This document shows positions 1-64,000 of a stretch of 64,000 nt of DNA, one piece after another. The position numbers were made by a program, and so were the translations under genes. Source of the stretch: an archaeon GW2011_AR15 (lineage in GTDB: Archaea > Nanobdellota > Nanobdellia > Woesearchaeales > GW2011-AR15); assembly GCA_000830295.1 (NCBI GenBank), contig CP010425.1, forward strand, positions 992,001-1,056,000, given 5' to 3'. Position 1 is the stretch's first letter. Every line of letters begins with the position of its first letter. The notes under the pieces are model-generated. The model was not told where the DNA came from. It saw only the letters and a program-made list of their open reading frames with translations, and did no database searches.

Positions 1-77
1 AATAGTGAAATATGAAAGGGATGCCAAACTGGATGAATACTAAATTTTAAATACTACTCTGACTTGTCATTTTTTCT

Positions 78-713
78 ATGGGGGAAGATTCAGCAATCAC
101 TTTTGAGTCGCTTTATAATCTCGTGAGAAATGAGAAAGTAAATGAGGCTATCCAGAAACTCAGCCCAGATATACACAGCGAGATAATAAGCTATCTCAAC
201 ACCAAAATAAGCATATACAAGGACGCGAAAGCCAAGAACCTGAATCCTGATGAAGCCGAGAAAATCAGAACCCAGATTGTAAGCGCGAGGAAGCTCATAA
301 AAGAGATTTATGAGAGGAGGGAAAGGAAAATCCTGCAGCTTGCAATCAACAAAAGCAGGATAAGGAAAGTTGATGAAACCACTTTGCTCACGCATGAGAG
401 AATGCTGCTTGATGAAGTGACAGAGATTCTTGACACTTACAGGAAAGATATCCTGCTCAGCCTTGTGAATGCAAAGCTCCCTTCAGGATCTCCGCAGCAG
501 GAAAAAAAGGAAGCAGCTGAGCCTGAAGAGGAAGATATGGTCCAGGAAGCAGAGGAAGTAATCTTGATTGAGGTGAAATTCACAAAGCCTGTCCCGAAAT
601 TCTTAGGGAAAGAAGCTGAGGTTCTCGGGCCTTTTAATCCAGGTGATACTGCAAAGCTGGATAAGGACATTGCGAATATCCTGATAACTAAAGAACACGC
701 AATAAAAATTTAG
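78..713 (+). CDS. DNA replication complex GINS subunit (GINS15/Sld5-like)
   Basis: Helical A-domain (ERRERKILQLA) plus C-terminal B-domain (GPFNPGDTAKL...ANILI). Confidence 0.8.
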   Translation: MGEDSAITFESLYNLVRNEKVNEAIQKLSPDIHSEIISYLNTKISIYKDAKAKNLNPDEAEKIRTQIVSARKLIKEIYERRERKILQLAINKSRIRKVDETTLLTHERMLLDEVTEILDTYRKDILLSLVNAKLPSGSPQQEKKEAAEPEEEDMVQEAEEVILIEVKFTKPVPKFLGKEAEVLGPFNPGDTAKLDKDIANILITKEHAIKI

Positions 714-1018
714 ACAAGTTCTAATCTCTTTGTCCTGAAACCCTTTCTCTGAAGGTGGTATTTCTTGCAGACACTGCACTGGAATTTCAAATCTGTCTTT
801 TTAGTCTGCTTCTTTCCTGTCATCTTGAATTTTGTGACAGCCGGCTTGGAATACCTGCCTAGGTTACCGAAACCCCTGGCCCTTCCCCTTTTTCTTGCCC
901 TTACTTTAGAACCATAGCTGAGACTGCTGGGCTGGCCTTTCTTCACTTCAAAGACTTTATGCTCTGTATGCTTCCTGCATGTAGGGCAGTAAGTCCTCTT
1001 TGTCTTGGGCATTTTCAT
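710..1018 (-). CDS. rpl44e: 50S ribosomal protein L44e (eL42)
   Basis: MKMPK..RTYCPTCRKHTEHKV, KKQTKK, C-terminal CxxC. Confidence 0.95.
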   Translation of the reverse strand: MKMPKTKRTYCPTCRKHTEHKVFEVKKGQPSSLSYGSKVRARKRGRARGFGNLGRYSKPAVTKFKMTGKKQTKKTDLKFQCSVCKKYHLQRKGFRTKRLELV

Positions 1019-1057
1019 GCTACTCTGGAAAAAAGGGGGATTTAAAAAGGTTTCTAA

Positions 1058-2494
1058 TTAAGAATAAGAGGGAATATTCTCATACATGAATTCCTGACCC
1101 TTTAGGTTTTTGCTGGCCCAACTCCATTCAGGAAACAGACCCATTTTATTGAATTCTCTTGCCAAGTCCAAAGCATAGCTGAAATACCCTCTGGAAGGAG
1201 CCCGCCCAAAGCCAATAGTGTAGTTTGGTATTCCGGGGTCAACTGTGCCTGTCCTGAACTGCCTGATGAAATTTTTCATGAATAATTTTTGCATGTCAAG
1301 AGTATTGAAAACATCTCCGTTGCTTCTTCTTTCCTGCATATGAAAATATCTTATTGAGCAGCTCTCAATATTGTTGAAATCAGCCTCAGGATTCTCGTAT
1401 GCCCATTTTATGAGGTTTTTCGACTCATCAGAGTATCCATCAAACATTGTTTTTACCTTAGGTATTTTAAGAAGGTCTTTTACAATGTGTTCGTCCTGCC
1501 CGCCATCATAGCTGAGAAGAGCAACTTTTTCAAGAGTGTCCTCTAGGTCGCCGTCATTTATGCCGTCAAAGCCCTTCCTCCCAAAAAGGAACCATCCCCA
1601 TATTCTCGCCATGAAATCAGAAGTCCCTGCATTTTTAGGGGCTTTGAATACTCTTATATATCCGTTGCTTAGGTCTTCATTCTGCTCTGAAATTCCCGGG
1701 ACAACAATTCCCATATCATGAAAGCTAGGCAAATAAGCATTGTAGAATCTTTGCAGGGTTTCCATTTTGGAAACAGTTTCATCAAGGCCAAGCTCCTTTC
1801 TTACATCTGTCTGGGACAGCGATTTCATATCATGGGCAAAGCCATCAATGCCATATTGTTCTATCAGCCTTTTCCTGCTCAGTGTGACGCTTGTTCCTGC
1901 CCCTATCTCCTTAACTCCGGAGATTGCTCTCCAGTAGTCACTGTCCATGACTCCCAGGCTCATAAGACTTGTAACAAGATATGCATCAGCTTCCTTCTGG
2001 CTCGCAAACCTGTTGTCATTGCCGCCATTAGCTATATTGACAAGTGAATTCCTGTAATTATCGATATAATTCTGCACAGAAAGCATCAGTTCACGCGGTG
2101 TTTTTTTCATTAACCGTTTTTCATGCCATACAGCCAGTATGTCATGTGGGGTTGTATTGACATATGGCATGCCTATTGCATCCATATACTCCTCTTTGCT
2201 CGTTATATCTCTTGGAACCTTTACATTATACTCTCTGCGCATGTTTCTCCTGTTTTTGAACAAAAATCTAAGGGCATTATTGAGATGGCCGCTGGACATA
2301 TGGCCCTGAATTGAAAGAGCCCTTATGGCAGCATCCAGATCAGGATCAGTAAAGCCTTTTAATGTAACCCTCTCCCTGAAGTCCAGGGTGTCAGCAACAA
2401 CCAGGCCAGAAAATAAACCATAATCAGGAGAGCCTTTCTGAGCCATGTCGATTCTTAAATCTAAAGAACCAGTGTATCTGCCATAAGCCCCCAT
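1058..2494 (-). CDS. hypothetical protein (about 478 aa)
   Basis: Long ORF; start moved to ATG 2494 because the upstream extension overlaps the MTAP gene and the divergent promoter region; no motif recognised. Confidence 0.65.
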   Translation of the reverse strand: MGAYGRYTGSLDLRIDMAQKGSPDYGLFSGLVVADTLDFRERVTLKGFTDPDLDAAIRALSIQGHMSSGHLNNALRFLFKNRRNMRREYNVKVPRDITSKEEYMDAIGMPYVNTTPHDILAVWHEKRLMKKTPRELMLSVQNYIDNYRNSLVNIANGGNDNRFASQKEADAYLVTSLMSLGVMDSDYWRAISGVKEIGAGTSVTLSRKRLIEQYGIDGFAHDMKSLSQTDVRKELGLDETVSKMETLQRFYNAYLPSFHDMGIVVPGISEQNEDLSNGYIRVFKAPKNAGTSDFMARIWGWFLFGRKGFDGINDGDLEDTLEKVALLSYDGGQDEHIVKDLLKIPKVKTMFDGYSDESKNLIKWAYENPEADFNNIESCSIRYFHMQERRSNGDVFNTLDMQKLFMKNFIRQFRTGTVDPGIPNYTIGFGRAPSRGYFSYALDLAREFNKMGLFPEWSWASKNLKGQEFMYENIPSYS

Positions 2495-2605
2495 TGCCAA
2501 ATCATTTTTTTGATTATTATTAAACCTTTCCACCACATATGTTCTCAAAAACAGATATATTTTTAAAGTGGTTTTTCGCATGTATGTGCTGGGTGATTTA
2601 CAGGT

Positions 2606-3388
2606 ATGGCGATAGGGATTATTGGGGGGACAGGGGTATATGACCCGGATCTTCTTGAAAGTATAGAGCAGGTAAAGGTCGAGACGCCTTTCGGAGAGCC
2701 ATCTGGCCTCATAACAAAGGGGAAGATTGAAGGCAAGGATATAGTTATAATCCCAAGGCACGGAAGCAAGCATTCTTTCAATCCGGGCAAAGTGCCGTAC
2801 AGGGCAAATATCTGGGCCATGAAGCAGCTCGGAGTTACAAAACTGATTTCTGTCTCTGCTGTGGGTTCATTGAAAGAGGACATAAAGCCCGGTGATTTTG
2901 TTTTCACAGACCAGTTCATAGACAGGACAACAAAAAGGGATCAGACATTTTATGAAGAAGATAAGGTCTGCCATATCTCAGTTGCAGAGCCTTTCTGCAG
3001 GGGGCTGAGGGGAAAGCTTGTCCCAAGGGCAAAAGAGCTAGGATACCACTTTCATGAGAACGGAACATGCGTTGTAATAGAGGGCCCCAGATTCAGCACA
3101 AAGGCAGAATCCAGCCTTTTCAGGTCATGGGACGCTGATATAATTAATATGACTCTCGTTCCTGAGGCAGTGCTTGCAAGGGAAGCTGAGATGTGCTACG
3201 CAAACATTGCAATGGTTACAGACTACGATGTCTGGCATGACAAGCCTGTGAGCAATGAGGAAGTTCTGAAGACAATGAAGCAGAACATAGAGAAAGTAAG
3301 GAAGCTCCTTATGGCAGTTGTGCAGGACATTGACGATACAAAAGTCTGCCCCCAGTGCAACCAGGCATTAAAGGATGCAATGATGTGA
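2606..3388 (+). CDS. mtnP: S-methyl-5'-thioadenosine phosphorylase
   Basis: GIIGGTG, PRHG, EGPRFST, NMT, VTDYD motifs. Confidence 0.93.
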   Translation: MAIGIIGGTGVYDPDLLESIEQVKVETPFGEPSGLITKGKIEGKDIVIIPRHGSKHSFNPGKVPYRANIWAMKQLGVTKLISVSAVGSLKEDIKPGDFVFTDQFIDRTTKRDQTFYEEDKVCHISVAEPFCRGLRGKLVPRAKELGYHFHENGTCVVIEGPRFSTKAESSLFRSWDADIINMTLVPEAVLAREAEMCYANIAMVTDYDVWHDKPVSNEEVLKTMKQNIEKVRKLLMAVVQDIDDTKVCPQCNQALKDAMM

Positions 3389-3431
3389 TTTTCCAGCAAA
3401 TTTATTAAACATAGTTGTTTCTGAGCATAGT

Positions 3432-4208
3432 ATGAAAGTCTCGCTTAATCCAAGAAAATCTGTTGAAGAGAATGCAGCAGAATACTTTGAGAAGTCAAAA
3501 AAAGCCAAGAGAAAAATAGAGGGGGCTAAAAAAGCCCTTGAGGAAACAAGAAAAAAGCTTAGCAGGATAGACGAGCTAATAAAAAAAGAGCAGGAGATAC
3601 AGGACAGGCCTGAAAGAAAAAAAGAGTGGTATGAGAAGTTCAGGTGGTTCTATACATCAGATGATATGCTGTTCATAGCTGGAAGGGATGCAACTACAAA
3701 TGAGATTATAGTAAAGAAACATACAGAGAAGAATGACCTTGTTTTCCATTCAGAGATGGCAGGCAGCCCCTTCGGAGCATTGAAAACAGAAGGCAGGATC
3801 CCCGGGGAAAAAGCCGTCCGGGAGTGCAGCCAGTTCATTGCCTGCTACTCAAAGGCATGGAAAGGCGGAAGCACCATAACTGATGTTTTCTATGTGAACC
3901 CGGACCAGGTTACAAAAGAAGCGCCTTCAGGAGAATACATAGGCAAGGGCTCTTTCATGATTTACGGCAAGAAAAATATTGTTACAGCAGAGCTGAAGCT
4001 TTTCATCGGAAAAACTAATGACGGGAAAATAATGCCTGGTCCAGAATCAGCAGTGAAAAAGCACTGTAAAGAGTATATCCAGATAAGGCAGGGCGATGAA
4101 AAAACAAGCAGCCTGGCAAAAAAATTAAGGGCAATACTTAATTCTGATGACCTGGATGACATAATAAAAGTTATCCCGGTAGGAAGCGCATTGATGCAGA
4201 AGAGATAG
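3432..4208 (+). CDS. NFACT RNA-binding domain protein (truncated Rqc2/NEMF-like)
   Basis: ENAAEYFEK, WYEKFRWF, GRDATTNE, GSFMIYGKKN. Confidence 0.85.
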   Translation: MKVSLNPRKSVEENAAEYFEKSKKAKRKIEGAKKALEETRKKLSRIDELIKKEQEIQDRPERKKEWYEKFRWFYTSDDMLFIAGRDATTNEIIVKKHTEKNDLVFHSEMAGSPFGALKTEGRIPGEKAVRECSQFIACYSKAWKGGSTITDVFYVNPDQVTKEAPSGEYIGKGSFMIYGKKNIVTAELKLFIGKTNDGKIMPGPESAVKKHCKEYIQIRQGDEKTSSLAKKLRAILNSDDLDDIIKVIPVGSALMQKR

Positions 4209-4209
4209 C

Positions 4210-4473
4210 ATGGCTGACATAAAAGAATTAAAAGAGAAAACCAGGAATCTTGAGCCCATAATCAGGATAGGGAAGAACGGCCTGAATGAAAATGTGCTTC
4301 TTGAAATAGAAAAATTAGTTAAAAAGAGGAAACTCATAAAGATAAAAATACTGAATAACTGCCAGCAGGATAAAAATGAAATTATTGATACTGTTCTTCA
4401 AAAGACTAAAGCACTTCTTGTCGGAGAAGTTGGAAATACATTCTCTGTTTTCAGAGAAAAGCAAGAGAAATAA
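4210..4473 (+). CDS. YhbY/CRM-family RNA-binding protein
   Basis: LEPIIRIGKNGL...LIKIKIL...VGNTF. Confidence 0.88.
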   Translation: MADIKELKEKTRNLEPIIRIGKNGLNENVLLEIEKLVKKRKLIKIKILNNCQQDKNEIIDTVLQKTKALLVGEVGNTFSVFREKQEK

Positions 4474-5005
4474 GTATATACTTAGACTTTTCCTTGTGTT
4501 TGCAATATTTTTATTTCTCATTTTTACTTTTAGTGCATTCAGGAAAATAACAGTCCTTATGCTGTTCATAACAGCAAATTATGTCTTTGCCTTCTTAAAG
4601 AGAAAGGTGCCGTTTTCTTTTGTAAGAAAATACCTTTTCGGCCTTGAAATAATAATGATATGCACAGTTGCAACGAGCATTGCAATGGGGCCCAAAACAG
4701 GCGCAGTGATGGGAGGGCTTCTTATGATTGTAAACTATCTTGCTGAAGGCAGATCCTCAGAGTATTTTATAGTAACTATCCTGCTCTATACAATTGCAGG
4801 GTACGCTGCCTATTATTATAGGAGCTATGATTTTATTGCCCTCGGTGTACTTATTACCTCCATATACAATTTCTTTGCATTTATATTTTCAAAATTAATG
4901 GGGGCAAATACAGTGACTCTCCTTGTATTCAGCGCTGTGAATATAGCTTCAAATATACTTCTTTTTACAATCTACGGGAATTTTGTGCTGGGTCTGCTTT
5001 CCTAG
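4376..5005 (+). CDS. multi-pass membrane protein, start uncertain
   Basis: Several hydrophobic segments; the listed start overlaps the YhbY gene. Confidence 0.6.
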   Translation: MKLLILFFKRLKHFLSEKLEIHSLFSEKSKRNKYILRLFLVFAIFLFLIFTFSAFRKITVLMLFITANYVFAFLKRKVPFSFVRKYLFGLEIIMICTVATSIAMGPKTGAVMGGLLMIVNYLAEGRSSEYFIVTILLYTIAGYAAYYYRSYDFIALGVLITSIYNFFAFIFSKLMGANTVTLLVFSAVNIASNILLFTIYGNFVLGLLS

Positions 5006-5011
5006 AAAAAA

Positions 5012-5095
5012 ACGCCAGCGCCCGGATTCCCAAATGAGCAAAGCGAATGGGTGCCAAAAATCTGTGATTTTTGAGCATGTTCAAATCCGGCAATC
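5012..5095. repeat. duplicate of tRNA-Ser 3' end plus hairpin cassette
   Basis: 5012-5028 is identical to 5106-5122; hairpins at 5029-5051 and 5055-5073; 5079-5090 is an inverted copy of the T arm. Confidence 0.85.
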
Positions 5096-5106
5096 TAAAA
5101 AATAGA

Positions 5107-5212
5107 CGCCAGCGCCCGGATTTGAACCGGGAATCCCCGAAGGGACCAGCTTGCTTTTCCTGATTACTCAGGTACTCAAGGCTGGCGCAATACCGGGTTA
5201 TGCGACGCTGGC
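5107..5212 (-). tRNA. tRNA-Ser(UGA) with 23-nt intron at 37/38
   Basis: Acceptor GCCAGCG/CGCTGGC, anticodon stem CCAGC/GCTGG, long variable arm, T loop TTCAAAT, relaxed BHB. Confidence 0.93.
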
Positions 5213-5254
5213 ATACAAAAGACAGAAAAAAACCCTGTATTTATATATTATGTT

Positions 5255-6277
5255 TTAGGCCGAGTCTATCTTGTATATTTTCAGCAGTGCAGTCATAATA
5301 GACAGTATAACTGGGCCGAGGACAACCCCGATGATTCCGAACGTGGTAATTCCGCCGACAATGCCGAGTATAATAAGCACAGGATGCACATTAACCTTCC
5401 CGCTTATGACAACAGGCTTCACAACATTGTCCACCATGCTTATCACTCCAATACCGAATGCAAGCAGCGCAAGCCCCCTAAACACGCCGGCTGTTGAGCC
5501 TGAGGAAATCAAGGGGACAACAATCATTGTTATGCTTATGGGGATATAGGCAAATGCAGGCCCTACCATGGGTATGACTGAGAACACAAGAGTCAGCAGG
5601 CCGAAGAAGAGTGGGACCCGAAGCCCGAGAACATAGTATGCAGCAGTCGCAAGTATTGCCTGGAGTATTGCAGTAACCACCTGTCCATATATTACAGCAT
5701 CCATTGTATTTTTTACTTCGCCTATCAATATCTGGCTCTTTGCTTTGCCGAAAGGGAGATATGCCCTAATGCTGTTTACCAACACATCCCCGTCTTTGAA
5801 AAAGAAGAACAGGAAAAGAATGGCCAGAGTGAAGTTCAGTATCCTCCCGGGAACTGATGTGAGGATTGCACGGAGGTTTTCCAGCAGGGAAGAGATGAAT
5901 CCGTCAATTACCCCGTTAAAATTTGACTCCACACCGACACTGCTCAGGATATTCTGGTATAAGCTGACAAGAGTCCCTGTATCACTGGCATAGCCTGAAA
6001 GCCATATATATACTGAAGGGATCTCCTTTATGAGGACATTCACAACATAGAAGACCGGGATTGTAATGATAAGAAGCACAAGCACACATATCAGGAGAGA
6101 GGCCAGCCAGTCGTATCTTATGGCTTTCCTGGCTACTTTGTAGAGAGGATAAAACAGATATGCTATGATCAGTGCACCAAGCATGGTCATTAAGTAAGGC
6201 CTGAACATGACAAAGGAGAGATAGGTAAGCAGAATCAGCATAAAGAGAGGACCGTAGTTCCTGTACAGGTCTTTCAT
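5255..6277 (-). CDS. AI-2E family transporter
   Basis: FFFFKDG, IPMVGP, DNVVKP, HPVLIILG..GG...FG..G..LGP. Confidence 0.9.
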   Translation of the reverse strand: MKDLYRNYGPLFMLILLTYLSFVMFRPYLMTMLGALIIAYLFYPLYKVARKAIRYDWLASLLICVLVLLIITIPVFYVVNVLIKEIPSVYIWLSGYASDTGTLVSLYQNILSSVGVESNFNGVIDGFISSLLENLRAILTSVPGRILNFTLAILFLFFFFKDGDVLVNSIRAYLPFGKAKSQILIGEVKNTMDAVIYGQVVTAILQAILATAAYYVLGLRVPLFFGLLTLVFSVIPMVGPAFAYIPISITMIVVPLISSGSTAGVFRGLALLAFGIGVISMVDNVVKPVVISGKVNVHPVLIILGIVGGITTFGIIGVVLGPVILSIMTALLKIYKIDSA

Positions 6278-6363
6278 CCTAACTCTTTTGTTAAATACAG
6301 TATTTATATCTATCGGTTTTAGAGAGGACAAAATATATATACCTCTCATGATAATTACAACCT

Positions 6364-6624
6364 ATGAAATTTCATTTCATCAGCTCGGTAATATTCAGCG
6401 TATTGCTGGCCCTCATGGCGCTCAATGGCAATATCAAAATCAGGATGCTCTACATGGCAGGGGTGCTTGTGCTGTTCTATGTTACCCTTATCTCATTTGC
6501 CCTTGATTATGATGCACAGAGGAGAAAACAGTGGAGAGAAAAAGAGAAGAAAGTGTCAGAAGAGGTATATCAGAAGTTTGTAAAGCGGCACAGAAAATCC
6601 AGGCCAAAAAGAAAACATAAATAA
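6364..6624 (+). CDS. small membrane protein
   Basis: Two hydrophobic helices and a basic tail. Confidence 0.6.
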   Translation: MKFHFISSVIFSVLLALMALNGNIKIRMLYMAGVLVLFYVTLISFALDYDAQRRKQWREKEKKVSEEVYQKFVKRHRKSRPKRKHK

Positions 6625-6647
6625 ATCATCAGGAATTTTCAGTTCTA

Positions 6648-7484
6648 ATGCACTTTGCAATCATTGTCTCAAAAAAAGATATAGCAGGCATGAACATAAG
6701 GAAAAACCTGCTGGAGATGTTTGATTTTTCTGAGAACGGAGAGTTCCCGGGCAGCAAAACATACAGCCTTAATTCTGATAAAAACATGGTAACATTATAC
6801 ACTATAGACGGAGACACTATTGTTTTTGAGGCAGCAGAGCAGGAGATAGAGGCAGATTATTTTATTTTTGCCACAAGGCACCAGAGCAAGTCAGGGGAAA
6901 AGACGCTTTCAGTGCACTTCCCCGGAAATTTCGGCGAGGCATCTGATTATGGGGGCAGAACAGGGGAGTTATGCACAGCTCCGGCAGGACTGCTGAAAGA
7001 GGGATTTAAGCTGCTTTCTGCTTCTGAAGACATAGGCTTCAGCATAACGCTTGAGGCAACGCACCATGGCCCGTTCATCAGGAAGCCGGTATTATTTATT
7101 GAAATCGGCTCAAGGGAAGAGCAGTGGTCAGATGCCAGAGCAGGAAAGATAACGGCAAAAATAATAATTGAAATGATTAAAAATTACAACCCAGAGAAAA
7201 AATATGAGACTGCAATCGGGTTCGGGGGAACTCACTACTGCAACAGCTTCAACAGAGCTGAGGCAAGCAGGGAAATTGCAATGAGCCACATCTGCCCGAA
7301 GCATTCCATTTCACAGCTTGATGAGACAATGGTAAAGAAAATGATTGATTCAACGCATGAAAAAGTGGACTATGCGCTCATAGACTGGAAAGGAATGTCA
7401 GCTGATGACAGAAACAGGGTAATAGGAATTCTTGATAATTTAGGGGTTGAGTGGAAGAAGACTAAGGGATTGGGAACTGAATAG
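6648..7484 (+). CDS. dtdA: D-aminoacyl-tRNA deacylase (DTD2/GEK1 family)
   Basis: SVHFPGN, EATHHGP, FIEIGS, GFGGTHY. Confidence 0.92.
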   Translation: MHFAIIVSKKDIAGMNIRKNLLEMFDFSENGEFPGSKTYSLNSDKNMVTLYTIDGDTIVFEAAEQEIEADYFIFATRHQSKSGEKTLSVHFPGNFGEASDYGGRTGELCTAPAGLLKEGFKLLSASEDIGFSITLEATHHGPFIRKPVLFIEIGSREEQWSDARAGKITAKIIIEMIKNYNPEKKYETAIGFGGTHYCNSFNRAEASREIAMSHICPKHSISQLDETMVKKMIDSTHEKVDYALIDWKGMSADDRNRVIGILDNLGVEWKKTKGLGTE

Positions 7485-7489
7485 GAATC

Positions 7490-8005
7490 TTATATTTTTG
7501 GGATTAATATATTTCTTACATAATGCCCTGTCCCATTTCTAGGGATTAAAATGGGAACTATATCTCTTACCCAGTCTTTTTCAGGAATCCAGTCTCCCGG
7601 AGTCCCGTCTTTGTGCCTTATATTGAAATCATAGACAAGACCGCAGTCATATGCAACCCAGTGCGTATGGGAATAGGCCTGAGCCCATGCTTTCCAGCCT
7701 GAATATTTCCCCCCGGACCCTGTGAACTGTATAAATGCCAGCCCCGAAGGAAATTCGCCGAATGCTTCACTGGGCAGCTGGGGCTCTCCTGTTGTCCTGA
7801 TGCTTTTATGCGGCTCTCCGAATTCTCCCAGCAGTTCAAGCATAGGCTTTATTGAAATCCATCCTTTCTCCTGCCAGGCATAAGACCTCTCAATTACTTC
7901 CATGCATGATTTATTCAGGTAAGCTGCAGCTGAGGTAGGGCCGCAGTTTGCCAGTGTTTCCAATACATCATCTGGAATTCCTCTACCGGTCGGAACTTGC
8001 ACCAT
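7490..8005 (-). CDS. hypothetical protein, possible C39-like/papain-fold Cys peptidase
   Basis: NCGPTSAA (Cys), THWVAYD (His), VYDFN (Asp) in catalytic-triad order. Confidence 0.55.
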   Translation of the reverse strand: MVQVPTGRGIPDDVLETLANCGPTSAAAYLNKSCMEVIERSYAWQEKGWISIKPMLELLGEFGEPHKSIRTTGEPQLPSEAFGEFPSGLAFIQFTGSGGKYSGWKAWAQAYSHTHWVAYDCGLVYDFNIRHKDGTPGDWIPEKDWVRDIVPILIPRNGTGHYVRNILIPKI

Positions 8006-8110
8006 AAAAAGAGCGATTAGCATCTTATTTATAAATTTGCCTCGGTGCTCTTGAAAATGGGTATATGACAGATAATTTTTTATAGTCAGGGGCAAATCAG
8101 CCATATTGAG

Positions 8111-8323
8111 ATGGAATACATATATGTCTATCTGGTAACAGGGTTGTCTTTTTTTGCCATCTGGCTGACCATATTTATAGCGAGAAAAACAGGCTCAGCA
8201 GTGGCAATGATTGTGCTTTACCTGCTCTTTCTTATGATGGAGTTCAAACCATATTATGTAGACCTGCTTATTGGCGAGATGCGAAAAATGTACTATCGGA
8301 TATTAAGCAGGAACAAAATTTAA
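8111..8323 (+). CDS. small membrane protein or gene fragment
   Basis: 70-aa hydrophobic ORF. Confidence 0.35.
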   Translation: MEYIYVYLVTGLSFFAIWLTIFIARKTGSAVAMIVLYLLFLMMEFKPYYVDLLIGEMRKMYYRILSRNKI

Positions 8324-8348
8324 ATAGCCCTGAATATCACATTCATAT

Positions 8349-9035
8349 ATGCACAAATTAGTTCTGCTGAGGCACGGCGAAAGCGTCTGGAATAAGGAAA
8401 AGATATTCACCGGCTGGACAGATGTCGGGCTTTCAGAGAAAGGCATAGAGGAAGCAAAACAGGCCGGCAGGATTCTGAAGAAAAAGGGATACAAATTTGA
8501 CCTTGCATATACTTCTGTCCTGAAAAGGGCAATAGATACTCTTAAGCTTACTCTTGGCGAAATGGGGATTAAGGTTCCTGTGAAAAAGAGCTGGAGACTT
8601 AATGAGCGGCATTATGGTGCCCTTCAGGGATTCAGCAAAACAGAGATGGCTGAGAAAGTCGGCAAAGAGCAGGTTTTTACCTGGAGAAGGAGCTACGATG
8701 CAAGGCCGCCTGCACTGGAGAAGACAGACAGAAGATATCCTGGAAAAGATCCTCTCTATAAGGATGTTGATAAAAAAGATATCCCTGCATGCGAGAGCCT
8801 CAAGGACACAGTTGCAAGAGTGCTGCCATACTGGGAGGAGGAAATACTGCCCAGCATAAAATCAGGAAAAAGAGTAATCGTTTCAGCCCATGGCAACAGC
8901 CTGAGGGCGCTTGTAAAACACATCGACAATATTTCTGATGACGATATACCTAAGCTGGAAATACCCACCGGAATCCCTCTCGTATATGAATTTGATGAAG
9001 ATATAAGGCCTATAAGGCATTATTACCTGCAATAG
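8349..9035 (+). CDS. gpmA: 2,3-bisphosphoglycerate-dependent phosphoglycerate mutase
   Basis: LRHGES, LNERHYG, WRRSY, AHGNSLR. Confidence 0.96.
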
Positions 9036-9128
9036 CCGAGCTTCATGCTTTCCCTAGAGTTCCCGGAAACCCCCTTAGTTTCCGAAAAATTTAAAAAAAA
9101 CAGCTTCACACCCCGTTCTTGATATAAA

Positions 9129-9296
9129 ATGTCAGATGACTACGTTGAGGACGAGTATGACGATTCAATAGAGGAGTCAAGCGAGGATCTTCTTGATGAT
9201 GATGAGCTTACCCCAGAAGAGCAGGCATTCCTGGAAGGCTATGAGGAGGACTCCGCTGAGGAAGAAGACGATGACCTTGACAAAGAATTTGAATAG
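9129..9296 (+). CDS. 55-aa highly acidic microprotein (not in ORF track)
   Basis: MSDDYVEDEYDD...ELTPEEQAFLEGYEED...KEFE; fills the intergenic gap; TATA-like tttaaaa upstream. Confidence 0.75.
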   Translation: MSDDYVEDEYDDSIEESSEDLLDDDELTPEEQAFLEGYEEDSAEEEDDDLDKEFE

Positions 9297-9298
9297 CT

Positions 9299-10849
9299 CT
9301 AAATCTCAATATATTCCTTGAATTTTGAAATTGATTCCCTGTATTTTTTTATTTCTTCTGCTTTTTCCTTCAGTTTTTCGAGTTCAGAGACATAGTGCGC
9401 CCTTATCTTGTCGAGGCTCTCTTTTCCCTTTACCAGCTCATGCTCTTTTTTTCTTATTTTAGCCTCCTTTTTCTCAATATCCTGTGTCCTGCTCCTGATA
9501 TGCTCTTTTATGTTCTTTTTGTCATTGCTCAGTTTTTCAACCTCAAGCTTCAGTTCAGACAGCCTTTTTTCTTCCCTGTTTCGCATATCCAGCAGGTTCT
9601 TCACTTCAGCATCCAGCTCTTTTTTCTTTGTCTGGAAATCACTTTCATAAGAGCCGAGGACTTTCTCTTTTTCAGCAACAAGGTCAAGCCGTTCCAGCAG
9701 CTGGGTCCTCAGCATATTCAGTTTTTCACTTCTCTTCCCAAGTGCTTTTTCTTTTTCTGCAATTCTTCCCTTTTCGCTGTCTAATTCCTTATTCCTTCTC
9801 TCAAATTCTGCCTGCTCAGCTTTATTTGCGAGCCTGTCTTTTTTCATTGTTTTGTCCAGCTTCTGGAAGTCTTCTATCCTTTTTTCAAATTCCCTGGTTT
9901 TGTTTGCCAGTTTCTCTTCCAGTTTGATGACTCTGCTTTCCCTCTTGTTAAGCTCAAGGTCCAGGACATCAGTGTGAGTTTGCCTTTTCTTTAAGTCAGA
10001 AGACTCCTCTTTTAGTATTTCAGAAAACCTCAGCAGGTCTTTTTTCTTTGATTCAAATGCGCTCCTTTCTTTTTCAAAAGAATCTTTTTTTCCGGAAATA
10101 ATTACTTCTCTCTGCTTTATCTCAGACTCTTTCTCACCAAGCGCATTTGAATATTTCCTGAGCTCAGTTTCCTGCTTCCTGAGGCTTTTGGAGGATCTTT
10201 CAAGCAAAGCCTCCTCTGCCTCCATCTCTTTCATCAGCTTTTCAATTTTTTCACGGGTTTTTCCAAGCTCAATCTGCCTGTTCTCAAGCACCCTGTTTTC
10301 CTCAAGTGCATGCCTGTAAATCAGCTTTGCCTTGTGCTCCCTTATTTTTGTATGCTCAAACTTTTTCTCAAGAAGCGCCTCATACTCAGCAAGATGTTTT
10401 TCATACAGTTTCACGCCTGTCAGCTTTGCCTTGTAATCCTTCTTGTGCTTTTCAAAGCTTACTGCAAGCCCAGGCAGCTTATCTTCCAGCTCTTTCAGCT
10501 TCTTTTCCTTATAGTCAAGCTCACTGAATCTCTTTTTCAGCCCCTTGCCCAGAATATCAAGCTTCTTTTTCTTATCAGAGAGCTTTTTGTTGTGCCTTTG
10601 TATATGCCTGTGCTTTCTTTCAAGAGCCTCTTTCTCAGATTCAACTTTAAACAGCTCTCTTTTCCTGGATTCTTTCTCATTAAATATTCTTTTCAGGCTG
10701 TGCCTGACAAGCAGCTCTTTTCTTGCAGCATCCCTCAATTTAGAATCAACTCTGCTGTGAAGAGACTCAAGAGCCTGCTTTCTTTCAGAAATCTGTCTCT
10801 CAAGCTCTTTCAGCTCTTTCTGTTTTTTTCCAGTCTTTTTTTTAGCCAC
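9299..10849 (-). CDS. long coiled-coil protein
   Basis: 516 aa, K/E/L-rich heptads; GTG start. Confidence 0.75.
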   Translation of the reverse strand: MAKKKTGKKQKELKELERQISERKQALESLHSRVDSKLRDAARKELLVRHSLKRIFNEKESRKRELFKVESEKEALERKHRHIQRHNKKLSDKKKKLDILGKGLKKRFSELDYKEKKLKELEDKLPGLAVSFEKHKKDYKAKLTGVKLYEKHLAEYEALLEKKFEHTKIREHKAKLIYRHALEENRVLENRQIELGKTREKIEKLMKEMEAEEALLERSSKSLRKQETELRKYSNALGEKESEIKQREVIISGKKDSFEKERSAFESKKKDLLRFSEILKEESSDLKKRQTHTDVLDLELNKRESRVIKLEEKLANKTREFEKRIEDFQKLDKTMKKDRLANKAEQAEFERRNKELDSEKGRIAEKEKALGKRSEKLNMLRTQLLERLDLVAEKEKVLGSYESDFQTKKKELDAEVKNLLDMRNREEKRLSELKLEVEKLSNDKKNIKEHIRSRTQDIEKKEAKIRKKEHELVKGKESLDKIRAHYVSELEKLKEKAEEIKKYRESISKFKEYIEI

Positions 10850-11016
10850 AAGAATCCCCAGGAGAATAAATTGTTCTGTGATGGTTTATATATATTTCGA
10901 TTTGTTGTCTGCATTTAATTAATAGAAAAATATTGTATTTACTTAATGATAGTAAAAATAGGAATCTTTAAATATAGCCGGCTTTTTTTGATAGTATCTT
11001 TTAAGAAGGTGAAAAA

Positions 11017-11379
11017 ATGGACGCAAATCAGGACCTGGAAAAAGCATTAAAAATTTTACAATCAGTTCCAATAGACTCATGGAAACAAACTCAAGAAGCA
11101 AATACATTTGCAGCATATATAGAGAGTCCTAACGGGACACCATTAAACTTAAACTTAAGCTATCACATGGTGATGGGGCGCGTAGTTCTTTTACCCGGGC
11201 AAGAGGAACCTGAACCTAATAGAGGATATTATCTAAATATCAGAAATGGGAACGATCCTCTTAATGTTCTGTATACCGGGGTAATGTACGAACCAGACAG
11301 TGAATTTGGAAAGATATATCATCAACTCAAGGAGGAGAGATTTGCAAGAGAACATTTAACTTTGGAGGATGTATTTTAA
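11017..11379 (+). CDS. hypothetical protein
   Basis: ORF with GAAGGTGA Shine-Dalgarno-like motif and upstream tttaaata. Confidence 0.65.
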   Translation: MDANQDLEKALKILQSVPIDSWKQTQEANTFAAYIESPNGTPLNLNLSYHMVMGRVVLLPGQEEPEPNRGYYLNIRNGNDPLNVLYTGVMYEPDSEFGKIYHQLKEERFAREHLTLEDVF

Positions 11380-11395
11380 TTTTATTCCAGTTCTC

Positions 11396-11737
11396 TTATT
11401 TTATTATAATCCTTTCAGCAATAATCTCTTTTTCACCATTGTATTCAGATATCTTTCCTGCAATCTCTACGCTGTCGCCAGGGGCAATTTCAATATCAGA
11501 TGAGAAGACAACAGCATTTATTTCAGTGGTTTCTGCCAGCACAAGACGTGTTGCCTCTCCCTTCCGGCTTACTGAAACAACTTTCCCTGCTACCTTTACA
11601 GATTCTTCTGTTTCCCCACTAGTTATCTTGTCTATGGTTGTGTCGTTTATCTCAATCGACTCAGCAACAGCATAGATCAGGCATAGCCCGACCAGTGATA
11701 CGAGTATAGCTATCCTTAGCAGGGTTGATTCTTTCAT
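11396..11737 (-). CDS. membrane-anchored OB-fold protein
   Basis: N-terminal TM helix; VKVAGKV...PGDSVEIAGKISEYNGEKEIIA. Confidence 0.75.
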   Translation of the reverse strand: MKESTLLRIAILVSLVGLCLIYAVAESIEINDTTIDKITSGETEESVKVAGKVVSVSRKGEATRLVLAETTEINAVVFSSDIEIAPGDSVEIAGKISEYNGEKEIIAERIIIK

Positions 11738-11749
11738 TTTAACGGGAGA

Positions 11750-13660
11750 CTAATGCTTTTTTGTTTTTGCCCTGAGCTGATGAAGTACTTTTTCATGCCC
11801 TTTCCAGTCAAGGGCAGTCTCAAGGACTTCAAGAATGTTTTCCACAGGTATGACTTTTATTTTTGAAAGCTGCTCAGGAGAGATTATAATATCCCTCATG
11901 TTACTCTTGGGCACAATGACATACTTAAGTCCTGCTTCAATTGCTGCTTCCACTTTGCTTGTCACACCGCCTACAGGCAGCACTTCCCCTCTTACAGAGA
12001 GTGAGCCGGTCATTGCATGATCCTGCTTGATAGGCACTTCCTTCAGCGCGGAGATTATTGTTGTTGCAACAGCAATGCTGGCTGAATCCCCCTCAACACC
12101 TTCGTGAGTCTGGAGGAACTGGACATAAATGTCATATTTGTGCTGGATATCCTCTCCAAAGTATTTCCTTACGATAGCAGTGACATTTTTTATAGCTTCC
12201 TTGGCAATTTCCCCAAGGTTTCCGGTTGCAATTACCTGAGACTCTTTTCCGCCAAGCGTAACCTCTGATTCAATAGGGAGTATAATTCCTGAGAAAGCTG
12301 CTCCTCCGCCGATTACAGCAAGCCCGTTTACCCTTCCGACCTGCTTTCCTGATGTCCTTATCACTTCGTATTCCTTTTTCCTGTCTATATATTTGTCAGC
12401 TATCTGCTGCTCAAGTGTCCTTGAAATCTGCTTTGCCTTCTTTATGTGTTCAGGCTCAACAAGCTTATCTCCTTTTTCAGCAGCAACATCACCGGCAGCC
12501 CTTACAAGCCCTCCGAGATCCCTTAACCTCAGCGTAAGATGGCCTTTCCTGTTGGCCCTTTTCCTTGCCTCTTTTATTATCTCTTCGACAGCGGCTTTTG
12601 AGAAATGGGGGATCCTCTCATCTTTCTGGACTTCCTGGGCTATGAAAACAGCCAGCTTTTCCCTGTTTTCTTCATTATCCGGAATAGTCTCATCCATGAA
12701 AACCTCATAGCCGTATCCCCTTATCCTTGACCTTAAAGCAGGATGCATGTGCTTTACAGTCTCAAGGTTGCCTGCTGCCACGAGAATGAATTTGCATGGT
12801 ACAGGCTCTGTCCTTACCATAGCTCCCGCCGACCTTTCGGACTGGCCTGTAATTGCATACTTGCCTTCCTGCAGTGATGTAAGCAGCTCCTGCTGCGTCT
12901 GCGGCTGCAGTGTTGCAATCTCATCTATAAACAGCACACCCATATGGGCCTTGTGTATCATTCCCGCAACAACCCTGTCATGGCTGGGAGTGCCGAGCCC
13001 TCCGGACTGGAACGGGTCATGGAGGACATCCCCAAGCAGAGCTCCGGCATGGCTACCTGTTGCATCAAAGAATGGTGCCTGTTTTTTCCCAAAATTATCA
13101 ACAATAACCCTTGGAGCAAGTGTTTTCTGCTCCATCTTCCTCCCGAAGTTCATCATGAATATAAATCCGAACACAAACACGATTCCTGTCACCATTGATG
13201 CAGAATATATTATTGCGTTTGCAGTCGGGTTTCCCGGAACAAAGAATTCGTTCTTCCACAAATAGTAAGGCACAAGTGTTGAAATTATTATAAGTATTAT
13301 CATGATTACATTCATATGGCTCATTGAGGTATTGCTCTGTATCTTTGCCTTCATGGCAAATTCCCTTCCTTTTCCGCCTGCCATTGTCCTTATCAGCGGC
13401 TGGTTTTCATCATTGGGATTCGGGAAAGACAGGATATCAACAAGCTTTTCTTTTGGCAGAAGCTCAGCAAGAGCAATGCCCAGCATGGATTTTCCGGTTC
13501 CGGGCTCTCCTATAAGCAGGACGTGCCTTCTCTGCCCAGCAGCCTTTTTTATTATATTTACGGCATGCTCCTGTCCTATTACCTGGTCCACAATTTTTTT
13601 GGAAACAGGTATATCCTTTGTAGTCCTGAATTTGAGCCCCTTTGCCTTTTTTTCAGCCAT
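11750..13660 (-). CDS. lonB: archaeal Lon protease LonB
   Basis: Walker A GEPGTGKS, two TM helices, LFIDEI, catalytic EGDSAS and GGVTSK. Confidence 0.96.
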
Positions 13661-13716
13661 TCTAAACCGTAAAATGCACTTGGTATTTAAATTTAGTGAT
13701 AGAAAATATGCAGATT

Positions 13717-14421
13717 TTATTTCTCGGAAACAGCAGATGAGTAATATTCAACAGCCTTGGCTATATCATGCTTTGTTATCTCTGCCACTTTTTTATTGAG
13801 CTGGAATATTTTTGAGCCTGCAGAATCCCACAGGAAAGTCCCTGAAAAATTCCTTGAAGGCTCCACTATCATATCTGGCGGGACAAAAAAAGAGCTGTAG
13901 ATATTCTCTTTCAGCATGTCCGGAGTTATTGAATCAATGTCAAGCTTCTCGTCCAGTATTTTTCTTATTATCACTCTTGACGCATCAGCAATCTCCTGCT
14001 TAGGGTCATAGTTTATGCATATGTTAAGGAAGAAGTGGTCGAAATCATGAGTCTCGCTGCTGAGCTTTTTCAGCTCTTCAACAAGCTGCCCTTGCAGATC
14101 ATACCACCTGCCAAAGACATTTATGTTCATCTTATGCTCTATGGCTTTTTTCAGAAGCACTTTGCACTCTCCGTAAAGCGCTTTTTCACTTATGTTTTCT
14201 TTTTTTCCGAGAGATACTGTAAGAATAGGAATGTTTTTTTCTTTCTGAAGATCCATTAGTTCAGAGAAGAAGCCTAAAAGTTTCCTGAAGTCCTCTTCTT
14301 TGCTCTCTTCTGCTGAATTCAGCGGATAAAGGTTTATCAGGACATGCTTCGGAAGATTCTTTTCCTCCGGAGTCCTCTGCAGCAATGCCTGCAGTTTTTT
14401 CAGGTCGATTAATCCGGGCAT
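13717..14421 (-). CDS. cis-prenyltransferase (UppS) family protein, degenerate active site
   Basis: [30 protein letters not shown]; the DGNRR and RTSGE motifs are absent. Confidence 0.75.
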
Positions 14422-14493
14422 ATATTTTTGGATATCTCAGATCTTTTTAAGAGTTTGGTTATATTTTTAAAAGCAGCCAGTTTCCCAGAAGCT

Positions 14494-16179
14494 ATGGAAG
14501 GATTTTATGAAGAGATAGTATCAGTGCTGAAAAAGAAGAAGCTTTCGAAAAAAGAGCTTAACAGGCTGAAGACCAAGCTTTCAAAAAAATACGGGCTCAG
14601 GAAGATTCCAACAGACGCAGATATAATCCTTAATGCTGATCCTGAATATGCAGAAAAACTGGAGCTTATCACAAAGCCGACAAGAACATTGTCAGGAGTC
14701 GCTCCAATAGCACTGATGACAAGACCCCATAAGTGCCCGCACGGGACATGCATATACTGCCCCGGAGGACCTGGCAGCATCTTTGGCGATGTCCCACAGT
14801 CATACACAGGCAGGGAGCCAAGCACAATGAGGTCTGCAAGAAACCATTATGACCCTTATCTTGTTGTTTTCAACAGGCTTGAGCAGTTCTTCATACTCAA
14901 CCAGAACCCTGAAAAGACAGAGATCATCATACAGGGCGGCACATTCCCTTCGCTTGACGATAAGTATAAGGAAGAGTTTGTCATGTATGTATTCAAGGCA
15001 ATGAATGATTTTTCGGACAAGTTCTACAAAAATAATAAGTTTGATTTTGTCTCATTCAAAAAATTCTTTGAGCTGCCGGGAGACATAAAGGATGCAGAAA
15101 GAACCAGCAGAGTCCAGCAGAAAGTGCTGAAATTAAAAAAGAGTTCCGGGCTTGAAAAAGAAAAGAAGAGAAATGAGAGCTCAAGAATAAGATGCGTAGG
15201 CCTCACAATAGAGACAAAGCCTGACTGGGGGCTCCTTAAGCAGGGAAACGAGATGCTGGAATATGGCTGCACAAGAGTCGAGCTTGGAGTCCAGGCAACA
15301 GATGACAGGATACAGAGGTTCACAAACAGGGGACATGGCATAAAGGAGACAGTAGAGAGCACAAGGATACTGAAAGACCTTGGATTCAAGATAAATTATC
15401 ACATGATGCCAGGGCTTCCGCTCAGCAGCCCTGAAAAAGACCTTGAGATGCTCAGGGAAACAATAGAAAACCCAGATTTCAAGCCGGACATGTTCAAGAT
15501 ATATCCGACAATGGTGCTGAAAGGCACAGCGCTTTACAGGATGTGGCAAAAAGGAAAATACCTGCCAATGACGAGAGAAACAGCAGCGGAAATAATTTCA
15601 GAGTTCAAGCGCTACATACCGCGCTGGGTGAGGATAATGAGGGTCCAGAGGGATATTCCCACATATGTCACAGAAGCCGGGGTTGACAGGACTAATCTCA
15701 GGCAGTATGTTGAAGAAAAACTCAGGCAGAAAAAAATTGCATGCAGATGCATAAGGTGCAGAGAAGCGGGACTTGTCTCAAGAAAGGAAAACATCAGCAA
15801 AATTATTCCTGAGCTTTTTGTTGAAGAATACGAGGCAAGCAGGGGAAGAGAATTTTTTATTTCTTTTGAGAGCCGTGACAGGAAAGTGCTTTTCGGCTAC
15901 TGCAGGCTGAGATTCCCCTCGCAGTTTTTGAGGAAAGAAATAACAGAGGGGAGCGCACTGCTGAGGGAGCTGCATGTTGTGGGAACAGCAACAGGGATAG
16001 GGGGGGAAGGGAATGTGCAGCACAGGGGCATGGGGAAAAAGCTGCTTGAGAAAGCAGAGAAAATTGCCTTAGAGAATGGCAAGAGCAAGATGGTCGTCAT
16101 TTCAGGGGTCGGAGTAAGGGAATATTACAGGAAGCTTGGATATAAGAGACAAGGACCATACATGGCAAAATTACTCTGA
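14494..16179 (+). CDS. elp3: Elp3 tRNA U34 carboxymethyltransferase (radical SAM plus KAT)
   Basis: CPHGTCIYCPGG, SYTGREP, RELHV, QHRGMG, GVREYYRKLGY. Confidence 0.95.
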   Translation: MEGFYEEIVSVLKKKKLSKKELNRLKTKLSKKYGLRKIPTDADIILNADPEYAEKLELITKPTRTLSGVAPIALMTRPHKCPHGTCIYCPGGPGSIFGDVPQSYTGREPSTMRSARNHYDPYLVVFNRLEQFFILNQNPEKTEIIIQGGTFPSLDDKYKEEFVMYVFKAMNDFSDKFYKNNKFDFVSFKKFFELPGDIKDAERTSRVQQKVLKLKKSSGLEKEKKRNESSRIRCVGLTIETKPDWGLLKQGNEMLEYGCTRVELGVQATDDRIQRFTNRGHGIKETVESTRILKDLGFKINYHMMPGLPLSSPEKDLEMLRETIENPDFKPDMFKIYPTMVLKGTALYRMWQKGKYLPMTRETAAEIISEFKRYIPRWVRIMRVQRDIPTYVTEAGVDRTNLRQYVEEKLRQKKIACRCIRCREAGLVSRKENISKIIPELFVEEYEASRGREFFISFESRDRKVLFGYCRLRFPSQFLRKEITEGSALLRELHVVGTATGIGGEGNVQHRGMGKKLLEKAEKIALENGKSKMVVISGVGVREYYRKLGYKRQGPYMAKLL

Positions 16180-16222
16180 TATTCAGATAAATTTAAATAT
16201 CCTCTTTTTCATTGTCACTGAA

Positions 16223-16486
16223 ATGACGAATGCCCAGGGCTTCCTGGATGAGATTATTATTAATATCAAGACAAGCATTGCTACTGGCATTGATGTTTCT
16301 TCTGTTAAATTCTGCGAAACTCTCTGCAATCCCCCTTTTCTTATGAATGAGCGCGGGAAGTGCAACATGTATGTAGAAAGGCCTGAATTAAAAGAAGCAT
16401 ATATATGCCCTTATCTAAAGAAAGAAGACAGATGCGGCAAGGACTCAAGAACTCCGTTAGGTAAAAATTACCTTACCTATGCATAA
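16223..16486 (+). CDS. small Cys-containing hypothetical protein
   Basis: ATG 16223 follows tttaaata; five Cys residues. Confidence 0.45.
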   Translation: MTNAQGFLDEIIINIKTSIATGIDVSSVKFCETLCNPPFLMNERGKCNMYVERPELKEAYICPYLKKEDRCGKDSRTPLGKNYLTYA

Positions 16487-16547
16487 TTACCCAAAATTAT
16501 TTAAAGAATATAATACTCACACAATTCTATAAGGTGTTTTTCGGGTT

Positions 16548-16838
16548 ATGAGTAAAATAAGACTGTTAGTTTTAGACGTTCTAAAACCACACGAGCCGTC
16601 AATAATGCGGATTGCTACAGCATTAAGCGACCTTGAGGGAGTTGATGGCGCAGATATTACGGTATATGAGATAGACAGCAAAGTGGAGAACGTAAAAGTC
16701 ACGCTGCAGGGCAAGGATATTGATTTCGCGCAGGTCAAGGAAATAATGGAAGAGAATGGCGCTTCTATACACAGTATCGACAAGGTATCAACCGGAGCTG
16801 TGATTGTTGAGGAGGCCCATACCCATCAGGATACTTAA
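16548..16838 (+). CDS. DUF211 family protein
   Basis: LVLDVLKPHEP...GASIHSIDKV. Confidence 0.88.
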   Translation: MSKIRLLVLDVLKPHEPSIMRIATALSDLEGVDGADITVYEIDSKVENVKVTLQGKDIDFAQVKEIMEENGASIHSIDKVSTGAVIVEEAHTHQDT

Positions 16839-16853
16839 TCCAGATGAAAACTC

Positions 16854-17435
16854 ATGGAATTCTTAAAAAAATTAAAGGAATACAACAGGATTGCAAAAAT
16901 TTCTGAGATAGCAAGAAGATACTTTGTAATGAATTCTTTTGACGGCATACTTACTATACTGGGCATCCTCATAGGAACCTATGTTGCAAAAGTGGAGAGC
17001 CCGCACATTATCATTTCCACGGGAATTGCAGCAAGCATTGCCATGGCTGTTTCAGGCATGTGGGGAACATATCTGACTGAAGAGGCAGAGCGAAAAAAGA
17101 AGCTGAAGGATTTAAGAAAGCATATCATGGTGGACCTGGAGAAGACCAAGCTTGGGGAAGCGGAAAGGGCAGCTGCAATAATAGTGTCTTTCATAGACGG
17201 AGCTGCGCCATTCCTTTCAGCAGTGATTGTGCTCATACCTTTTTTCCTTATTAACCTTATCAACCTTCAGATTGCATATTCAATCAGCATAGCACTGGCG
17301 TTTGTGCTCCTTATAATACTCGGCGGGTTCCTGGGGCATATATCAAAAGAAAGCATACTGAAGAATGCACTGAAGATGCTGCTTGCAGGCATTGTTTCTG
17401 TGGTATTGATACTCCTTCTTGGCAGCTATGGTTAA
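16854..17435 (+). CDS. VIT1/CCC1-like membrane protein
   Basis: RRYFVMNSFDG, GTYLTEEAE; adjacent to DUF211 gene. Confidence 0.8.
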   Translation: MEFLKKLKEYNRIAKISEIARRYFVMNSFDGILTILGILIGTYVAKVESPHIIISTGIAASIAMAVSGMWGTYLTEEAERKKKLKDLRKHIMVDLEKTKLGEAERAAAIIVSFIDGAAPFLSAVIVLIPFFLINLINLQIAYSISIALAFVLLIILGGFLGHISKESILKNALKMLLAGIVSVVLILLLGSYG

Positions 17436-17443
17436 TTTTTTAA

Positions 17444-18430
17444 ATGAGGCAGTCCTCTTCCGCAAATATGGAACTAAAAGCTTTCCCTGACAAGGAAGAC
17501 ATAAAGCTGAAAAAAGCCTTTGAGGAGAGGTACAGGATGCTTCTCGGAGAGAGGTTTGAGGAGTATATGAAGTATTCGCTTTCTTTTCTTACAAGGTCAA
17601 TAAGGGTAAATACAGTCAAAGCTTCTGTTAAAGATGTGAGAAGAAGGCTGGAGGAAAAGGGATGGAAGCTTTATCAGATCCCTTTCTGCAAAGAAGGCTT
17701 CTGGGTTGAGCATGAAACAGGAAGGATTGATATCGGAAATACAAGAGAGCACGCGCTCGGCTATTATTATGTCCAGGAAGCGGCTTCTATGATACCCCCG
17801 ATTGTGCTGGGCCCAAAAAAGCATGAGCTGATACTTGACATGTGCGCTGCTCCGGGAAGCAAGACAACACAGATAGCGCAGTATATGGGGAATACAGGCC
17901 TTCTCATAGCGAATGACCTCACAGGAGACAGGATGAAGCCTCTCGGCATAAACATCCAGAGGATGGGGCTTACTAATGTAATTATCACGAAAATGTACGG
18001 CCAGTGGTTCAGCAGGAGAAAAATAGAGTTTGACGGGGTGCTTGTCGATGCTCCGTGCTCAGGCACAGGCACGATAAGGAAAAGCCTGAAGACGCTTACA
18101 ATATGGAATCCCGGGATGATTGAAAGGCTGGCAGCAACCCAGAGAAAGCTTATCTCAACAGGCTTTGAAAGCCTGAAGAAAGGCGGAGTTATGGTGTATT
18201 CGACATGCTCAACAGAACCATTAGAGAATGAGGCAGTTATTTCTTATTTGTTGGAAAGCCGCAAAGCCGCAAAAATTGAAGAGATTAAGATGGATTTAAA
18301 GAGGTCTGAGCCTGTCATGGAATTTGAAGGTCAGAAATTCAATCCTGAAGTCAAGAAATGTTTAAGATTGTGGCCGCAGGATAATAATACAGAGGGTTTT
18401 TTTGTGTGTAGAATAAGAAAAACCAGTTAA
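17444..18430 (+). CDS. RsmB/NOP2 family RNA m5C methyltransferase
   Basis: QEAASM, DMCAAPGSKT, DAPCSG, YSTCS, EGFF. Confidence 0.93.
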   Translation: MRQSSSANMELKAFPDKEDIKLKKAFEERYRMLLGERFEEYMKYSLSFLTRSIRVNTVKASVKDVRRRLEEKGWKLYQIPFCKEGFWVEHETGRIDIGNTREHALGYYYVQEAASMIPPIVLGPKKHELILDMCAAPGSKTTQIAQYMGNTGLLIANDLTGDRMKPLGINIQRMGLTNVIITKMYGQWFSRRKIEFDGVLVDAPCSGTGTIRKSLKTLTIWNPGMIERLAATQRKLISTGFESLKKGGVMVYSTCSTEPLENEAVISYLLESRKAAKIEEIKMDLKRSEPVMEFEGQKFNPEVKKCLRLWPQDNNTEGFFVCRIRKTS

Positions 18431-18461
18431 GCTTATAAATAAATTCTATCTCGCTGAAAAA

Positions 18462-19628
18462 ATGGGACTTAGCAGAAGAGAGTTTTTAAATTTGAGTTTG
18501 CTGTGCTTAGCTACACCGGCTCTCCGTTCTATTGATTTAATGTTATCTATGCCTCTCTTAGGCGGTAGTCAAAACTCTACTTTGCTTTTAGATGATATAC
18601 TTTCTGGAAAAAACTACTCAGTTCCTGCATTTATTGATATGATCAAAGAAACTAGCGGTGGAGATTATAGAACCTTAAGCTTTGGCGAATCACATGGTGT
18701 TAATGAACAGAGAGGATTGGCACGCAGAATTTTGACAGCAATTAAAGAGGATATTGATCTTTTTATTGAGGAGAAGAACACATTCTTTACCTCTGATCAG
18801 ACCATTGACAAATGGAATCAAGGGTATGACAAAGAGATATTTGATCCATGGATACCTCTTCAATTCATAATGCGGGGCTTAAATAGAATAGAAGAAGGAT
18901 TATTAGTCACATATTCAGGAAATATGCATACGCATAGCAGTCTTCATGACAAATATTATTTTGGATCAGTCACTGATCATTATTTTAGTAAGACCCAAGA
19001 TTCACGTTACCGAACTATTGATGAATCTTTAGAATATATGGATTCTAAAGGAATTACCCTGCTAATGCTGGAGGAAGATAATATTTCTAAAGACTTGCAA
19101 AATAAATTTCTTGCAGCGAACTTTTCCAGAATAGAAGGTTTTAAGGATCATGTTCCAAAAGAGGGATATTGGAGAGAGATATGCGATTATTTTATGAGTG
19201 AGACAAGCCAAAAGCTGGAAGAGATAAATAATCATAGAATCTATGAGTTAGACCAAGAGTTATTCATTTATGTTTCTCCTCCCGAAGATGTTAAAAAAGG
19301 TCAACTTGAAATAATTGAGAATTTCATGACAGTATTTAGCCATCCCACATTAAGACAATACATACTGGAAAATAATTTAGGATATATGAAAGGAGACCAT
19401 TTTAAGGGGGGATATGGGACCACGCCTGGCAAAATAGCCGGCTTAATGAGCTTCCAGTTTCCTGACGAAAGACCAGAGAAGGAAAGAAGACATCTTGAGA
19501 TTATTCTTAAACATAATCCTTGGAAAGAAAGAGTGCCTGTTTTAGCAAAATTATTTGATCCACAGAAAGGAGAGTATGGAGAATATGAAGAGCTGAATTT
19601 GCTTTCTAGACATGGCCATTCTGATTAA
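18462..19628 (+). CDS. exported hypothetical protein with twin-arginine-like signal
   Basis: SRREFL followed by a hydrophobic stretch; GESH and GNMH motifs. Confidence 0.65.
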   Translation: MGLSRREFLNLSLLCLATPALRSIDLMLSMPLLGGSQNSTLLLDDILSGKNYSVPAFIDMIKETSGGDYRTLSFGESHGVNEQRGLARRILTAIKEDIDLFIEEKNTFFTSDQTIDKWNQGYDKEIFDPWIPLQFIMRGLNRIEEGLLVTYSGNMHTHSSLHDKYYFGSVTDHYFSKTQDSRYRTIDESLEYMDSKGITLLMLEEDNISKDLQNKFLAANFSRIEGFKDHVPKEGYWREICDYFMSETSQKLEEINNHRIYELDQELFIYVSPPEDVKKGQLEIIENFMTVFSHPTLRQYILENNLGYMKGDHFKGGYGTTPGKIAGLMSFQFPDERPEKERRHLEIILKHNPWKERVPVLAKLFDPQKGEYGEYEELNLLSRHGHSD

Positions 19629-19666
19629 AACATAATTTTAAATATAAATTTTCTGTCCCTGAATCC

Positions 19667-19969
19667 ATGAGTGATTTATATAAGCTTGATATTGACCTTG
19701 AAGGAAGTGTTACATTATATAATTCTCCTGTTCAGGCAATGCCATTAGGACTTCCAATATTTGTGTTCTCTACAAACCCGACAGACGGAGAAAAAGACCC
19801 AATGAAAAGAGATCCTCTTGCTTTTAATGAAGAAGAAGCTATGGCCACAGATTATATAAAAGCTTTCAGGCCGCCGAGAGCAAATGCTTATGTCATTGGC
19901 AGCTCTGTACGCACTCCCAGAAACATAATCTACAAGGCCGTCCAGTTCTACAGAGTTGATAAGATATGA
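19667..19969 (+). CDS. hypothetical protein
   Basis: ORF with upstream TATA; overlaps the next gene at ATGA. Confidence 0.6.
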   Translation: MSDLYKLDIDLEGSVTLYNSPVQAMPLGLPIFVFSTNPTDGEKDPMKRDPLAFNEEEAMATDYIKAFRPPRANAYVIGSSVRTPRNIIYKAVQFYRVDKI

Positions 19970-20679
19970 TAAAAAGGCTTTCCACAGTTACGTTATCCCA
20001 GCAAATTCCGCAAAGGGGCACAGGGAAAAAAATTTCTAGGGATGAAGCAATTGTTTATGATTTTATGCCTGCTGTTCTTGGAAATAAATTCAGGACAAAT
20101 GAGATTCTTTCAAGGATGTTGTTAAGGCGAGCACCAGAAACTGCTCCATTTATGCTGCTGACTGATGCCTACGAGGAATTAGGCCTAAGATATGCGGGGG
20201 AGGGAAGCATAATCCCTGCCTTGGAATGCTACAGGATTGCCCTGCAAAGCAGAACTAGTTTTGCAAGAGCAATGGGGCTTATTCAGGGCAAAGCACTGCA
20301 TGATGAAAATGAAATAGACCACATGACACTTTCAGACAGCCTTGAGCAAAGACTTGTAGGATTAGTGGCAGAATCTGAGAAAGAGGTTGATTATGTTGCC
20401 TATAACTCATGGATTGAAGAACTGAGGGAAGCTCAGAAGAATTGGTGGAGATTAAACAGGACCCAGCATGGCTCTGAAAAATACATAGAAGCTTGCCTGA
20501 AGATTGGAGAATACCAGGAAGCCCTGGCAAGCGCAGAGGTTCTAAAAGACAGCAATCTGATTAGGAAAGTAAAAAAGGCGCAGCCACCGGAAATTCTTGA
20601 TTTAGATTTCCTGAAAAAATATATCAACGATAATTATCCTGACAGCACAATTGGCAGGGACTCGGTAGGGGTTATGTGA
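19966..20679 (+). CDS. hypothetical alpha-helical (TPR-like) protein
   Basis: AYEELG...ALECYRIAL and IGEYQEAL segments. Confidence 0.6.
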   Translation: MIKRLSTVTLSQQIPQRGTGKKISRDEAIVYDFMPAVLGNKFRTNEILSRMLLRRAPETAPFMLLTDAYEELGLRYAGEGSIIPALECYRIALQSRTSFARAMGLIQGKALHDENEIDHMTLSDSLEQRLVGLVAESEKEVDYVAYNSWIEELREAQKNWWRLNRTQHGSEKYIEACLKIGEYQEALASAEVLKDSNLIRKVKKAQPPEILDLDFLKKYINDNYPDSTIGRDSVGVM

Positions 20680-20772
20680 GCTCTTTCTCGCTTATGTTCG
20701 GAAAATAAAATTTGCAAAAATAGCAAATTTTATATACAATACTCTACTAGGGAATAGTCAGAAGGTGATAGC

Positions 20773-21186
20773 ATGCCGGAAGATGACATTCGCAGGTTGA
20801 GAAAAGATATTGATTCACTGAAAGATGATATGCAGACAAGGGATTCGCTTGCCCGCTCTGTTAATTCTTTGCTGAAGATATTCGAGGAAGCATCCAAAGA
20901 CCTCAAGATGGACACAAGGGATGCTGTCCTTATATCGGAAAAGATGGATAATATAATGAGGCGGCTGGAAAGGCTGGAAACCCATAATGAGAAGATTGCC
21001 AAGGGAATTGTGGCAATAGCGGACATGCTTGAGGAAAAGGGATTTGCCAAAGTGCAGAAGGGCGAATCAAAATCAATCCTGGCAAGCGCAACCCCTCCGC
21101 CAGCTATGGGCAGCACAAAGCAGCTGCCAACATATGATATCCCTAAAGATGAAAGGAAAAAGACATTTCTGAATTTCAAGAGTTAA
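20773..21186 (+). CDS. hypothetical coiled-coil protein
   Basis: GAAGGTGA Shine-Dalgarno-like motif; heptad pattern. Confidence 0.7.
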   Translation: MPEDDIRRLRKDIDSLKDDMQTRDSLARSVNSLLKIFEEASKDLKMDTRDAVLISEKMDNIMRRLERLETHNEKIAKGIVAIADMLEEKGFAKVQKGESKSILASATPPPAMGSTKQLPTYDIPKDERKKTFLNFKS

Positions 21187-21187
21187 A

Positions 21188-21619
21188 ATGCCCGGTTTTG
21201 AACAGTATAACACGGAAAGAGTAAAGACTTTTCTAAAATACCTTGTGCACGCTGCGGCAAAACATAAGCCTGAGAGAGCAGTAATCAGGGAATTGAGAGA
21301 GCAGCGGGAAGAAAGGCTTGTTCCGGCAATAAGGAAGAGGCCTGAGAGGCTCCATATACCTGGCAGTGCAGAAAGGCTTTCTGTAATAACAGATGAGAGA
21401 AAAGAAGAGCTTGAAGTGAAGATAAAGATGCACCACACAAGAAACAGGTTTCTTCCATACGAGCTAAGGCTGAAAAAACTAAAGAAGAGGTATGCAACAA
21501 TAAAGAGAAGAAAAATCTCCACCAAGGCTGATAAGAGAAGGCTGGAAGTGCTGAATAACAGGATAGAAAGATGCGAGAGCCTGCTGAAAGAATTAAAAGC
21601 CAATGCCCACGAATATTAA
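21188..21619 (+). CDS. hypothetical basic protein
   Basis: ORF starts directly after the previous gene. Confidence 0.6.
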   Translation: MPGFEQYNTERVKTFLKYLVHAAAKHKPERAVIRELREQREERLVPAIRKRPERLHIPGSAERLSVITDERKEELEVKIKMHHTRNRFLPYELRLKKLKKRYATIKRRKISTKADKRRLEVLNNRIERCESLLKELKANAHEY

Positions 21620-21624
21620 CTACC

Positions 21625-21705
21625 TCAGATATCTCTTGCCATAAGAGTCTCTGTTTTAAGAAAACAGAGGACAAAACAAGTGGGTTTCGCTTCGCTCAAG
21701 CCCAC
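21625..21705. repeat. synonymous duplicate of histone-fold gene 3' end plus two hairpins
   Basis: 21625-21648 matches 21711-21734 at 20/24 nt; hairpins at 21649-21669 and 21680-21705. Confidence 0.85.
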
Positions 21706-21710
21706 AGAAA

Positions 21711-21875
21711 TTAGATATCCCTTGCCATTAGTGTCCTTCTTCCGTTTGCAGTTGCCCTTTCAAGAGCCTTCTTTATGACGCTCTCGACTTTCACATTGAG
21801 TGCAGGGTAAAACTCTTCTGAGATATTAACGTCCCCTACAATCTGCTTTATCTGGGCTTTTGTTACCAGGTACAT
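21711..21875 (-). CDS. histone-fold protein (DUF1931-like), 54 aa (not in ORF track)
   Basis: MYLVTKAQIKQIVGDVNISEEFYPALNVKVESVIKKALERATANGRRTLMARDI; R-T-x4-D L2 signature; GAGGTG Shine-Dalgarno-like motif. Confidence 0.88.
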   Translation of the reverse strand: MYLVTKAQIKQIVGDVNISEEFYPALNVKVESVIKKALERATANGRRTLMARDI

Positions 21876-21884
21876 ATGACCACC

Positions 21885-23066
21885 TCACATTTCTATGAAC
21901 TTGGGTTCATTATTAATTCTTAATAATTTCCTAACCATCAGTATCCACAGCGGGCTTAGGAGCAGCGCCATGCATATAACTGAAATAATGAGCTTGTAGC
22001 CGGATTCCTCTATGAATCCTATGCTGTAGCCCGCAGTGCCGAGGAGGAAACTGAACTCTCCTATCTGTGCAAGCAGCGCGCCCGCATAAATGCTTTCCTT
22101 CCTGCTGTTGCCAAGCATCATAAGGATAACTGTATTGATAATATTGTTTGTAACAAAGACAGCCAGGGTTATGAGCCCGATGATGAGGAAGTTGCTGAAA
22201 AGGAAAGATAAATCAAATATGAGCCCAATGTAGATGAAAAAAACAGCGACAAACAGGGCCCTGAAAGGCTCAAGGTTTTTCACGACCCAATGAGTTACCC
22301 TGGACTCTGCAACCAGGATTCCTGCAAGAAAGGCTCCCAGGGCAGCAGAAAGCTGAAAAAACAGGGCTATTGAGGCAAGGCCAAAGCATAGGATAATTGC
22401 AGCAAAAATCTGGAGATCATAGTCTTTTTCCAGCTTTCCGACAAGAACATTCATGACTTTTTTTCTTCTGATAAACATGGCGACTATGAAAGTCAATACT
22501 ACCATAATTGTACCTATTATGCTTAGCTGGAAATTCCCAGTTTTTCCCTGTCCGGACATAAAGTTCAGCAGTATAAGCATCGGAACAATCAGCAGGTCCT
22601 GGATAAGCAGTATGCTCAGCACGTTCTGTCCGACTGCAGTAGAGAGCTCGTTCCAGCTTTCAAGCAGCTTCATGGCAACTGCCGTGCTGCTTATGCTTAT
22701 AACAAAGCCGACCAGGAGAATCCTCTGGAAGCTCCAGTCAAAAAAACTGCCCACAAAAAATACAGCCAGCACGCTTAGGATTATCTGGGAAATCGTCCCG
22801 AAAACAGCAACCTTCCAGCTGGAGATAATCTTTGAGATGGAGATCTCCATGCCAATAAAAAACAGAAGAAGGATTATGCCTATCTCTGCTGTAAGGTCAA
22901 CAAACGGAGTCTTCTCCAGCATAGAAAAGCCAAAGGGACCTATTATCATCCCGGCAATGATATAGCCTATTACATAAGGCTGCTTTATGTAATTCATGAG
23001 CAGGGTGATAACAAAGACAATAAGCGCGGCAAATACGCCAAAAAGTAGGAATTCTGATACTGCCAT
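21885..23066 (-). CDS. cation:proton antiporter (CPA2/Kef-like)
   Basis: ISSTAV, LLIQD, LGAFLAG, QIGEFSF. Confidence 0.9.
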   Translation of the reverse strand: MAVSEFLLFGVFAALIVFVITLLMNYIKQPYVIGYIIAGMIIGPFGFSMLEKTPFVDLTAEIGIILLLFFIGMEISISKIISSWKVAVFGTISQIILSVLAVFFVGSFFDWSFQRILLVGFVISISSTAVAMKLLESWNELSTAVGQNVLSILLIQDLLIVPMLILLNFMSGQGKTGNFQLSIIGTIMVVLTFIVAMFIRRKKVMNVLVGKLEKDYDLQIFAAIILCFGLASIALFFQLSAALGAFLAGILVAESRVTHWVVKNLEPFRALFVAVFFIYIGLIFDLSFLFSNFLIIGLITLAVFVTNNIINTVILMMLGNSRKESIYAGALLAQIGEFSFLLGTAGYSIGFIEESGYKLIISVICMALLLSPLWILMVRKLLRINNEPKFIEM

Positions 23067-24749
23067 TTACCTGTTAGTGAACCAGAACACTAATTTATTC
23101 TTTTCCTTTTTGTCCAGCCTGCAGAAACCGAACCTTGCAAACTGGACAATTTCCCCGGCCTTAAGATTTTTTACAGAAGGCTCTGCAAGGCCTTTTTTTA
23201 TTTCATTGTCAGGCATCCTTATTTCCACATTAGCCAGTTCTTCTTCTTTGGGAAGCCAGTGTATTATTGCCGAGCCGTTCTTCCTGTACTCTTCGACGCT
23301 CTTTGAATGGAACTTATACTTTTTTCCTGTAATCTCGAAATTCAGGCAGTCCATAAGCCTTATTAGTTTTCCCTCCCGGAATTTTTCATAATCCTCTTTT
23401 GCAACATAGAAACTTTCTCCAGCAGTGAATCTCCTGCTTCCCCTTTCAGGAAAATCAGGGTGCAGCTTCAGCTCAACCTGCTGCTCAGGAGCCCCTGAAA
23501 TTTTTATCTCAACAGGATTCTCAACAAAGAAATACCTGTTTACATCCTTATCGAGTATTGCCCTGTTTATTGAGGATATCATGCTCCAGTCAATATTTTT
23601 TGCAGTGTTGCTGGAAAGCCGCATCTGGTTCATAAGCTCAATATAAGTTTCGTTAACTATCCCCCTTCTTCTCAGGGCTTTTATTGTTACAAGAGAAGGG
23701 TCATCCCAGCCTGAAACTTTTCCCTCTTTTATCAGCTCCCTTATCTCCCTTCCTTTTGTCGTTGCGCCTTTTATGTTAAATCTGCCATACTGCACAACAA
23801 CCTGCTTTTTCAGGCCGAGCAGGTCCTTTATGTAATCCTGCAGCTCAATCCTCATGCTTCCGAATTCAGAGCTTCTCAGTATGTGTGTTATGCCATTTAC
23901 AGAATCTGATATGGAATTCTCAAAATCATAAAGCGGCCAGACACAGTATTTCTTTTTCTGCCTGTAATGCTCTGCCTTGTTTATCCTGAATATAACAGGG
24001 TCGCGCATGACATGGTTCTTTGATCCCATGTCTCCTGCAAGCCTTAATGTTGCCTCCCCCTCTTCATATTTTCCAGCAAGCATCTTTTTCCATTCTGCCA
24101 TATTTTCTTTTGCATCACTCTTGTCAAGGCAGCATCTTCTTCCCTCATCCCTGTTTTTCTTCATTTCATCCCTGCTGCAGTGGCAGACATAGGCTTTTTT
24201 TTTCATGATAAGCTTTTCAGCCATCTCATAGAACATGGGAAGCTCATCGCTTACATAAATGACTTTGTCGGGCTTTATGCCAAGATAATTGAGGTCATCA
24301 AGCGTTGAATCCACAAACTCCTGTGTCGACTTTTCAGGGTTGGTATCCTCAAAGCGCAGGATACATTTTCCGTCATATTTTTTAGCATAGGTATAGTTTA
24401 TGAGAAATGAAAGCGCATGCCCCAGATGAGTGTATTTGCTTGGTTCCGGTGGGATCCTTGTAACAACTTTTCCTTTTACAGCATCCGGAAGTTCAGGCAG
24501 GCCTTTCTTTTCCTCTTTCTCAGGCCTCTCCAGCTTTGGCAGCCTGCTCAGTGCTTTTTCCTGCTCCTCAGCAGACATAGAGTTTACTTCTTTGATTATT
24601 CCCTGGATCTTTTTAGAGAGGGATTTCATATCCTTCTTAAGCCCTGGTTCAAGAGCAAGTATGCTCCCGATGACTGCCCCGGGGTTTGCTTTGCCCTTAT
24701 ATTTCAGGGCGTTTTCAAGGGCCAGATATCTTATCTTATTATCAACCAT
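23067..24749 (-). CDS. gltX: glutamate--tRNA ligase
   Basis: RIPPEPS..HLGH, RFEDTNP, GWDDP. Confidence 0.93.
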   Translation of the reverse strand: MVDNKIRYLALENALKYKGKANPGAVIGSILALEPGLKKDMKSLSKKIQGIIKEVNSMSAEEQEKALSRLPKLERPEKEEKKGLPELPDAVKGKVVTRIPPEPSKYTHLGHALSFLINYTYAKKYDGKCILRFEDTNPEKSTQEFVDSTLDDLNYLGIKPDKVIYVSDELPMFYEMAEKLIMKKKAYVCHCSRDEMKKNRDEGRRCCLDKSDAKENMAEWKKMLAGKYEEGEATLRLAGDMGSKNHVMRDPVIFRINKAEHYRQKKKYCVWPLYDFENSISDSVNGITHILRSSEFGSMRIELQDYIKDLLGLKKQVVVQYGRFNIKGATTKGREIRELIKEGKVSGWDDPSLVTIKALRRRGIVNETYIELMNQMRLSSNTAKNIDWSMISSINRAILDKDVNRYFFVENPVEIKISGAPEQQVELKLHPDFPERGSRRFTAGESFYVAKEDYEKFREGKLIRLMDCLNFEITGKKYKFHSKSVEEYRKNGSAIIHWLPKEEELANVEIRMPDNEIKKGLAEPSVKNLKAGEIVQFARFGFCRLDKKEKNKLVFWFTNR

Positions 24750-24800
24750 TTATTTATGGATAAGGAGCTAGTATTTTAAGGTTTTTAGGAAAAGCTGATA

Positions 24801-26522
24801 TTAGACAACCCTCTTGAACATCTTCTCGAGCTCGTAGAATGACCACGTTATCATTATAGGCCTTCCATGCGGGCAGGTGTAAGGAATGTTCTTCTTTACA
24901 AGCTCTCTGATATACTGCTTTATCTGAGGCAGAGTAATTTCGTCGCCGGCTTTTATTGCAGTCCTGCATGCCATCCTTGCAATCCTGTTGTGGAATATTG
25001 TTGCGAGCGATTCTATCTTGCCTAATTTTCCAAGCTCGTCGAGGAAATCCATGAATATTTTCTTGTCAAAATTTCTCCCGAGCAGGACAGGAATTGTCCT
25101 GATTATTATTGTGTTGTTCCCGAATTCCTCAGTCTTGTATCCCATGCCTTCCAGCAGCTCCTTTTTTTCAAGGCTGAGGCTGAACTGCTTTGGAGGAAGC
25201 TCAATTATGACCGGCTCGAGAAGCTTCTGTATGCTAACTTTTTTATTTTTCAGCTCTTCTGTAAATTTCTCATACAATATCCTTTCAGCAGCAGCGTGCT
25301 GGTCAATAAGAAGGAGATTGCCAGTAATCTCAGCCAGTATGTAGGTCTTGTTTATTATGCCAAGAACATTCAGCTCAGGAAGCAGTTCTGCTTCTGCTCT
25401 CTTATCTTCTTTTACAAGCAATTTCTGCTTTATATCTTCAACATGGTAGCCGCTGTTATTTTTTCCGCTGAAATCACTTAGCTTTTTTGAAGTGCTTTCC
25501 AGGACTTCAGGGATAAGATTGTTCTTCCTTATAGTTTCTCTAACAGCACTGAAAACAGCGTCATAGATGCCTTTTGTATCCTTTATCCTTATCTCCGATT
25601 TCTGCGGGTGGACATTGACGTCAGCCCTTTCAGGCTCAATCTCTACGTCGAGCACAACAACAGGGTGCCTGTTCACCATCACAAGAGTCTTGTATGCGTC
25701 TCTTATTGCTTCGCTTATCCCGCTGTTCTTTTTTATGTATCTCCTGTTGACATAGACAGACTGCTCGTTCCTTGTTGACCTTGTCAGGGACGGCTTTGAG
25801 ATATAGCCGGTAATCCTTATGTCATCGCCATGCTCAACCCTGAGCATCTGCTTTGCTGCGTCTTTCCCGTATATATGCGTGAAATTTGTCAGGCTGTCTT
25901 CAGTTGCAGGGCTGTCGAGAAGTATCTTTTCATGATGGCTCAGCCTGAAATGGACTTTGTGGTGTATAAGTGCATACCTTGTCACAATGTCAGCTATATG
26001 GGAAAGCTCCTGCTCAGTTGATTTCAGGTATTTTTTCCTGGCCGGAGTGTTGAAGAACAATTCCTTAACCTCAACTATTGTCCCCTCAGGGCATCCGTAT
26101 TCCTCGCTTATTATTTTCTTTCCTCCCTCAACAACGATTTTTGTCCCTGAAAGAGCTTTTTTTGGCTTTGTGATAATAGTGAGTTTTGAGACAGCAGCTA
26201 TGCTAGCCAGTGCTTCTCCCCTGAATCCGAGTGTTCTTACAGAAAACAGATCATCTATATTTTTTATCTTGCTGGTGGAGTGCCTCTGCCATGAAAGCTC
26301 AGCATCTTCTTTTGACATGCCATCACCGTCATCTATTACTTTTATGAAAGATTTTCCGCCTTCCTTTACTTCTACAAATATCTTTTCTGCATTTGCGTCT
26401 ATGGAGTTCTCTATTAATTCTTTTACAACAGAAGCAGGCCTCTCAATAACTTCTCCTGCAGCTATCTTGTTTATGAGAGCCTCGTCAAGTATGATTATGT
26501 TCTGAATATCTATCCCCCTCAT
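24801..26522 (-). CDS. mutL: DNA mismatch repair endonuclease MutL
   Basis: IAAGEVIERP, GFRGEAL, DVNVHP, DQHAAAER, ACR, CPHGRP. Confidence 0.96.
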   Translation of the reverse strand: MRGIDIQNIIILDEALINKIAAGEVIERPASVVKELIENSIDANAEKIFVEVKEGGKSFIKVIDDGDGMSKEDAELSWQRHSTSKIKNIDDLFSVRTLGFRGEALASIAAVSKLTIITKPKKALSGTKIVVEGGKKIISEEYGCPEGTIVEVKELFFNTPARKKYLKSTEQELSHIADIVTRYALIHHKVHFRLSHHEKILLDSPATEDSLTNFTHIYGKDAAKQMLRVEHGDDIRITGYISKPSLTRSTRNEQSVYVNRRYIKKNSGISEAIRDAYKTLVMVNRHPVVVLDVEIEPERADVNVHPQKSEIRIKDTKGIYDAVFSAVRETIRKNNLIPEVLESTSKKLSDFSGKNNSGYHVEDIKQKLLVKEDKRAEAELLPELNVLGIINKTYILAEITGNLLLIDQHAAAERILYEKFTEELKNKKVSIQKLLEPVIIELPPKQFSLSLEKKELLEGMGYKTEEFGNNTIIIRTIPVLLGRNFDKKIFMDFLDELGKLGKIESLATIFHNRIARMACRTAIKAGDEITLPQIKQYIRELVKKNIPYTCPHGRPIMITWSFYELEKMFKRVV

Positions 26523-26591
26523 TGAAAAACAGGAGATTGATATAAAAAGATTTTGGTAAATCTTAAATATAAAGAAAATATTGGGAATGGC

Positions 26592-27143
26592 ATGGGTGGG
26601 GATGATGGGTTAAACAGCAATATTGTTAAGCCTATAATCAAGATTCTCTATAATTCCAATTATAAGCGGAACGGCACTGAAGATAAGTTCTTAAGAGTTG
26701 CATTGTACAGGCTCAGGATAAAACCCCCTGAAAGCTATGGTGGAGAATATGATGATTATGAGGATTATGAAGAGCCTGAGGGTCCTGAAGAAGAAGATGA
26801 TTTTGAAGAAAGTGAAGATCATAAACTTTTGTATGATAAACTTAGGAATCTTAGCCATGCCGGCCAGGTTGAGGAGCTGAAAACACATCTTTTAGCATAC
26901 GGGGACCCATATGGCTGCAGCATAGAAGCATTTACAGGTGTGCCAGAACAAAAATATTCTCCCCTGATTGAAATCGTGAGGTTTCAGAGGCCTGTCGGGA
27001 TTTTTTACATAGAAGAGGAAGCATACATTGGGGTAAACAGCATCCCGCTTTACAACAACCTGGATGTTCGTGGCAACAGGGAAGAAATCAAGAGTAAGGT
27101 ATTTACGAATCTTGATGAAGTGCTGTTAGCGAGAAGAAACTAG
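26592..27143 (+). CDS. hypothetical protein with acidic insert
   Basis: ORF with ATG 26592 chosen as start. Confidence 0.55.
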   Translation: MGGDDGLNSNIVKPIIKILYNSNYKRNGTEDKFLRVALYRLRIKPPESYGGEYDDYEDYEEPEGPEEEDDFEESEDHKLLYDKLRNLSHAGQVEELKTHLLAYGDPYGCSIEAFTGVPEQKYSPLIEIVRFQRPVGIFYIEEEAYIGVNSIPLYNNLDVRGNREEIKSKVFTNLDEVLLARRN

Positions 27144-27145
27144 GA

Positions 27146-27541
27146 TTACCACTTTTTCTTTTCCTGCTCTTGCCTGGCCATGTGCTCTAAATTAGCAAGC
27201 CTCTGGTTTATTGCTTCCATGCCGGCTTTCAGATAGTCAAGCTTTGAAGAAATCAGGTCAAGGTCTTTCTGCAGAGGATTAGGACCATGGAATCCAGGGG
27301 ATGAAGGCTGATAGCCATCATCGCTTCCGTACATGGCTTCCATCCTGCCCTGCCTTATGTTTTCACCCAACGGCATCCTCATCCTTGGGTCATCCATGGG
27401 CTCAGGCTGGCTCATTGAAGGAGGACCGCCATATTCCTGGGAAGAAGGGTTAAATGTGTCATTGCCACCCATGCTATCAAGTGGAGGCAGAGCAAGCTCA
27501 TCCTTTTTCCTGAAAGGATTTATGCTGTCAAAAATTCCCAT
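27146..27541 (-). CDS. hypothetical protein (Pro/Gly-rich, C-terminal coiled coil)
   Basis: KDLDLISSKLDYLKA..INQRLANLE. Confidence 0.7.
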   Translation of the reverse strand: MGIFDSINPFRKKDELALPPLDSMGGNDTFNPSSQEYGGPPSMSQPEPMDDPRMRMPLGENIRQGRMEAMYGSDDGYQPSSPGFHGPNPLQKDLDLISSKLDYLKAGMEAINQRLANLEHMARQEQEKKKW

Positions 27542-27606
27542 AATAGTGTATCATGGAGCCTGCACTTTAATAATTTTTTGCTATTTTCTGCAGCCCTTAA
27601 AGAATT

Positions 27607-28902
27607 TTAATAGCCGAGATCAGGATACAAAGGGAACTCCCTGATGAATTCAAGCACTTCTTCCCTTACTTTCTGCTTTACAGATTCATCACTTGGATTT
27701 TTCAGTGTCCTCACATACCATTCTCCGATCTGCTTCATCTCTGACTCTTTCATCCCCCTGCTTGTTATCGCAGGTGTCCCAAGTCTTATGCCGCATGGAT
27801 TGAATGGCGTTCCTCTGTCTCCGGGAATCATGTTCTTGTTTGTGAATATGTGGACTTCATCAAGCACTGTCTCTGCCTCCTTGCCCATTATGCCGAAGCT
27901 CTTCTCGACATCCAGCAGAATCAGGTGGTTGTCAGTGCCTCCGCTTACCATTGTAACTCCGTTTTCTGAGAAGACTTCTGCAAGCGCCTTTGCGTTCTTC
28001 ACTATCTGCTCTGCATATTTTCTGAAATCAGGCTCTAAAGCCTCCTTGAATGCAACAGCCTTGCCTGCAATCACATGGTCCAGCGGGCCGCCCTGCATGC
28101 CCGGGAAAACAGCAGAATCTATTTTCTGGGCAAGATTTTTCTTATCATTTGGTTTCAGTCTGTCTTGAATCTTTGACATTATCATTGCCCCTCTCGGGCC
28201 TCTCAGTGTCTTGTGCGTTGTGGTTGTCACAACATCTGCTATAGGGACAGGGTTCTCATGCACTCCTGCAGCGCACAATCCTGCGATATGCGCAATATCA
28301 GACATGTGGTATGCACCGACTTCCTCTGCTATCTCCTGGAATGCCCTGAAATCCAGCTTCCTTGGATATGCGGAGAATCCTGACAAAAGAATTTTCGGCT
28401 TGAATTCCAGTGCCTTTTTCCTGACCTGGTCCATGTCAATCCTTCCTGTTTCAGGGTCAACGCCGTAATGCTCCATTGTGTAGAATTTTCCTGAAAAATT
28501 GACAGTGCTCCCGTGAGTCAGATGGCCGCCATGGCTAAGGTCCATTGCAAGGACCTTGTCTTTTAATTCCAGCAGTGCAAAATAGACTTCTGCGTTTGCC
28601 TGTGAGCCTGCATGTGGCTGGACATTCACATGCTCAGCATTAAATAATTTTTTAGCCCTGTTTATTGCCAGCTGCTCTGTTACATCAATATATTTGTTGC
28701 CTGAATAATATCTTTTGTTTGGCAGGCCCTCAGAATACTTGTTTGTAAGCGTTGTCCCGACAACTTCCAGAACAGCCTTTGAGACAAAGTTTTCAGAGGC
28801 AATCATCTCAATGCCCTCTCTCTGCCTCTTTGTTTCATTGATTACAGCGTCATATACAGCTCTGTCAGTATTTTTCAGAGATTCAAGCATTTTCCCCATC
28901 AA
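27607..28902 (-). CDS. glyA: serine hydroxymethyltransferase (bacterial type)
   Basis: IASENF, NKYSEG, GGHLTHG, TTTHKTLRGPRG. Confidence 0.97.
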   Translation of the reverse strand: MMGKMLESLKNTDRAVYDAVINETKRQREGIEMIASENFVSKAVLEVVGTTLTNKYSEGLPNKRYYSGNKYIDVTEQLAINRAKKLFNAEHVNVQPHAGSQANAEVYFALLELKDKVLAMDLSHGGHLTHGSTVNFSGKFYTMEHYGVDPETGRIDMDQVRKKALEFKPKILLSGFSAYPRKLDFRAFQEIAEEVGAYHMSDIAHIAGLCAAGVHENPVPIADVVTTTTHKTLRGPRGAMIMSKIQDRLKPNDKKNLAQKIDSAVFPGMQGGPLDHVIAGKAVAFKEALEPDFRKYAEQIVKNAKALAEVFSENGVTMVSGGTDNHLILLDVEKSFGIMGKEAETVLDEVHIFTNKNMIPGDRGTPFNPCGIRLGTPAITSRGMKESEMKQIGEWYVRTLKNPSDESVKQKVREEVLEFIREFPLYPDLGY

Positions 28903-29046
28903 TGCTTGTAATTAGTTCACAATTTAAAAAGGTTTTGACACAGCCAACTTTACGAAAGCATGTGTCTCAACGCCCAAAGATTTTGAAATAAAGATTTTGA
29001 AATACTAACGCAATATTTATATAGGAGATATATGTTAGTAACCTTC

Positions 29047-29856
29047 ATGAAAAAAGCATGGGTTTTGTTTATTCTCCTGATATTGGTTTTTAGTGTTGTC
29101 AGCGTAGCATATGCCAAGGATGATGACACGTCAGCTGATTCTGGCGACAATTCCGGCAAAGATTCAAAAGATCAAGAGGACGATTTAGACGATGATTCCG
29201 CAGACGACAATTCTGAGGATATTGATAACAACGAAGATGACTTAGATGATGACTTAGATGATGATTCAGACAATTTAGAAGAGGATGAGAACGAAGAATC
29301 TGAAAATAAAGGAAAATCAGAGGAGATAAAAGAGAAATATGAGCTAAAGTACAGGTATATAAATGAGAACGGCGAAGAAGTTGAAGTGGAGATAAAGCAG
29401 GAAACAAAAATAAAAAATGGAGAAGTATTTCAAAAAATAAAAGTCAAGGGTGTTGAGGCAGAGACAGAGCTTGAAATCAGCTCTGACAAAGGGAAATTAA
29501 AAACAAAACTTTCCAACGGGAATGAATATGAAGTAAAGATTATGCCAAGCACTGCTTCTGAGAAAGCAATTGAAAGGCTGAAGACTAACAAGAATCTCTC
29601 TATTGAATTAAAAGAAGTCGGAGAAGGGAATAATTTAAGCGTTGTTTATGACATTGAAGGCAACAGAACAGTAAGGTTTCTCGGCCTGTTCAAAGTCGAA
29701 ACAAAATTAAGAGCAAGAGTTGATGCTGATACAGGCGAGCTTATTGAATTTGAAACGCCATGGTGGTATTTCCTCGCAGGGAGAGAAACTGAAGAGCAGG
29801 ATGGCACCAGCGAAGAGATAAACCAGACAGAAGATAACCAGACTGAGATAGTTTAA
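29047..29856 (+). CDS. secreted acidic protein
   Basis: Signal peptide, Asp-rich tract, C-terminal PWWYFLA. Confidence 0.75.
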   Translation: MKKAWVLFILLILVFSVVSVAYAKDDDTSADSGDNSGKDSKDQEDDLDDDSADDNSEDIDNNEDDLDDDLDDDSDNLEEDENEESENKGKSEEIKEKYELKYRYINENGEEVEVEIKQETKIKNGEVFQKIKVKGVEAETELEISSDKGKLKTKLSNGNEYEVKIMPSTASEKAIERLKTNKNLSIELKEVGEGNNLSVVYDIEGNRTVRFLGLFKVETKLRARVDADTGELIEFETPWWYFLAGRETEEQDGTSEEINQTEDNQTEIV

Positions 29857-29957
29857 GTTCCTAAACAAATTCTACTTTTTGCATAATTCAAGGATATTGC
29901 GGAATCTTTTAGAGAACAATAATATTTTTAAATATATTCCTATACTCAAAGCAAGGG

Positions 29958-30485
29958 GTGTTTGAAATGGATTTGAAATCTTATATTAGGGAAGTGCCGG
30001 ATTACCCGAAGCCGGGGATATTATTTTATGACATTACTACTCTACTCAGCAACGCGGATGCATTCAGGGAAAGCGTTGACAGGATGTATGAGCTTGTAAA
30101 AGATTACAGGATTGACAAAGTTGTCGGCATTGAGAGCAGGGGATATATTTTTGGAGCGCCACTGGCACTCAAACTTAATGCTTCTTTTGTCCCAATAAGA
30201 AAGCCAGGAAAGCTTCCAAGCAAAATAATCTCAGAATCCTACAGTCTGGAATACGGCACAAGCACGCTTGAAATGCATGAGGATGCAATAAAAGCAGGGG
30301 AAAATGTGCTTCTTGTTGACGACCTGTTTGCAACAGGGGGAACAACAGTAGCCGCAAAAACCCTTGTTGAAAAACTAAAAGGAAACGTAGCCGCGATTGT
30401 TTACCTTATAGAGCTTGATTTCCTTAACGGCAGAAAAAAACTGGAGGGCTACAACGTACACAGCGTGCTGCATTATGATAAATGA
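29958..30485 (+). CDS. apt: adenine phosphoribosyltransferase
   Basis: PKPGILFYDIT, RKPGKLP, LEYG, VDDLFATGGT. Confidence 0.96.
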   Translation: MFEMDLKSYIREVPDYPKPGILFYDITTLLSNADAFRESVDRMYELVKDYRIDKVVGIESRGYIFGAPLALKLNASFVPIRKPGKLPSKIISESYSLEYGTSTLEMHEDAIKAGENVLLVDDLFATGGTTVAAKTLVEKLKGNVAAIVYLIELDFLNGRKKLEGYNVHSVLHYDK

Positions 30486-31348
30486 TACCTGAAATCAAGC
30501 TAAAGAGCGGGGTTAAAATACCGCAGATAGGACTTGGAACATGGCAGCTTGCAGGCCAGACATGCGGGAATGCAGTGAAATCAGCCCTTAAGCTGGGATA
30601 CAGGCATATAGATACAGCAGAAATTTACGGAAACCAGAGGGAAATAGGAAAGGCAATAAAGGGATTCCCGAGAAAAGAGCTTTTTATAACATCGAAAGTC
30701 TGGCATGGCAATTTAAGGTATAATGATGTTTTGAAGGCATATGAGAACACAATAAGCGAGCTTCAGACAGACTACCTGGATCTTTATCTCATACACTGGC
30801 CCAACAGGAGGATTCCTATCAGCGAAACATTCAGGGCGCTGAAGAAGCTTTATGATGAAAAAAAGGTAAGGGCAGTCGGCATAAGCAATTTTACAATAGC
30901 GCACATAGAAGAAGCCCTGAAGCATGCTGAAATCCCGCTCGTAGTAAACCAGGTTGAGTTCCACCCTTTTCTCTACCAGAAAGAGCTGCTTGATTACTGC
31001 ACCAAAAAAGGGATAAAGGTAACAGCATATTCGCCGATAGCAAGAGGAGCTGTTTTCAGAAACGATACAATAATCAGGATTGCTGAAAAATACAAAAAAA
31101 CAGCAGCGCAGGTTTCATTAAGATGGCTTCTTGAGCAGGATATGGTGGTAATTCCCAAAGCAAGCACAGAACAGCATCTGAAAGAGAATATGGATGTATT
31201 TGACTTTAAACTGAACGATGAAGATAGGAAAAAACTCGGCAACTTTGACCAGAAAAGGTTTGTTGACCCAATCTCAATAAGCGAATTTGACACTTCAATT
31301 ATAGATAAAGTTAATTCCACCTTCAATCATATTCTGCGTAGTAAATAA
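30482..31348 (+). CDS. aldo/keto reductase
   Basis: GLGTW, IDTAEIY, LYLIHWP, GISNF, IPK. Confidence 0.94.
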   Translation: MIPEIKLKSGVKIPQIGLGTWQLAGQTCGNAVKSALKLGYRHIDTAEIYGNQREIGKAIKGFPRKELFITSKVWHGNLRYNDVLKAYENTISELQTDYLDLYLIHWPNRRIPISETFRALKKLYDEKKVRAVGISNFTIAHIEEALKHAEIPLVVNQVEFHPFLYQKELLDYCTKKGIKVTAYSPIARGAVFRNDTIIRIAEKYKKTAAQVSLRWLLEQDMVVIPKASTEQHLKENMDVFDFKLNDEDRKKLGNFDQKRFVDPISISEFDTSIIDKVNSTFNHILRSK

Positions 31349-31384
31349 AAAAGTATATAAATAAGTATACTGATATACTCTTTT

Positions 31385-32374
31385 ATGTTATTAGTTAACC
31401 TAGCTGTATTCATAGTGGGATGTCTGATTTTAGTTAAAAGCAGCAGTGTTCTTGTCAAATCGCTGGCTAAAATAGCATCGTTCCTCAATCTTAATGAATT
31501 TACAATAGGATTCATAATTGTAGCTGTTGCCACCTCACTGCCTGAAACATTTATAGGGATAATGTCAGCTTTAGACGGGACTCCGGAGCTTTCAGCAGGA
31601 AACGTCATAGGTGCCAATGTACTGGACTTGACTCTTATTATCGGGATTGCAGTTCTTCTGGCAAAAAGAATAGATATAGAGAGCAAGATTGTAAAAAAAG
31701 ACATGATATTCATGCTTCTCCTGGCTTTTCTGCCTGTTGTGCTGATGATAGACCATTATTTCTGGAGCTGGATAGGATTATTCCCCGGCATGGTACCGGG
31801 AATTTCAAGGATGGATGGAGTGGTTCTGCTGGCGGTTTTTGTATATTATATATACAGGATGGTCAGGCAGGAGACAAGATTTTCAAAAACAGTTGACCAT
31901 ACAACTAAAAAAGAGCTCGCTAAGGATATGCTGCTGTTCCTTATAAGCATAGTTTTTATGCTTGGAAGCTCGCAGTTTGTTGTAGGCGCAGCAGAAAACC
32001 TTTCTATAGAGCTTAATCTCTCACCTCTGTTGATAGGCCTTTTCCTTGTATCTTTTGGAACTACTATGCCGGAGATGGTATTTACCTCCAAGGCTGCACT
32101 TGCCGGCCACACGAGCATGGCAGTAGGGGACCTGGTCGGCAGCATAATAACGAACTCCACTCTTGTCCTTGGAATGACCGCAATTATTACTCCTATCCAG
32201 CTCAACTCGCTGCTGTATGTCACAAGCACGCTGTTCATGCTGTTCAGCGCCTTTATTTTCTTCACTTTTGCTGAAAGCGACAACGGCATTACACTAAATG
32301 AAGGCCTGTCGCTGATAATGCTTTATGTTTTGTTCGTAATCATTGAGATGTACATAAAATACAACCTTCTATAA
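31385..32374 (+). CDS. sodium:calcium antiporter (CaCA)
   Basis: Alpha repeats ATSLPE and GTTMPE. Confidence 0.9.
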   Translation: MLLVNLAVFIVGCLILVKSSSVLVKSLAKIASFLNLNEFTIGFIIVAVATSLPETFIGIMSALDGTPELSAGNVIGANVLDLTLIIGIAVLLAKRIDIESKIVKKDMIFMLLLAFLPVVLMIDHYFWSWIGLFPGMVPGISRMDGVVLLAVFVYYIYRMVRQETRFSKTVDHTTKKELAKDMLLFLISIVFMLGSSQFVVGAAENLSIELNLSPLLIGLFLVSFGTTMPEMVFTSKAALAGHTSMAVGDLVGSIITNSTLVLGMTAIITPIQLNSLLYVTSTLFMLFSAFIFFTFAESDNGITLNEGLSLIMLYVLFVIIEMYIKYNLL

Positions 32375-32440
32375 TCCTAACTGGAGTTTTCAAAACATTT
32401 AAATTAGGGCACTTATTCTCTTGCAGCAAGGGGGATTTAT

Positions 32441-34051
32441 ATGGCTAAAGATGTTCAACCTATTTTTATATTGCCGGAAGGCACAAGAAGAAATTCGGGA
32501 AGGAATGCGCAGAGAAATAATATAATGGCTGCCAAGCTGGTGGCAGAAACAGTAAGGACTACATTGGGCCCGAAGGGCATGGACAAGATGCTTGTTGATT
32601 CTATGGGAGATGTTGTCGTCACCAATGACGGGGTTACCATACTGAAAGAGATGCATATTGAGCATCCTGCTGCAAAAATGATTGTTGAGGTTGCCAAGAC
32701 CCAGGAGGATGAAGTAGGAGATGGCACGACAACAGCTGTTGTGCTTGCAGGAGAGTTGCTCAAGAAAGCAGAAGACCTTCTTGACAAGGAAATCCACCCT
32801 ACTGTAATAGTCAAGGGATACAGGATGGCAGCTGAAAAGGCGCTTAAGCTGGTTGATGAGATAGCAAGGCCGATAACTGAAAAAGATACAGAGCTATTAT
32901 CAAAAATAGCCCAGACTGCAATGACAGGGAAAGGCGCAGAGGCAAGCAAAGAAAAGCTTTCAGGCATTACTGTCAGGGCAGTAAGGCAGGTTATGTCAGA
33001 GAACAGGAGAATAGATATTGAGGATATAAAAGTTGAGAAAAAAGAGGGTGCAAGCGTAGAGGATACTGAGCTTATCGAAGGGATAGTCCTTGACAAGGAA
33101 AGAGTCCATTCAGGCATGCCAGTGCAGGTAAAGAAGGCTAACATTCTTCTTATTGATTCAGCCCTTGAGATAAAGAATACAGAAACAGATGCAAAAATCC
33201 AGATAACAGACCCTAAGCAGATGCAGGCATTTATAGATATGGAGGAGAAGATGATTAAGGGGATGATAACCAAGCTGCTCAATTCAGGGGCAAATGCAGT
33301 CTTCTGCCAGAAGGGAATTGATGATCTGGCCCAGCATTTCCTTGCAAAGAACGGCGTCTATGCAGTAAGAAGAGTCAAAAAGAGCGATATGGAAAAGCTT
33401 GCAAAGGCAACAGGAGCAAGGATTGTGACAAACCTTGACGACCTTACAAAAAAGGACCTGGGATATGCAGCCCTTGTTGAAGAATCAAAAGTCGGCGATG
33501 AGAACATGACTTTTGTAAGGGACTGCAAGAATGCAAAAGCAGTAACTATCCTGGTCAGGGGAAGCACAGAGCATGTTGTTGAAGAAGCTGAAAGGGCAAT
33601 TGTGGATGCAATAGGCGACCTGGCAGCAGCCCTGAAGACAGGGAAAGTTGTTGCAGGCGCAGGGAGCGGAGAAATGGAGCTGAGCAAAAGGCTGCTTAAT
33701 TATTCTGAATCATTATCAGGAAGGGAGCAGCTTGCAGTCAGGGCATTTGCAGAGGCTCTTGAAGTAATACCAAGGACGCTTGCAGAAAATGCAGGGCTTG
33801 ACCCTATTGACACGCTTACAGAGCTGAAAAGCAGCCACGAGAAGAACAAGGTATGGGCAGGCATTGATGTCTTCACAGGAAAGGTCATTGATGCATGGGA
33901 AGCAGGAATCATAGAGCCTGCCAAGATAAAGACACAGGCTATCTCAAGCGCATCTGAGGTTGCCACTATGATATTGAGGATAGATGACGTGATTGCCTCA
34001 GGCAGCAGCCCAGAGCCTCCCAAGCCAGAGCCCGGCATGGACATGATGTAG
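32441..34051 (+). CDS. thermosome subunit (group II chaperonin)
   Basis: [22 protein letters not shown]. Confidence 0.97.
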
Positions 34052-34086
34052 AAGCTTTTTTAAAATTCACTTCTTTTCTCTGTTGT

Positions 34087-34506
34087 ATGAGCTTCAAATA
34101 CTTTGACCATACAGCTGATGTGATGTTTGAAGGCTATGGAAAAACGCTGGAAGAGGCATTTGGAAGTGCAGCCCTTGCGATGTTCAACCTTCTTACAGAC
34201 ATAGAGAAAGTAAAGGCAGCGAAGAAATACAAGTTGGGGATTATAGCAGACACTAAAGAGAAGCTGCTTTTTGATTTCCTTGATGAGCTGCTGTTTTATC
34301 TTGATACAGAGCATATTATATTCAGCAAGTTCGAAGATATGAAAATAGCAAAGAAGAATAACTTATATTTCTTTGAATGCACTGCGTTGGGAGATCTGGC
34401 TTCCAATTACAGGACACACGGGGATGTAAAAGCCCCAACATACAACGAGATGCTGATTAAAGAGGAGAAAGGAAAGTTTTCAGTCAGGGTTGTTGTGGAC
34501 ATATAA
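34087..34506 (+). CDS. archease
   Basis: DHTADV, VKAPTY, C-terminal VVDI. Confidence 0.93.
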   Translation: MSFKYFDHTADVMFEGYGKTLEEAFGSAALAMFNLLTDIEKVKAAKKYKLGIIADTKEKLLFDFLDELLFYLDTEHIIFSKFEDMKIAKKNNLYFFECTALGDLASNYRTHGDVKAPTYNEMLIKEEKGKFSVRVVVDI

Positions 34507-34545
34507 TAGGAAGATTATTAAATAATTTTGTTTTATGCTCTTTAA

Positions 34546-35487
34546 ATGGTGCAGATTGTTATTTCTGAAGAAGGAATAAGGGAAATAGCTAGAGACCTGT
34601 ATGCTTCTGTAGAAGGCGACTTAAAGCAGGCGCTTTCTGACCTGAACAGGATAATAAAAGAAGATTTGACATCCATGCACAACCTTTATTTATCGCTGCA
34701 GACAGACTTAAGCCAGAAGCATGCGGATTTGGACAGGAAGATAAGCGAGTCGTATCGTGGAATCGGGGATATAGATAAGAGACTGCAGGTTAAAGATGCC
34801 CTGGAGTACTATATTGTGGTTTATGATTCCTATAGGGATTTCGGGAATTCCGAGCTGGCCTCTGTAGCTCCTGAAGATGTTATAGACGAACATATAAAAG
34901 GGGAAAAAGACCATATGCAGAAAAAGCTGGATGAGGCAAAATCAACAGGAGTTGACGGACAGCTAATAGATACTCTGCTGGAAAACATGAAATACAGGCA
35001 CCATGCAAAATATGCGCTGAAAACAATCCAGGAAATGTTCTGGACCAATAGAGAAACCCCTTTCCAGTCAACTGAGATAACACCTGAAATTTATGATAAG
35101 CTTATGGAGTCTTTAATAAATAATAAAGAGGCTGAGGAAATGTCCCTTTTCTACAGCCGCATACCATTCTATGGCGAGCTGGATACTGCTGTAAGGCTTG
35201 CTAATGAGATAGGGATTAACATGTCACAGCTAAAGTGGCTTGCAGAAAAGCACCACTGGCTCCATGATGCAAGGCAGTATGTGGTCCATGCAGGAGCAGC
35301 AGGAAAGGCTGAGGATGTGGGATATCTTAAAACAGCAATGTTCAGCGCCGGTGCAGCAGCAGGCCTGACTAAAGAGGAAGTGCTGATAAAGCCGATTAAG
35401 GCAGTTGAAGATATTGTTTTTAACACGTACCAGAGGGTAAAGCCGATGCTTGAGCTTCTTAAGCAGCTTGAGCCAAAACCAGCTTAA
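34546..35487 (+). CDS. hypothetical protein
   Basis: 313-aa helical ORF; no motif recognised. Confidence 0.7.
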   Translation: MVQIVISEEGIREIARDLYASVEGDLKQALSDLNRIIKEDLTSMHNLYLSLQTDLSQKHADLDRKISESYRGIGDIDKRLQVKDALEYYIVVYDSYRDFGNSELASVAPEDVIDEHIKGEKDHMQKKLDEAKSTGVDGQLIDTLLENMKYRHHAKYALKTIQEMFWTNRETPFQSTEITPEIYDKLMESLINNKEAEEMSLFYSRIPFYGELDTAVRLANEIGINMSQLKWLAEKHHWLHDARQYVVHAGAAGKAEDVGYLKTAMFSAGAAAGLTKEEVLIKPIKAVEDIVFNTYQRVKPMLELLKQLEPKPA

Positions 35488-35547
35488 TATATTTAAAACA
35501 TAAGTTTTATATATTCTGCCGGCGTAAATAGATACCTGATAAGAAGA

Positions 35548-35847
35548 ATGATTGAGCTTGGGGGTAATATTGAGCTTGTAGGCTTCAAGGAGATTGAAAC
35601 CCAGGAGCTGATAGTGCTAAAAAAAATAATCGGCTCATATGCAAGAAAATTCTCTGATAATATCAAGGACTATGAGAAATTAAGCATGCACCTGAAGCAT
35701 ATAGGCCCTGAAACGTCCAACAAATATGAAGTGAAGTCAATGCTGCTGGTGAAAGGCAAGCCGATAAATTCTGAGGTCACAGAAATAAATCTTTTTGTTG
35801 CAGTTGCAGAATCCCTTAAAAAATTAGAAGCGCAGGTAATGAAATAG
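35548..35847 (+). CDS. putative HPF/RaiA-like ribosome-binding protein
   Basis: Predicted beta-alpha-beta-beta-beta-alpha pattern; C-terminal NLFVAVAESLKKLEAQV resembles the HPF terminal helix. Confidence 0.55.
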   Translation: MIELGGNIELVGFKEIETQELIVLKKIIGSYARKFSDNIKDYEKLSMHLKHIGPETSNKYEVKSMLLVKGKPINSEVTEINLFVAVAESLKKLEAQVMK

Positions 35848-36297
35848 TTATTCTTCAGCTTTTTTAGCCGGTTTCTTAACTGCTGGTTTTCTGGCAGTTT
35901 TCTTCTTGGCAGGCTTTTCTTCTGCTTTCTTTTCTTCTTTTTCAGCAGCTATTGGTTCTTTTGGAACCTCTTTGCTCTCCTTTGTTTCCTTTTCTTTTTC
36001 TTTCTTTTCTTCAGTTTCCTTTTCAGGATACTTGTGCCCGAAAAGCTCTGCCTTCACAATGCCCTCATCATCTTTTACAAGAGTTATTTTTACATGATGA
36101 GGAGGGTTCTTTATCCCCCTTTCCCATATCTTCTCATTGAGAACCGGCCCTATTCTTATCTGGTCAGCTGAACATCTCATGTGCCTGGCAATAAATTCCT
36201 TTAGCGTAATTACTGCTTTTTTTGACTTTCTGTATCTTGGAGCCTTCTGGAATCCTTTCCTTAAGGGCACGTTGTATGTTCTTTCAAGCTTTGCCAT
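35848..36297 (-). CDS. rpl31e: 50S ribosomal protein L31e with K/E-rich tail
   Basis: ERTYNVPLR, FIARHM, LNEKIWERGIKNPP. Confidence 0.93.
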   Translation of the reverse strand: MAKLERTYNVPLRKGFQKAPRYRKSKKAVITLKEFIARHMRCSADQIRIGPVLNEKIWERGIKNPPHHVKITLVKDDEGIVKAELFGHKYPEKETEEKKEKEKETKESKEVPKEPIAAEKEEKKAEEKPAKKKTARKPAVKKPAKKAEE

Positions 36298-36305
36298 CTT
36301 TATCA

Positions 36306-36479
36306 CTATGGATTGATCCTGCTCCTTCTCCAACTTCTTTTAATATGAGTGTGCCTTCCGGGGTGTATTCTTCTTGTTTTCCCGTATATCTTTGGAACTG
36401 TCCAGAAAGGAGCCCATTTGCTCTGCTTCAGGCTCTTTGCAAGCCTTTTCTTCTTTGCCGGCTGCTTATATCTGGTCAT
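36306..36479 (-). CDS. rpl39e: 50S ribosomal protein L39e (not in ORF track)
   Basis: MTRYKQPAKKKRLAKSLKQSKWAPFW...KRSWRRSRINP, in the usual position between rps19e and rpl31e. Confidence 0.9.
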   Translation of the reverse strand: MTRYKQPAKKKRLAKSLKQSKWAPFWTVPKIYGKTRRIHPGRHTHIKRSWRRSRINP

Positions 36480-37107
36480 TTTCTTTTACCTTCTCTTCCT
36501 TTTTCTCTTCAGCCGTCTTTATTTCTTTTTTTTCAGCCTTTTTCTTCTCTGCTTTTGGCGTTTCTTCTTTTTTTTCTTCAGCTTTCTTTGTCTCTTTTTT
36601 CTCTTCCCGTGCAGGAAGGGTTGGCTCTTTTGGAACCTCAGTTTCTTTAACTATTTTCTCTGCTTTCGGCCTGGCTACGTAAGGCTTTTTTATCTTGACT
36701 GCAATCTTGTCAACAAAAGATATTCCTTTAGGTGTTATGGCCCTGCCCTTGTATGCCTTGACTTCAACCTGCTTGACAAAGCCGACAATCTCTAATTTCT
36801 GAAGAATTTTTCTTAAAATGTTTCCTGATGCCTTGAATGTCCTGTCCGGAGCAGTTCCCCTGTTTTTCCTGCTGCTGTATTTTGTCCTTAACTTTGAAAC
36901 ACCTATTGGGCCGTACTTGTAGACTGCCCTCAGCACTGCAGCAGATCTTATGAACCACCAGTTTGATTCAACCGGAGGCCTTTCTTTTGAGACTCCTGTC
37001 TTTACATATGCTGCCCATTCTGGCGGGCTCATCTCAGGCATCTTTTCAAGCTCAGCTGCCAGGGCCTCTATCAATTCCCTTGGCGGAACATCATATATGC
37101 TAACCAT
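36466..37107 (-). CDS. rps19e: 30S ribosomal protein S19e with K/E-rich tail
   Basis: PEWAAYVKTG..KERPP...WWFIRSAAVLR, GPIGVSKLR. Confidence 0.95.
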   Translation of the reverse strand: MVSIYDVPPRELIEALAAELEKMPEMSPPEWAAYVKTGVSKERPPVESNWWFIRSAAVLRAVYKYGPIGVSKLRTKYSSRKNRGTAPDRTFKASGNILRKILQKLEIVGFVKQVEVKAYKGRAITPKGISFVDKIAVKIKKPYVARPKAEKIVKETEVPKEPTLPAREEKKETKKAEEKKEETPKAEKKKAEKKEIKTAEEKKEEKVKENDQI

Positions 37108-37265
37108 TTTTCTTTTCTCCTATGTGGCTTTTCAGCCAGTTGTCGGGGAACACTTGTTCGCCGTAGACTCTTTAAACTATGCCAATGGAAAAAGAAGGGG
37201 TTTATAAATGTATTGGATTGCAAGTAAGCATAGTTTTAAATATAAAATAATTTTGAAAAGAAACT

Positions 37266-37613
37266 ATGAGTGAAGAAGGATTAACAATCGACAAACTATA
37301 TGAAATATATTCACCTGAAATTGCAGAAGGGGTTGAGATGTTGGTGGATTCCGGATATTTCTACCTTGGAGAAAGTTTACCGCTCCTAACAAGAACGGGT
37401 CTTATACGCTTAATGGATGCAGCTGTTCAATTAGGAAAAACATCCATGTCTTCAAAAGATAGTCGTGCTGGATTATACAAACAGGCCCTTGAAATGGGAA
37501 ATTTCTATGAGATACTGGAAGTTAGCGATTCAAATATGGAACTGATGGTGAACGCATTGGAACACGTTATTGATAATTATCCAGAAGGAGGATATGAAAT
37601 ACCATCACAATAA
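37266..37613 (+). CDS. hypothetical protein
   Basis: ORF with upstream tttaaata. Confidence 0.55.
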   Translation: MSEEGLTIDKLYEIYSPEIAEGVEMLVDSGYFYLGESLPLLTRTGLIRLMDAAVQLGKTSMSSKDSRAGLYKQALEMGNFYEILEVSDSNMELMVNALEHVIDNYPEGGYEIPSQ

Positions 37614-37618
37614 TAGTT

Positions 37619-39307
37619 CTACATCTCATCAGGCGCTTCTATGCCCAATAACCCAAGGCTGCTCCTGATGACTTCCCTGACGCAATACACCAGCAGCACT
37701 CTGGCTTTCTCAAGCTCCTTGTCATCCTGCAGTATCTGGTGCCTGTGGTAATATTCATTGAAAGCCTGGCTTAAATCCAGAACATGCCTTGTAACCATGC
37801 TCGGCTTATACTGCTCACCAGCCATCTTAACAATCTCAGGATAGCTCTTCAATAATTTAAGAAGGGCCTTGTCCTCATCTGTATTCAGAAGGGAATAATC
37901 AATCTTATCAGAAGGCTTTTTTTCGTATTTACCTAATATACTGGAACAGCGCGCATGAGTGTACTGCACATATGGTCCGGTCTCGCCGTCAAAAGACAGT
38001 GATTCTTTCGGATTGAAAACAAAGTCTTTCATTGCATCATATTTCAGTATAAAGAATTTTATTGCAGACATGCTTATTGCCTCTGCCCTCCTCTCAAGCT
38101 CTTTCCCGGATAATTTATGCCTCTTCTCTACTTCTTTTCTTGATTTCACGTTCATGTCATCAGCTAAATTATCAGCATCAACAACATTTCCCTCCCTTGA
38201 CTTCATCTTCCCTTCTGGAAGATAGACCATGCCGTAGGCAAGGTGATAGCAGTTCTCTGCAAACGGATAGTCCAGCAGCCTGAATATCTCAAACAATGAC
38301 TTGAAGTGGTGTATCTGCTCAGATGCAACCACATATATCATATTGTCCATTTTATAGTCTTCATACCTAAGCTTTGCAAGCGCGATGTCCTGCGTAATAT
38401 ATATAGAGGTGCCGTCTGCACGCAATACAATTTTCTTGCCGATGCTGTCATTCTCGAGCACAACATTTCCTTTCTCATCTTTTTTGAAAATGCCCTTTTC
38501 CAGGGCATCCAGCACAATATCCCTTCCTTTTGTATAGTGGTCGCTCTCATAGTATGCCTTGTCTATCTTTACGCCGAACCTTTTGTAAGTCTCAGCCATC
38601 CCCTCTATTGCCCACTTGTTCATCTTTTTCCATAATTTGCGGACTTCCTTATCGCCTTCCTCCCACTTCCTAAGCATATCCTGTATCTCCTGCTCGAATT
38701 CAGGGTGGCTTTTTGCCTCTAAATCATACTTCACATAGAAATCCCCAACAAAATGGTCCGGCTTCTTGTCAGGCTCTTTGTTTTTCCCGAATCTGTCATA
38801 GGCGAGCATGGACTTGCAGATATGGATTCCCCTGTCATTCACAATGTCAACCCTTATTGTATTATACCCGAGAAACCGGTATATGTTCACCAGGAAGTTG
38901 CCCAATACCATGTTCCTCACATGGCCAAGATGCAGCGGCTTGTTTGTGTTTGGGCCGGGGGATTCAATCATTATTTTTTCTTTTCTCTTTTTTCCGGCGC
39001 CATATCCCTCTTTCTCTTTATATATTTCAGCAAGCACATCCTCAGCCAGCAGGTCCTTTTTCACGAAGAAGTTTACATAAGGCCCTATTATTTTCACGCT
39101 GCCAATATACTTATCAGGGCTTATTTTCCCGCCAATCTCTTTTGCAATCTCGGCAGGAGATTTTCTCAGCTCTTTTGCAAGGGTGAAGCACGGCAGGGCA
39201 TAATCCCCCATATTCTCATCAGGCGGAATCTCAAGGACAGATTCATCAAGCTTCAGCCCGGAGGTTTTATTGACAATTCCAATAATGTGACTTCTAAAAT
39301 CTGCCAT
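37619..39307 (-). CDS. argS: arginine--tRNA ligase
   Basis: PNTNKPLHLGH, KMKSREG, GETGPYVQY, C-terminal M. Confidence 0.96.
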   Translation of the reverse strand: MADFRSHIIGIVNKTSGLKLDESVLEIPPDENMGDYALPCFTLAKELRKSPAEIAKEIGGKISPDKYIGSVKIIGPYVNFFVKKDLLAEDVLAEIYKEKEGYGAGKKRKEKIMIESPGPNTNKPLHLGHVRNMVLGNFLVNIYRFLGYNTIRVDIVNDRGIHICKSMLAYDRFGKNKEPDKKPDHFVGDFYVKYDLEAKSHPEFEQEIQDMLRKWEEGDKEVRKLWKKMNKWAIEGMAETYKRFGVKIDKAYYESDHYTKGRDIVLDALEKGIFKKDEKGNVVLENDSIGKKIVLRADGTSIYITQDIALAKLRYEDYKMDNMIYVVASEQIHHFKSLFEIFRLLDYPFAENCYHLAYGMVYLPEGKMKSREGNVVDADNLADDMNVKSRKEVEKRHKLSGKELERRAEAISMSAIKFFILKYDAMKDFVFNPKESLSFDGETGPYVQYTHARCSSILGKYEKKPSDKIDYSLLNTDEDKALLKLLKSYPEIVKMAGEQYKPSMVTRHVLDLSQAFNEYYHRHQILQDDKELEKARVLLVYCVREVIRSSLGLLGIEAPDEM

Positions 39308-39390
39308 TTATCTTTAAGTAATCCAGACAGTTAAAAAAGTTTTTGGTATCAAAAGTTAATTTTAAATATAGATTAAATTTAGAGAAAGAT

Positions 39391-39771
39391 ATGGATATAA
39401 GCTTATTGGATAGACTTCTTTATCGCATTGACCCATATATTACACTTGAGAGAAGGTTTGTGGTTGAGGATCAGGTAAGAGAGACAGAAGCAGTGCTCAA
39501 CAGAAGCTTCAGGCACGATTTTTATTACCTCGATAATCTCAAAGATGATGTTATCACATATAATTTCCTGCCTATAAAAAACGATGCTGATATTCTTCTT
39601 GGGTTAAGAGAGGGAGACAGGGTAAAAGTCTTCTACAGCATAAAGGGCATTGCGGATTTTAATTACATCCCCCCTGATTTTAAAGAAAAGCACCAGTTAG
39701 AGGGCAGGATTTACGGCAGTGGGCTGGTAAGGCGGCTCGAGAAAATCCCGGAAAACGCTTCTATCCGCTGA
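39391..39771 (+). CDS. hypothetical protein
   Basis: ORF with ATG 39391 chosen after TATA. Confidence 0.5.
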   Translation: MDISLLDRLLYRIDPYITLERRFVVEDQVRETEAVLNRSFRHDFYYLDNLKDDVITYNFLPIKNDADILLGLREGDRVKVFYSIKGIADFNYIPPDFKEKHQLEGRIYGSGLVRRLEKIPENASIR

Positions 39772-39908
39772 AAACAGCAATCTTTATAAAGGGTGGAAAT
39801 TTCCAAACGCACATGTCCGGGGATTTTTCTGCTAGCGTCACGAATTTAGTCTAGCTGACGCCAATAAAACGCTAGAAAAATCTCTGCAAAACGACACTAA
39901 TAAGACAC

Positions 39909-40029
39909 GCCCAAGTAGTGTAGTCTGGCCTATCATAAAGCCCTGTCGAGCTTTGCGCGGAAAGGCTTTGACCCGGGTTCAAATATGTCCATAGTCAAAA
40001 GCTAAGCATTGAGTGTCCCGGCTTGGGCG
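39909..40029 (+). tRNA. tRNA-Asp(GUC) with introns at 37/38 (14 nt) and 59/60 (32 nt)
   Basis: Acceptor GCCCAAG/CTTGGGC; both introns form BHB motifs; splicing restores TTCAAAT. Confidence 0.9.
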
Positions 40030-40046
40030 TCTTATTATATTAAGAC

Positions 40047-40134
40047 GGGCCGGTAGCTCAGCTTGGTAGAGCACCTGACTTTTACCTTTAAGGGAGAAAT
40101 CAGGTGGTCGCGAGTTCGAATCTCGTCCGGCCCA
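40047..40134 (+). tRNA. tRNA-Lys(UUU) with 14-nt intron at 37/38
   Basis: Acceptor GGGCCGG/CCGGCCC, anticodon stem CCTGA/TCAGG, TTCGAAT. Confidence 0.93.
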
Positions 40135-40143
40135 TAAAAACAG

Positions 40144-40440
40144 GTGGTCAACATAGCAGAAAAAAAGGCAACAAAAAAAGAAAAATCAGAGCCAAAAGCC
40201 AAAAAAGAGGCTCTTGATGTATCAAAACATTTCTTAGTCCCAAAGCACTCAAAGGTTTCAGAAGCAGAAAAGAACAGGGTTATCGAGCAGTATAAGGTAA
40301 CTCTCGAAGAATTCCCGAGAATACAGATTTCTGACCCTGCAATAGCAGGTCTTGATGTAACAACAAATGACCTCATCAAAGTTGAGAGGCCAAGCGCAAC
40401 AGCAAAGATTACTGTCTTTTACAGGAGGGTTGTAAAGTAA
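40144..40440 (+). CDS. rpoH: RNA polymerase subunit H (Rpo5)
   Basis: HFLVPKH, PRIQISDPA, YRRVV. Confidence 0.95.
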   Translation: MVNIAEKKATKKEKSEPKAKKEALDVSKHFLVPKHSKVSEAEKNRVIEQYKVTLEEFPRIQISDPAIAGLDVTTNDLIKVERPSATAKITVFYRRVVK

Positions 40441-40441
40441 A

Positions 40442-41923
40442 ATGAATAAAAGGAGCATCCTGATAAAAAAATATTTCGATGAAGTCTCACTTATCAGCTC
40501 AGACATAGAATCATTCAACAATTTTATTGAATTTGAGCTGCAGAAGATTGTCGATGAGAACGGCACAATTCTTCCCACAATCATCCCACACACAATCGAC
40601 GAATTTAAGATCAAGTTCGGTAAGATCGCAATAGGAAAGCCTGAGATAACAGAAGCAGACGGCTCAAAAAGGCCGGTATATCCTCTTGAGGCAAGATTAA
40701 GGAAGATCTCATACGCCGCCCCATTATATATTGAGGTAAGCGCGCATGTTGACGGCATCCAGAGAGAATCCTTTACAGCGCAGGTCGGAAGCTTCCCTAT
40801 AATGCTGAAGTCAAAGTTCTGCCACCTTCACGGGCTTAACGAGAAAGAGCTTATTGAAAAGGGTGAAGACCCTAATGATCCAGGCGGGTATTTCATTATC
40901 AACGGAACAGAAAAAGTCCTTATCAACGTAGAAGACCTTGCTCCGAACAAGATGCTTGTAGAAGAGAACAAGATAGGCCCAAGCAGGTTCACAGGCAAAC
41001 TTTTCAGCGAGCACGGGGCATACAAGATTCCTCACACTCTCGAGAAATTAAAGGATGATATTTTCTACCTTACATTCACAAGGGTGAAAAGAGTCCCATT
41101 AATTGTAATACTGAAAGCCCTCGGTCTTGTGAAAGACGAGGAAATCATGAATTTAATAGGCACAGAATTCAAGGATGAGGTCTACATAAACCTTTTCGAG
41201 TTCATGAGCATAAAGAATGAAGATGATGCCCTTGACTACATAGCAAAGAAGATAGGGATAACCCAGGCTAAAGAAATCAGGGTTGAAAGGATGAAAGAAA
41301 TCCTTGACAAATATCTGCTCCCTCATCTTGGAACATCAGCAGAAGAAAGGATATTCAAATCATATAACCTGTGCAAGCTGCTGAAAAGGTATCTCGCTGT
41401 CTCAAACGGCAAGCTTGGAGTGGATGATAAGGACCATTACATGAACAAAAGGCTGAAGATGTCAGGAGTGCTCCTGGCAGACCTTTTCAGGGTCAACTTA
41501 AAAGTCCTTATAGGAGACCTGCTATACAATTTCCAGAGGATTGTCAAGAGGGGAAAGTTCCCTTCAATAAAAGTCATTATCAGGGATAAGCTGCTGACAC
41601 AGAGGATATACAGCTCAATGGCTACAGGAAACTGGGTCGGCGGAAGAAAGGGTATTGCACAGAGAATGCAGAGGCTGAACTTTTTAGAGACTCTTTCACA
41701 CCTTCAGAGGGTTGTTTCGCCACTCTCAGCAAGCCAGGAGAATTTCGAGGCAAGGGCGCTCCACAGCACGCATCTTGGAAGGCTCTGCCCTATAGAGACT
41801 CCGGAAGGAACCAACATCGGGCTCAGGAAAAACCTGGCGCTGCTTACTGAAATATCACAGGATTACAATGAAGAAGAGCTGATAGGCCTGCTGAAATCAT
41901 CAGGCGTCAAGCTGTCAAGGTGA
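40442..41923 (+). CDS. rpoB2: RNA polymerase subunit B''
   Basis: GGYFIINGTEKV, HLGRLCPIETPEG. Confidence 0.95.
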   Translation: MNKRSILIKKYFDEVSLISSDIESFNNFIEFELQKIVDENGTILPTIIPHTIDEFKIKFGKIAIGKPEITEADGSKRPVYPLEARLRKISYAAPLYIEVSAHVDGIQRESFTAQVGSFPIMLKSKFCHLHGLNEKELIEKGEDPNDPGGYFIINGTEKVLINVEDLAPNKMLVEENKIGPSRFTGKLFSEHGAYKIPHTLEKLKDDIFYLTFTRVKRVPLIVILKALGLVKDEEIMNLIGTEFKDEVYINLFEFMSIKNEDDALDYIAKKIGITQAKEIRVERMKEILDKYLLPHLGTSAEERIFKSYNLCKLLKRYLAVSNGKLGVDDKDHYMNKRLKMSGVLLADLFRVNLKVLIGDLLYNFQRIVKRGKFPSIKVIIRDKLLTQRIYSSMATGNWVGGRKGIAQRMQRLNFLETLSHLQRVVSPLSASQENFEARALHSTHLGRLCPIETPEGTNIGLRKNLALLTEISQDYNEEELIGLLKSSGVKLSR

Positions 41924-43731
41924 ACAAGATGAGCGAAGTATTTTTAAACGGGAAATTTATAGGGGTTGTCTCTGACGCGAAAAAGCTTACGGATTCATTC
42001 CTTGAAGAGAGGAGAAAAGGCAAAATCCACTACTCAATAAACGTATTGTATGAAGGGGCCCTTGACCAGGTAAACATTGAGTCTTCAAGGGGAAGGGCAA
42101 TAAGGCCTCTTGTAGTTGTAAAGGACGGGAAGCCTATGCTTACAGACAAGCATATTGAGCAGATAGAAAAAGGCGAGCTCATATTCTCAGATCTTGTCAA
42201 GCAGGGAGTTATAGAATACCTTGATGCAATGGAAGAAGAAAGTGCTCTGGTAGCCTTCTTTGAAGGAGAGCTTACGCCTGAGCATACCCATATGGAAATC
42301 CTTCCCCTGGCAATAGTGGGGCTGTGCACAAGCCTTGTTCCATTCGGGAATTTCAACCAGAGCACAAGGCTGAATGCAGGAAGCAAGAACCAGAAACAGG
42401 CTCTTGGATTATATGCTGCAAATTACCTTGTAAGGATGGACATGGATGTCAACATTCTTCATACGCCTCAGCTTCCTATAGTCAAAACAATAATGCACGA
42501 TTCAAGCGAATATGAAAAGCACCCTTCGGGCCAGAACGTTGTCCTTGCAATCTTAAGCTTTGACGGATATAACATGGAAGACGCCATCCTTCTTAATAAG
42601 GCATCTATTGAAAGGGGCCTTGCCAGATCAACATATTACAGGCCTGTGATAAGTGAGGAGCTTAGGTATTCAGGCGGCCTTATAGATGAAATCTCAATCC
42701 CGGACAAGGATGTGAAAGGATACAAGGCAGAGCATGATTACAGGATGCTTGAGGCAGACGGCATAATACACCCCGAGGCTGTTGTGGCTGAAGGCGATGT
42801 TGTTATAGGGAAGACAAGCCCTCCACGATTCCTGAGCAGCCTTGACGAATACAATCTTACAACAAGCTCAAGAAGGGAAAGCTCCATGACACTGAAGCAT
42901 GGAGAAAAAGGGGTTGTTGATTTTATACTGCTGACAGAAAACGTTGAGGGAAACAAGCTGGTGCAGGTAAGAGTAAGGGACCAGAGAATTCCGGAGATAG
43001 GGGATAAATTTACTTCAAGGCACGGACAGAAGGGAGTTGTCGGGCTCATTGTTGATACTCCTGATATGCCGTATTCAGCATCAGGCATAGTCCCGGACAT
43101 TATATTCAATCCGCATGGTATTCCGTCAAGAATGACCATGTCACACCTGATAGAGCTTCTGGGCGGAAAAGCAGGGGCACTTTCCGGAAGATACATTGAT
43201 GGAACATCATTTGAAAGCGAAAACCACGAAGATCTCAGAAAAGAGCTTGCTTCCCTCGGATTCAGGGAAGATGGTACAGAAACATTCTATAATGGAAGAA
43301 CAGGAGAGATGTTCAAGGCACAGATATATGTCGGAAACATGTACTACCTTAAGCTTAAGCACATGGTCGCAAACAAGGTCCATGCAAGGGCAAGAGGGCC
43401 TATACAGCTTCTTACAAGGCAGCCTACAGAAGGGAGGGCAAAGGAAGGAGGCCTGAGGCTGGGAGAAATGGAGAAAGATACATTTGTCTCACATGGGGCA
43501 ACAATGGTCCTTAAGGAGAGATTTGACTCTGATAAGGTCGCAGTCCCTGTCTGCGTAAAGTCAGGGCTTATAGGCTATTATGACAAAAGAAGAGACAGGC
43601 TCGTGTCGCCTATTTTTGGGGAGGGGGCGGACATGGAATATGTCGAGATGAGTTATGCATTCAAATTACTGCTGGATGAGCTCAAGTCGCTCGGAATATA
43701 TCCGAAGCTGATATTGAAGGAGAAGTACTGA
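41920..43731 (+). CDS. rpoB1: RNA polymerase subunit B'
   Basis: GYNMEDA, GDKFTSRHGQKG, GLRLGEME. Confidence 0.96.
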   Translation: MNKMSEVFLNGKFIGVVSDAKKLTDSFLEERRKGKIHYSINVLYEGALDQVNIESSRGRAIRPLVVVKDGKPMLTDKHIEQIEKGELIFSDLVKQGVIEYLDAMEEESALVAFFEGELTPEHTHMEILPLAIVGLCTSLVPFGNFNQSTRLNAGSKNQKQALGLYAANYLVRMDMDVNILHTPQLPIVKTIMHDSSEYEKHPSGQNVVLAILSFDGYNMEDAILLNKASIERGLARSTYYRPVISEELRYSGGLIDEISIPDKDVKGYKAEHDYRMLEADGIIHPEAVVAEGDVVIGKTSPPRFLSSLDEYNLTTSSRRESSMTLKHGEKGVVDFILLTENVEGNKLVQVRVRDQRIPEIGDKFTSRHGQKGVVGLIVDTPDMPYSASGIVPDIIFNPHGIPSRMTMSHLIELLGGKAGALSGRYIDGTSFESENHEDLRKELASLGFREDGTETFYNGRTGEMFKAQIYVGNMYYLKLKHMVANKVHARARGPIQLLTRQPTEGRAKEGGLRLGEMEKDTFVSHGATMVLKERFDSDKVAVPVCVKSGLIGYYDKRRDRLVSPIFGEGADMEYVEMSYAFKLLLDELKSLGIYPKLILKEKY

Positions 43732-43740
43732 GGGATCACA

Positions 43741-46320
43741 ATGGAAATACACGTTTCAAGCAAGGTAAAAGCAATCAAATTCGGTGCACTTTCACCGAAG
43801 ATGGTTAAACAGATGTCTGTTGCAAAAATCGTAACACCAGAGCTGTATGACAAAGAGGGCTATCCGGTTGACGGAGGCCTTATGGATATAAGGCTTGGTG
43901 TGATTGACCCGGGACTTGTCTGCAAGACCGACGGCCTTAAGCTGAAGGAAAGCCTTGGGCACTTTGGCTACATTGAGCTGGCAAGGCCTGTAATACATAT
44001 CAAGTTCGCCAAGCTTATACTTGACCTCATGAGATGCACCTGCAAAGAATGCGGAAGAGTGCTTATCCCTGAAGAAGAGATGAAAAAATCAGTTACAAAG
44101 CTTGAGAAAACAAAGAAAATAAGGACGCAAAGGGCAAAGAGGCTGCTTGTTAAAGAGACTATAGTAAGGCTGAGGACAATTCTTAAGTGCCCTCACTGCA
44201 AGGCAAAGCTGAGCAAGATAAAGCTTGAGAAACCAACAACATACTATGAAGATGAAAAGAGACTGAGCCCTATTGAGATAAGGACAAGGCTTGAGAAAAT
44301 CCCTGATGAGGACCTTGAGCTTTTCGGACTTAACCCCAATGTAATGAGGCCTGAATGGTCAGTCCTTACGCTGCTTCCGATCCCGCCTGTAACAATGAGG
44401 CCTTCAATCACCCTGGAATCCGGGGAAAGAAGCGAGGATGACCTGACACACAAACTGGGCGATGTAGTAAGGATTAACCAGAGGCTATTCGAGAATATCA
44501 ACGCAGGAGCTCCCGAGATTATAATTGAGGATCTTTGGGACCTGCTTCAGTATCATATAACAACCTTCTTTGACAACAACGTAGCACAGCTTCCGCCTGC
44601 AAGGCACAGGTCAGGACAGCCGCTTAAGACACTTACAGAGAGAATAAAGAGCAAGGAAGGAAGAATCAGGCACAATCTGGCAGGAAAGAGGACAAACTTT
44701 TCAAGCAGGACAGTCATCAGCCCAGATTCAATGATTGACCTTGATGAAGTCGGCGTGCCAAAAGTAGTTGCAATGAAACTTACAATCCCTGAAAAAGTGA
44801 CAGAATGGAACAAGGAATACCTGAAAGAATATGTAAAAAGAGGCCCATCTGTCTATCCAGGGGCCAATTATGTTGTAAGGCCTGACGGAAAAAAGAAAAA
44901 AATAACAGAAGAAACAAAAGAGCAGCTTCTTGAAGAGCTTGAGATAGGGTTTGAGGTTGAAAGGCACCTTATAGACGGCGATATCGCAATATTCAACAGG
45001 CAGCCTTCACTTCACAGAATGAGCATGATGTCCCATAGGGTCAAGGTAATCCCTGGCCTTACATTCAGGCTTAACCCGGCTGTCTGCGCTCCGTACAACG
45101 CAGATTTTGACGGTGACGAAATGAACCTTCATATCCCTCAGACAGAGGAGGCAAGGGCAGAGGCAGAGATGCTGATGGAGGTAAGGACGCAGCTTATCTC
45201 ACCAAGATACGGGCTTGGAATTATAGCATGCAACCACGATTCAATCGGCGGCAACTACATGCTTACAAAATATCTTAACCTGTCAAGAGAACAGGCAATA
45301 CAGCTTCTTGCCTTAGTAGGGGTAGAAGAGTTTTCATCCCTTCCAAAGAAAGAGACAGTATCAGGAAAAGATGTTTTCAGCGTGCTTATTCCAAAAGACT
45401 TTAACTTTATAGGTAAAGCAAGAGACGGCACAAAAGTTGTAATAGAAAACGGAAAACTGAGAGAAGGGTTCATGGATTCAGCTAATTTGGGAAGCGGAAA
45501 AGGTCTTCTTATAAGAAATCTGCAGAAAAAGTATGGCAGCGAAGAGGCTCTTAAGATACTTGGCTCAATATTCAGGCTGGGAGTTAAGACTCTGCTTATG
45601 CACGGATTTACAGCAGCATTTTCTGATACTGACTTGTCAGAGCAGAGCCAGGCTGAGATAGAGAACATATTAAAGACAGCTGAGCTGAAAGTCGACGAAT
45701 TGATTGATACTTACAAAGAAAACAGGCTTGATGCATTCCCGGGAAGAAGCATTGAAGAGACACTCGAGATAAAGATACTTGAGATACTTAACAAGGCAAG
45801 GAACGACGCAGGAGCTGTTGTTGCAAAATCAATTGACGAGATGAAGAACACTCTTATCATGTCAAAGTCAGGAGCAAGGGGAAACATCATCAACCTTGCG
45901 CAGATGGCAACTGTGGTAGGCCAGCAGGCATTGCGTGGGAAGAGAATTGAAAAAGGATACAACGGCAGGACATTGTCAGCTTTTAAGAAAGGCGACCTGA
46001 GAGCAGGCCCTAAAGGATTCATAAAGAACGGGTTCAGACAGGGGCTTAAGCCTCATGAGTTCTTCTTCATGGCGATGACAGGAAGGGATTCACTGATGGA
46101 CACTGCACTGAGAACACCTAAGTCTGGATATCTTTACAGGAGGCTTGCAAACGCAATGCAGGACCTGAAGGTAGAATATGACTACACAGTAAGGAACTCA
46201 TCAAAGAAAATAGTCCAGTTCAGCTACGGGGAAGACAGTATGGATGTCTCCAAATCAGAAGGCGGAAAGATAAACGTTAACAGGATAGTAGATCAGGTAT
46301 TGGAAGGTGGAAGCAAATGA
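43741..46320 (+). CDS. rpoA1: RNA polymerase subunit A'
   Basis: Catalytic NADFDGD; SGYLYRRL. Confidence 0.97.
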
Positions 46321-47450
46321 AAGAGCTCTTTGACGATTATAAAGACAAGCTGCCAACAGTAGTGCTGGAAGAGATAGAGGCACTTGCAGAATCAAGAAAC
46401 CTCAACAAGACACAGGTTAAGAAAGTCATTGAGCTGGCATATGAAGAGTACAGGAATTCAATGATAGAGCCTGGAGAATCTGTCGGCCTCATAAGCGCCC
46501 AGTCAGTAGGGGAGCCGGGAACACAGATGACACTGAACACATTCCACTTTGCAGGAGTAGCTGAGTTCAACGTTACAGTCGGCCTTCCGAGAATAATTGA
46601 GATACTTGACGGCAGGAAGAACATCTCAACTCCGATGATGGAAATCTACCTAGTTGAGCCATATTCAAAGGGAAAGGACATAAAGACAATAGCAGAGTCA
46701 ATCAAGCAGACTCAGTTCAAGGATATTGTGAAGGAGATAAATCTGGATATTACAGAGGCAACTCTTGAAATCAAAATAGACTTTGAAAAAATGAAAAGGC
46801 TTGGTCTGAATGAAGCTAAACTGGGAAAAGTTCTTGAAAAATCCCTGAAAGGGTTTACACTGAAGCTGAAAGATGATACACTTACCCTGAAATCAAAAGG
46901 CAAGCAGGATAATATAGCAGAACTATACAAATTAAAGGAGAAAATCAAGAGCGTCTATGTCTCAGGCATAAAGGGCATACTTCAGGTATTGCCTGTCAAG
47001 AGGGAAGACGAATTCGTGATTGTTACAGCAGGAAGCAACCTGAAGGATGTCATGAAACTTGAGTATGTGGATAAGACAAGAACAACAACAAACGACATCT
47101 TCGAAATACAGGCGCTTTTCGGCATTGAAGCAGCAAGGCAGGCTGTAATCAATGAAGTCTACAATGTTATAGAAAATCAGGGCCTGAATGTAGATATAAG
47201 GCACATCATGCTTATAGCTGACGTGATGTCATTCTCAGGAAAGGTAAGGGGGATAACAAGGTATGGAGTTGTCTCTGACAAATCCTCAGTGCTTGCAAGG
47301 GCGTCATTCGAGACACCTATAAAGCATATGGTTGAGGCAGCCCTGACAGGGGAGGTTGACCCCCTGACAAGCGTTGTTGAGAACGTCATGATAAACCAGG
47401 CAATCCCCGTAGGAACAGGGTTGCCTGAGCTAATATCAAAAGTGAAGTAA
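46317..47450 (+). CDS. rpoA2: RNA polymerase subunit A''
   Basis: [25 protein letters not shown]. Confidence 0.97.
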
Positions 47451-47451
47451 G

Positions 47452-47748
47452 ATGAAATACAAAACAAAAAGCGCAATAATTGGAAGGGCAGGAAAAAGGG
47501 ATGAAGACGGAAACGGCCCTGTTTTCATTCACCTCTTCAACCAGAACGATCCGCACAAGACCGCTGCAGTCCCTGAAAAGTTTGTTGACGACCACACAAA
47601 AATACATAAGATTATCTTCAGGGGACTTGACCTGAGCTTTTTGCTTGCAGGCTCTGATATCCTGATAAATAACCTTGAATATCTTGAGGTCATGGAAGAC
47701 CCTAAGAGCAGGGGAAATCTTATAATTACAGGAAAGCAGAAGAAATAA
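47452..47748 (+). CDS. hypothetical protein directly downstream of rpoA''
   Basis: Starts 1 nt after the rpoA'' stop. Confidence 0.7.
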   Translation: MKYKTKSAIIGRAGKRDEDGNGPVFIHLFNQNDPHKTAAVPEKFVDDHTKIHKIIFRGLDLSFLLAGSDILINNLEYLEVMEDPKSRGNLIITGKQKK

Positions 47749-47955
47749 CTGTATAGCTTGCTGGTTCTGGGAATAGAAATAATGGATGGGAAAGACGTTA
47801 AAGAAGAGAATCCATTTAAGTCTGCTGAATCAAATACAGATGATATTGTATCTGGGTTAGATTTTAAAAATTGATTATATACTCTCTCAAATTTTTATGA
47901 TTATAGCTCCCGCTATCTCAAATTGACTATGAAATTAAAATAAAGAAAAAAAAAA

Positions 47956-50883
47956 GATGAAACCGTGCATAGAGTAAGTAATGAGCTTTTAGTGACCGCA
48001 TGCTGAACGCCTCGTGACCTTGGCGTGTACACACCGGTTCTATTAAACCTGTCTTTTACAGGAGCTCTATGATATCTCTTTTCGAGGCGGGCTTCAAGCT
48101 TAGATGCTTTCAGCTCTTATCCCTTAGCGCGTAGCTGCCCGGCCTGCCTTATCAGACAACCGGTTGACCAGAGGCGCCGAACCTTTGTTCCTCTCGTACT
48201 AAAAGATCCTTCCTCTCAGATATCAAACAATTCCAGTAGATATTAAACAAACTGTCTCACAACGTTCTGAACCCAGCTCACGATCCCTTTTAATGGGTGA
48301 ACACCCCCACCCTTGGCTGCTTCTGCACAGCCAGGATAGGAAGAGCCGACATCGATGTAGCAAGCCCCGCCGTCGATATGAGCTCTTAGGCGGGACAACT
48401 CTGTTATCCCCGGAGTAACTTTTTTGTCATTCCTGACCCCCATCAAGGAGGTTCAAGAGTTCGCTAGACCACACTTTCGTGGTTGGATTTCGTAGATTGG
48501 GAAATCCAATCAGGCTGGCTTTTGCACTTGCACTCTACACCGGATTTCTGACCCAGTTGAGCCAACCATAGGGCCCTGTTGATATCTTTTCAACAGGGTG
48601 CCACCCCAGCCAAACTGTCCACCAATTGCTGTCCTCTTTCAAGTAAGCAGCGTAAGTTCTGGAGGATGGTATTTCAACGGCGTCTACACGCAATCTAGCG
48701 ATCACGCTTTAGCAACTCCCATCTATTCTACACACCAAAACTCACGTCACAACAACAGGCTACAGTAAAGTTTCGCGGGGTCTTCACTTCCCACTGGAAT
48801 ACTCTGGCCTTTGCACCAGACAGAGTGTTCGGAGGATGCTAATTGGGGACAGCGGAGATCTCGTTGCACCACTCATGCGGGCCGTCAATTAAACGGCAAG
48901 GCATTTCGCTACCTTAAGAGAGTTATAGTTACTCCCGCCGTTTGCCAGATCTTAGCTCCCTTGAAAGAGAGTTTGAATTACTGGTACTGGGCAGGTGTCA
49001 CGTTCTATTCACATCTTTTCAGACTTGCAGAACGTTAAGTTTTTGTTAAACAGTCGGACCTCCCTTGTCATTGCACCCTGCAATCGCCTTCAAAAGAAGA
49101 CCACCGCAGGGACCCCTTAAACCGAAGCTACGGGGCTAGGTTGCCGAATTCCCTCAATTACCTTAATCCTTCACACCTTAGGCTTCTCACCTAGGGGCAC
49201 CTGTGCTGGTTCTTGGTACGGATATCTAAAGTTTTTCTTTTTTCCCTTTTCACGGTCTCCAGGCATGAACCAAATACCCCATACGGGATACCATTCTAAC
49301 CTTAATCAGGTTCTCATCATTACGATACTCCTCTGATTTTCTGTTATTAGCAGATAAGATGATATCTGTTGATCTAGCCGGAAGAGTCGGGAATAAAGCT
49401 TGCGTTGCCGCACATAAATAGACAATACAGGATTATTAACCTGTTTCCCTTTCCCATTACTCCTATTAGGAGATTGGTTAGGACCGATTACCCCTTGACT
49501 GATTTGCATTGTCAAGGAACCCTTGCCCTTTCGGTGGCACTGATTCTCACAGTGCTCAGTTCCTACTACCGCCAGGATTCTCTATTCAAGTCAGTCCACA
49601 AATCCTTCAGGAAATGCTTCTGCCTGACCAGAATGCCTGCCTACCACTGCCTTTTCAGGCGTCCACAGTATCGGTGACCGATTTAGCCCCGTCCATTTTC
49701 AAGGCCATCAACCTTGACAAGTAAGCTGTTACGCACTTATTATAGGGTGGCTGCTTCTAAGCCAACCTCCTTGCTGTCTTAGGCTGAAGACACCCTTCAC
49801 CCTTTAGCACTTAATCGGCACTTAAGGACCTTAACTGTAGTTTGGGTTGTTCCCCTCTCGGTAATCAAGTTTACCCCAAGATTACCCGTTTCCTGACGTC
49901 TACGATGCAATAAAATTCGGAGTTGGACAAAGAACCGAGTCCTTTCGGGCCCTAAATTCTAAATCCGTTTCTCTACCTTCATTGCAATCTCGGTCAAGGC
50001 TTGACTACGGCCAATTTTGGCAGGAACCTGCTATCACCGGGTTCGATTGGCTTTTCACCCCTAGCCCAAGATCAGAGGAACGCTTGTTCACAGAACCCCT
50101 TCAGGCCTCCACCCCTTTTTACGGGGGCTTCACCTTGTCCTGGGTTAGATCACCCGGTTTCAGATCGTGCCCATATGACTTAAAGGCATTATTTATACCT
50201 TTCGCCTTGCAGGCTGCGCGATTTTGCTTTCGCTGCGGGTCCTTCCTTTTAAGAATTGCCCTTGCCATATTGACACACTCCCTGGCTCGTTATTCGAAAC
50301 GAACGATACAACTCCGTAGAGCCGTATCTCACTATCACTGTTAGGTTTCAGGTACTTTTAACCCCCTGTTATGGGTACTTTTCAACTTTCCCTCGCGGTA
50401 CTCGTACGCTATCGGACTCATATTGTATTTAAGGTTGGGAGTTGATGCCTCCCGGATTCTCAGCTAATTTCCAATAGCTGATACTCTGGATACTGCTAAA
50501 ATCCCCTTTCATTTCCCCTACGGGACTATCACCCTCTGCGGTCCAACTTTCCAGAAGTATTTGGGTCACAAAAAAGGATAAAAAGCAGTCCGAACACGTC
50601 ATCTACTTTACATTACTGCAAAGTATCAGTTTGCCTTGTGCTGCTTTCACTCGCCGTTACTTACAGCATCTCGTTTGATTTCTTTTCCTGCAGGTACTAA
50701 GACGCTTCAATTCCCTGCGTCTCGCTATCCTTACGGATCTATAGTGAAGTCACATTCAGGAACCCCAGGATCAGAGGCTGCATGCGCCTACCCTGGGCAT
50801 TTCGTAGCTTGCCACGCCCTTCATCACCACTATGAGCCTAGTCATCCACCTAACAGCTCGAACACTCTATGCACGGTTTCATC
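47956..50883 (-). rRNA. rrl: 23S rRNA (ends approximate)
   Basis: Sarcin-ricin loop AGTACGAGAGGA and PTC motifs on the minus strand; bounded by a perfect 20-bp inverted repeat (47956-47975 / 50864-50883). Confidence 0.96.
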
Positions 50884-51070
50884 AATAATCATGAAGTCGA
50901 TGATTATCTAATCCTTTAGATCAGCATGTTGAAACACTGCTCATCCATTTCACTAATGATAAAGTGAACTTGAATTTTAGTGAGGGATTCCCTCACACTC
51001 CCTTATAGGAGTGCGTGAGAACCATTGGTTCTCACCAAGTTATTATGTATGATTTGTTTATTACAATAAA

Positions 51071-51193
51071 TGGACTCGTCGGGACTTTCATTGTAACCCA
51101 GCTGGACTGGGCTAATTTTGAACCCGAGGCCTCCGCCTCTCTTTCTCCAGAGAGATGCAAGGGCGGCGCTCTAGCCAACTGAGCTACGAGCCC
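51071..51193 (-). tRNA. tRNA-Ala(UGC) in the 16S-23S spacer, introns at 37/38 (17 nt) and 59/60 (32 nt)
   Basis: Acceptor GGGCTCG/CGAGTCC with G3:U70; T-loop BHB with TTCA/TGAA helix and AAA and AGT bulges. Confidence 0.92.
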
Positions 51194-51331
51194 ATTGATT
51201 TTGATTTGTGACGGCCATGATATCTCTTCATGACCTTTGTGATTATGAAAAGGCATCTGTTTTCAGTTTTCAGCATTCTCTTTTTCCTATTCTTGGGCAG
51301 GGCCCTTTTCAGGAAATGTATGAAATAAAAA

Positions 51332-52799
<1,468 letters not shown>

Positions 52800-53054
52800 T
52801 TGATTGGACAATTGTTTTTTGAAAGCCGCAATTGTCCTTTTAGATCCTTTTTATTGTGCACGGTCGTATGTTTTCGCTTTGTTAATTGTAGTAATTAACG
52901 AGAGTTTGCTTATTTTGTAAGCAGATGCCTTTTTCATACAAGATTGATGAATCTTGTACACATATTCTGTGAACAGAAACTAGCTGATAATTTGTGAATT
53001 ATTTGGAGGTGATTGCTAGCAATCAATGAAATTTTAGGTCGTATATAAACATTA

Positions 53055-53156
53055 TTATTTCTGAGCTCTCTTACGTCTCTCTTTCTTCATCCTCTTGCGC
53101 TGCCATTTCCAGCGCATTTGGCGCTTTTTCTTCCATCTCCTAGAGCTTCTTTTCAT
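53055..53156 (-). CDS. rpl41e: ribosomal protein L41e (eL41/eS32), 33 aa (not in ORF track)
   Basis: MKRSSRRWKKKRQMRWKWQRKRMKKERRKRAQK; GAGG Shine-Dalgarno-like motif and TATA upstream. Confidence 0.88.
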   Translation of the reverse strand: MKRSSRRWKKKRQMRWKWQRKRMKKERRKRAQK

Positions 53157-53219
53157 TTATATACCTCTCTGAGGAAAAACCTGGTGTTTTTAAAGCTTTT
53201 GTATTTAGAAAACAGGAAG

Positions 53220-54557
53220 CTAGAAATAAATCATGGATTTGTCTGCCATCTTTTTTGTTATAATAATGTCTTTAAAAATTGATTCTGAAGTCTTTACTGC
53301 AAATTCCCTTGCAGTTTTTTCCTCTATTTCACTGAAATTAGTATATCCCTGCCTCTTTTTTACAAAATTTATTATTTCATCTGATTTTGTCTCTTTCCTG
53401 TAGAGCATCTCCATGAAATTCTTTATCGGAGCTCTCATCTCAATGGTCGTTATCTTTTTAACCAGGCTAAGGAGGGATTTGCAGTATCTGTACACCTTTT
53501 CTGATTCAAAACCATAAAATGCTGATTCTTTTTCAAGCAGCTTCAAAGTTGCCATATCAGGAACATAAAGCTCATTATCCTCAAGTTTGAAAGGCTCATG
53601 ACTGCCTGCTTCTCCCGGAACAACCCTTACTTTGTTATTCTGGACAAATTTTGACAGTGAATTCAGCACGCTGGTCATGGCAACGACATTGTTCAGCGTA
53701 TTCATATCTGAGCCTCTTGATTCGATAGTTGCATGGCTTGTTATTTTTACCGGCTTCCATGATGAATCCAGGAGCGAAAATTCTTTTTTTGCAAAATCCT
53801 GCCTTGTAAGGTTATGGATTTTAAGGAGTGAAGACCACTTTCTTGACAATTCCAGTGTGCTCTCGGAAACTGCTTTAAAAGTCGGTTTATAGCTATTTAG
53901 CATTCCAAACTCAGGGTATCGGGAATATAAGGAGTTCTCATAACCAAACTCTGAATCCCCCCTGTAGGCTATTACCCTGCCATCTTTCCCTTCAAGCCGG
54001 GATTCATAATATGGGCTTGACTGCATAAATGTCGTAATTGCCGGGTCAAGTGCAACATAAAGGTTGTAAAGATTCAGAATCTTCTGCTGCTGGATCTCTT
54101 TCAGGTCAATGTAGAAATATTTTGTAATCAGGTTGAAGGATTTTCTCGGGAGCGAATAGTGGTAATGGAAGCCAATGCATTTTCTTGCATTTTCAAATTC
54201 TTTTTTTCCGAGTATTCTCTCTTTTGCAAAATATCTCCTGTCTTCAGTTATTCTTGTTGTGTTCTTCCCGGGATAGCTTCCATAATAGTATATCCCAAGC
54301 TCGTTGTTTTCCAGTTCATAGACCAATGACTCAAAATCACGAAAAAAATTACCGAATATTTCCCTGGAGGACATATGCGGAAAACTTGCAACTTCAAGCA
54401 TTGATTGCCCGCATTCTTTTTTTAACTCAATTTCCTTGAGCTGCCTTTTTGAATCTCTTAATATTGCTGCTGCCTTGTTTGCTATTTTCCCTTCGTGGTT
54501 CAGGAGGAAGAACTCAAGCTCCATCCCAAACAACTTTGATATGCTGAACTCCATCAT
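53220..54557 (-). CDS. glutamate--cysteine ligase (GCS2)-family protein
   Basis: GMELEFFL, MLEV, GFHYH, SSPY, TIESRGSD. Confidence 0.72.
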   Translation of the reverse strand: MMEFSISKLFGMELEFFLLNHEGKIANKAAAILRDSKRQLKEIELKKECGQSMLEVASFPHMSSREIFGNFFRDFESLVYELENNELGIYYYGSYPGKNTTRITEDRRYFAKERILGKKEFENARKCIGFHYHYSLPRKSFNLITKYFYIDLKEIQQQKILNLYNLYVALDPAITTFMQSSPYYESRLEGKDGRVIAYRGDSEFGYENSLYSRYPEFGMLNSYKPTFKAVSESTLELSRKWSSLLKIHNLTRQDFAKKEFSLLDSSWKPVKITSHATIESRGSDMNTLNNVVAMTSVLNSLSKFVQNNKVRVVPGEAGSHEPFKLEDNELYVPDMATLKLLEKESAFYGFESEKVYRYCKSLLSLVKKITTIEMRAPIKNFMEMLYRKETKSDEIINFVKKRQGYTNFSEIEEKTAREFAVKTSESIFKDIIITKKMADKSMIYF

Positions 54558-54572
54558 TCTTAAAAATAAATA

Positions 54573-54624
54573 TGCCTCGGCCGATATCCTCATTGCTCAT
54601 TCGGAAACCTGCCAGGCAATAAAC
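54573..54624. repeat. duplicate of tRNA-Glu 3' end plus short hairpin
   Basis: TGCCTCGGCCG at 54573-54583 and 54625-54635; CCGA...TCGG hairpin at 54581-54604. Confidence 0.65.
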
Positions 54625-54715
54625 TGCCTCGGCCGGGATTCGAACCCGGGTCAAAGCCTTTCTCCAATTGGATTGCGAGAGGGCTTTATGATTGGCCGGA
54701 CTACACTACCGAGGC
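54625..54715 (-). tRNA. tRNA-Glu(CUC) with 16-nt intron at 37/38
   Basis: Acceptor GCCTCGG/CCGAGGC, anticodon stem AAGCC/GGCTT, BHB. Confidence 0.93.
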
Positions 54716-54724
54716 TTGTTTGAG

Positions 54725-54811
54725 TGGGTCCAGGGGGATTCGAACCCCCGACATCTCGCTTTCTTCCAAAGTTAAGAGGCGAGCGCTCTGACCAGGCTGA
54801 GCTATGAACCC
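54725..54811 (-). tRNA. tRNA-Lys(CUU) with 12-nt intron at 37/38
   Basis: Acceptor GGGTTCA/TGGACCC, anticodon stem CTCGC/GCGAG. Confidence 0.92.
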
Positions 54812-54907
54812 GTGAAAAGAGCAAAATTTCAGGGGATTTAAAAATGTTTAGGAAATCTGGAATCCCAAACAGTAAAGCTTTTAACGAAATTCAAAATCAG
54901 ATTAGGC

Positions 54908-56233
54908 ATGGACAGAAAAACAACGAAGAAAAACCTTCTGTATTCGATATTTGACGGCACATTCTATTCGATTATGGTCGGTTTCGGAGAGTCTTTTTTC
55001 ATGGCTTTTGGTGTTTTTCTCAAGGCAAACATTTTTGAGCAGGGCCTGATAGGCTCATTGCCCCAGTCACTAGGATACTTTTTTGAGATTTTTTCAGACA
55101 GGCTTCTTAGGATAATAAAGTCAAGAAAGCTTATGGTTCTCATAGGTGCATTCATCCAGGGAATTATGTATATCCCGGTAATGCTTATATTCCTCTTTGG
55201 AGGGAGTAAGATTCCTCTGCTTATCCTCTTTATATCCCTCTATTGGATAGTTGGGATGATAATATCCCCCCCATGGAACAGCTGGATGAGCGATATTGTG
55301 CCTGTAAAAGAAAGGGGGAGATATTTCGGGAGAAGGACAAAGATTGCAGGTGTTGCTTCTTTTGTGGCATATATTTTTGGTGGATTGCTGCTCCAGTGGT
55401 TTGGAGGGCAGTATCAATATCTGGGATATGCTCTGATATTTGGGATTGCCTTTGTCTCAAGGATGGTTTCCTTTTCTTTCCTGCTAAAACAGGACGAGCC
55501 GGAATATAAAATCCCTGCTGAAAGATATAAGTTCAGGCATTTTGTGTCTTCTCTCTTCAAATCAAATTTCGGGACATTTACCCTCTATATGTTTATACTG
55601 AACTTTTCAGTCCAGATTGCTGCCCCTTTCTTTATCCCGTATATGCTGAATGATCTCAAAATGGATTATATAACCCTTACAGTTATTACAGCTACATCCA
55701 TGCTTGTGAAATATATGTCCATGCCTGGCTGGGGAAAAATAATAGACACATACGGAGCAAGAATCGTGCTGAAATTTACAGGGTATCTTATTCCTATAGT
55801 ACCTATAATGTGGGCTTTCAGCGCAAACTTCTATTATCTTATGTTTGCCCAGGTCCTGTCAGGATTCATATGGTCAGGCTTTGAGCTTGCTTCTGTAAAC
55901 TTCATGTTCGATACAACACCATATGACAAGAGGGCAGCTATGATAGCATACTATAATGTAGTCTATGGTGTTTCAAATATCAGCGGAGCATTGCTCGGCA
56001 GCTGGATTGCCACCCTGCCATTCATATTCTCGGGCTACAAACTGCTTTTTGTAGTCAGCGGGCTGCTTAGATTTGCTGCACCATTAATCTTTGTGCACAA
56101 GATAGAGGAAGAAAGAGAAGTGCCGGCACTTGGTTATGACAAACTGTTGTTTAAGATAATGACAATAAGACCAACAAGGGGGTTCTTGATTAACATCATT
56201 CCTATCCCGAGAAGGCCCCATAAAAAAAAGTAG
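54908..56233 (+). CDS. MFS transporter
   Basis: About 12 TM segments; WNSWMSDIVP..ERGRYFG and WGKIIDTYG loops. Confidence 0.9.
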   Translation: MDRKTTKKNLLYSIFDGTFYSIMVGFGESFFMAFGVFLKANIFEQGLIGSLPQSLGYFFEIFSDRLLRIIKSRKLMVLIGAFIQGIMYIPVMLIFLFGGSKIPLLILFISLYWIVGMIISPPWNSWMSDIVPVKERGRYFGRRTKIAGVASFVAYIFGGLLLQWFGGQYQYLGYALIFGIAFVSRMVSFSFLLKQDEPEYKIPAERYKFRHFVSSLFKSNFGTFTLYMFILNFSVQIAAPFFIPYMLNDLKMDYITLTVITATSMLVKYMSMPGWGKIIDTYGARIVLKFTGYLIPIVPIMWAFSANFYYLMFAQVLSGFIWSGFELASVNFMFDTTPYDKRAAMIAYYNVVYGVSNISGALLGSWIATLPFIFSGYKLLFVVSGLLRFAAPLIFVHKIEEEREVPALGYDKLLFKIMTIRPTRGFLINIIPIPRRPHKKK

Positions 56234-56237
56234 ATTA

Positions 56238-56720
56238 TTAGCTGGCAAGAACCCGTTCTTTTTCAGCTTTCTTCACTGGATTATTTCCCATTGCATATAC
56301 AATTGGTTTTTCTCCAAGAGCAAGAACTGATAAATCAACAATATCATGTGTCAGGCCGATTTCTCTTAATCTATGTAGTACTCTTAGCTCGCTGAAAGGA
56401 ATCTCTATGCCTCTTTCCGGAGCTATCTGGAAATATATTGTATCTCTCCTAATCCTTTCGTCTGCCTGTTCAATTGTCGTATAGATATCAGACATAAGCT
56501 CGCCAAGTTTAGTTCTTTCAGAATATGGCCCTTTGCTCCCGAAATGATCAAAGCTGAGAAGCGCATGATAATTATCACCAATTCTTTCTACAAGATTAAC
56601 CCCTGATTTAGGTTCGTCAACAGCAAAAACAGTATTACCATATGGGTGCTTAGGAACCATCTGAAGGCCAAAGGGACCTATTGTTGTATTAATATAGACT
56701 AGATAATCCGAATTGCTCAT
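56238..56720 (-). CDS. hypothetical protein
   Basis: 160-aa ORF. Confidence 0.6.
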   Translation of the reverse strand: MSNSDYLVYINTTIGPFGLQMVPKHPYGNTVFAVDEPKSGVNLVERIGDNYHALLSFDHFGSKGPYSERTKLGELMSDIYTTIEQADERIRRDTIYFQIAPERGIEIPFSELRVLHRLREIGLTHDIVDLSVLALGEKPIVYAMGNNPVKKAEKERVLAS

Positions 56721-56775
56721 TTTAATCGAGCTAGATTAAAGTTATATTTAAAGCTATATCTAGATAGCTTTTTAA

Positions 56776-57111
56776 TTGCCACTCACATCCATAAAATTAC
56801 TGGATATACTTCAAATATGCCAATCGTGCAGGAGTTGCTGTGTTGGGACAGACATAAGGCTGACTGATTCTGATATAGAAAGATGGAAAAGAGAGGAAAG
56901 GCTGGATATACTGCTGTCCATTAATCCCCTTATCGGAGGTTCACGGCAGCTTATAAAGAAGAGGCACAATGATGACTGTATTTTCCTGGCAGACGACGGA
57001 AGCTGCCAAATACATGAGACCAAGCCATACATATGCCAGCGCTTTCCCACCTCTTTAAAGCACGCGCAGGTTTTTAAATGCAAACTCATAGGAAAAGTGC
57101 CGTTAAAATGA
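56776..57111 (+). CDS. YkgJ-family (CxxCxxCC) cysteine cluster protein
   Basis: CQSCRSCC, CIFL...CQIHETKPYICQRFP. Confidence 0.88.
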   Translation: MPLTSIKLLDILQICQSCRSCCVGTDIRLTDSDIERWKREERLDILLSINPLIGGSRQLIKKRHNDDCIFLADDGSCQIHETKPYICQRFPTSLKHAQVFKCKLIGKVPLK

Positions 57112-57170
57112 TAAATATTTAAACTAGTTCATCTTTTAGTATACTGATTTAGTAAAATGACCTCATAGAG

Positions 57171-57497
57171 GTGGTCAAAATGACAAACTACACTTGCTAC
57201 AAATGCAAAAAAGAATACGGCAGCGATGAAATAAGGTTAAATGCTGACAGAAAACTGGTATGCGTTTACTGCCTTGGCACAAAAAAACATGCTGAAGTAA
57301 AAGAGCCTAAAATTGACAAGATTGAAGAAACAATTGAGTATGTATGCAATAACTGCCATTACTTATTCAAGAGAAAGGCGTCTGTTCTGTTCATGCACTG
57401 CCCATACTGCGGCCAGGAAGGAAAGATAATAGCAAAAAAGAATATGGACAGCGACATGATATTAAGTGATAGTATGGATGCAAAATACAGCTACTGA
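57171..57497 (+). CDS. double zinc-ribbon protein
   Basis: Four CxxC motifs. Confidence 0.75.
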   Translation: MVKMTNYTCYKCKKEYGSDEIRLNADRKLVCVYCLGTKKHAEVKEPKIDKIEETIEYVCNNCHYLFKRKASVLFMHCPYCGQEGKIIAKKNMDSDMILSDSMDAKYSY

Positions 57498-58438
57498 AGC
57501 AGCTTTTTTACTTCTTTTATTATCCTTTTTTCAGTTAATCCGTATTTTTCAAGAAGGTCTTTTGCATTCCCTGATTCCCCAAACCTGTCTTCCATCCCTA
57601 TGATTTTTAATCTTGCTGGATACTCTTGGGAAAGCACTTCTGCAACAGCTCCTCCAAGCCCCCCGTTTACCTGATGCTCTTCTGCTGTTACAATAGCTTT
57701 TGTCTGTTTTGCTGCTTTTATTATTGCCTCTCTGTCTATTGGCTTTATAGTATGCATGTTTATTACAGCAGCGGAGATTCCCTCTTTCTCAAGGGATTCA
57801 GCAGCAAGAAGTGAATAATAGACCATCAGCCCGCAGGCGATTATTGTTATATCTTTTCCTTTCCTGAGATGGACTGCCTTTCCTATCTCAAAAGGCGTTT
57901 CTTCTGTTGTGAATACGGGTGTTTTTTCCCTCCCAAGCCTGACATAAGCCGGGCCTTTCATTTCTGCAACTGCCTCTATTGCCTTTTCTGCCTCAAGGGC
58001 ATCTGCAGGCACAATGACCTTTATGTTGGGAGTTGCCCTCATCATTGCAATATCTTCCATCATCTGATGCGTGGCTCCATCCGGCCCTACTGTCAGCCCT
58101 GCATGCGTAGAGACAAGCTTTACATTTAGGTTGGAATAGCACACAGACTGCCTTATATGGTCGTAGCATCTTCCGGGAAGGAAGGTTGCAAATGAGCTTG
58201 GGAAAGGTATTTTTCCTGCCAGTGCAAGGCCTGCTGCCATGCCAATCATGTTCTGCTCGGCAATTCCTGCCTCAATATATCTGTCAGGGAATTTTTCTCT
58301 GAATTCGTATGCCCTTGTTGAATCCCCTACGCTAGCTGAAAGCGCAACAATATTCTTATTTTTCTCTCCAAGCCTGATCAGGGCCTTTCCGAATCCATCC
58401 CTTGTTGCCAGCTTTTTTTCGTTTTTTAGGTTGTACAT
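57491..58438 (-). CDS. transketolase, C-terminal subunit
   Basis: GIAEQNM, GPDGATHQ, AEEHQVNGGLG. Confidence 0.93.
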   Translation of the reverse strand: MYNLKNEKKLATRDGFGKALIRLGEKNKNIVALSASVGDSTRAYEFREKFPDRYIEAGIAEQNMIGMAAGLALAGKIPFPSSFATFLPGRCYDHIRQSVCYSNLNVKLVSTHAGLTVGPDGATHQMMEDIAMMRATPNIKVIVPADALEAEKAIEAVAEMKGPAYVRLGREKTPVFTTEETPFEIGKAVHLRKGKDITIIACGLMVYYSLLAAESLEKEGISAAVINMHTIKPIDREAIIKAAKQTKAIVTAEEHQVNGGLGGAVAEVLSQEYPARLKIIGMEDRFGESGNAKDLLEKYGLTEKRIIKEVKKLLQ

Positions 58439-59251
58439 TTACTTCTCCTCTATCTCTTTCAGAGCCTGCTCTTTCTGCTTGTCATCGGGAGCAACGCCAT
58501 GCCATTCGAAATTGTCAAGCACAAATGAAACACCCTGGCCCATGTGTGTATGGAATATTATGAAAGAAGGGCCTTTTTTGTTGTTTTTTGCTTTTTCAAA
58601 AGTATCAATTATTTGTTTAAAATCATGTCCGTCTGCTTCATAGACCGTCCAGTTGAATGCCTCTACTTTATCTTTAAGAGGATCAAGCGCCATCATCTCC
58701 TCTGTTTTTCCTGCCTGCTGGACCATATTCCTGTCCACAAAAGCTATCAGATTGCCAAGTTTATAATGAGCTCCTGCCATAAGAGCCTCCCAGATTGAGC
58801 CTTCTTCCATCTCCCCATCACCAAGTCCGACAAACACATGGCTTTTCTTTTTATCCATCTTATAGCCTATTGCAAGACCTACAGATGCAGGGAATCCCTG
58901 ACCAAGAGAGCCTGTTGACAACTCTACAAGCGGGATGTCGATATTTGCAGGGTGACCCTGAAGCCTTGAGTTTACCTGCCTTAATGTCATGAGCTCTTTC
59001 TCAGGGATAAAGCCAGCTTCGGCAAGAGCAGCATACCAGACAGGATTTATATGGCCGTTGGAAAGAATGAACCTGTCCCTATCTTCCTTATCAGTGTGAA
59101 TGCTTTTTTCAAATACCCTAAAATAGAGAGCTGCAAAAACATCCGCCATGCCAAGTGATCCGCCAGTATGGCCGCTTCCTGCCTTGTTCAGCATGAGAAT
59201 TATTTTTTTTCTGATATCTTTAGCATGCTGCTTTAAGTCATCATACCCCAT
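58439..59251 (-). CDS. transketolase, N-terminal subunit
   Basis: SGHTGGSLG, LSNGH, LQGHP, GDGE (TPP motif). Confidence 0.93.
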   Translation of the reverse strand: MGYDDLKQHAKDIRKKIILMLNKAGSGHTGGSLGMADVFAALYFRVFEKSIHTDKEDRDRFILSNGHINPVWYAALAEAGFIPEKELMTLRQVNSRLQGHPANIDIPLVELSTGSLGQGFPASVGLAIGYKMDKKKSHVFVGLGDGEMEEGSIWEALMAGAHYKLGNLIAFVDRNMVQQAGKTEEMMALDPLKDKVEAFNWTVYEADGHDFKQIIDTFEKAKNNKKGPSFIIFHTHMGQGVSFVLDNFEWHGVAPDDKQKEQALKEIEEK

Positions 59252-59276
59252 AATTAAACCCCCAATGGCGGAAAGT

Positions 59277-59684
59277 TTATAAAAGTTTTGATGGATTTTT
59301 CTGGTGGCCATAGAGTCCCAGATAAAATTGAAGATTTTCAAATACCTGTCTTTCAGAATTATCCATCCGTGATAATGAGATTATTGTTATTTTATATCCG
59401 AGAGTGCCATATCTGGCGCCGTAATCCCTTTCCTTTATTATTGAATAAACTTCTGGTGACATAAACACCTGATAAGAAGCATCATGCCTGTGCACACCAA
59501 AACCATTCAGGTAAAGCCCCTGTCTTGATTTAACCTCATCAACACCAAATTCAAGGGGCAGCTGTATCCTGGTATCTGCGTATTTTATTATTGTCCCTTC
59601 CAATATATTATTTTCAAGATTGTCTATCTCTCCAGAAGTCAGGAATATATCAATGTCATTATCTGAACCAAGTCCAGCTATCAT
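59277..59684 (-). CDS. hypothetical protein
   Basis: ORF directly downstream of ftsZ. Confidence 0.55.
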   Translation of the reverse strand: MIAGLGSDNDIDIFLTSGEIDNLENNILEGTIIKYADTRIQLPLEFGVDEVKSRQGLYLNGFGVHRHDASYQVFMSPEVYSIIKERDYGARYGTLGYKITIISLSRMDNSERQVFENLQFYLGLYGHQKNPSKLL

Positions 59685-59698
59685 ATTAGAAATAAAGA

Positions 59699-60826
59699 TT
59701 AGTCGACAAACTCTATCCCAAGCTCGGTTTCCATGTCTTCTTTCTGCTTTGTGACAAGCTTTTTATCCTTGCCGAAAATCTGGGTGCTTTTCACTCCGGT
59801 AATAATGAGTATTGTTCTTATTGTCCCCTGAAGGTCTTCTGAGATTGACGCTCCCCAGATAACTCTTGCATCCTCATCAAGCTTGCTTGACACTGTTTCA
59901 ACAACTCTTCTTGCTTCTTCAAGTGTCATATCCGGTCCGCCTGAAACATTTATCAATGCGCCTGTTGAGCCAGTTATATCAACATCAAGAAGAGGGTTCT
60001 CGATTGCTTTCTCAACTGCTTCTATTGCCCTGTTTTCTGTGTCAGATTCACCTACACCTATAAGGGCGACCCCCCCTGAACTCATGATAGCTTTTATATC
60101 AGCAAAATCCAGATTGACAAGCCCCGGCCTTGTAACGAGCTCTGCAAGCCCCTTGACTGCATTTGTAAGAATTTCATCTGCAACTTTGAATGCTGTGTGC
60201 AGAGGCAAATCAGGAGCAAGCTCAAGAAGCTTATCGTTTGGAATTACAATTAACGTGTCAACTACTGCCTCAAGCCTTTCAAGCCCAAACAGGGCGTTTT
60301 CATATCTTCTGTGGCCTTCCATTGAGAATGGCATTGTTACAATACCTATCACAAGCGCTCCCATCTTTTTCGCGGTTTCCGCAATTATCGGGGCAGATCC
60401 TGTTCCTGTTCCGCCTCCAAGCCCGCATGTGATGAAGACCATGTCAGCTCCCTGAAGTGCTGCCTTTATTTCTGATTCATTCTCTTTTGCAGCATCTTCT
60501 CCGATTTTGGGTATGCTTCCTGCTCCCAGTCCCTTTGTCAGATCCCTTCCAATCAGGATTTTTTTATCTGCGCTTGTGTATAGAAGGTCCTGCGCATCTG
60601 TATTGACTGCAATTGTCTCTGCTCCTGCAACACCCACTTCTGTTATCCTGTTTATAGTATTATTCCCTGCTCCGCCGGTGCCAACGACTTTTATAGCAGC
60701 CTTCTGCCTGGAGAGTATCTCCTCCAGCTCCTTATCAATTGCATGCGGCCTTGAAATAGAAACTCCTTTTGGTGAACTATGAAAAGCGTCTTTACCTTCG
60801 TTAACTTCAACTTGCAAAATAAACAC
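59699..60826 (-). CDS. ftsZ: cell division protein FtsZ
   Basis: GGGTGTG, NTDAQ, NLDFAD. Confidence 0.97.
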
Positions 60827-60887
60827 CTCGCCCAGCTAAAACCTAGTTAAATCAATAGTAAGCTTATATTTAAAGGTATTGAAAGAA

Positions 60888-61601
60888 TTATTCTGGTTTG
60901 CTCTCTTTATTCTCGGAAGATTTTTCCTTTTTTTCAGTCTTTGGCTTTGATTCCTTGAAATCTTTCTTAAGCATAACCTCCTTTATATCCGGGATAAGTT
61001 CAGTCACTCTTTTCTTTACTGCATCAAGGACTTCCTTTGGGAACTTTTCCTCGCCGATAAGGAGAGTATTTTCTTTTAGCTCAAGTTCAGCATCTTTTAT
61101 ATTAAGCTCGTTCCTGAAAACTGCCCTTGCTTTCTCAAGGGGCGATTCAACTACCCTGGTTAATTTTGCCTCATATCTCAGGGTGCGGCCTGCCAGCGGG
61201 TGGTTGAAGTCTACTATAACCCTCCCACCTGAGACTGACCTGACTGTCCCGAAACTGTTGTCAATATTTACTTCAAGGCCCGGGAAAGGCTGTATCTCCT
61301 GCTTCCTGAATATCTTCATAGGCATCAGCTTAAGGAGTTTTGCGTTCTTTTTTCCGAATGCTTTCTCAGGCTCCAGTGTAACTTTAACAGTGGCGGGAAC
61401 TTTGCTTTCCATTATCTTTTCTTCCATTCCCTTAAGAATGTGCTCTTCACCGAGACAAACTACAACCGGCCCGAAGACAGAATTTTCTCTTGCCAGATTA
61501 TTGTCTTTGGCAGTCTTTTCATCTGTAGTGTCAAAAAGAGTGCCGTCTTCAAGCCATCCTGTATATTCAATCTCCACAAAATCATGCTTTTTTAATGACA
61601 T
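60888..61601 (-). CDS. FKBP-type peptidyl-prolyl isomerase (SlyD-like, archaeal long type)
   Basis: EYTG...FDTT, VDFNHPLAG. Confidence 0.92.
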   Translation of the reverse strand: MSLKKHDFVEIEYTGWLEDGTLFDTTDEKTAKDNNLARENSVFGPVVVCLGEEHILKGMEEKIMESKVPATVKVTLEPEKAFGKKNAKLLKLMPMKIFRKQEIQPFPGLEVNIDNSFGTVRSVSGGRVIVDFNHPLAGRTLRYEAKLTRVVESPLEKARAVFRNELNIKDAELELKENTLLIGEEKFPKEVLDAVKKRVTELIPDIKEVMLKKDFKESKPKTEKKEKSSENKESKPE

Positions 61602-61702
61602 TGTTTTTTTAGATTAAAGGCATGTTTAAAAAGCTTTCTGAGAATGAACACAAGTTTAGAAAATTTGAGATTCTGTCTAATTCAAAATAAGAATATTTAT
61701 AT

Positions 61703-61723
61703 ATTGTGTATGCATTACACTAA
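61703..61723. promoter_or_regulatory. putative NrtR operator (GTGT-N7-ACAC)
   Basis: attGTGTatgcattACACtaa between the TATA box and the nrtR start. Confidence 0.7.
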
Positions 61724-61726
61724 GAG

Positions 61727-62407
61727 ATGGAAAAATTAAGAGGCCAGATGCAGGTAGCTGTTGACGCAGTTGTATTTACAGTGGAAAATGATGTTCTAAA
61801 GATACTTCTTATAGAGAGAAGAAACCAGCCGTTCCAGGGGAGATTTGCCCTTCCCGGTGGATTTGTGAACCCAGATGAGGAATTTGAGCAGGCTGTAAAA
61901 AGAGAGCTTTTTGAGGAAACCGGCGTGAAAGACATATTTGTAAAGCAGATAGGTGCATATGGCAAAGTCAGCAGGGATCCCAGAGGAAGGATAATTTCAA
62001 TAGCCTTTCTTGCACTGATAAGCCATGACCAGAACCTAAAAGCCGCAACAGACGCAGCGAAAGTTAAATGGGCCCCGTTAAATGATCTGCCTCCGCTTGC
62101 ATTTGACCACAGGCAGATAATAAGCGACTCTCTTGAAGTCCTAAAGTTCGAAATACAAACCACAAATATCGCAAGAGAGATACTTCCTGAAGAATTTACA
62201 TTAAGCAATCTCCAGTCACTGTATGAGAATATCCTCCAAAGAAAGCTTGACAAGAGGAATTTCAGGAAAAAAATAAGGGAGCTTGAACTGGTAAAAGAAA
62301 CCGGAAAGCAATTTATGGAGGGAGCACACAGGCCTGCAATGCTATATGAATTTAGGGATAAGGAATATGAAAATTTAAAGGAAAGGATGCATGTTCTGCT
62401 AAGCTGA
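61727..62407 (+). CDS. NrtR-family regulator (Nudix plus winged HTH)
   Basis: ALPGGF..E...A..REL.EETG, RDPRGR, LAFDH, FTLSNLQ, DKRNFRKK, HRPAMLY. Confidence 0.9.
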   Translation: MEKLRGQMQVAVDAVVFTVENDVLKILLIERRNQPFQGRFALPGGFVNPDEEFEQAVKRELFEETGVKDIFVKQIGAYGKVSRDPRGRIISIAFLALISHDQNLKAATDAAKVKWAPLNDLPPLAFDHRQIISDSLEVLKFEIQTTNIAREILPEEFTLSNLQSLYENILQRKLDKRNFRKKIRELELVKETGKQFMEGAHRPAMLYEFRDKEYENLKERMHVLLS

Positions 62408-62878
62408 TTTGGTTAATGGATGATGGTCGTAATACCTATACATGCTATTAACTTCCGGATGCCTTTGTTTTGAACCATCATACACAATATAGGTCCCTAT
62501 TAGTTTTGCCCCATTCTTGGACAGAGCCTCTTTTATGCCGGTCCTTGTCCTGCCACTCCAGAGGCTGTCATCAAGGAAGAAATATCCTTCCCCTTCTGCT
62601 ATATATCCGGCTAAATCCTCTATATCATTTCCTGTCCTGATACCCCCTGTTACAACAAGAAGCCTGTTCTTTGTTTTTCTGGTTGTTAAAACATAATCTG
62701 AAAAAACTTCCCCAAATCTTCCTGACACAATAATTCCTGCATTTTCAGGGACTGCTGAATATAGGCAGTTAAAAATATCAAAATTTCTCCCTATCTCTGC
62801 ATCAAGGTTTTCATAAAATCTCTTCCCTCCCTTATGTTCCTGGAGCATTCCAACAATCAATTCTGTGAGTCTGTTCAT
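62399..62878 (-). CDS. phosphoribosyltransferase-like protein
   Basis: PRPP-binding-like motif FFLDDSLWSGRT. Confidence 0.65.
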   Translation of the reverse strand: MNRLTELIVGMLQEHKGGKRFYENLDAEIGRNFDIFNCLYSAVPENAGIIVSGRFGEVFSDYVLTTRKTKNRLLVVTGGIRTGNDIEDLAGYIAEGEGYFFLDDSLWSGRTRTGIKEALSKNGAKLIGTYIVYDGSKQRHPEVNSMYRYYDHHPLTKSA

Positions 62879-62881
62879 TTT

Positions 62882-63547
62882 TTAGTTTTGCATAGTTTTT
62901 TCAAGAGCAAAATAAAACTGATGCGCGAATAGATCAGGACACATTCTGCTCAGTTTTTTTGCAAAAGGAGGATTAATATCTTTAACAATCCACGCCCTTC
63001 TGTATTCTTCAGCGACTGGTTGGTATCCTGCCGCAGCGAACATCTTTTTCCATTCCTTTGTTGTGTGCATGGATACATGACCTTTGTGAAACTCTTCAAA
63101 ATCATAAAAGTTGCCTGAATGCAGGGCTTTATCAACCCTGGCTGCTATGCTCCGCGGGTTTGGGACAGTGATAAGAAGCCTTCCATCATCTTTTAACAGG
63201 AACTCTATAGTTCTTAAAGCTTCTTCCGGGTGTTTAAGATGCTCCAGGATTTCGGAAGCAATAACAGTATCATAAACCCCTATATTATCCTCTCTCTTTA
63301 TTTTTGTGATATCCGCGTGAATGATTCTCTGGAATCCCCCGGGTGTTTCCTCGCATGCATAAATAGAAATATCCAAACCAACTTTATTCGGGACTGCTGC
63401 ATCAACAGACACAGGATATTTGCCGCAACCTATCTCAAGCAGACTCTCTCCCCTGGCATAATTCGCAATAAATCTTTTTCTTGATGGAGAGGGCTTCCAG
63501 TCCTCATAATCATTGTAATGCAAATTTGCCGCAATTATACTATTCAT
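62882..63547 (-). CDS. class I SAM-dependent methyltransferase
   Basis: LEIGCG, GLDIS, SEILEHL, LITVPN. Confidence 0.9.
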   Translation of the reverse strand: MNSIIAANLHYNDYEDWKPSPSRKRFIANYARGESLLEIGCGKYPVSVDAAVPNKVGLDISIYACEETPGGFQRIIHADITKIKREDNIGVYDTVIASEILEHLKHPEEALRTIEFLLKDDGRLLITVPNPRSIAARVDKALHSGNFYDFEEFHKGHVSMHTTKEWKKMFAAAGYQPVAEEYRRAWIVKDINPPFAKKLSRMCPDLFAHQFYFALEKTMQN

Positions 63548-63608
63548 CAGTGGTAGTTTATTGAAATTATATATAAATATATACTAAAATCAAAACATTT
63601 ATATATAA

Positions 63609-63629
63609 TAAGTGTTTACTATACACTAA
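63609..63629. promoter_or_regulatory. putative NrtR operator
   Basis: taaGTGTttactatACACtaa immediately after tttatatata. Confidence 0.7.
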
Positions 63630-63640
63630 GTAAGACAATC

Positions 63641-63675
63641 AAGCTCAATCCTGAAAACAGGGTTGGGCTTTTTTT
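63641..63675 (+). terminator. hairpin plus U-tract
   Basis: AAGCTCAATCCTG-AAAA-CAGGGTTGGGCTT followed by T run. Confidence 0.6.
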
Positions 63676-63713
63676 GGATGAAAATAAGTGTAAAAAATAC
63701 AAGAAGTGAAAAT

Positions 63714-64000
63714 ATGGATGAAAACCTTGGGATGAAGATAGAAAGGCTCAGCAGGGAACTGGAAAGGGCACAACATGAAAGGTCATTGTGCAACCATGTT
63801 TTCGGAGAGCCTAACAGAATTTTAACAGAGTATAAAGTGCCTTACATTGTTGGGTATATACCTTGCGGTTCTGATCCAATCCCTGATTTAAAATACGAAA
63901 CAAAAACAAGAATCGGATGGGAAAGGATGTGCCTGAATGATTGCGGATACAGAGAATACACCGAAGCACTGGAAGTGACACAGGAAAAGAGATACAAACC
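63714..64000 (+). CDS. hypothetical protein, truncated by the window end
   Basis: MDENLGMKIERL...CNH...WERMCLNDCG; frame open to the edge. Confidence 0.6.
   Translation, partial: MDENLGMKIERLSRELERAQHERSLCNHVFGEPNRILTEYKVPYIVGYIPCGSDPIPDLKYETKTRIGWERMCLNDCGYREYTEALEVTQEKRYK

Follow-up and report, generated by a model that had tools for sequence, protein, structure and literature searches.

The three gene-end duplications with adjoining hairpins in the analysed window, a stretch of 64,000 nucleotides from the genome of the archaeon GW2011_AR15, on balance probably belong to one lineage-wide family of enzyme-less gene-end cassettes that would arise by attL/attR-like recombination with an incoming gene end. 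The cassettes appear to represent a mobile unit not described so far, without an enzyme of its own and related to the tRNA introns of this lineage, and no published account of such gene-end cassettes was found in the literature. They have a length of 40–110 nt, and each is located just outside a gene, with the terminal 9–57 nt of that gene repeated on its far side. Owing to this second copy beyond the cassette the gene stays whole.

The duplicates and hairpins at the three loci, a tRNA-Ser gene, a gene coding for a conserved small protein of 54 amino acids, and a tRNA-Glu gene (Table 1), were all found as outlined in the preliminary description. The first tRNA is Ser(UGA) by eye, the ARAGORN call being Ala(tgc). 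A T-run of its cassette adjoins the tRNA, and its outer copy is followed by a T-run terminator and the stop codon of the neighbouring gene. The label “histone-fold gene” previously attached to the 54-aa gene reflects a similarity to the Pfam family CBFD_NFYB_HMF (E = 0.0085) that is weak, its 16.8 bits being under the cut-off of 21.4 bits; the orthologs in seven relatives end with RRTLMARD[IL] and the stop codon. Both hairpins of its cassette are joined by the linker TTGTTTTGTC. The stems of the tRNA-Ser and 54-aa cassettes differ (CCCA..TGGG and GTGGGC..ACCCAC, respectively) while the loop motif is kept, and the two cassettes indeed have opposite orientations, with the motif on the strand opposite to the tRNA in the former and on the same strand as the gene in the latter. 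In the tRNA-Glu(CTC) cassette, part of the tRNA end is present in antisense orientation (TGCCTGGC) and is followed by the hairpin GGTTTCC-GA-AT-GAGCA-AT-GA-GGATATC, and the whole cassette is identical (41/41 nt) to that behind the tRNA-Glu(TTC) gene elsewhere in the genome. No ORF and no integrase was found inside the window cassettes (41–77 nt).

Table 1. Features of the three cassette loci in the window (S1, inner copy; S2, outer copy of the gene end).
Locus	Feature	Position	Strand	Basis or remark
tRNA-Ser	tRNA gene with long variable arm and anticodon-loop intron	5105–5213	−	ARAGORN with introns; Rfam tRNA model, 42.8 bits
tRNA-Ser	S1 ACGCCAGCGCCCGGATT, tRNA positions 58–73 + 1 nt, in working tRNA	5106–5122	−	Exact repeat
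tRNA-Ser	S2 ACGCCAGCGCCCGGATT	5012–5028	−	Direct repeat of S1 (17/17 nt), distance 94 nt
tRNA-Ser	Cassette, 77 nt	5029–5105		Unstranded
tRNA-Ser	Tandem-G.A hairpin, stem CCCA..TGGG around TGAGCAAAGCGAA	5029–5051	Motif on +	In cassette
tRNA-Ser	Perfect hairpin AAAAATC-TGT-GATTTTT	5056–5072		In cassette
tRNA-Ser	Inverted tRNA T-arm copy GTTCAAATCCGG	5079–5090		In cassette
tRNA-Ser	Predicted optional T-loop (59/60) intron, 94 nt	5027–5120	−	BHB scan, relaxed hBH
54-aa gene	Conserved small protein gene	21711–21875	−	Weak histone-fold similarity
54-aa gene	S1, last 7 codons and stop (TLMARDI-stop)	21711–21734	−
54-aa gene	S2, also encodes TLMARDI-stop	21625–21648	−
54-aa gene	Main-family cassette, 62 nt	21649–21710	−	Model R1, 62.8 bits, E 7e-10
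54-aa gene	M1 hairpin GTGGGC-TTGAGCGAAGCGAA-ACCCAC (GTGGGC-TTGA-GC-GAA-GC-GAAA-CCCAC)	21680–21705	−	In cassette
54-aa gene	Second hairpin CTCTGTTTT-CTT-AAAACAGAG	21649–21669	−	In cassette
tRNA-Glu	tRNA-Glu(CTC) with anticodon-loop intron	54625–54715	−	Rfam tRNA model, 48.6 bits
tRNA-Glu	S1, 11 nt	54625–54635	−	Direct repeat
tRNA-Glu	S2, 11 nt	54573–54583	−	Direct repeat of tRNA 3′ end
tRNA-Glu	Short-type cassette, 41 nt	54584–54624	−
tRNA-Glu	Motif CCGAATGAGCAATGAGG	54588–54604		In cassette

The cassettes at all three window loci are insertions relative to relatives of the same genus, since the orthologous sites in such relatives are empty. The syntenic tRNA-Ser of genome G004 lacks the cassette, the tRNA end itself being located at the position of the outer copy; the same cassette type occurs behind the tRNA-Ser genes in G001 and G005. 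Behind the ortholog of the 54-aa gene the cassette is missing in seven of seven relatives examined, and behind the syntenic tRNA-Glu it is absent in G002, as it is behind that of G001. The outer copy at tRNA-Glu is followed by TATTTATT, the bases found directly after the tRNA in G002. tRNA-Lys represents the reverse case, G003 having a cassette at both ends and G000 and G002 having none, and PTH2 carries a cassette in G000 and G003 but not in ten other relatives examined. Empty and filled states are thus both present among genomes of the same genus, in line with the earlier proposal that the cassettes are insertion units. The duplicates are not an assembly artefact, because one contig of another sequencing run (X8, belonging to the same study as a possible source run) covers 4579–5896 with zero differences, another reaches 21004–21717, and relatives show the same layout of duplicate and cassette. 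No circle, RNA intermediate, or within-population empty allele was seen in the assembled DNA contigs, and among the contig joints listed, none skips a cassette.

The genome of this tiny groundwater archaeon has a size of 1.16 Mb and is represented by a single contig that is 96.8% complete. The layout recurs in it far beyond the three loci. For 17 of the 39 tRNAs predicted by ARAGORN, ≥11 nt of the own 3′ end recur exactly within 300 nt downstream (after removal of two from a raw count of 19 that consisted only of the T-arm of a neighbouring tRNA), compared to 2/39 when the same tails were sought in the 300 nt upstream, both being T-arms of neighbours. Together with one tRNA missed by ARAGORN and three diverged copies, 3′-end duplicates are present in 21 tRNA genes, and about half of the tRNA genes carry gene-end cassettes. 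While the layout of the gene-end duplicates is significant, loose matches to the loop motif (≤2 mismatches) numbered 3 in the window versus 3.75 expected, which is not significant. Mirrored copies were found at the 5′ ends of at least six tRNAs, and at least seven protein genes have the same arrangement of cassette and duplicate. The covariance model R1 detected 24 sites in the genome (E ≤ 1), including the ends of genes coding for a class II aaRS, PTH2, Nop10, two unnamed proteins, and the 54-aa protein, as well as one site inside the intron of tRNA-Gly(CCC). The 5′ end of the Hsp70 gene carries an R1-like cassette that was found via a 39-nt repeat and not by R1. The assumed targeting of conserved gene 3′ ends therefore extends to protein genes as suggested, but is too narrow with respect to 5′ ends and tRNA introns. 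Among 41 genomes, 20 have R1 matches, their number being 17 in this genome versus 0–6 per relative. The polarity of the cassettes is near-constant at both gene ends, the first hairpin adjoining the gene and the second hairpin and outer copy being distal. Tandem accretion was observed behind tRNA-His and tRNA-Phe, where the outer copy is the more diverged one.

The duplicates of tRNA 3′ ends begin at positions 58–62, corresponding to the conserved T-loop/T-stem border, the inner junctions of these cassettes are T-rich, and the outer copy matches the local tRNA in every case. B-type cassettes at Ile, Arg, and Val tRNAs are 92–95% identical to one another. These observations, as well as the identical cassettes at the two tRNA-Glu genes and the failure to find a mobility enzyme, would fit a copy-choice process linking tRNA genes in the course of replication or repair, in which a nascent strand would leave at the T-run, copy the cassette of another tRNA, and return at the T-loop sequence (A)ATCC; the local 3′ end would thereby be copied again, and neither an enzyme nor a circle would be needed. 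We consider this explanation unlikely, as it does not account for protein-gene targets lacking homology to tRNAs, for mosaic or synonymously recoded copies, and for the mirrored 5′ cassettes.

The cassettes are defined by their hairpins, as had been assumed. In the hairpin alignment 93.6% of the cells are paired compared to 72.7% in shuffles, and double-sided changes amount to 95 versus 22.8, values that were not reached in any of 500 shuffles. Support for the hairpins comes from this covariation; the folding energies of single loci are unremarkable (z −0.7 to −1.8). The hairpins fold on one fixed cassette strand regardless of the direction of the host gene, with a ratio of G.T to A.C of 33 to 3 overall and of 11 to 1 among those 18 copies that lie antisense to their host gene. 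The mini-hairpin d(GCGAAGC), previously regarded as a characteristic feature, is not what is conserved: its closing pairs covary (GC 26, CG 11, AU 5, and UA 1 of 44), and the kept feature is the flanking TTGA...GAAA. The second hairpin is 90–97% identical across genera and has T-runs in its loop, as read from the sequences. The tandem G.A motif of the cassettes, which occurs with GNRA or triloops, is retained in copies antisense to the host transcript.

Some cassettes are kept at orthologous sites, namely the 5′ cassette of Arg-CCT, with an identity of about 88% between G000 and G003 according to our own count, and the Gly-CCC intron cassette in G000 and G007, which could mean function and not mobility. 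According to this alternative the cassettes would be resident functional modules under selection, such as terminators or processing or protein-binding hairpins (e.g., a kink-turn-like L7Ae site), and the spare gene end would be needed for hairpin function. The covariation, the conserved second hairpin with its T-runs, and the tandem G.A motif would be in agreement with such a role. Kink-turns and K-loops consist of a C-stem, a 3-nt bulge, and tandem sheared G.A pairs, with the non-bulged strand leading straight from the GA into the C-stem; the cassettes have a tandem GA..GA and a covarying 2-bp stem, yet one or two extra A follow the 3′ GA. We give little credence to resident modules, since the same strand folds in the antisense copies, where the structure thus cannot act in the host transcript, the presence among species of the same genus is patchy in both directions, and the copy number is expanded in this genome.

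The duplicated ends of protein genes offer information on their origin. In three genes, eight of eight single-base differences between the copies are synonymous, where 16–24% would be expected (the product of the expected synonymous fractions is about 3e-6 by our own calculation); in the 54-aa gene 20 of 24 nt are identical and all four differences, including TAA to TGA, are synonymous. The PTH2 copies are mosaic, with 27 nearly identical nt followed by 30 diverged nt that are still coding and have the stop at the same place, a pattern also found in G003. Based on this small sample of eight sites and one mosaic pair, the duplicates are not ordinary target-site duplications, and the exclusively synonymous or mosaic differences suggest that one copy probably stems from the gene of another lineage, as at attL/attR. 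The regeneration of target ends postulated in the preliminary description is supported by these protein-gene copies. The same data make it highly improbable that the cassettes are MITE-like non-autonomous transposons mobilized by an unseen transposase with long and variable staggered cuts, maybe supplied by a virus or host cell, because recoded and mosaic duplicates cannot arise by gap filling. Insertion with direct target duplication, empty sites in relatives, near-identical copies within the genome, and a fold confined to one strand, like that of elements transferred as single-stranded DNA, would all be compatible with such transposons. However, the duplications of 9–57 nt are far more variable than transposase products and differ from the short fixed duplications of MITEs, no terminal inverted repeats were seen by eye in the cassettes inspected, and no transposase family was found in the 96.8%-complete contig. 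To our knowledge, no transposase makes duplications of such variable length.

Searches of the genome yielded no match to Y1/HUH transposases (PF01797; a control search was positive in 6 of 14 known genomes), Cas1 (PF01867), or reverse transcriptase (PF00078), the enzyme expected for a TPRT-type or group II retroelement, and only a sub-threshold zinc-ribbon match to TnpB (PF07282). The formerly favoured HUH/Y1 mechanism is therefore unsupported, and among the candidate enzymes only recombinases, namely one XerA-like gene and a 165-aa fragment of a second, were detected. The cassettes resemble REP/REPIN-RAYT elements and IS200/IS605-derived PATEs in being small, non-coding, hairpin-defined, strand-specific, and multi-copy. 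Both of these groups depend on a Y1/HUH transposase and insert without duplicating their target, whereas the genome carrying the cassettes has no Y1 or TnpB and the cassette duplicates are long. Insertion at the 3′ ends of tRNAs and other genes, a long target duplication, and the location of the newest unit next to the gene in tandem arrays are shared with casposons and Cas1-Cas2 integration. There the target duplication is fixed at 14–15 nt; the cassettes differ in this respect, and in the lack of Cas1 in the genome and of terminal inverted repeats visible by eye.

Like SSV/pNOB8-type archaeal elements, genomic islands, and their integrase-less derivatives (CIMEs), which integrate at the 3′ end of tRNA or protein genes and bring along a replacement for it, the cassettes are bracketed by a gene-end direct repeat that leaves the gene intact, and like integrative elements in tRNA and protein genes they show tandem accretion and two end copies that can differ in history. 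In contrast to integrative elements, they are short and gene-free, have a repeat of no fixed length, are found at 5′ ends and within introns as well, and are not accompanied by a cognate integrase. They could be regarded as decayed scars of integrase-mediated virus or plasmid integration from which the element body was later deleted; this would match the attL/attR-like layout, the foreign-looking gene ends, and the known behaviour of archaeal integrative elements (PMC3293823). Such an origin is scarcely credible, as more than 30 elements would all have to shrink to 40–110 nt with the same covarying hairpins, no tRNA-end copy was found in this genome at distances between 150 nt and 15 kb, and the XerA-like recombinase and the fragment are the only ones present.

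If the cassettes instead arise by recombination with an incoming gene end, incoming DNA already bearing the gene end of a related lineage would recombine with the resident gene via a short shared stretch in a Campbell-type or homology-driven, attL/attR-like event, and the duplicate would not result from staggered cutting. Such events would rely on host recombination, given that the genome offers no integrase, transposase, or reverse transcriptase. A homology route would favour the most conserved sequences, such as tRNA ends and the genes of Hsp70, class II aaRS, PTH2, and Nop10, and only insertions whose shared stretch reaches the end of the gene would survive. The two copies and the hairpins should also permit precise loss, which would explain the patchy presence among species. 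Double-stranded DNA circles as small as 80–170 bp are implausible; a single-stranded or RNA intermediate, or one contained in a longer fragment, would have to be involved. The near-constant polarity is not predicted by simple homologous insertion, and the scheme leaves the first arrival of a cassette at a new gene unexplained.

A BHB scan, which recovered 14 of 16 canonical introns of the genome as control, linked the cassettes to T-loop introns, a connection missed in the preliminary description. BHB-like motifs at the exact repeat distance were detected at 8 of 20 loci versus 0–5 at shifted distances, and six of the eight have the T-loop 59/60 geometry in common. These six are among the 17 tRNA 3′ cassettes scanned, include tRNA-Ser of the window, have the outer copy as 3′ exon, and show the hBH geometry h(T-stem)-H(TTCR:TGRG)-bulge AA/T at 59/60. 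At tRNA-Ser the motif consists of CCCGG-TTCA-AA/T on the 5′ side and TGGG-AA/T-CCGGG on the 3′ side, and the predicted intron comprises S1 from T60, the cassette, and AA. No BHB motif was found by the scan at the other 11 of the 17 cassettes, at tRNA-Glu, at the 54-aa gene, or in any of the seven 5′ duplicate pairs tested (six genes), and the protein-gene cassettes lacked it with one exception. Among archaeal BHB tRNA introns at the non-canonical T-loop position 59/60, a relaxed hBH motif in the pre-tRNA-Cys of ARMAN-2 is reported to be cleaved in vitro by the epsilon2 endonuclease (PMC3239211). An EndA gene is present in the genome analysed here.

Real T-loop introns share the same ending, both here (tRNA-Asp, 39910–40030) and in relatives, and relatives carry the same module in introns of the D-loop, the anticodon loop, and the T-loop. 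Six cassettes thus agree with archaeal BHB 59/60 introns in their motif, but most cassettes have no BHB, and, in contrast to archaeal BHB introns, the entire 3′ exon is repeated at the start of the predicted intron, which would make splicing optional. At about a third of the tRNA 3′ cassettes, including that of tRNA-Ser, the conserved cassette tail GG-TGRG-AA would pair with the universal T-loop TTCR and form the hBH(Bh′) motif of 59/60 introns, and read-through transcripts could therefore be spliced. Judging from these motifs, one and the same element seems to exist in two states, as a cassette and as a T-loop intron. As a tentative and rather doubtful extension, the cassettes may be the vehicle of non-canonical intron gain: the strand-specific hairpin module would insert at the end of a tRNA gene and bring a spare copy of this end with it, pairing of its tail with the T-loop would provide a spliceable 59/60 motif from the first day, and decay or deletion of the inner copy would turn the cassette into an obligate T-loop intron, while insertion of the same module into the D-loop or the anticodon loop would account for the other intron positions. 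If true, this would represent a route of intron gain without a reverse transcriptase or a dedicated recombinase.

At each of the three loci in the window, a hairpin cassette separates a gene end from a second, outer copy of that end (see the table below). The stems and the TGAGCRAAGCGAA motif that the preliminary description had claimed for these loci were recovered at the same positions. The label "histone-fold" for the 54-aa gene is weak, with an E-value of 0.0085 that lies under the Pfam cut-off. In comparisons of the cassettes with Rfam, no family was obtained at E ≤ 5, nor at the gathering threshold within the window, and folding energy was not significant when assessed locus by locus.

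Coordinates of cassette loci and further features in the window, in the genome under study (G000, contig C1) and in a relative (G001)
Feature	Coordinates	Strand	Remarks
tRNA-Ser	window 5105-5213	minus	long variable arm and intron; last 17 nt again 94 nt downstream
54-aa gene	window 21711-21875	minus	last 8 codons again 86 nt downstream
tRNA-Glu(CTC)	window 54625-54715	minus	last 11 nt again 52 nt downstream
tRNA-Asp(GTC)	window 39910-40030	plus	two introns: anticodon loop and T-loop 59/60 (ATGTCC...CATTGAGTG)
ARAGORN "tRNA-Stop (tta)"	window 40047-40134	plus	by eye, intron-containing tRNA with anticodon TTT (Lys)
Repeated element of ~80 nt	G000:C1:560-5500		outside window; copies at about 0.7, 1.6, 2.2 and 5.4 kb of contig
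65-nt tandem duplication	G000:C1:272777-272881		outside window; promoter and leader before small gene
tRNA-Pro(CGG) fragment (L023)	G000:C1:769600-769670		5'-truncated and divergent; anticodon arm to 3' end
Tyrosine recombinase locus (L061)	G000:C1:1152420-1155896		sole full tyrosine recombinase, XerA-like, 319 aa
Tandem hairpin locus (L064)	G001:C130 1-700		tandem-G.A hairpin unit (about 44 nt), 3-4 times in tandem

The host genome, a single contig of 1.158 Mb with 42.5% GC in which the window occupies G000:C1:992001-1056000, contains many more such loci. A copy of the 3' end of at least 11 nt was present within 300 nt downstream of 19 of the 39 tRNAs predicted by ARAGORN, and 17 remained after removal of two cases that consisted only of a neighboring tRNA's T-arm; in the control, in which the identical tail was sought upstream, two of the 39 tRNAs gave a match, both to T-arms of neighbors. 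An unbiased direct-repeat scan (spacing 30–220 nt) agreed with this tRNA-by-tRNA test. Both ARAGORN and the Rfam tRNA model overlook or misassign tRNAs at cassette loci. If one tRNA that ARAGORN did not detect (near 763.1 kb) is added, together with three loci whose copies have diverged, 21 tRNA genes carry a 3' cassette. Six tRNAs additionally have an upstream copy of their own first 8–17 nt, which begins at the transcript start expected from a TATA-like box. Duplicate lengths range from 9 to 57 nt. Beyond tRNA-Pro(CGG), its cassette and the outer copy lies the truncated fragment L023, which resembles an older displaced gene end.

In the commonest cassette type, the first hairpin, M1 (GTGGGC-TTGA-[2 bp, loop, 2 bp]-GAAA-CCCAC), is joined by the linker YTGTTTCC to the second, M2 (YCAAnnn...nnnTTGG), after which comes the tail TGRG. 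M2 can also be viewed as a pair of 11-nt inverted arms (8 of 11 positions matching) around a 6-nt spacer, a putative dif-like shape. A second type has M1 swapped for GTTCTGTTAAC-ttg-GTTAACAGAAC; within the genome, the copies of this type at the tRNAs for Ile, Arg, and Val share 92–95% identity, and protein-gene matches to same-genus relatives show about 63–80% DNA identity. A short type, seen at the tRNAs for Arg, Thr, and Glu, combines an incomplete antisense copy of the tRNA's end with the hairpin GA-NN-GCAA-NN-GA; in the tRNA-Ser type, the tandem-G.A hairpin lies on the other strand. A loosely defined structural pattern (regular expression) for the first hairpin was abandoned after yielding 369 mostly spurious matches, and a replication-direction rule was dropped because cassette strands were, by eye, independent of genome position. 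The ~80-nt element near the contig start likewise carries the GAGCGAAGCGAA hairpin motif, with none of its copies adjoining tRNAs; the 65-nt tandem duplication lacks a hairpin cassette and is unlikely to be related.

A covariance model of the main cassette family (R1), built from 14 copies, detected 24 sites in the genome at E ≤ 1, which include protein genes. New cassettes were located at the 3' ends of genes for a class II aaRS (30-nt repeat), PTH2, and an unknown protein of 185 aa (56-nt repeat), at the 5' ends of Nop10 and of an unknown 294-aa gene (two tandem cassettes), and within the tRNA-Gly(CCC) intron. Hsp70 has an R1-like cassette at its 5' end, which was detected not by R1 but through its 39-nt repeat, a repeat that spans the ribosome-binding site and start codon. 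The XerA-like gene of L061 lies ~1.1 kb from the Nop10 cassette, past the eIF2-alpha gene.

Comparison with related genomes shows that the cassettes are insertions, as had been proposed for all three window loci. The orthologue of the 54-aa gene abuts the neighboring gene without a cassette in all seven relatives examined; in G004, tRNA-Ser comes immediately after the syntenic upstream gene; and in G002 the bases after the syntenic Lys-Glu tRNA pair are TATTTATT, as after the outer copy in the studied genome. The reverse case is tRNA-Lys, which is flanked by cassettes on both sides in G003 and by none in G000, and the PTH2 cassette is present in G000 and G003 with an empty site in 10 other relatives. 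R1 matches occur in 20 of 41 same-order genomes, with 17 in G000 versus 0–6 in each other genome. The 27 loci examined in relatives comprised tRNA 3' ends with a duplicate (n = 7), tRNA 5' ends in mirrored orientation (n = 7), introns in the D-loop, anticodon loop, or T-loop of tRNAs, antisense to the tRNA and without duplicate (n = 5), one reversed cassette at a tRNA 3' end, and protein-gene ends or intergenic sites (n = 7). Among the joints listed for contigs of four DNA runs, none skipped a cassette, and no clear empty allele was evident; contig breaks in these runs fall within repeats. In a same-genus relative, the tandem units of L064 lie between the outer copy and the tRNA at two tRNA-Ser genes.

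In an alignment of 44 copies, whose fit to the model somewhat inflates the pairing and covariation numbers, 93.6% of the cells were paired versus 72.7% in shuffles, double-sided changes numbered 95 versus 22.8, none of 500 shuffles reached the observed value for pairing or double-sided changes, and the covariation score fell from 0.56 to 0.105 or less when partners were slid. Cassette copies contained 33 G.T wobbles versus three A.C mismatches. Because this excess also holds in the 18 copies antisense to their host gene (11 versus one), the fold is a property of the strand of the cassette itself, either as RNA or as single-stranded DNA, rather than of the host transcript. A hammerhead ribozyme was set aside, as the core lacks two bases.

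The idea that HUH/Y1 enzymes recognize these hairpins found no counterpart in the genome (one contig, 96.8% complete), where searches gave no match for a Y1 transposase, a reverse transcriptase, or Cas1, and only a sub-threshold zinc-ribbon match for TnpB. Tyrosine recombinases are represented by one XerA-like protein and a 165-aa fragment of another. These searches indicate that a mobility enzyme is lacking, and larger elements bounded by tRNA-end copies were not found in it at 150 nt to 15 kb. EndA is present, as is RNase P RNA, so that 5' leaders need no special route.

The sequences of the two copies argue against simple target-site duplication. All eight single-base differences between copies in the 54-aa gene, Nop10, and the 185-aa gene are synonymous (stop to stop counted), whereas only 16–24% of random changes are expected to be so (product of fractions ~3e-6 by our calculation). 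Changes in a neutral spare copy should for the most part be non-synonymous. The most economical reading has one copy stemming from another lineage's orthologue, with the gene end carried in by the incoming DNA. The two PTH2 copies form a mosaic: a stretch of 27 nt is almost identical, and the next 30 nt have diverged with the stop position unchanged and still encode a plausible PTH2 tail (GITSELKLM* vs KITGSLKLI*); the same pattern occurs in G003. A diversity-generating retroelement was set aside, as the differences are not adenine-specific and no reverse transcriptase was found. Entry may have occurred by homology-driven recombination of DNA already bearing the gene end, which would favor conserved genes and explain the recoded copies. 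Cassettes may be lost when the two gene-end copies recombine or undergo slippage. Homology-driven entry does not account for the orientation of the first hairpin, which at 5' and 3' ends alike nearly always points toward the gene, nor for the first colonization of a new gene.

A subset of the cassettes has junctions that resemble those of introns. With a finder for bulge-helix-bulge (BHB) splice motifs that recovered 14 of 16 canonical introns in controls, a BHB-like motif was detected exactly at the repeat distance in eight of 20 duplicate loci, versus 0–5 at shifted distances. Six loci (Thr-GGT, Arg-CCT, Phe, the tRNA near 763 kb, Leu-TAG, and the window's tRNA-Ser) have one geometry in common, with the T-stem as outer helix, the T-loop TTCR opposite the cassette's TGRG, and predicted cuts after position 59 in both copies. 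The central helix is perfect in five of these six, where ~0.3–0.5 of 17 would be expected by chance (our estimate from base frequencies). The 185-aa gene has a perfect symmetric BHB-like motif; no such motif was found at tRNA-Glu, the 54-aa gene, or the 5' duplicates (0 of 7 repeat pairs). True 59/60 introns of the lineage, in tRNA-Asp of the window and in others in relatives, share the same ending. This tRNA-Asp(GTC) was missed by ARAGORN and the Rfam tRNA model alike, and its orthologue in G004 lacks the T-loop intron; the odd "tRNA-Stop (tta)" call beside it is due to an intron. The ARMAN-2 endonuclease is reported to cleave in vitro a 59/60 intron with a relaxed motif, hBH (PMC3239211). 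We infer that cassettes and T-loop introns represent alternative states of the same element.

In full-text searches of the literature, no description of the cassette/gene-end-duplicate layout was found; new here are the census of protein genes in G000, the tests of strand and of synonymous changes, and a BHB scan run with controls. One small module would occur in three states, as a trailer or leader accompanied by a spare gene end, as a predicted optional 59/60 intron, and as a true intron. According to a 2026 preprint on Asgard tRNA introns (10.64898/2026.10.13.758758), how these arrive "remains open"; a module in three states would make the arrival of archaeal tRNA introns, itself an open question, testable. 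The cassettes may also represent foreign DNA that gets into tiny DPANN genomes without a recombinase of its own, with a preference for the most conserved genes.

Follow-up and report, generated by a model that had tools for sequence, protein, structure and literature searches.

A histone-fold gene ends twice around a 62-nt two-hairpin insert

The window, i.e., the whole stretch of 64,000 nt that was analyzed (archaeon GW2011_AR15, contig CP010425.1, positions 992,001 to 1,056,000), carries on its minus strand a 54-amino-acid (aa) histone-fold gene whose last codons occur a second time before the stop codon of a convergent gene. The features of the locus, in window coordinates, are as follows.

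21188 to 21619, plus strand: gene for a 143-aa basic protein, convergent with the histone gene and fixing the likely ancestral junction (homolog convergent in 11 of 20 relatives)
21625 to 21648, minus strand: copy 2, displaced TLMARDI-TGA beside hp1, separated by 5 nt from the convergent stop codon, the likely ancestral spacing
21649 to 21669, plus strand: hp1, 9-bp stem free of mismatches, closed by a 3-nt loop (with covariation of the outer stem among copies)
21670 to 21679, plus strand: A-rich conserved linker, GACAAAACAA (from the alignment of family copies)
21680 to 21705, plus strand: hp2 (type A), 8-bp stem with a conserved T-G pair, inner 2-bp stem, and 3-nt loop (from near-identical copies beside tRNA genes, covariation, and fold)
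21706 to 21710, plus strand: module tail AGAAA, linking hp2 to the copy 1 stop codon (short tails are alike in other members)
21711 to 21734, minus strand: copy 1, working end of the gene (last seven codons and TAA), continuous with the body and located on the hp2 side
21711 to 21875, minus strand: 54-aa histone-fold gene of the short type, helix alpha-3 absent, the intact target (from the open reading frame and PDB matches)

The product of the histone-fold gene matched solved structures in the PDB up to its last residue (9f2c_A, E = 1.3e-8; short histones 8fvx and 8cmp, E of ~3e-5), and its match to the Pfam family CBFD_NFYB_HMF (E = 0.0085) fell below the cut-off. The similarity to solved short histone-fold proteins, which ends at the R-T..D loop, suggests that it belongs to the short, alpha-3-less prokaryotic histones.

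On the minus strand, copy 1 (21734 to 21711) reads ACA CTA ATG GCA AGG GAT ATC TAA, and copy 2 (21648 to 21625) reads ACT CTT ATG GCA AGA GAT ATC TGA, the offset between their starts being 86 nt. A first-pass annotation made from the letters alone had reported two TLMARDI-stop ends 86 nt apart, which the sequence bears out. It had also described all 4 differences in the 24 bases as synonymous; three are indeed synonymous third-position changes, whereas the fourth is a TAA/TGA stop-to-stop swap. The similarity stops, exactly where that annotation placed its end, at 21649, the first base of the hairpin CTCTGTTTT-AAG-AAAACAGAG. Identical runs common to the two copies span at most 8 bases (7 to 8).

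The match between the copies is not a chance one. When all 24-mers on both strands of the 1,157,790-bp genome were compared with copy 1, only copy 2 lay within 5 mismatches, with the runners-up at 6 (1 case) or 7 mismatches (8 cases). Just 15 of the 63 single-base changes possible in the seven sense codons are synonymous, and the chance of three synonymous changes plus a stop-to-stop change is ~0.003. Logan contigs from three other runs spanned the histone junctions with 0 differences (X8 record 12, 21150 to 21717; X10 record 3, 21661 to 21830; X15 record 9, 21497 to 21658), so the duplication is not an assembly quirk of a single data set, in agreement with the first-pass view that this is no assembly duplicate. 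The assembled contigs of 4 runs displayed neither joints nor variants at the insert, bearing in mind that contigs drop rare variants.

The 62 nt between the copies comprise hp1, the linker, hp2, and the tail, and together with the second version of the last 24 bases they make up the 86 nt of added DNA. The insert itself is a dispersed two-hairpin element of 62 nt, and the hairpin flagged in the first-pass annotation makes up one of its halves. This module lies downstream of the stop codon and antisense to the histone gene. The predicted fold of the 62 nt has an energy of -20.4 kcal/mol (z = -3.6) for the plus strand, versus -17.4 kcal/mol (z = -2.6) for the minus strand. The 62-nt insert contains no gene, integrase genes included, and inspection revealed no terminal inverted repeats, its ends having only TCTGT inverted in common. 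No Rfam match at an E value of up to 1 was obtained within 20500 to 23000, and a scan for bacterial-type terminators, which is not designed for archaea, found none. The fold also lacks the two 3-nt bulges 4 bp apart of a bulge-helix-bulge motif; bulge-helix-bulge splicing of the 86 nt, which had been entertained as a candidate, is unsupported by it.

Copy 2 likely keeps the ancestral junction

Homologs of the histone gene were present in 36 of 41 genomes. In all 20 relatives' loci fetched, the gene ended at the same residue, and none of the 20 had a second copy of the gene end within 1.5 kb. The locus held no tandem histone paralog, island, or provirus in any relative searched. The first-pass annotation had envisaged an island or provirus between the two copies, and none was encountered here or in those relatives; the scenario that it had set against its own idea, a full tandem histone paralog, was seen at 0 of 20 related loci. 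The alignment of orthologs that it had proposed for identifying the ancestral 3' end was run as well. Both states occurred among the orthologs at all 4 diagnostic sites, with same-genus loci favoring copy 1 at three of them and copy 2 at one.

The 143-aa product of the convergent gene had no match in Pfam or NCBIfam, and in 9 of the 11 relatives with a homolog the gap between the stop of that gene and that of the histone gene was -54 to +9 nt. Here, the two stops are 91 nt apart, or 5 nt apart if counted from copy 2. Since the latter value falls within the range of the relatives, copy 2 appears to keep the ancestral junction, and the 86 nt represent a lineage-specific insertion.

The other side of the histone gene also differs among relatives. 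A 393-aa Na+/H+ exchanger gene (window positions 21885 to 23066, minus strand) lies between the GlxRS and histone genes and abuts both; in 9 of 20 relatives, the two are direct neighbors, with GlxRS upstream. Among the 20 relatives, the best match to the exchanger was 43% identical and the others were 30% identical or less, and the gene looks like a second lineage-specific insertion at this locus, judging from these comparisons. In a genome of another genus (L012 in G009), the histone stop is followed by a strongly folded insert of 171 nt (-48.7 kcal/mol) that has, facing the convergent gene, a 9-bp hairpin resembling hp1 and no recognizable gene-end duplicate.

The insert belongs to a dispersed family found at tRNA genes, in tRNA introns, and at protein gene ends

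BLAST searches of its own genome found the hp1 and linker again at 97% identity beside the Nop10 gene and hp2 at 90 to 96% identity beside tRNA genes. A covariance model, R1, was built from the alignment of the 13 own-genome copies, and a search with it gave 13 copies in the 1.16-Mb genome. Of its 19 base pairs, 12 had changed on both sides, and 0 of 500 shuffles reached the observed values. R1 matches were obtained in 18 of the 41 genomes searched, the present one included, and in 14 of 19 other genomes of the same family.

Among 27 relatives' loci that were fetched, 6 lay inside canonical tRNA introns (ARAGORN, introns allowed) and 9 within 60 nt of a tRNA gene, with the remainder at protein gene ends or at places that could not be assigned. 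In the present genome, the module targets the 3' ends of tRNA-Ser, -Asn, -Pro, -Met, -Leu, and -His and of a tRNA that ARAGORN calls Phe, these genes being on the strand opposite to it, and the 5' end of tRNA-Arg, which is on its own strand. At tRNA-Gly(CCC), the module forms the body of a canonical intron and is not accompanied by a duplicate. Protein gene targets in this genome were detected by a repeat scan that was independent of the module: the 5' ends of the genes for Cpn60, Hsp70, Nop10, and a 326-aa product and the 3' ends of the genes for a class II aminoacyl-tRNA synthetase (aaRS), PTH2, and two unnamed products. The named targets, assigned by Pfam (Cpn60, Hsp70, class II aaRS, PTH2, and Nop10), are conserved genes, as is the histone gene.

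Some of the inserts at protein gene ends use a third type of hp2. The hp1 and linker as found at the histone gene occurred in 6 metagenome contigs (L093 to L098); in these and at a loose end in run X14, a stretch of 30 to 34 nt identical to the histone one is joined to an hp2 of type A, B, or C. Because the identical hp1 and linker are joined to three hp2 types in different organisms, hp1 and hp2 reassort as separate units. Exact patterns of either histone gene-end allele were absent from the collections of genome contigs and metagenome contigs, and the exact pattern of hp1 plus linker was absent from the collection of genome contigs, these collections possibly leaving out the record of the present genome itself. 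A search of the open-access full-text literature returned no description of such elements.

The window and the genome around it hold several further features. At tRNA-Ala(TGC) (window positions 5012 to 5122), the 3' end of the gene is duplicated (17 identical nt plus an A-run) around a 77-nt insert; this other in-window gene-end insert is of a different type and has no R1 match. At 40047 to 40134, ARAGORN reports the anticodon TTA ("Stop") with introns disallowed and a tRNA-Ser(AGA) with a 14-nt intron with introns allowed, an uncertain call. Introns were reported by ARAGORN in 27 of the 39 tRNA genes of this genome. The module at the end of the Nop10 gene, which has its hp1 in common with the histone insert, lies ~1.2 kb from the genome's only strong match to a tyrosine recombinase (1153920 to 1154396, outside the window), which may simply be XerA.

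Modules face the gene body and are flanked by duplicates of variable length

End-located modules follow one layout. Read from hp1 to hp2, it consists of the outer flank, a partial copy of the gene end, hp1, the linker, hp2, a short tail, the complete gene end, and the gene body. The intact gene was on the hp2 side in all 20 duplicate-flanked modules inspected in the present genome, whether at a 5' or a 3' end, and in 11 of 12 in the relatives, the side being undeterminable in the remaining one. At 3' ends, the module is antisense to its target gene. The gene-end duplicates range from 14 to 68 nt in length.

A transposon-like miniature element (a MITE, a PATE, or a casposon-like element) could in principle leave such a picture by making a long target-site duplication whose copies are identical at birth and diverge later. 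Such an origin would suit a module that is dispersed, multicopy, noncoding, and rich in hairpins and whose end-located copies each lie between direct repeats of the target. A fixed staggered cut, however, does not fit duplicates of such varied lengths, a symmetric duplication predicts no tie between orientation and the side of the gene body, and terminal inverted repeats are not in evidence. Furthermore, among the only families of this kind that were searched for, the Y1 transposase (Y1_Tnp), Cas1, and reverse transcriptase (RVT_1), none was found in the present genome.

The two copies of a gene end differ as alleles do

In 16 pairs of protein gene ends, codon differences comprised 22 synonymous changes, 3 nonsynonymous changes, and 1 stop swap. 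The 9 pairs in the present genome, 5 of them informative, contributed 10 synonymous changes, 0 nonsynonymous changes, and the stop swap, and the 7 pairs in relatives and metagenome contigs contributed 12 synonymous and 3 nonsynonymous changes; in one of the latter (L048), 7 of 11 codons had changed, all 7 synonymously. In a freely decaying copy, roughly half or more of the differences are expected to be nonsynonymous, and the probability of at least 22 synonymous changes among 25 is 1e-5 if 45% are expected. The first-pass suggestion that both copies bear the mark of coding constraint is supported, with exclusively synonymous differences seen again in further members.

The count for the present genome depends on the start codon assigned to Cpn60. 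The second ATG (MAAKQI, preceded by GGGGG) was chosen because the first ATG is missing from the native copy, which has ATA at that position. With this choice, four apparently nonsynonymous differences fall in noncoding sequence; if the upstream ATG were the true start, the own-genome count would become 10 synonymous versus 4 nonsynonymous. The Cpn60 copy that adjoins the gene body holds, in addition, a relic of the last codon and stop of the upstream gene (GAA TGA versus GAA TAA), and the intergenic part of this pair has diverged more than the coding part.

At PTH2, an identical inner block is followed by diverged, clearly homologous C-terminal tails (KITGSLKLI-stop versus GITSELKLM-stop), and at an ATP-grasp gene on metagenome contig L094 an identical inner block is likewise followed by diverged tails, here of weak likeness. 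In both cases, the gene runs straight into one of the tails, with the other one displaced, and these gene ends are replacement ends. On L094, where hp1 matches at about position 400, the module with its 66-nt duplicate lies 11 codons before the native stop of the ATP-grasp gene, which we take to be RimK/LysX-like; the working gene now ends in 9 codons derived from the tail of the element and the start of hp2.

Given that the differences are mostly synonymous (22 versus 3) and that two pairs have diverged tails beyond the repeat, the two copies look like alleles of a gene end rather than a decaying target-site duplication. Several pairs are still identical (39 nt at Hsp70, 37 nt at the 326-aa gene, and many tRNA pairs), and these fit a surrogate end or a target-site duplication equally well. 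All told, the synonymous excess, the replacement tails, the varied repeat lengths, and the fixed orientation make an unlikely case for a miniature transposon at these sites.

A surrogate gene end probably accompanied the insert

We favor, with somewhat better than even confidence, the view that a tiny noncoding element recombined within the end of the gene and brought a surrogate for that end with it. This view starts from direct observations, namely, that the insert belongs to a family, that it is an insertion relative to the kin, that the orientation follows a rule, that the duplicates vary in length, and that the copies differ as alleles do. The element would arrive as a small unit together with a surrogate version of its target's end, which would be an allele from another lineage or genome copy. 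This unit would recombine within the conserved gene end in a Campbell-type fashion, like attP with attB, and the gene would be rebuilt beside hp2 with its old end displaced beyond hp1. The intermediate may be circular or terminally redundant, with recombination as the presumed joining step, and candidate enzymes include a XerA-like tyrosine recombinase of the host, a helper integrase acting in trans, or annealing-based recombination. The present genome has one strong and one weak match to tyrosine recombinases.

Recombination with a surrogate end would account for the copies differing only in ways that a working gene tolerates. That most named targets are highly conserved also agrees with a process in which donor and recipient have to be similar. 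The insert sits between direct gene-end repeats, one belonging to the rebuilt gene and the other a displaced partial copy, and the copies differ in the manner of inherited attP/attB-type mismatches; the integrase and element genes that would ordinarily lie between such repeats are absent. Of the models considered, an attP-style surrogate end, in line with the first-pass proposal of an attP-style replacement, gives the best fit, and sequence patterns suggest that this end may have been imported from a homolog.

Several observations weigh against a surrogate end. The 8-base identity of the histone copies suffices for the overlap of a tyrosine recombinase but is poor for general homologous recombination, and a double-stranded circle of 86 to 130 bp is physically awkward. 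The insert is devoid of genes, and a full-length parent element was found in neither the present genome, nor 40 relatives, nor IMG/VR. No evident core sequence is common to the targets, which counts against a single site-specific integrase.

The parent may instead have been a large integrated virus or plasmid, of which a scar is left: attL and attR would be kept, the interior deleted, and hp1 would mark one end of the parent and hp2 the other. By the accounts in PMC3293823 and PMC13626634, a rebuilt gene next to directly repeated gene-end sequence is the signature of archaeal and bacterial integrative elements, and the free combination of hp1 with three types of hp2 is what separate ends might show. 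A scar is nevertheless hard to reconcile with the same ~60-nt product, conserved linker included, occurring at no fewer than 20 sites across this and other genomes. Moreover, no gene lay between hp1 and hp2 in any own-genome copy or in the 27 relatives' loci. A degenerate hp2 pattern matched IMG/VR 24 times, plausibly the chance level by a rough estimate, and the best of these matches scored 20.8 bits with R1, versus 50 to 80 bits for true copies. We therefore regard deletion from a larger provirus as improbable.

An origin at the RNA level was also considered, in which the module and one repeat would be removed from transcripts like an intron, or would serve leader or trailer processing, and both copies would be selected in place. 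The family members inside canonical tRNA introns, at tRNA-Gly(CCC) here and at 6 of the 27 relatives' loci, speak for such a role, as does the splicing endonuclease encoded in this genome. On the hp1-to-hp2 strand, G-T pairs outnumber A-C pairs by 21 to 11, with 10 of the 21 stemming from one conserved column, a weak hint that this strand is that of the folded form. At 3' ends, however, the module is antisense to the target gene, and splicing at matching points of the two direct repeats would call for a self-complementary helix; the pairing predicted here between the two GATATC palindromes is a plain helix without two 3-nt bulges. Processing of transcripts would also leave the replacement tails at PTH2 and L094 unexplained, and we consider it quite improbable, slightly more so than the two preceding alternatives.

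Finally, the duplicate could be what is left of a second, tandem histone gene, or an artifact of assembly. In favor of this, one relative (G014) has fused double histone folds at other loci. It is nonetheless highly improbable, since a tandem copy is present at 0 of 20 related loci, the sequence upstream of copy 2 is the dispersed module rather than decayed coding sequence, and contigs of three other runs reproduce the junctions. The G014 fusions are found on two contigs (C35 and C85), at each of which two histone-fold matches lie in one open frame of 118 aa that is 37 to 38% identical to the 54-aa gene.

Implications of a proposed surrogate end

Building on recombination with a surrogate gene end, we tentatively raise a broader possibility, to which we give appreciably less credence. 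The module could be selfish DNA that has no enzyme of its own and derives from tRNA introns, spreading within and between archaeal lineages through recombination at the ends of conserved genes, for which it would bring working replacements; tRNA introns, 5' leaders, and tRNA genes that are split or fragmented could originate in the same way. With regard to the origin and movement of archaeal tRNA introns and split tRNA genes, the module ties the spread of introns to a testable recombination event. If true, this reading would supply a concrete mechanism for the movement of archaeal bulge-helix-bulge introns, and the module would extend the known integrating elements by a member that is very small and has no gene.

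What is at hand already matters for annotation. The same module serves as the body of an intron, as an insert in tRNA leaders or trailers, and as an insert at protein gene ends, and with each end-located case comes an allele-like spare end of the gene. This accounts for many short "pseudogene ends" and "tRNA fragments" in the genomes of these small archaea, and caution is warranted in that the first or last codons of their conserved genes may be foreign.

Comparison with known systems

MITEs, REP/REPIN sequences, and the palindrome-associated elements derived from IS200/IS605 are short, noncoding, hairpin-forming, multicopy, and mostly intergenic; they have a short fixed duplication or none and depend on a transposase. 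The module resembles them in all of the former traits, the mostly intergenic location included. It differs in its long, variable, allele-like repeats and in its strict orientation toward the gene body, and a Y1 transposase was not found in its genome. CIMEs, the cis-mobilizable, att-flanked remnants of integrative conjugative elements, lack a recombinase of their own and are presumably moved in trans; they are kilobase-sized, bacterial, and tied to one att site. The module is like them in its repeat (att) flanks and in having no recombinase of its own but unlike them in size, host, and range of targets.

The archaeal bulge-helix-bulge introns of tRNA genes are comparable in that the same two-hairpin module forms the body of canonical introns in the present genome and in relatives. 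Unlike these introns, the histone copy lies outside the coding region, antisense and between direct repeats, and has no recognizable bulge-helix-bulge motif.

Integrative elements that rebuild their target gene provide a parallel for the gene end itself. By the account in PMC13626634, prophage e14, which is integrated in icd of Escherichia coli, leaves a displaced icdC pseudogene with synonymous or conservative differences, and by that in PMC3293823, SSV1 has a 44-bp repeat of tRNA-Arg, and the attP/attB mismatches of archaeal elements in tRNA genes pass into the rebuilt gene. As far as these accounts go, e14 and SSV1 are like the module in that the gene is rebuilt beside the insert, a partial end is displaced to the far side, and the differences are mostly synonymous or conservative. 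In contrast, they are kilobases long and have their own integrase, whereas the module is 62 nt long, devoid of genes, present at many targets, and structurally related to tRNA introns.

A precedent for a link with introns is the proposal of Sugahara et al. (2012; PMC3293823) that attP × attB recombination led to the gain of tRNA introns and to tRNA fragmentation in Caldiarchaeum subterraneum. Both cases, on the evidence in that account, link partial repeats of tRNA genes, integrating DNA, and intron-like sequence, with attP/attB mismatches being inherited. The Caldiarchaeum insert, however, is described there as 1.8 kb long, recombinase encoding, and confined to a single tRNA locus, whereas the module is tiny, multicopy, and found at the ends of protein genes as well. 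The present analysis contributes the histone locus, the count of own-genome layouts, the orientation rule, the statistics of synonymous differences, and the cases of replacement tails.
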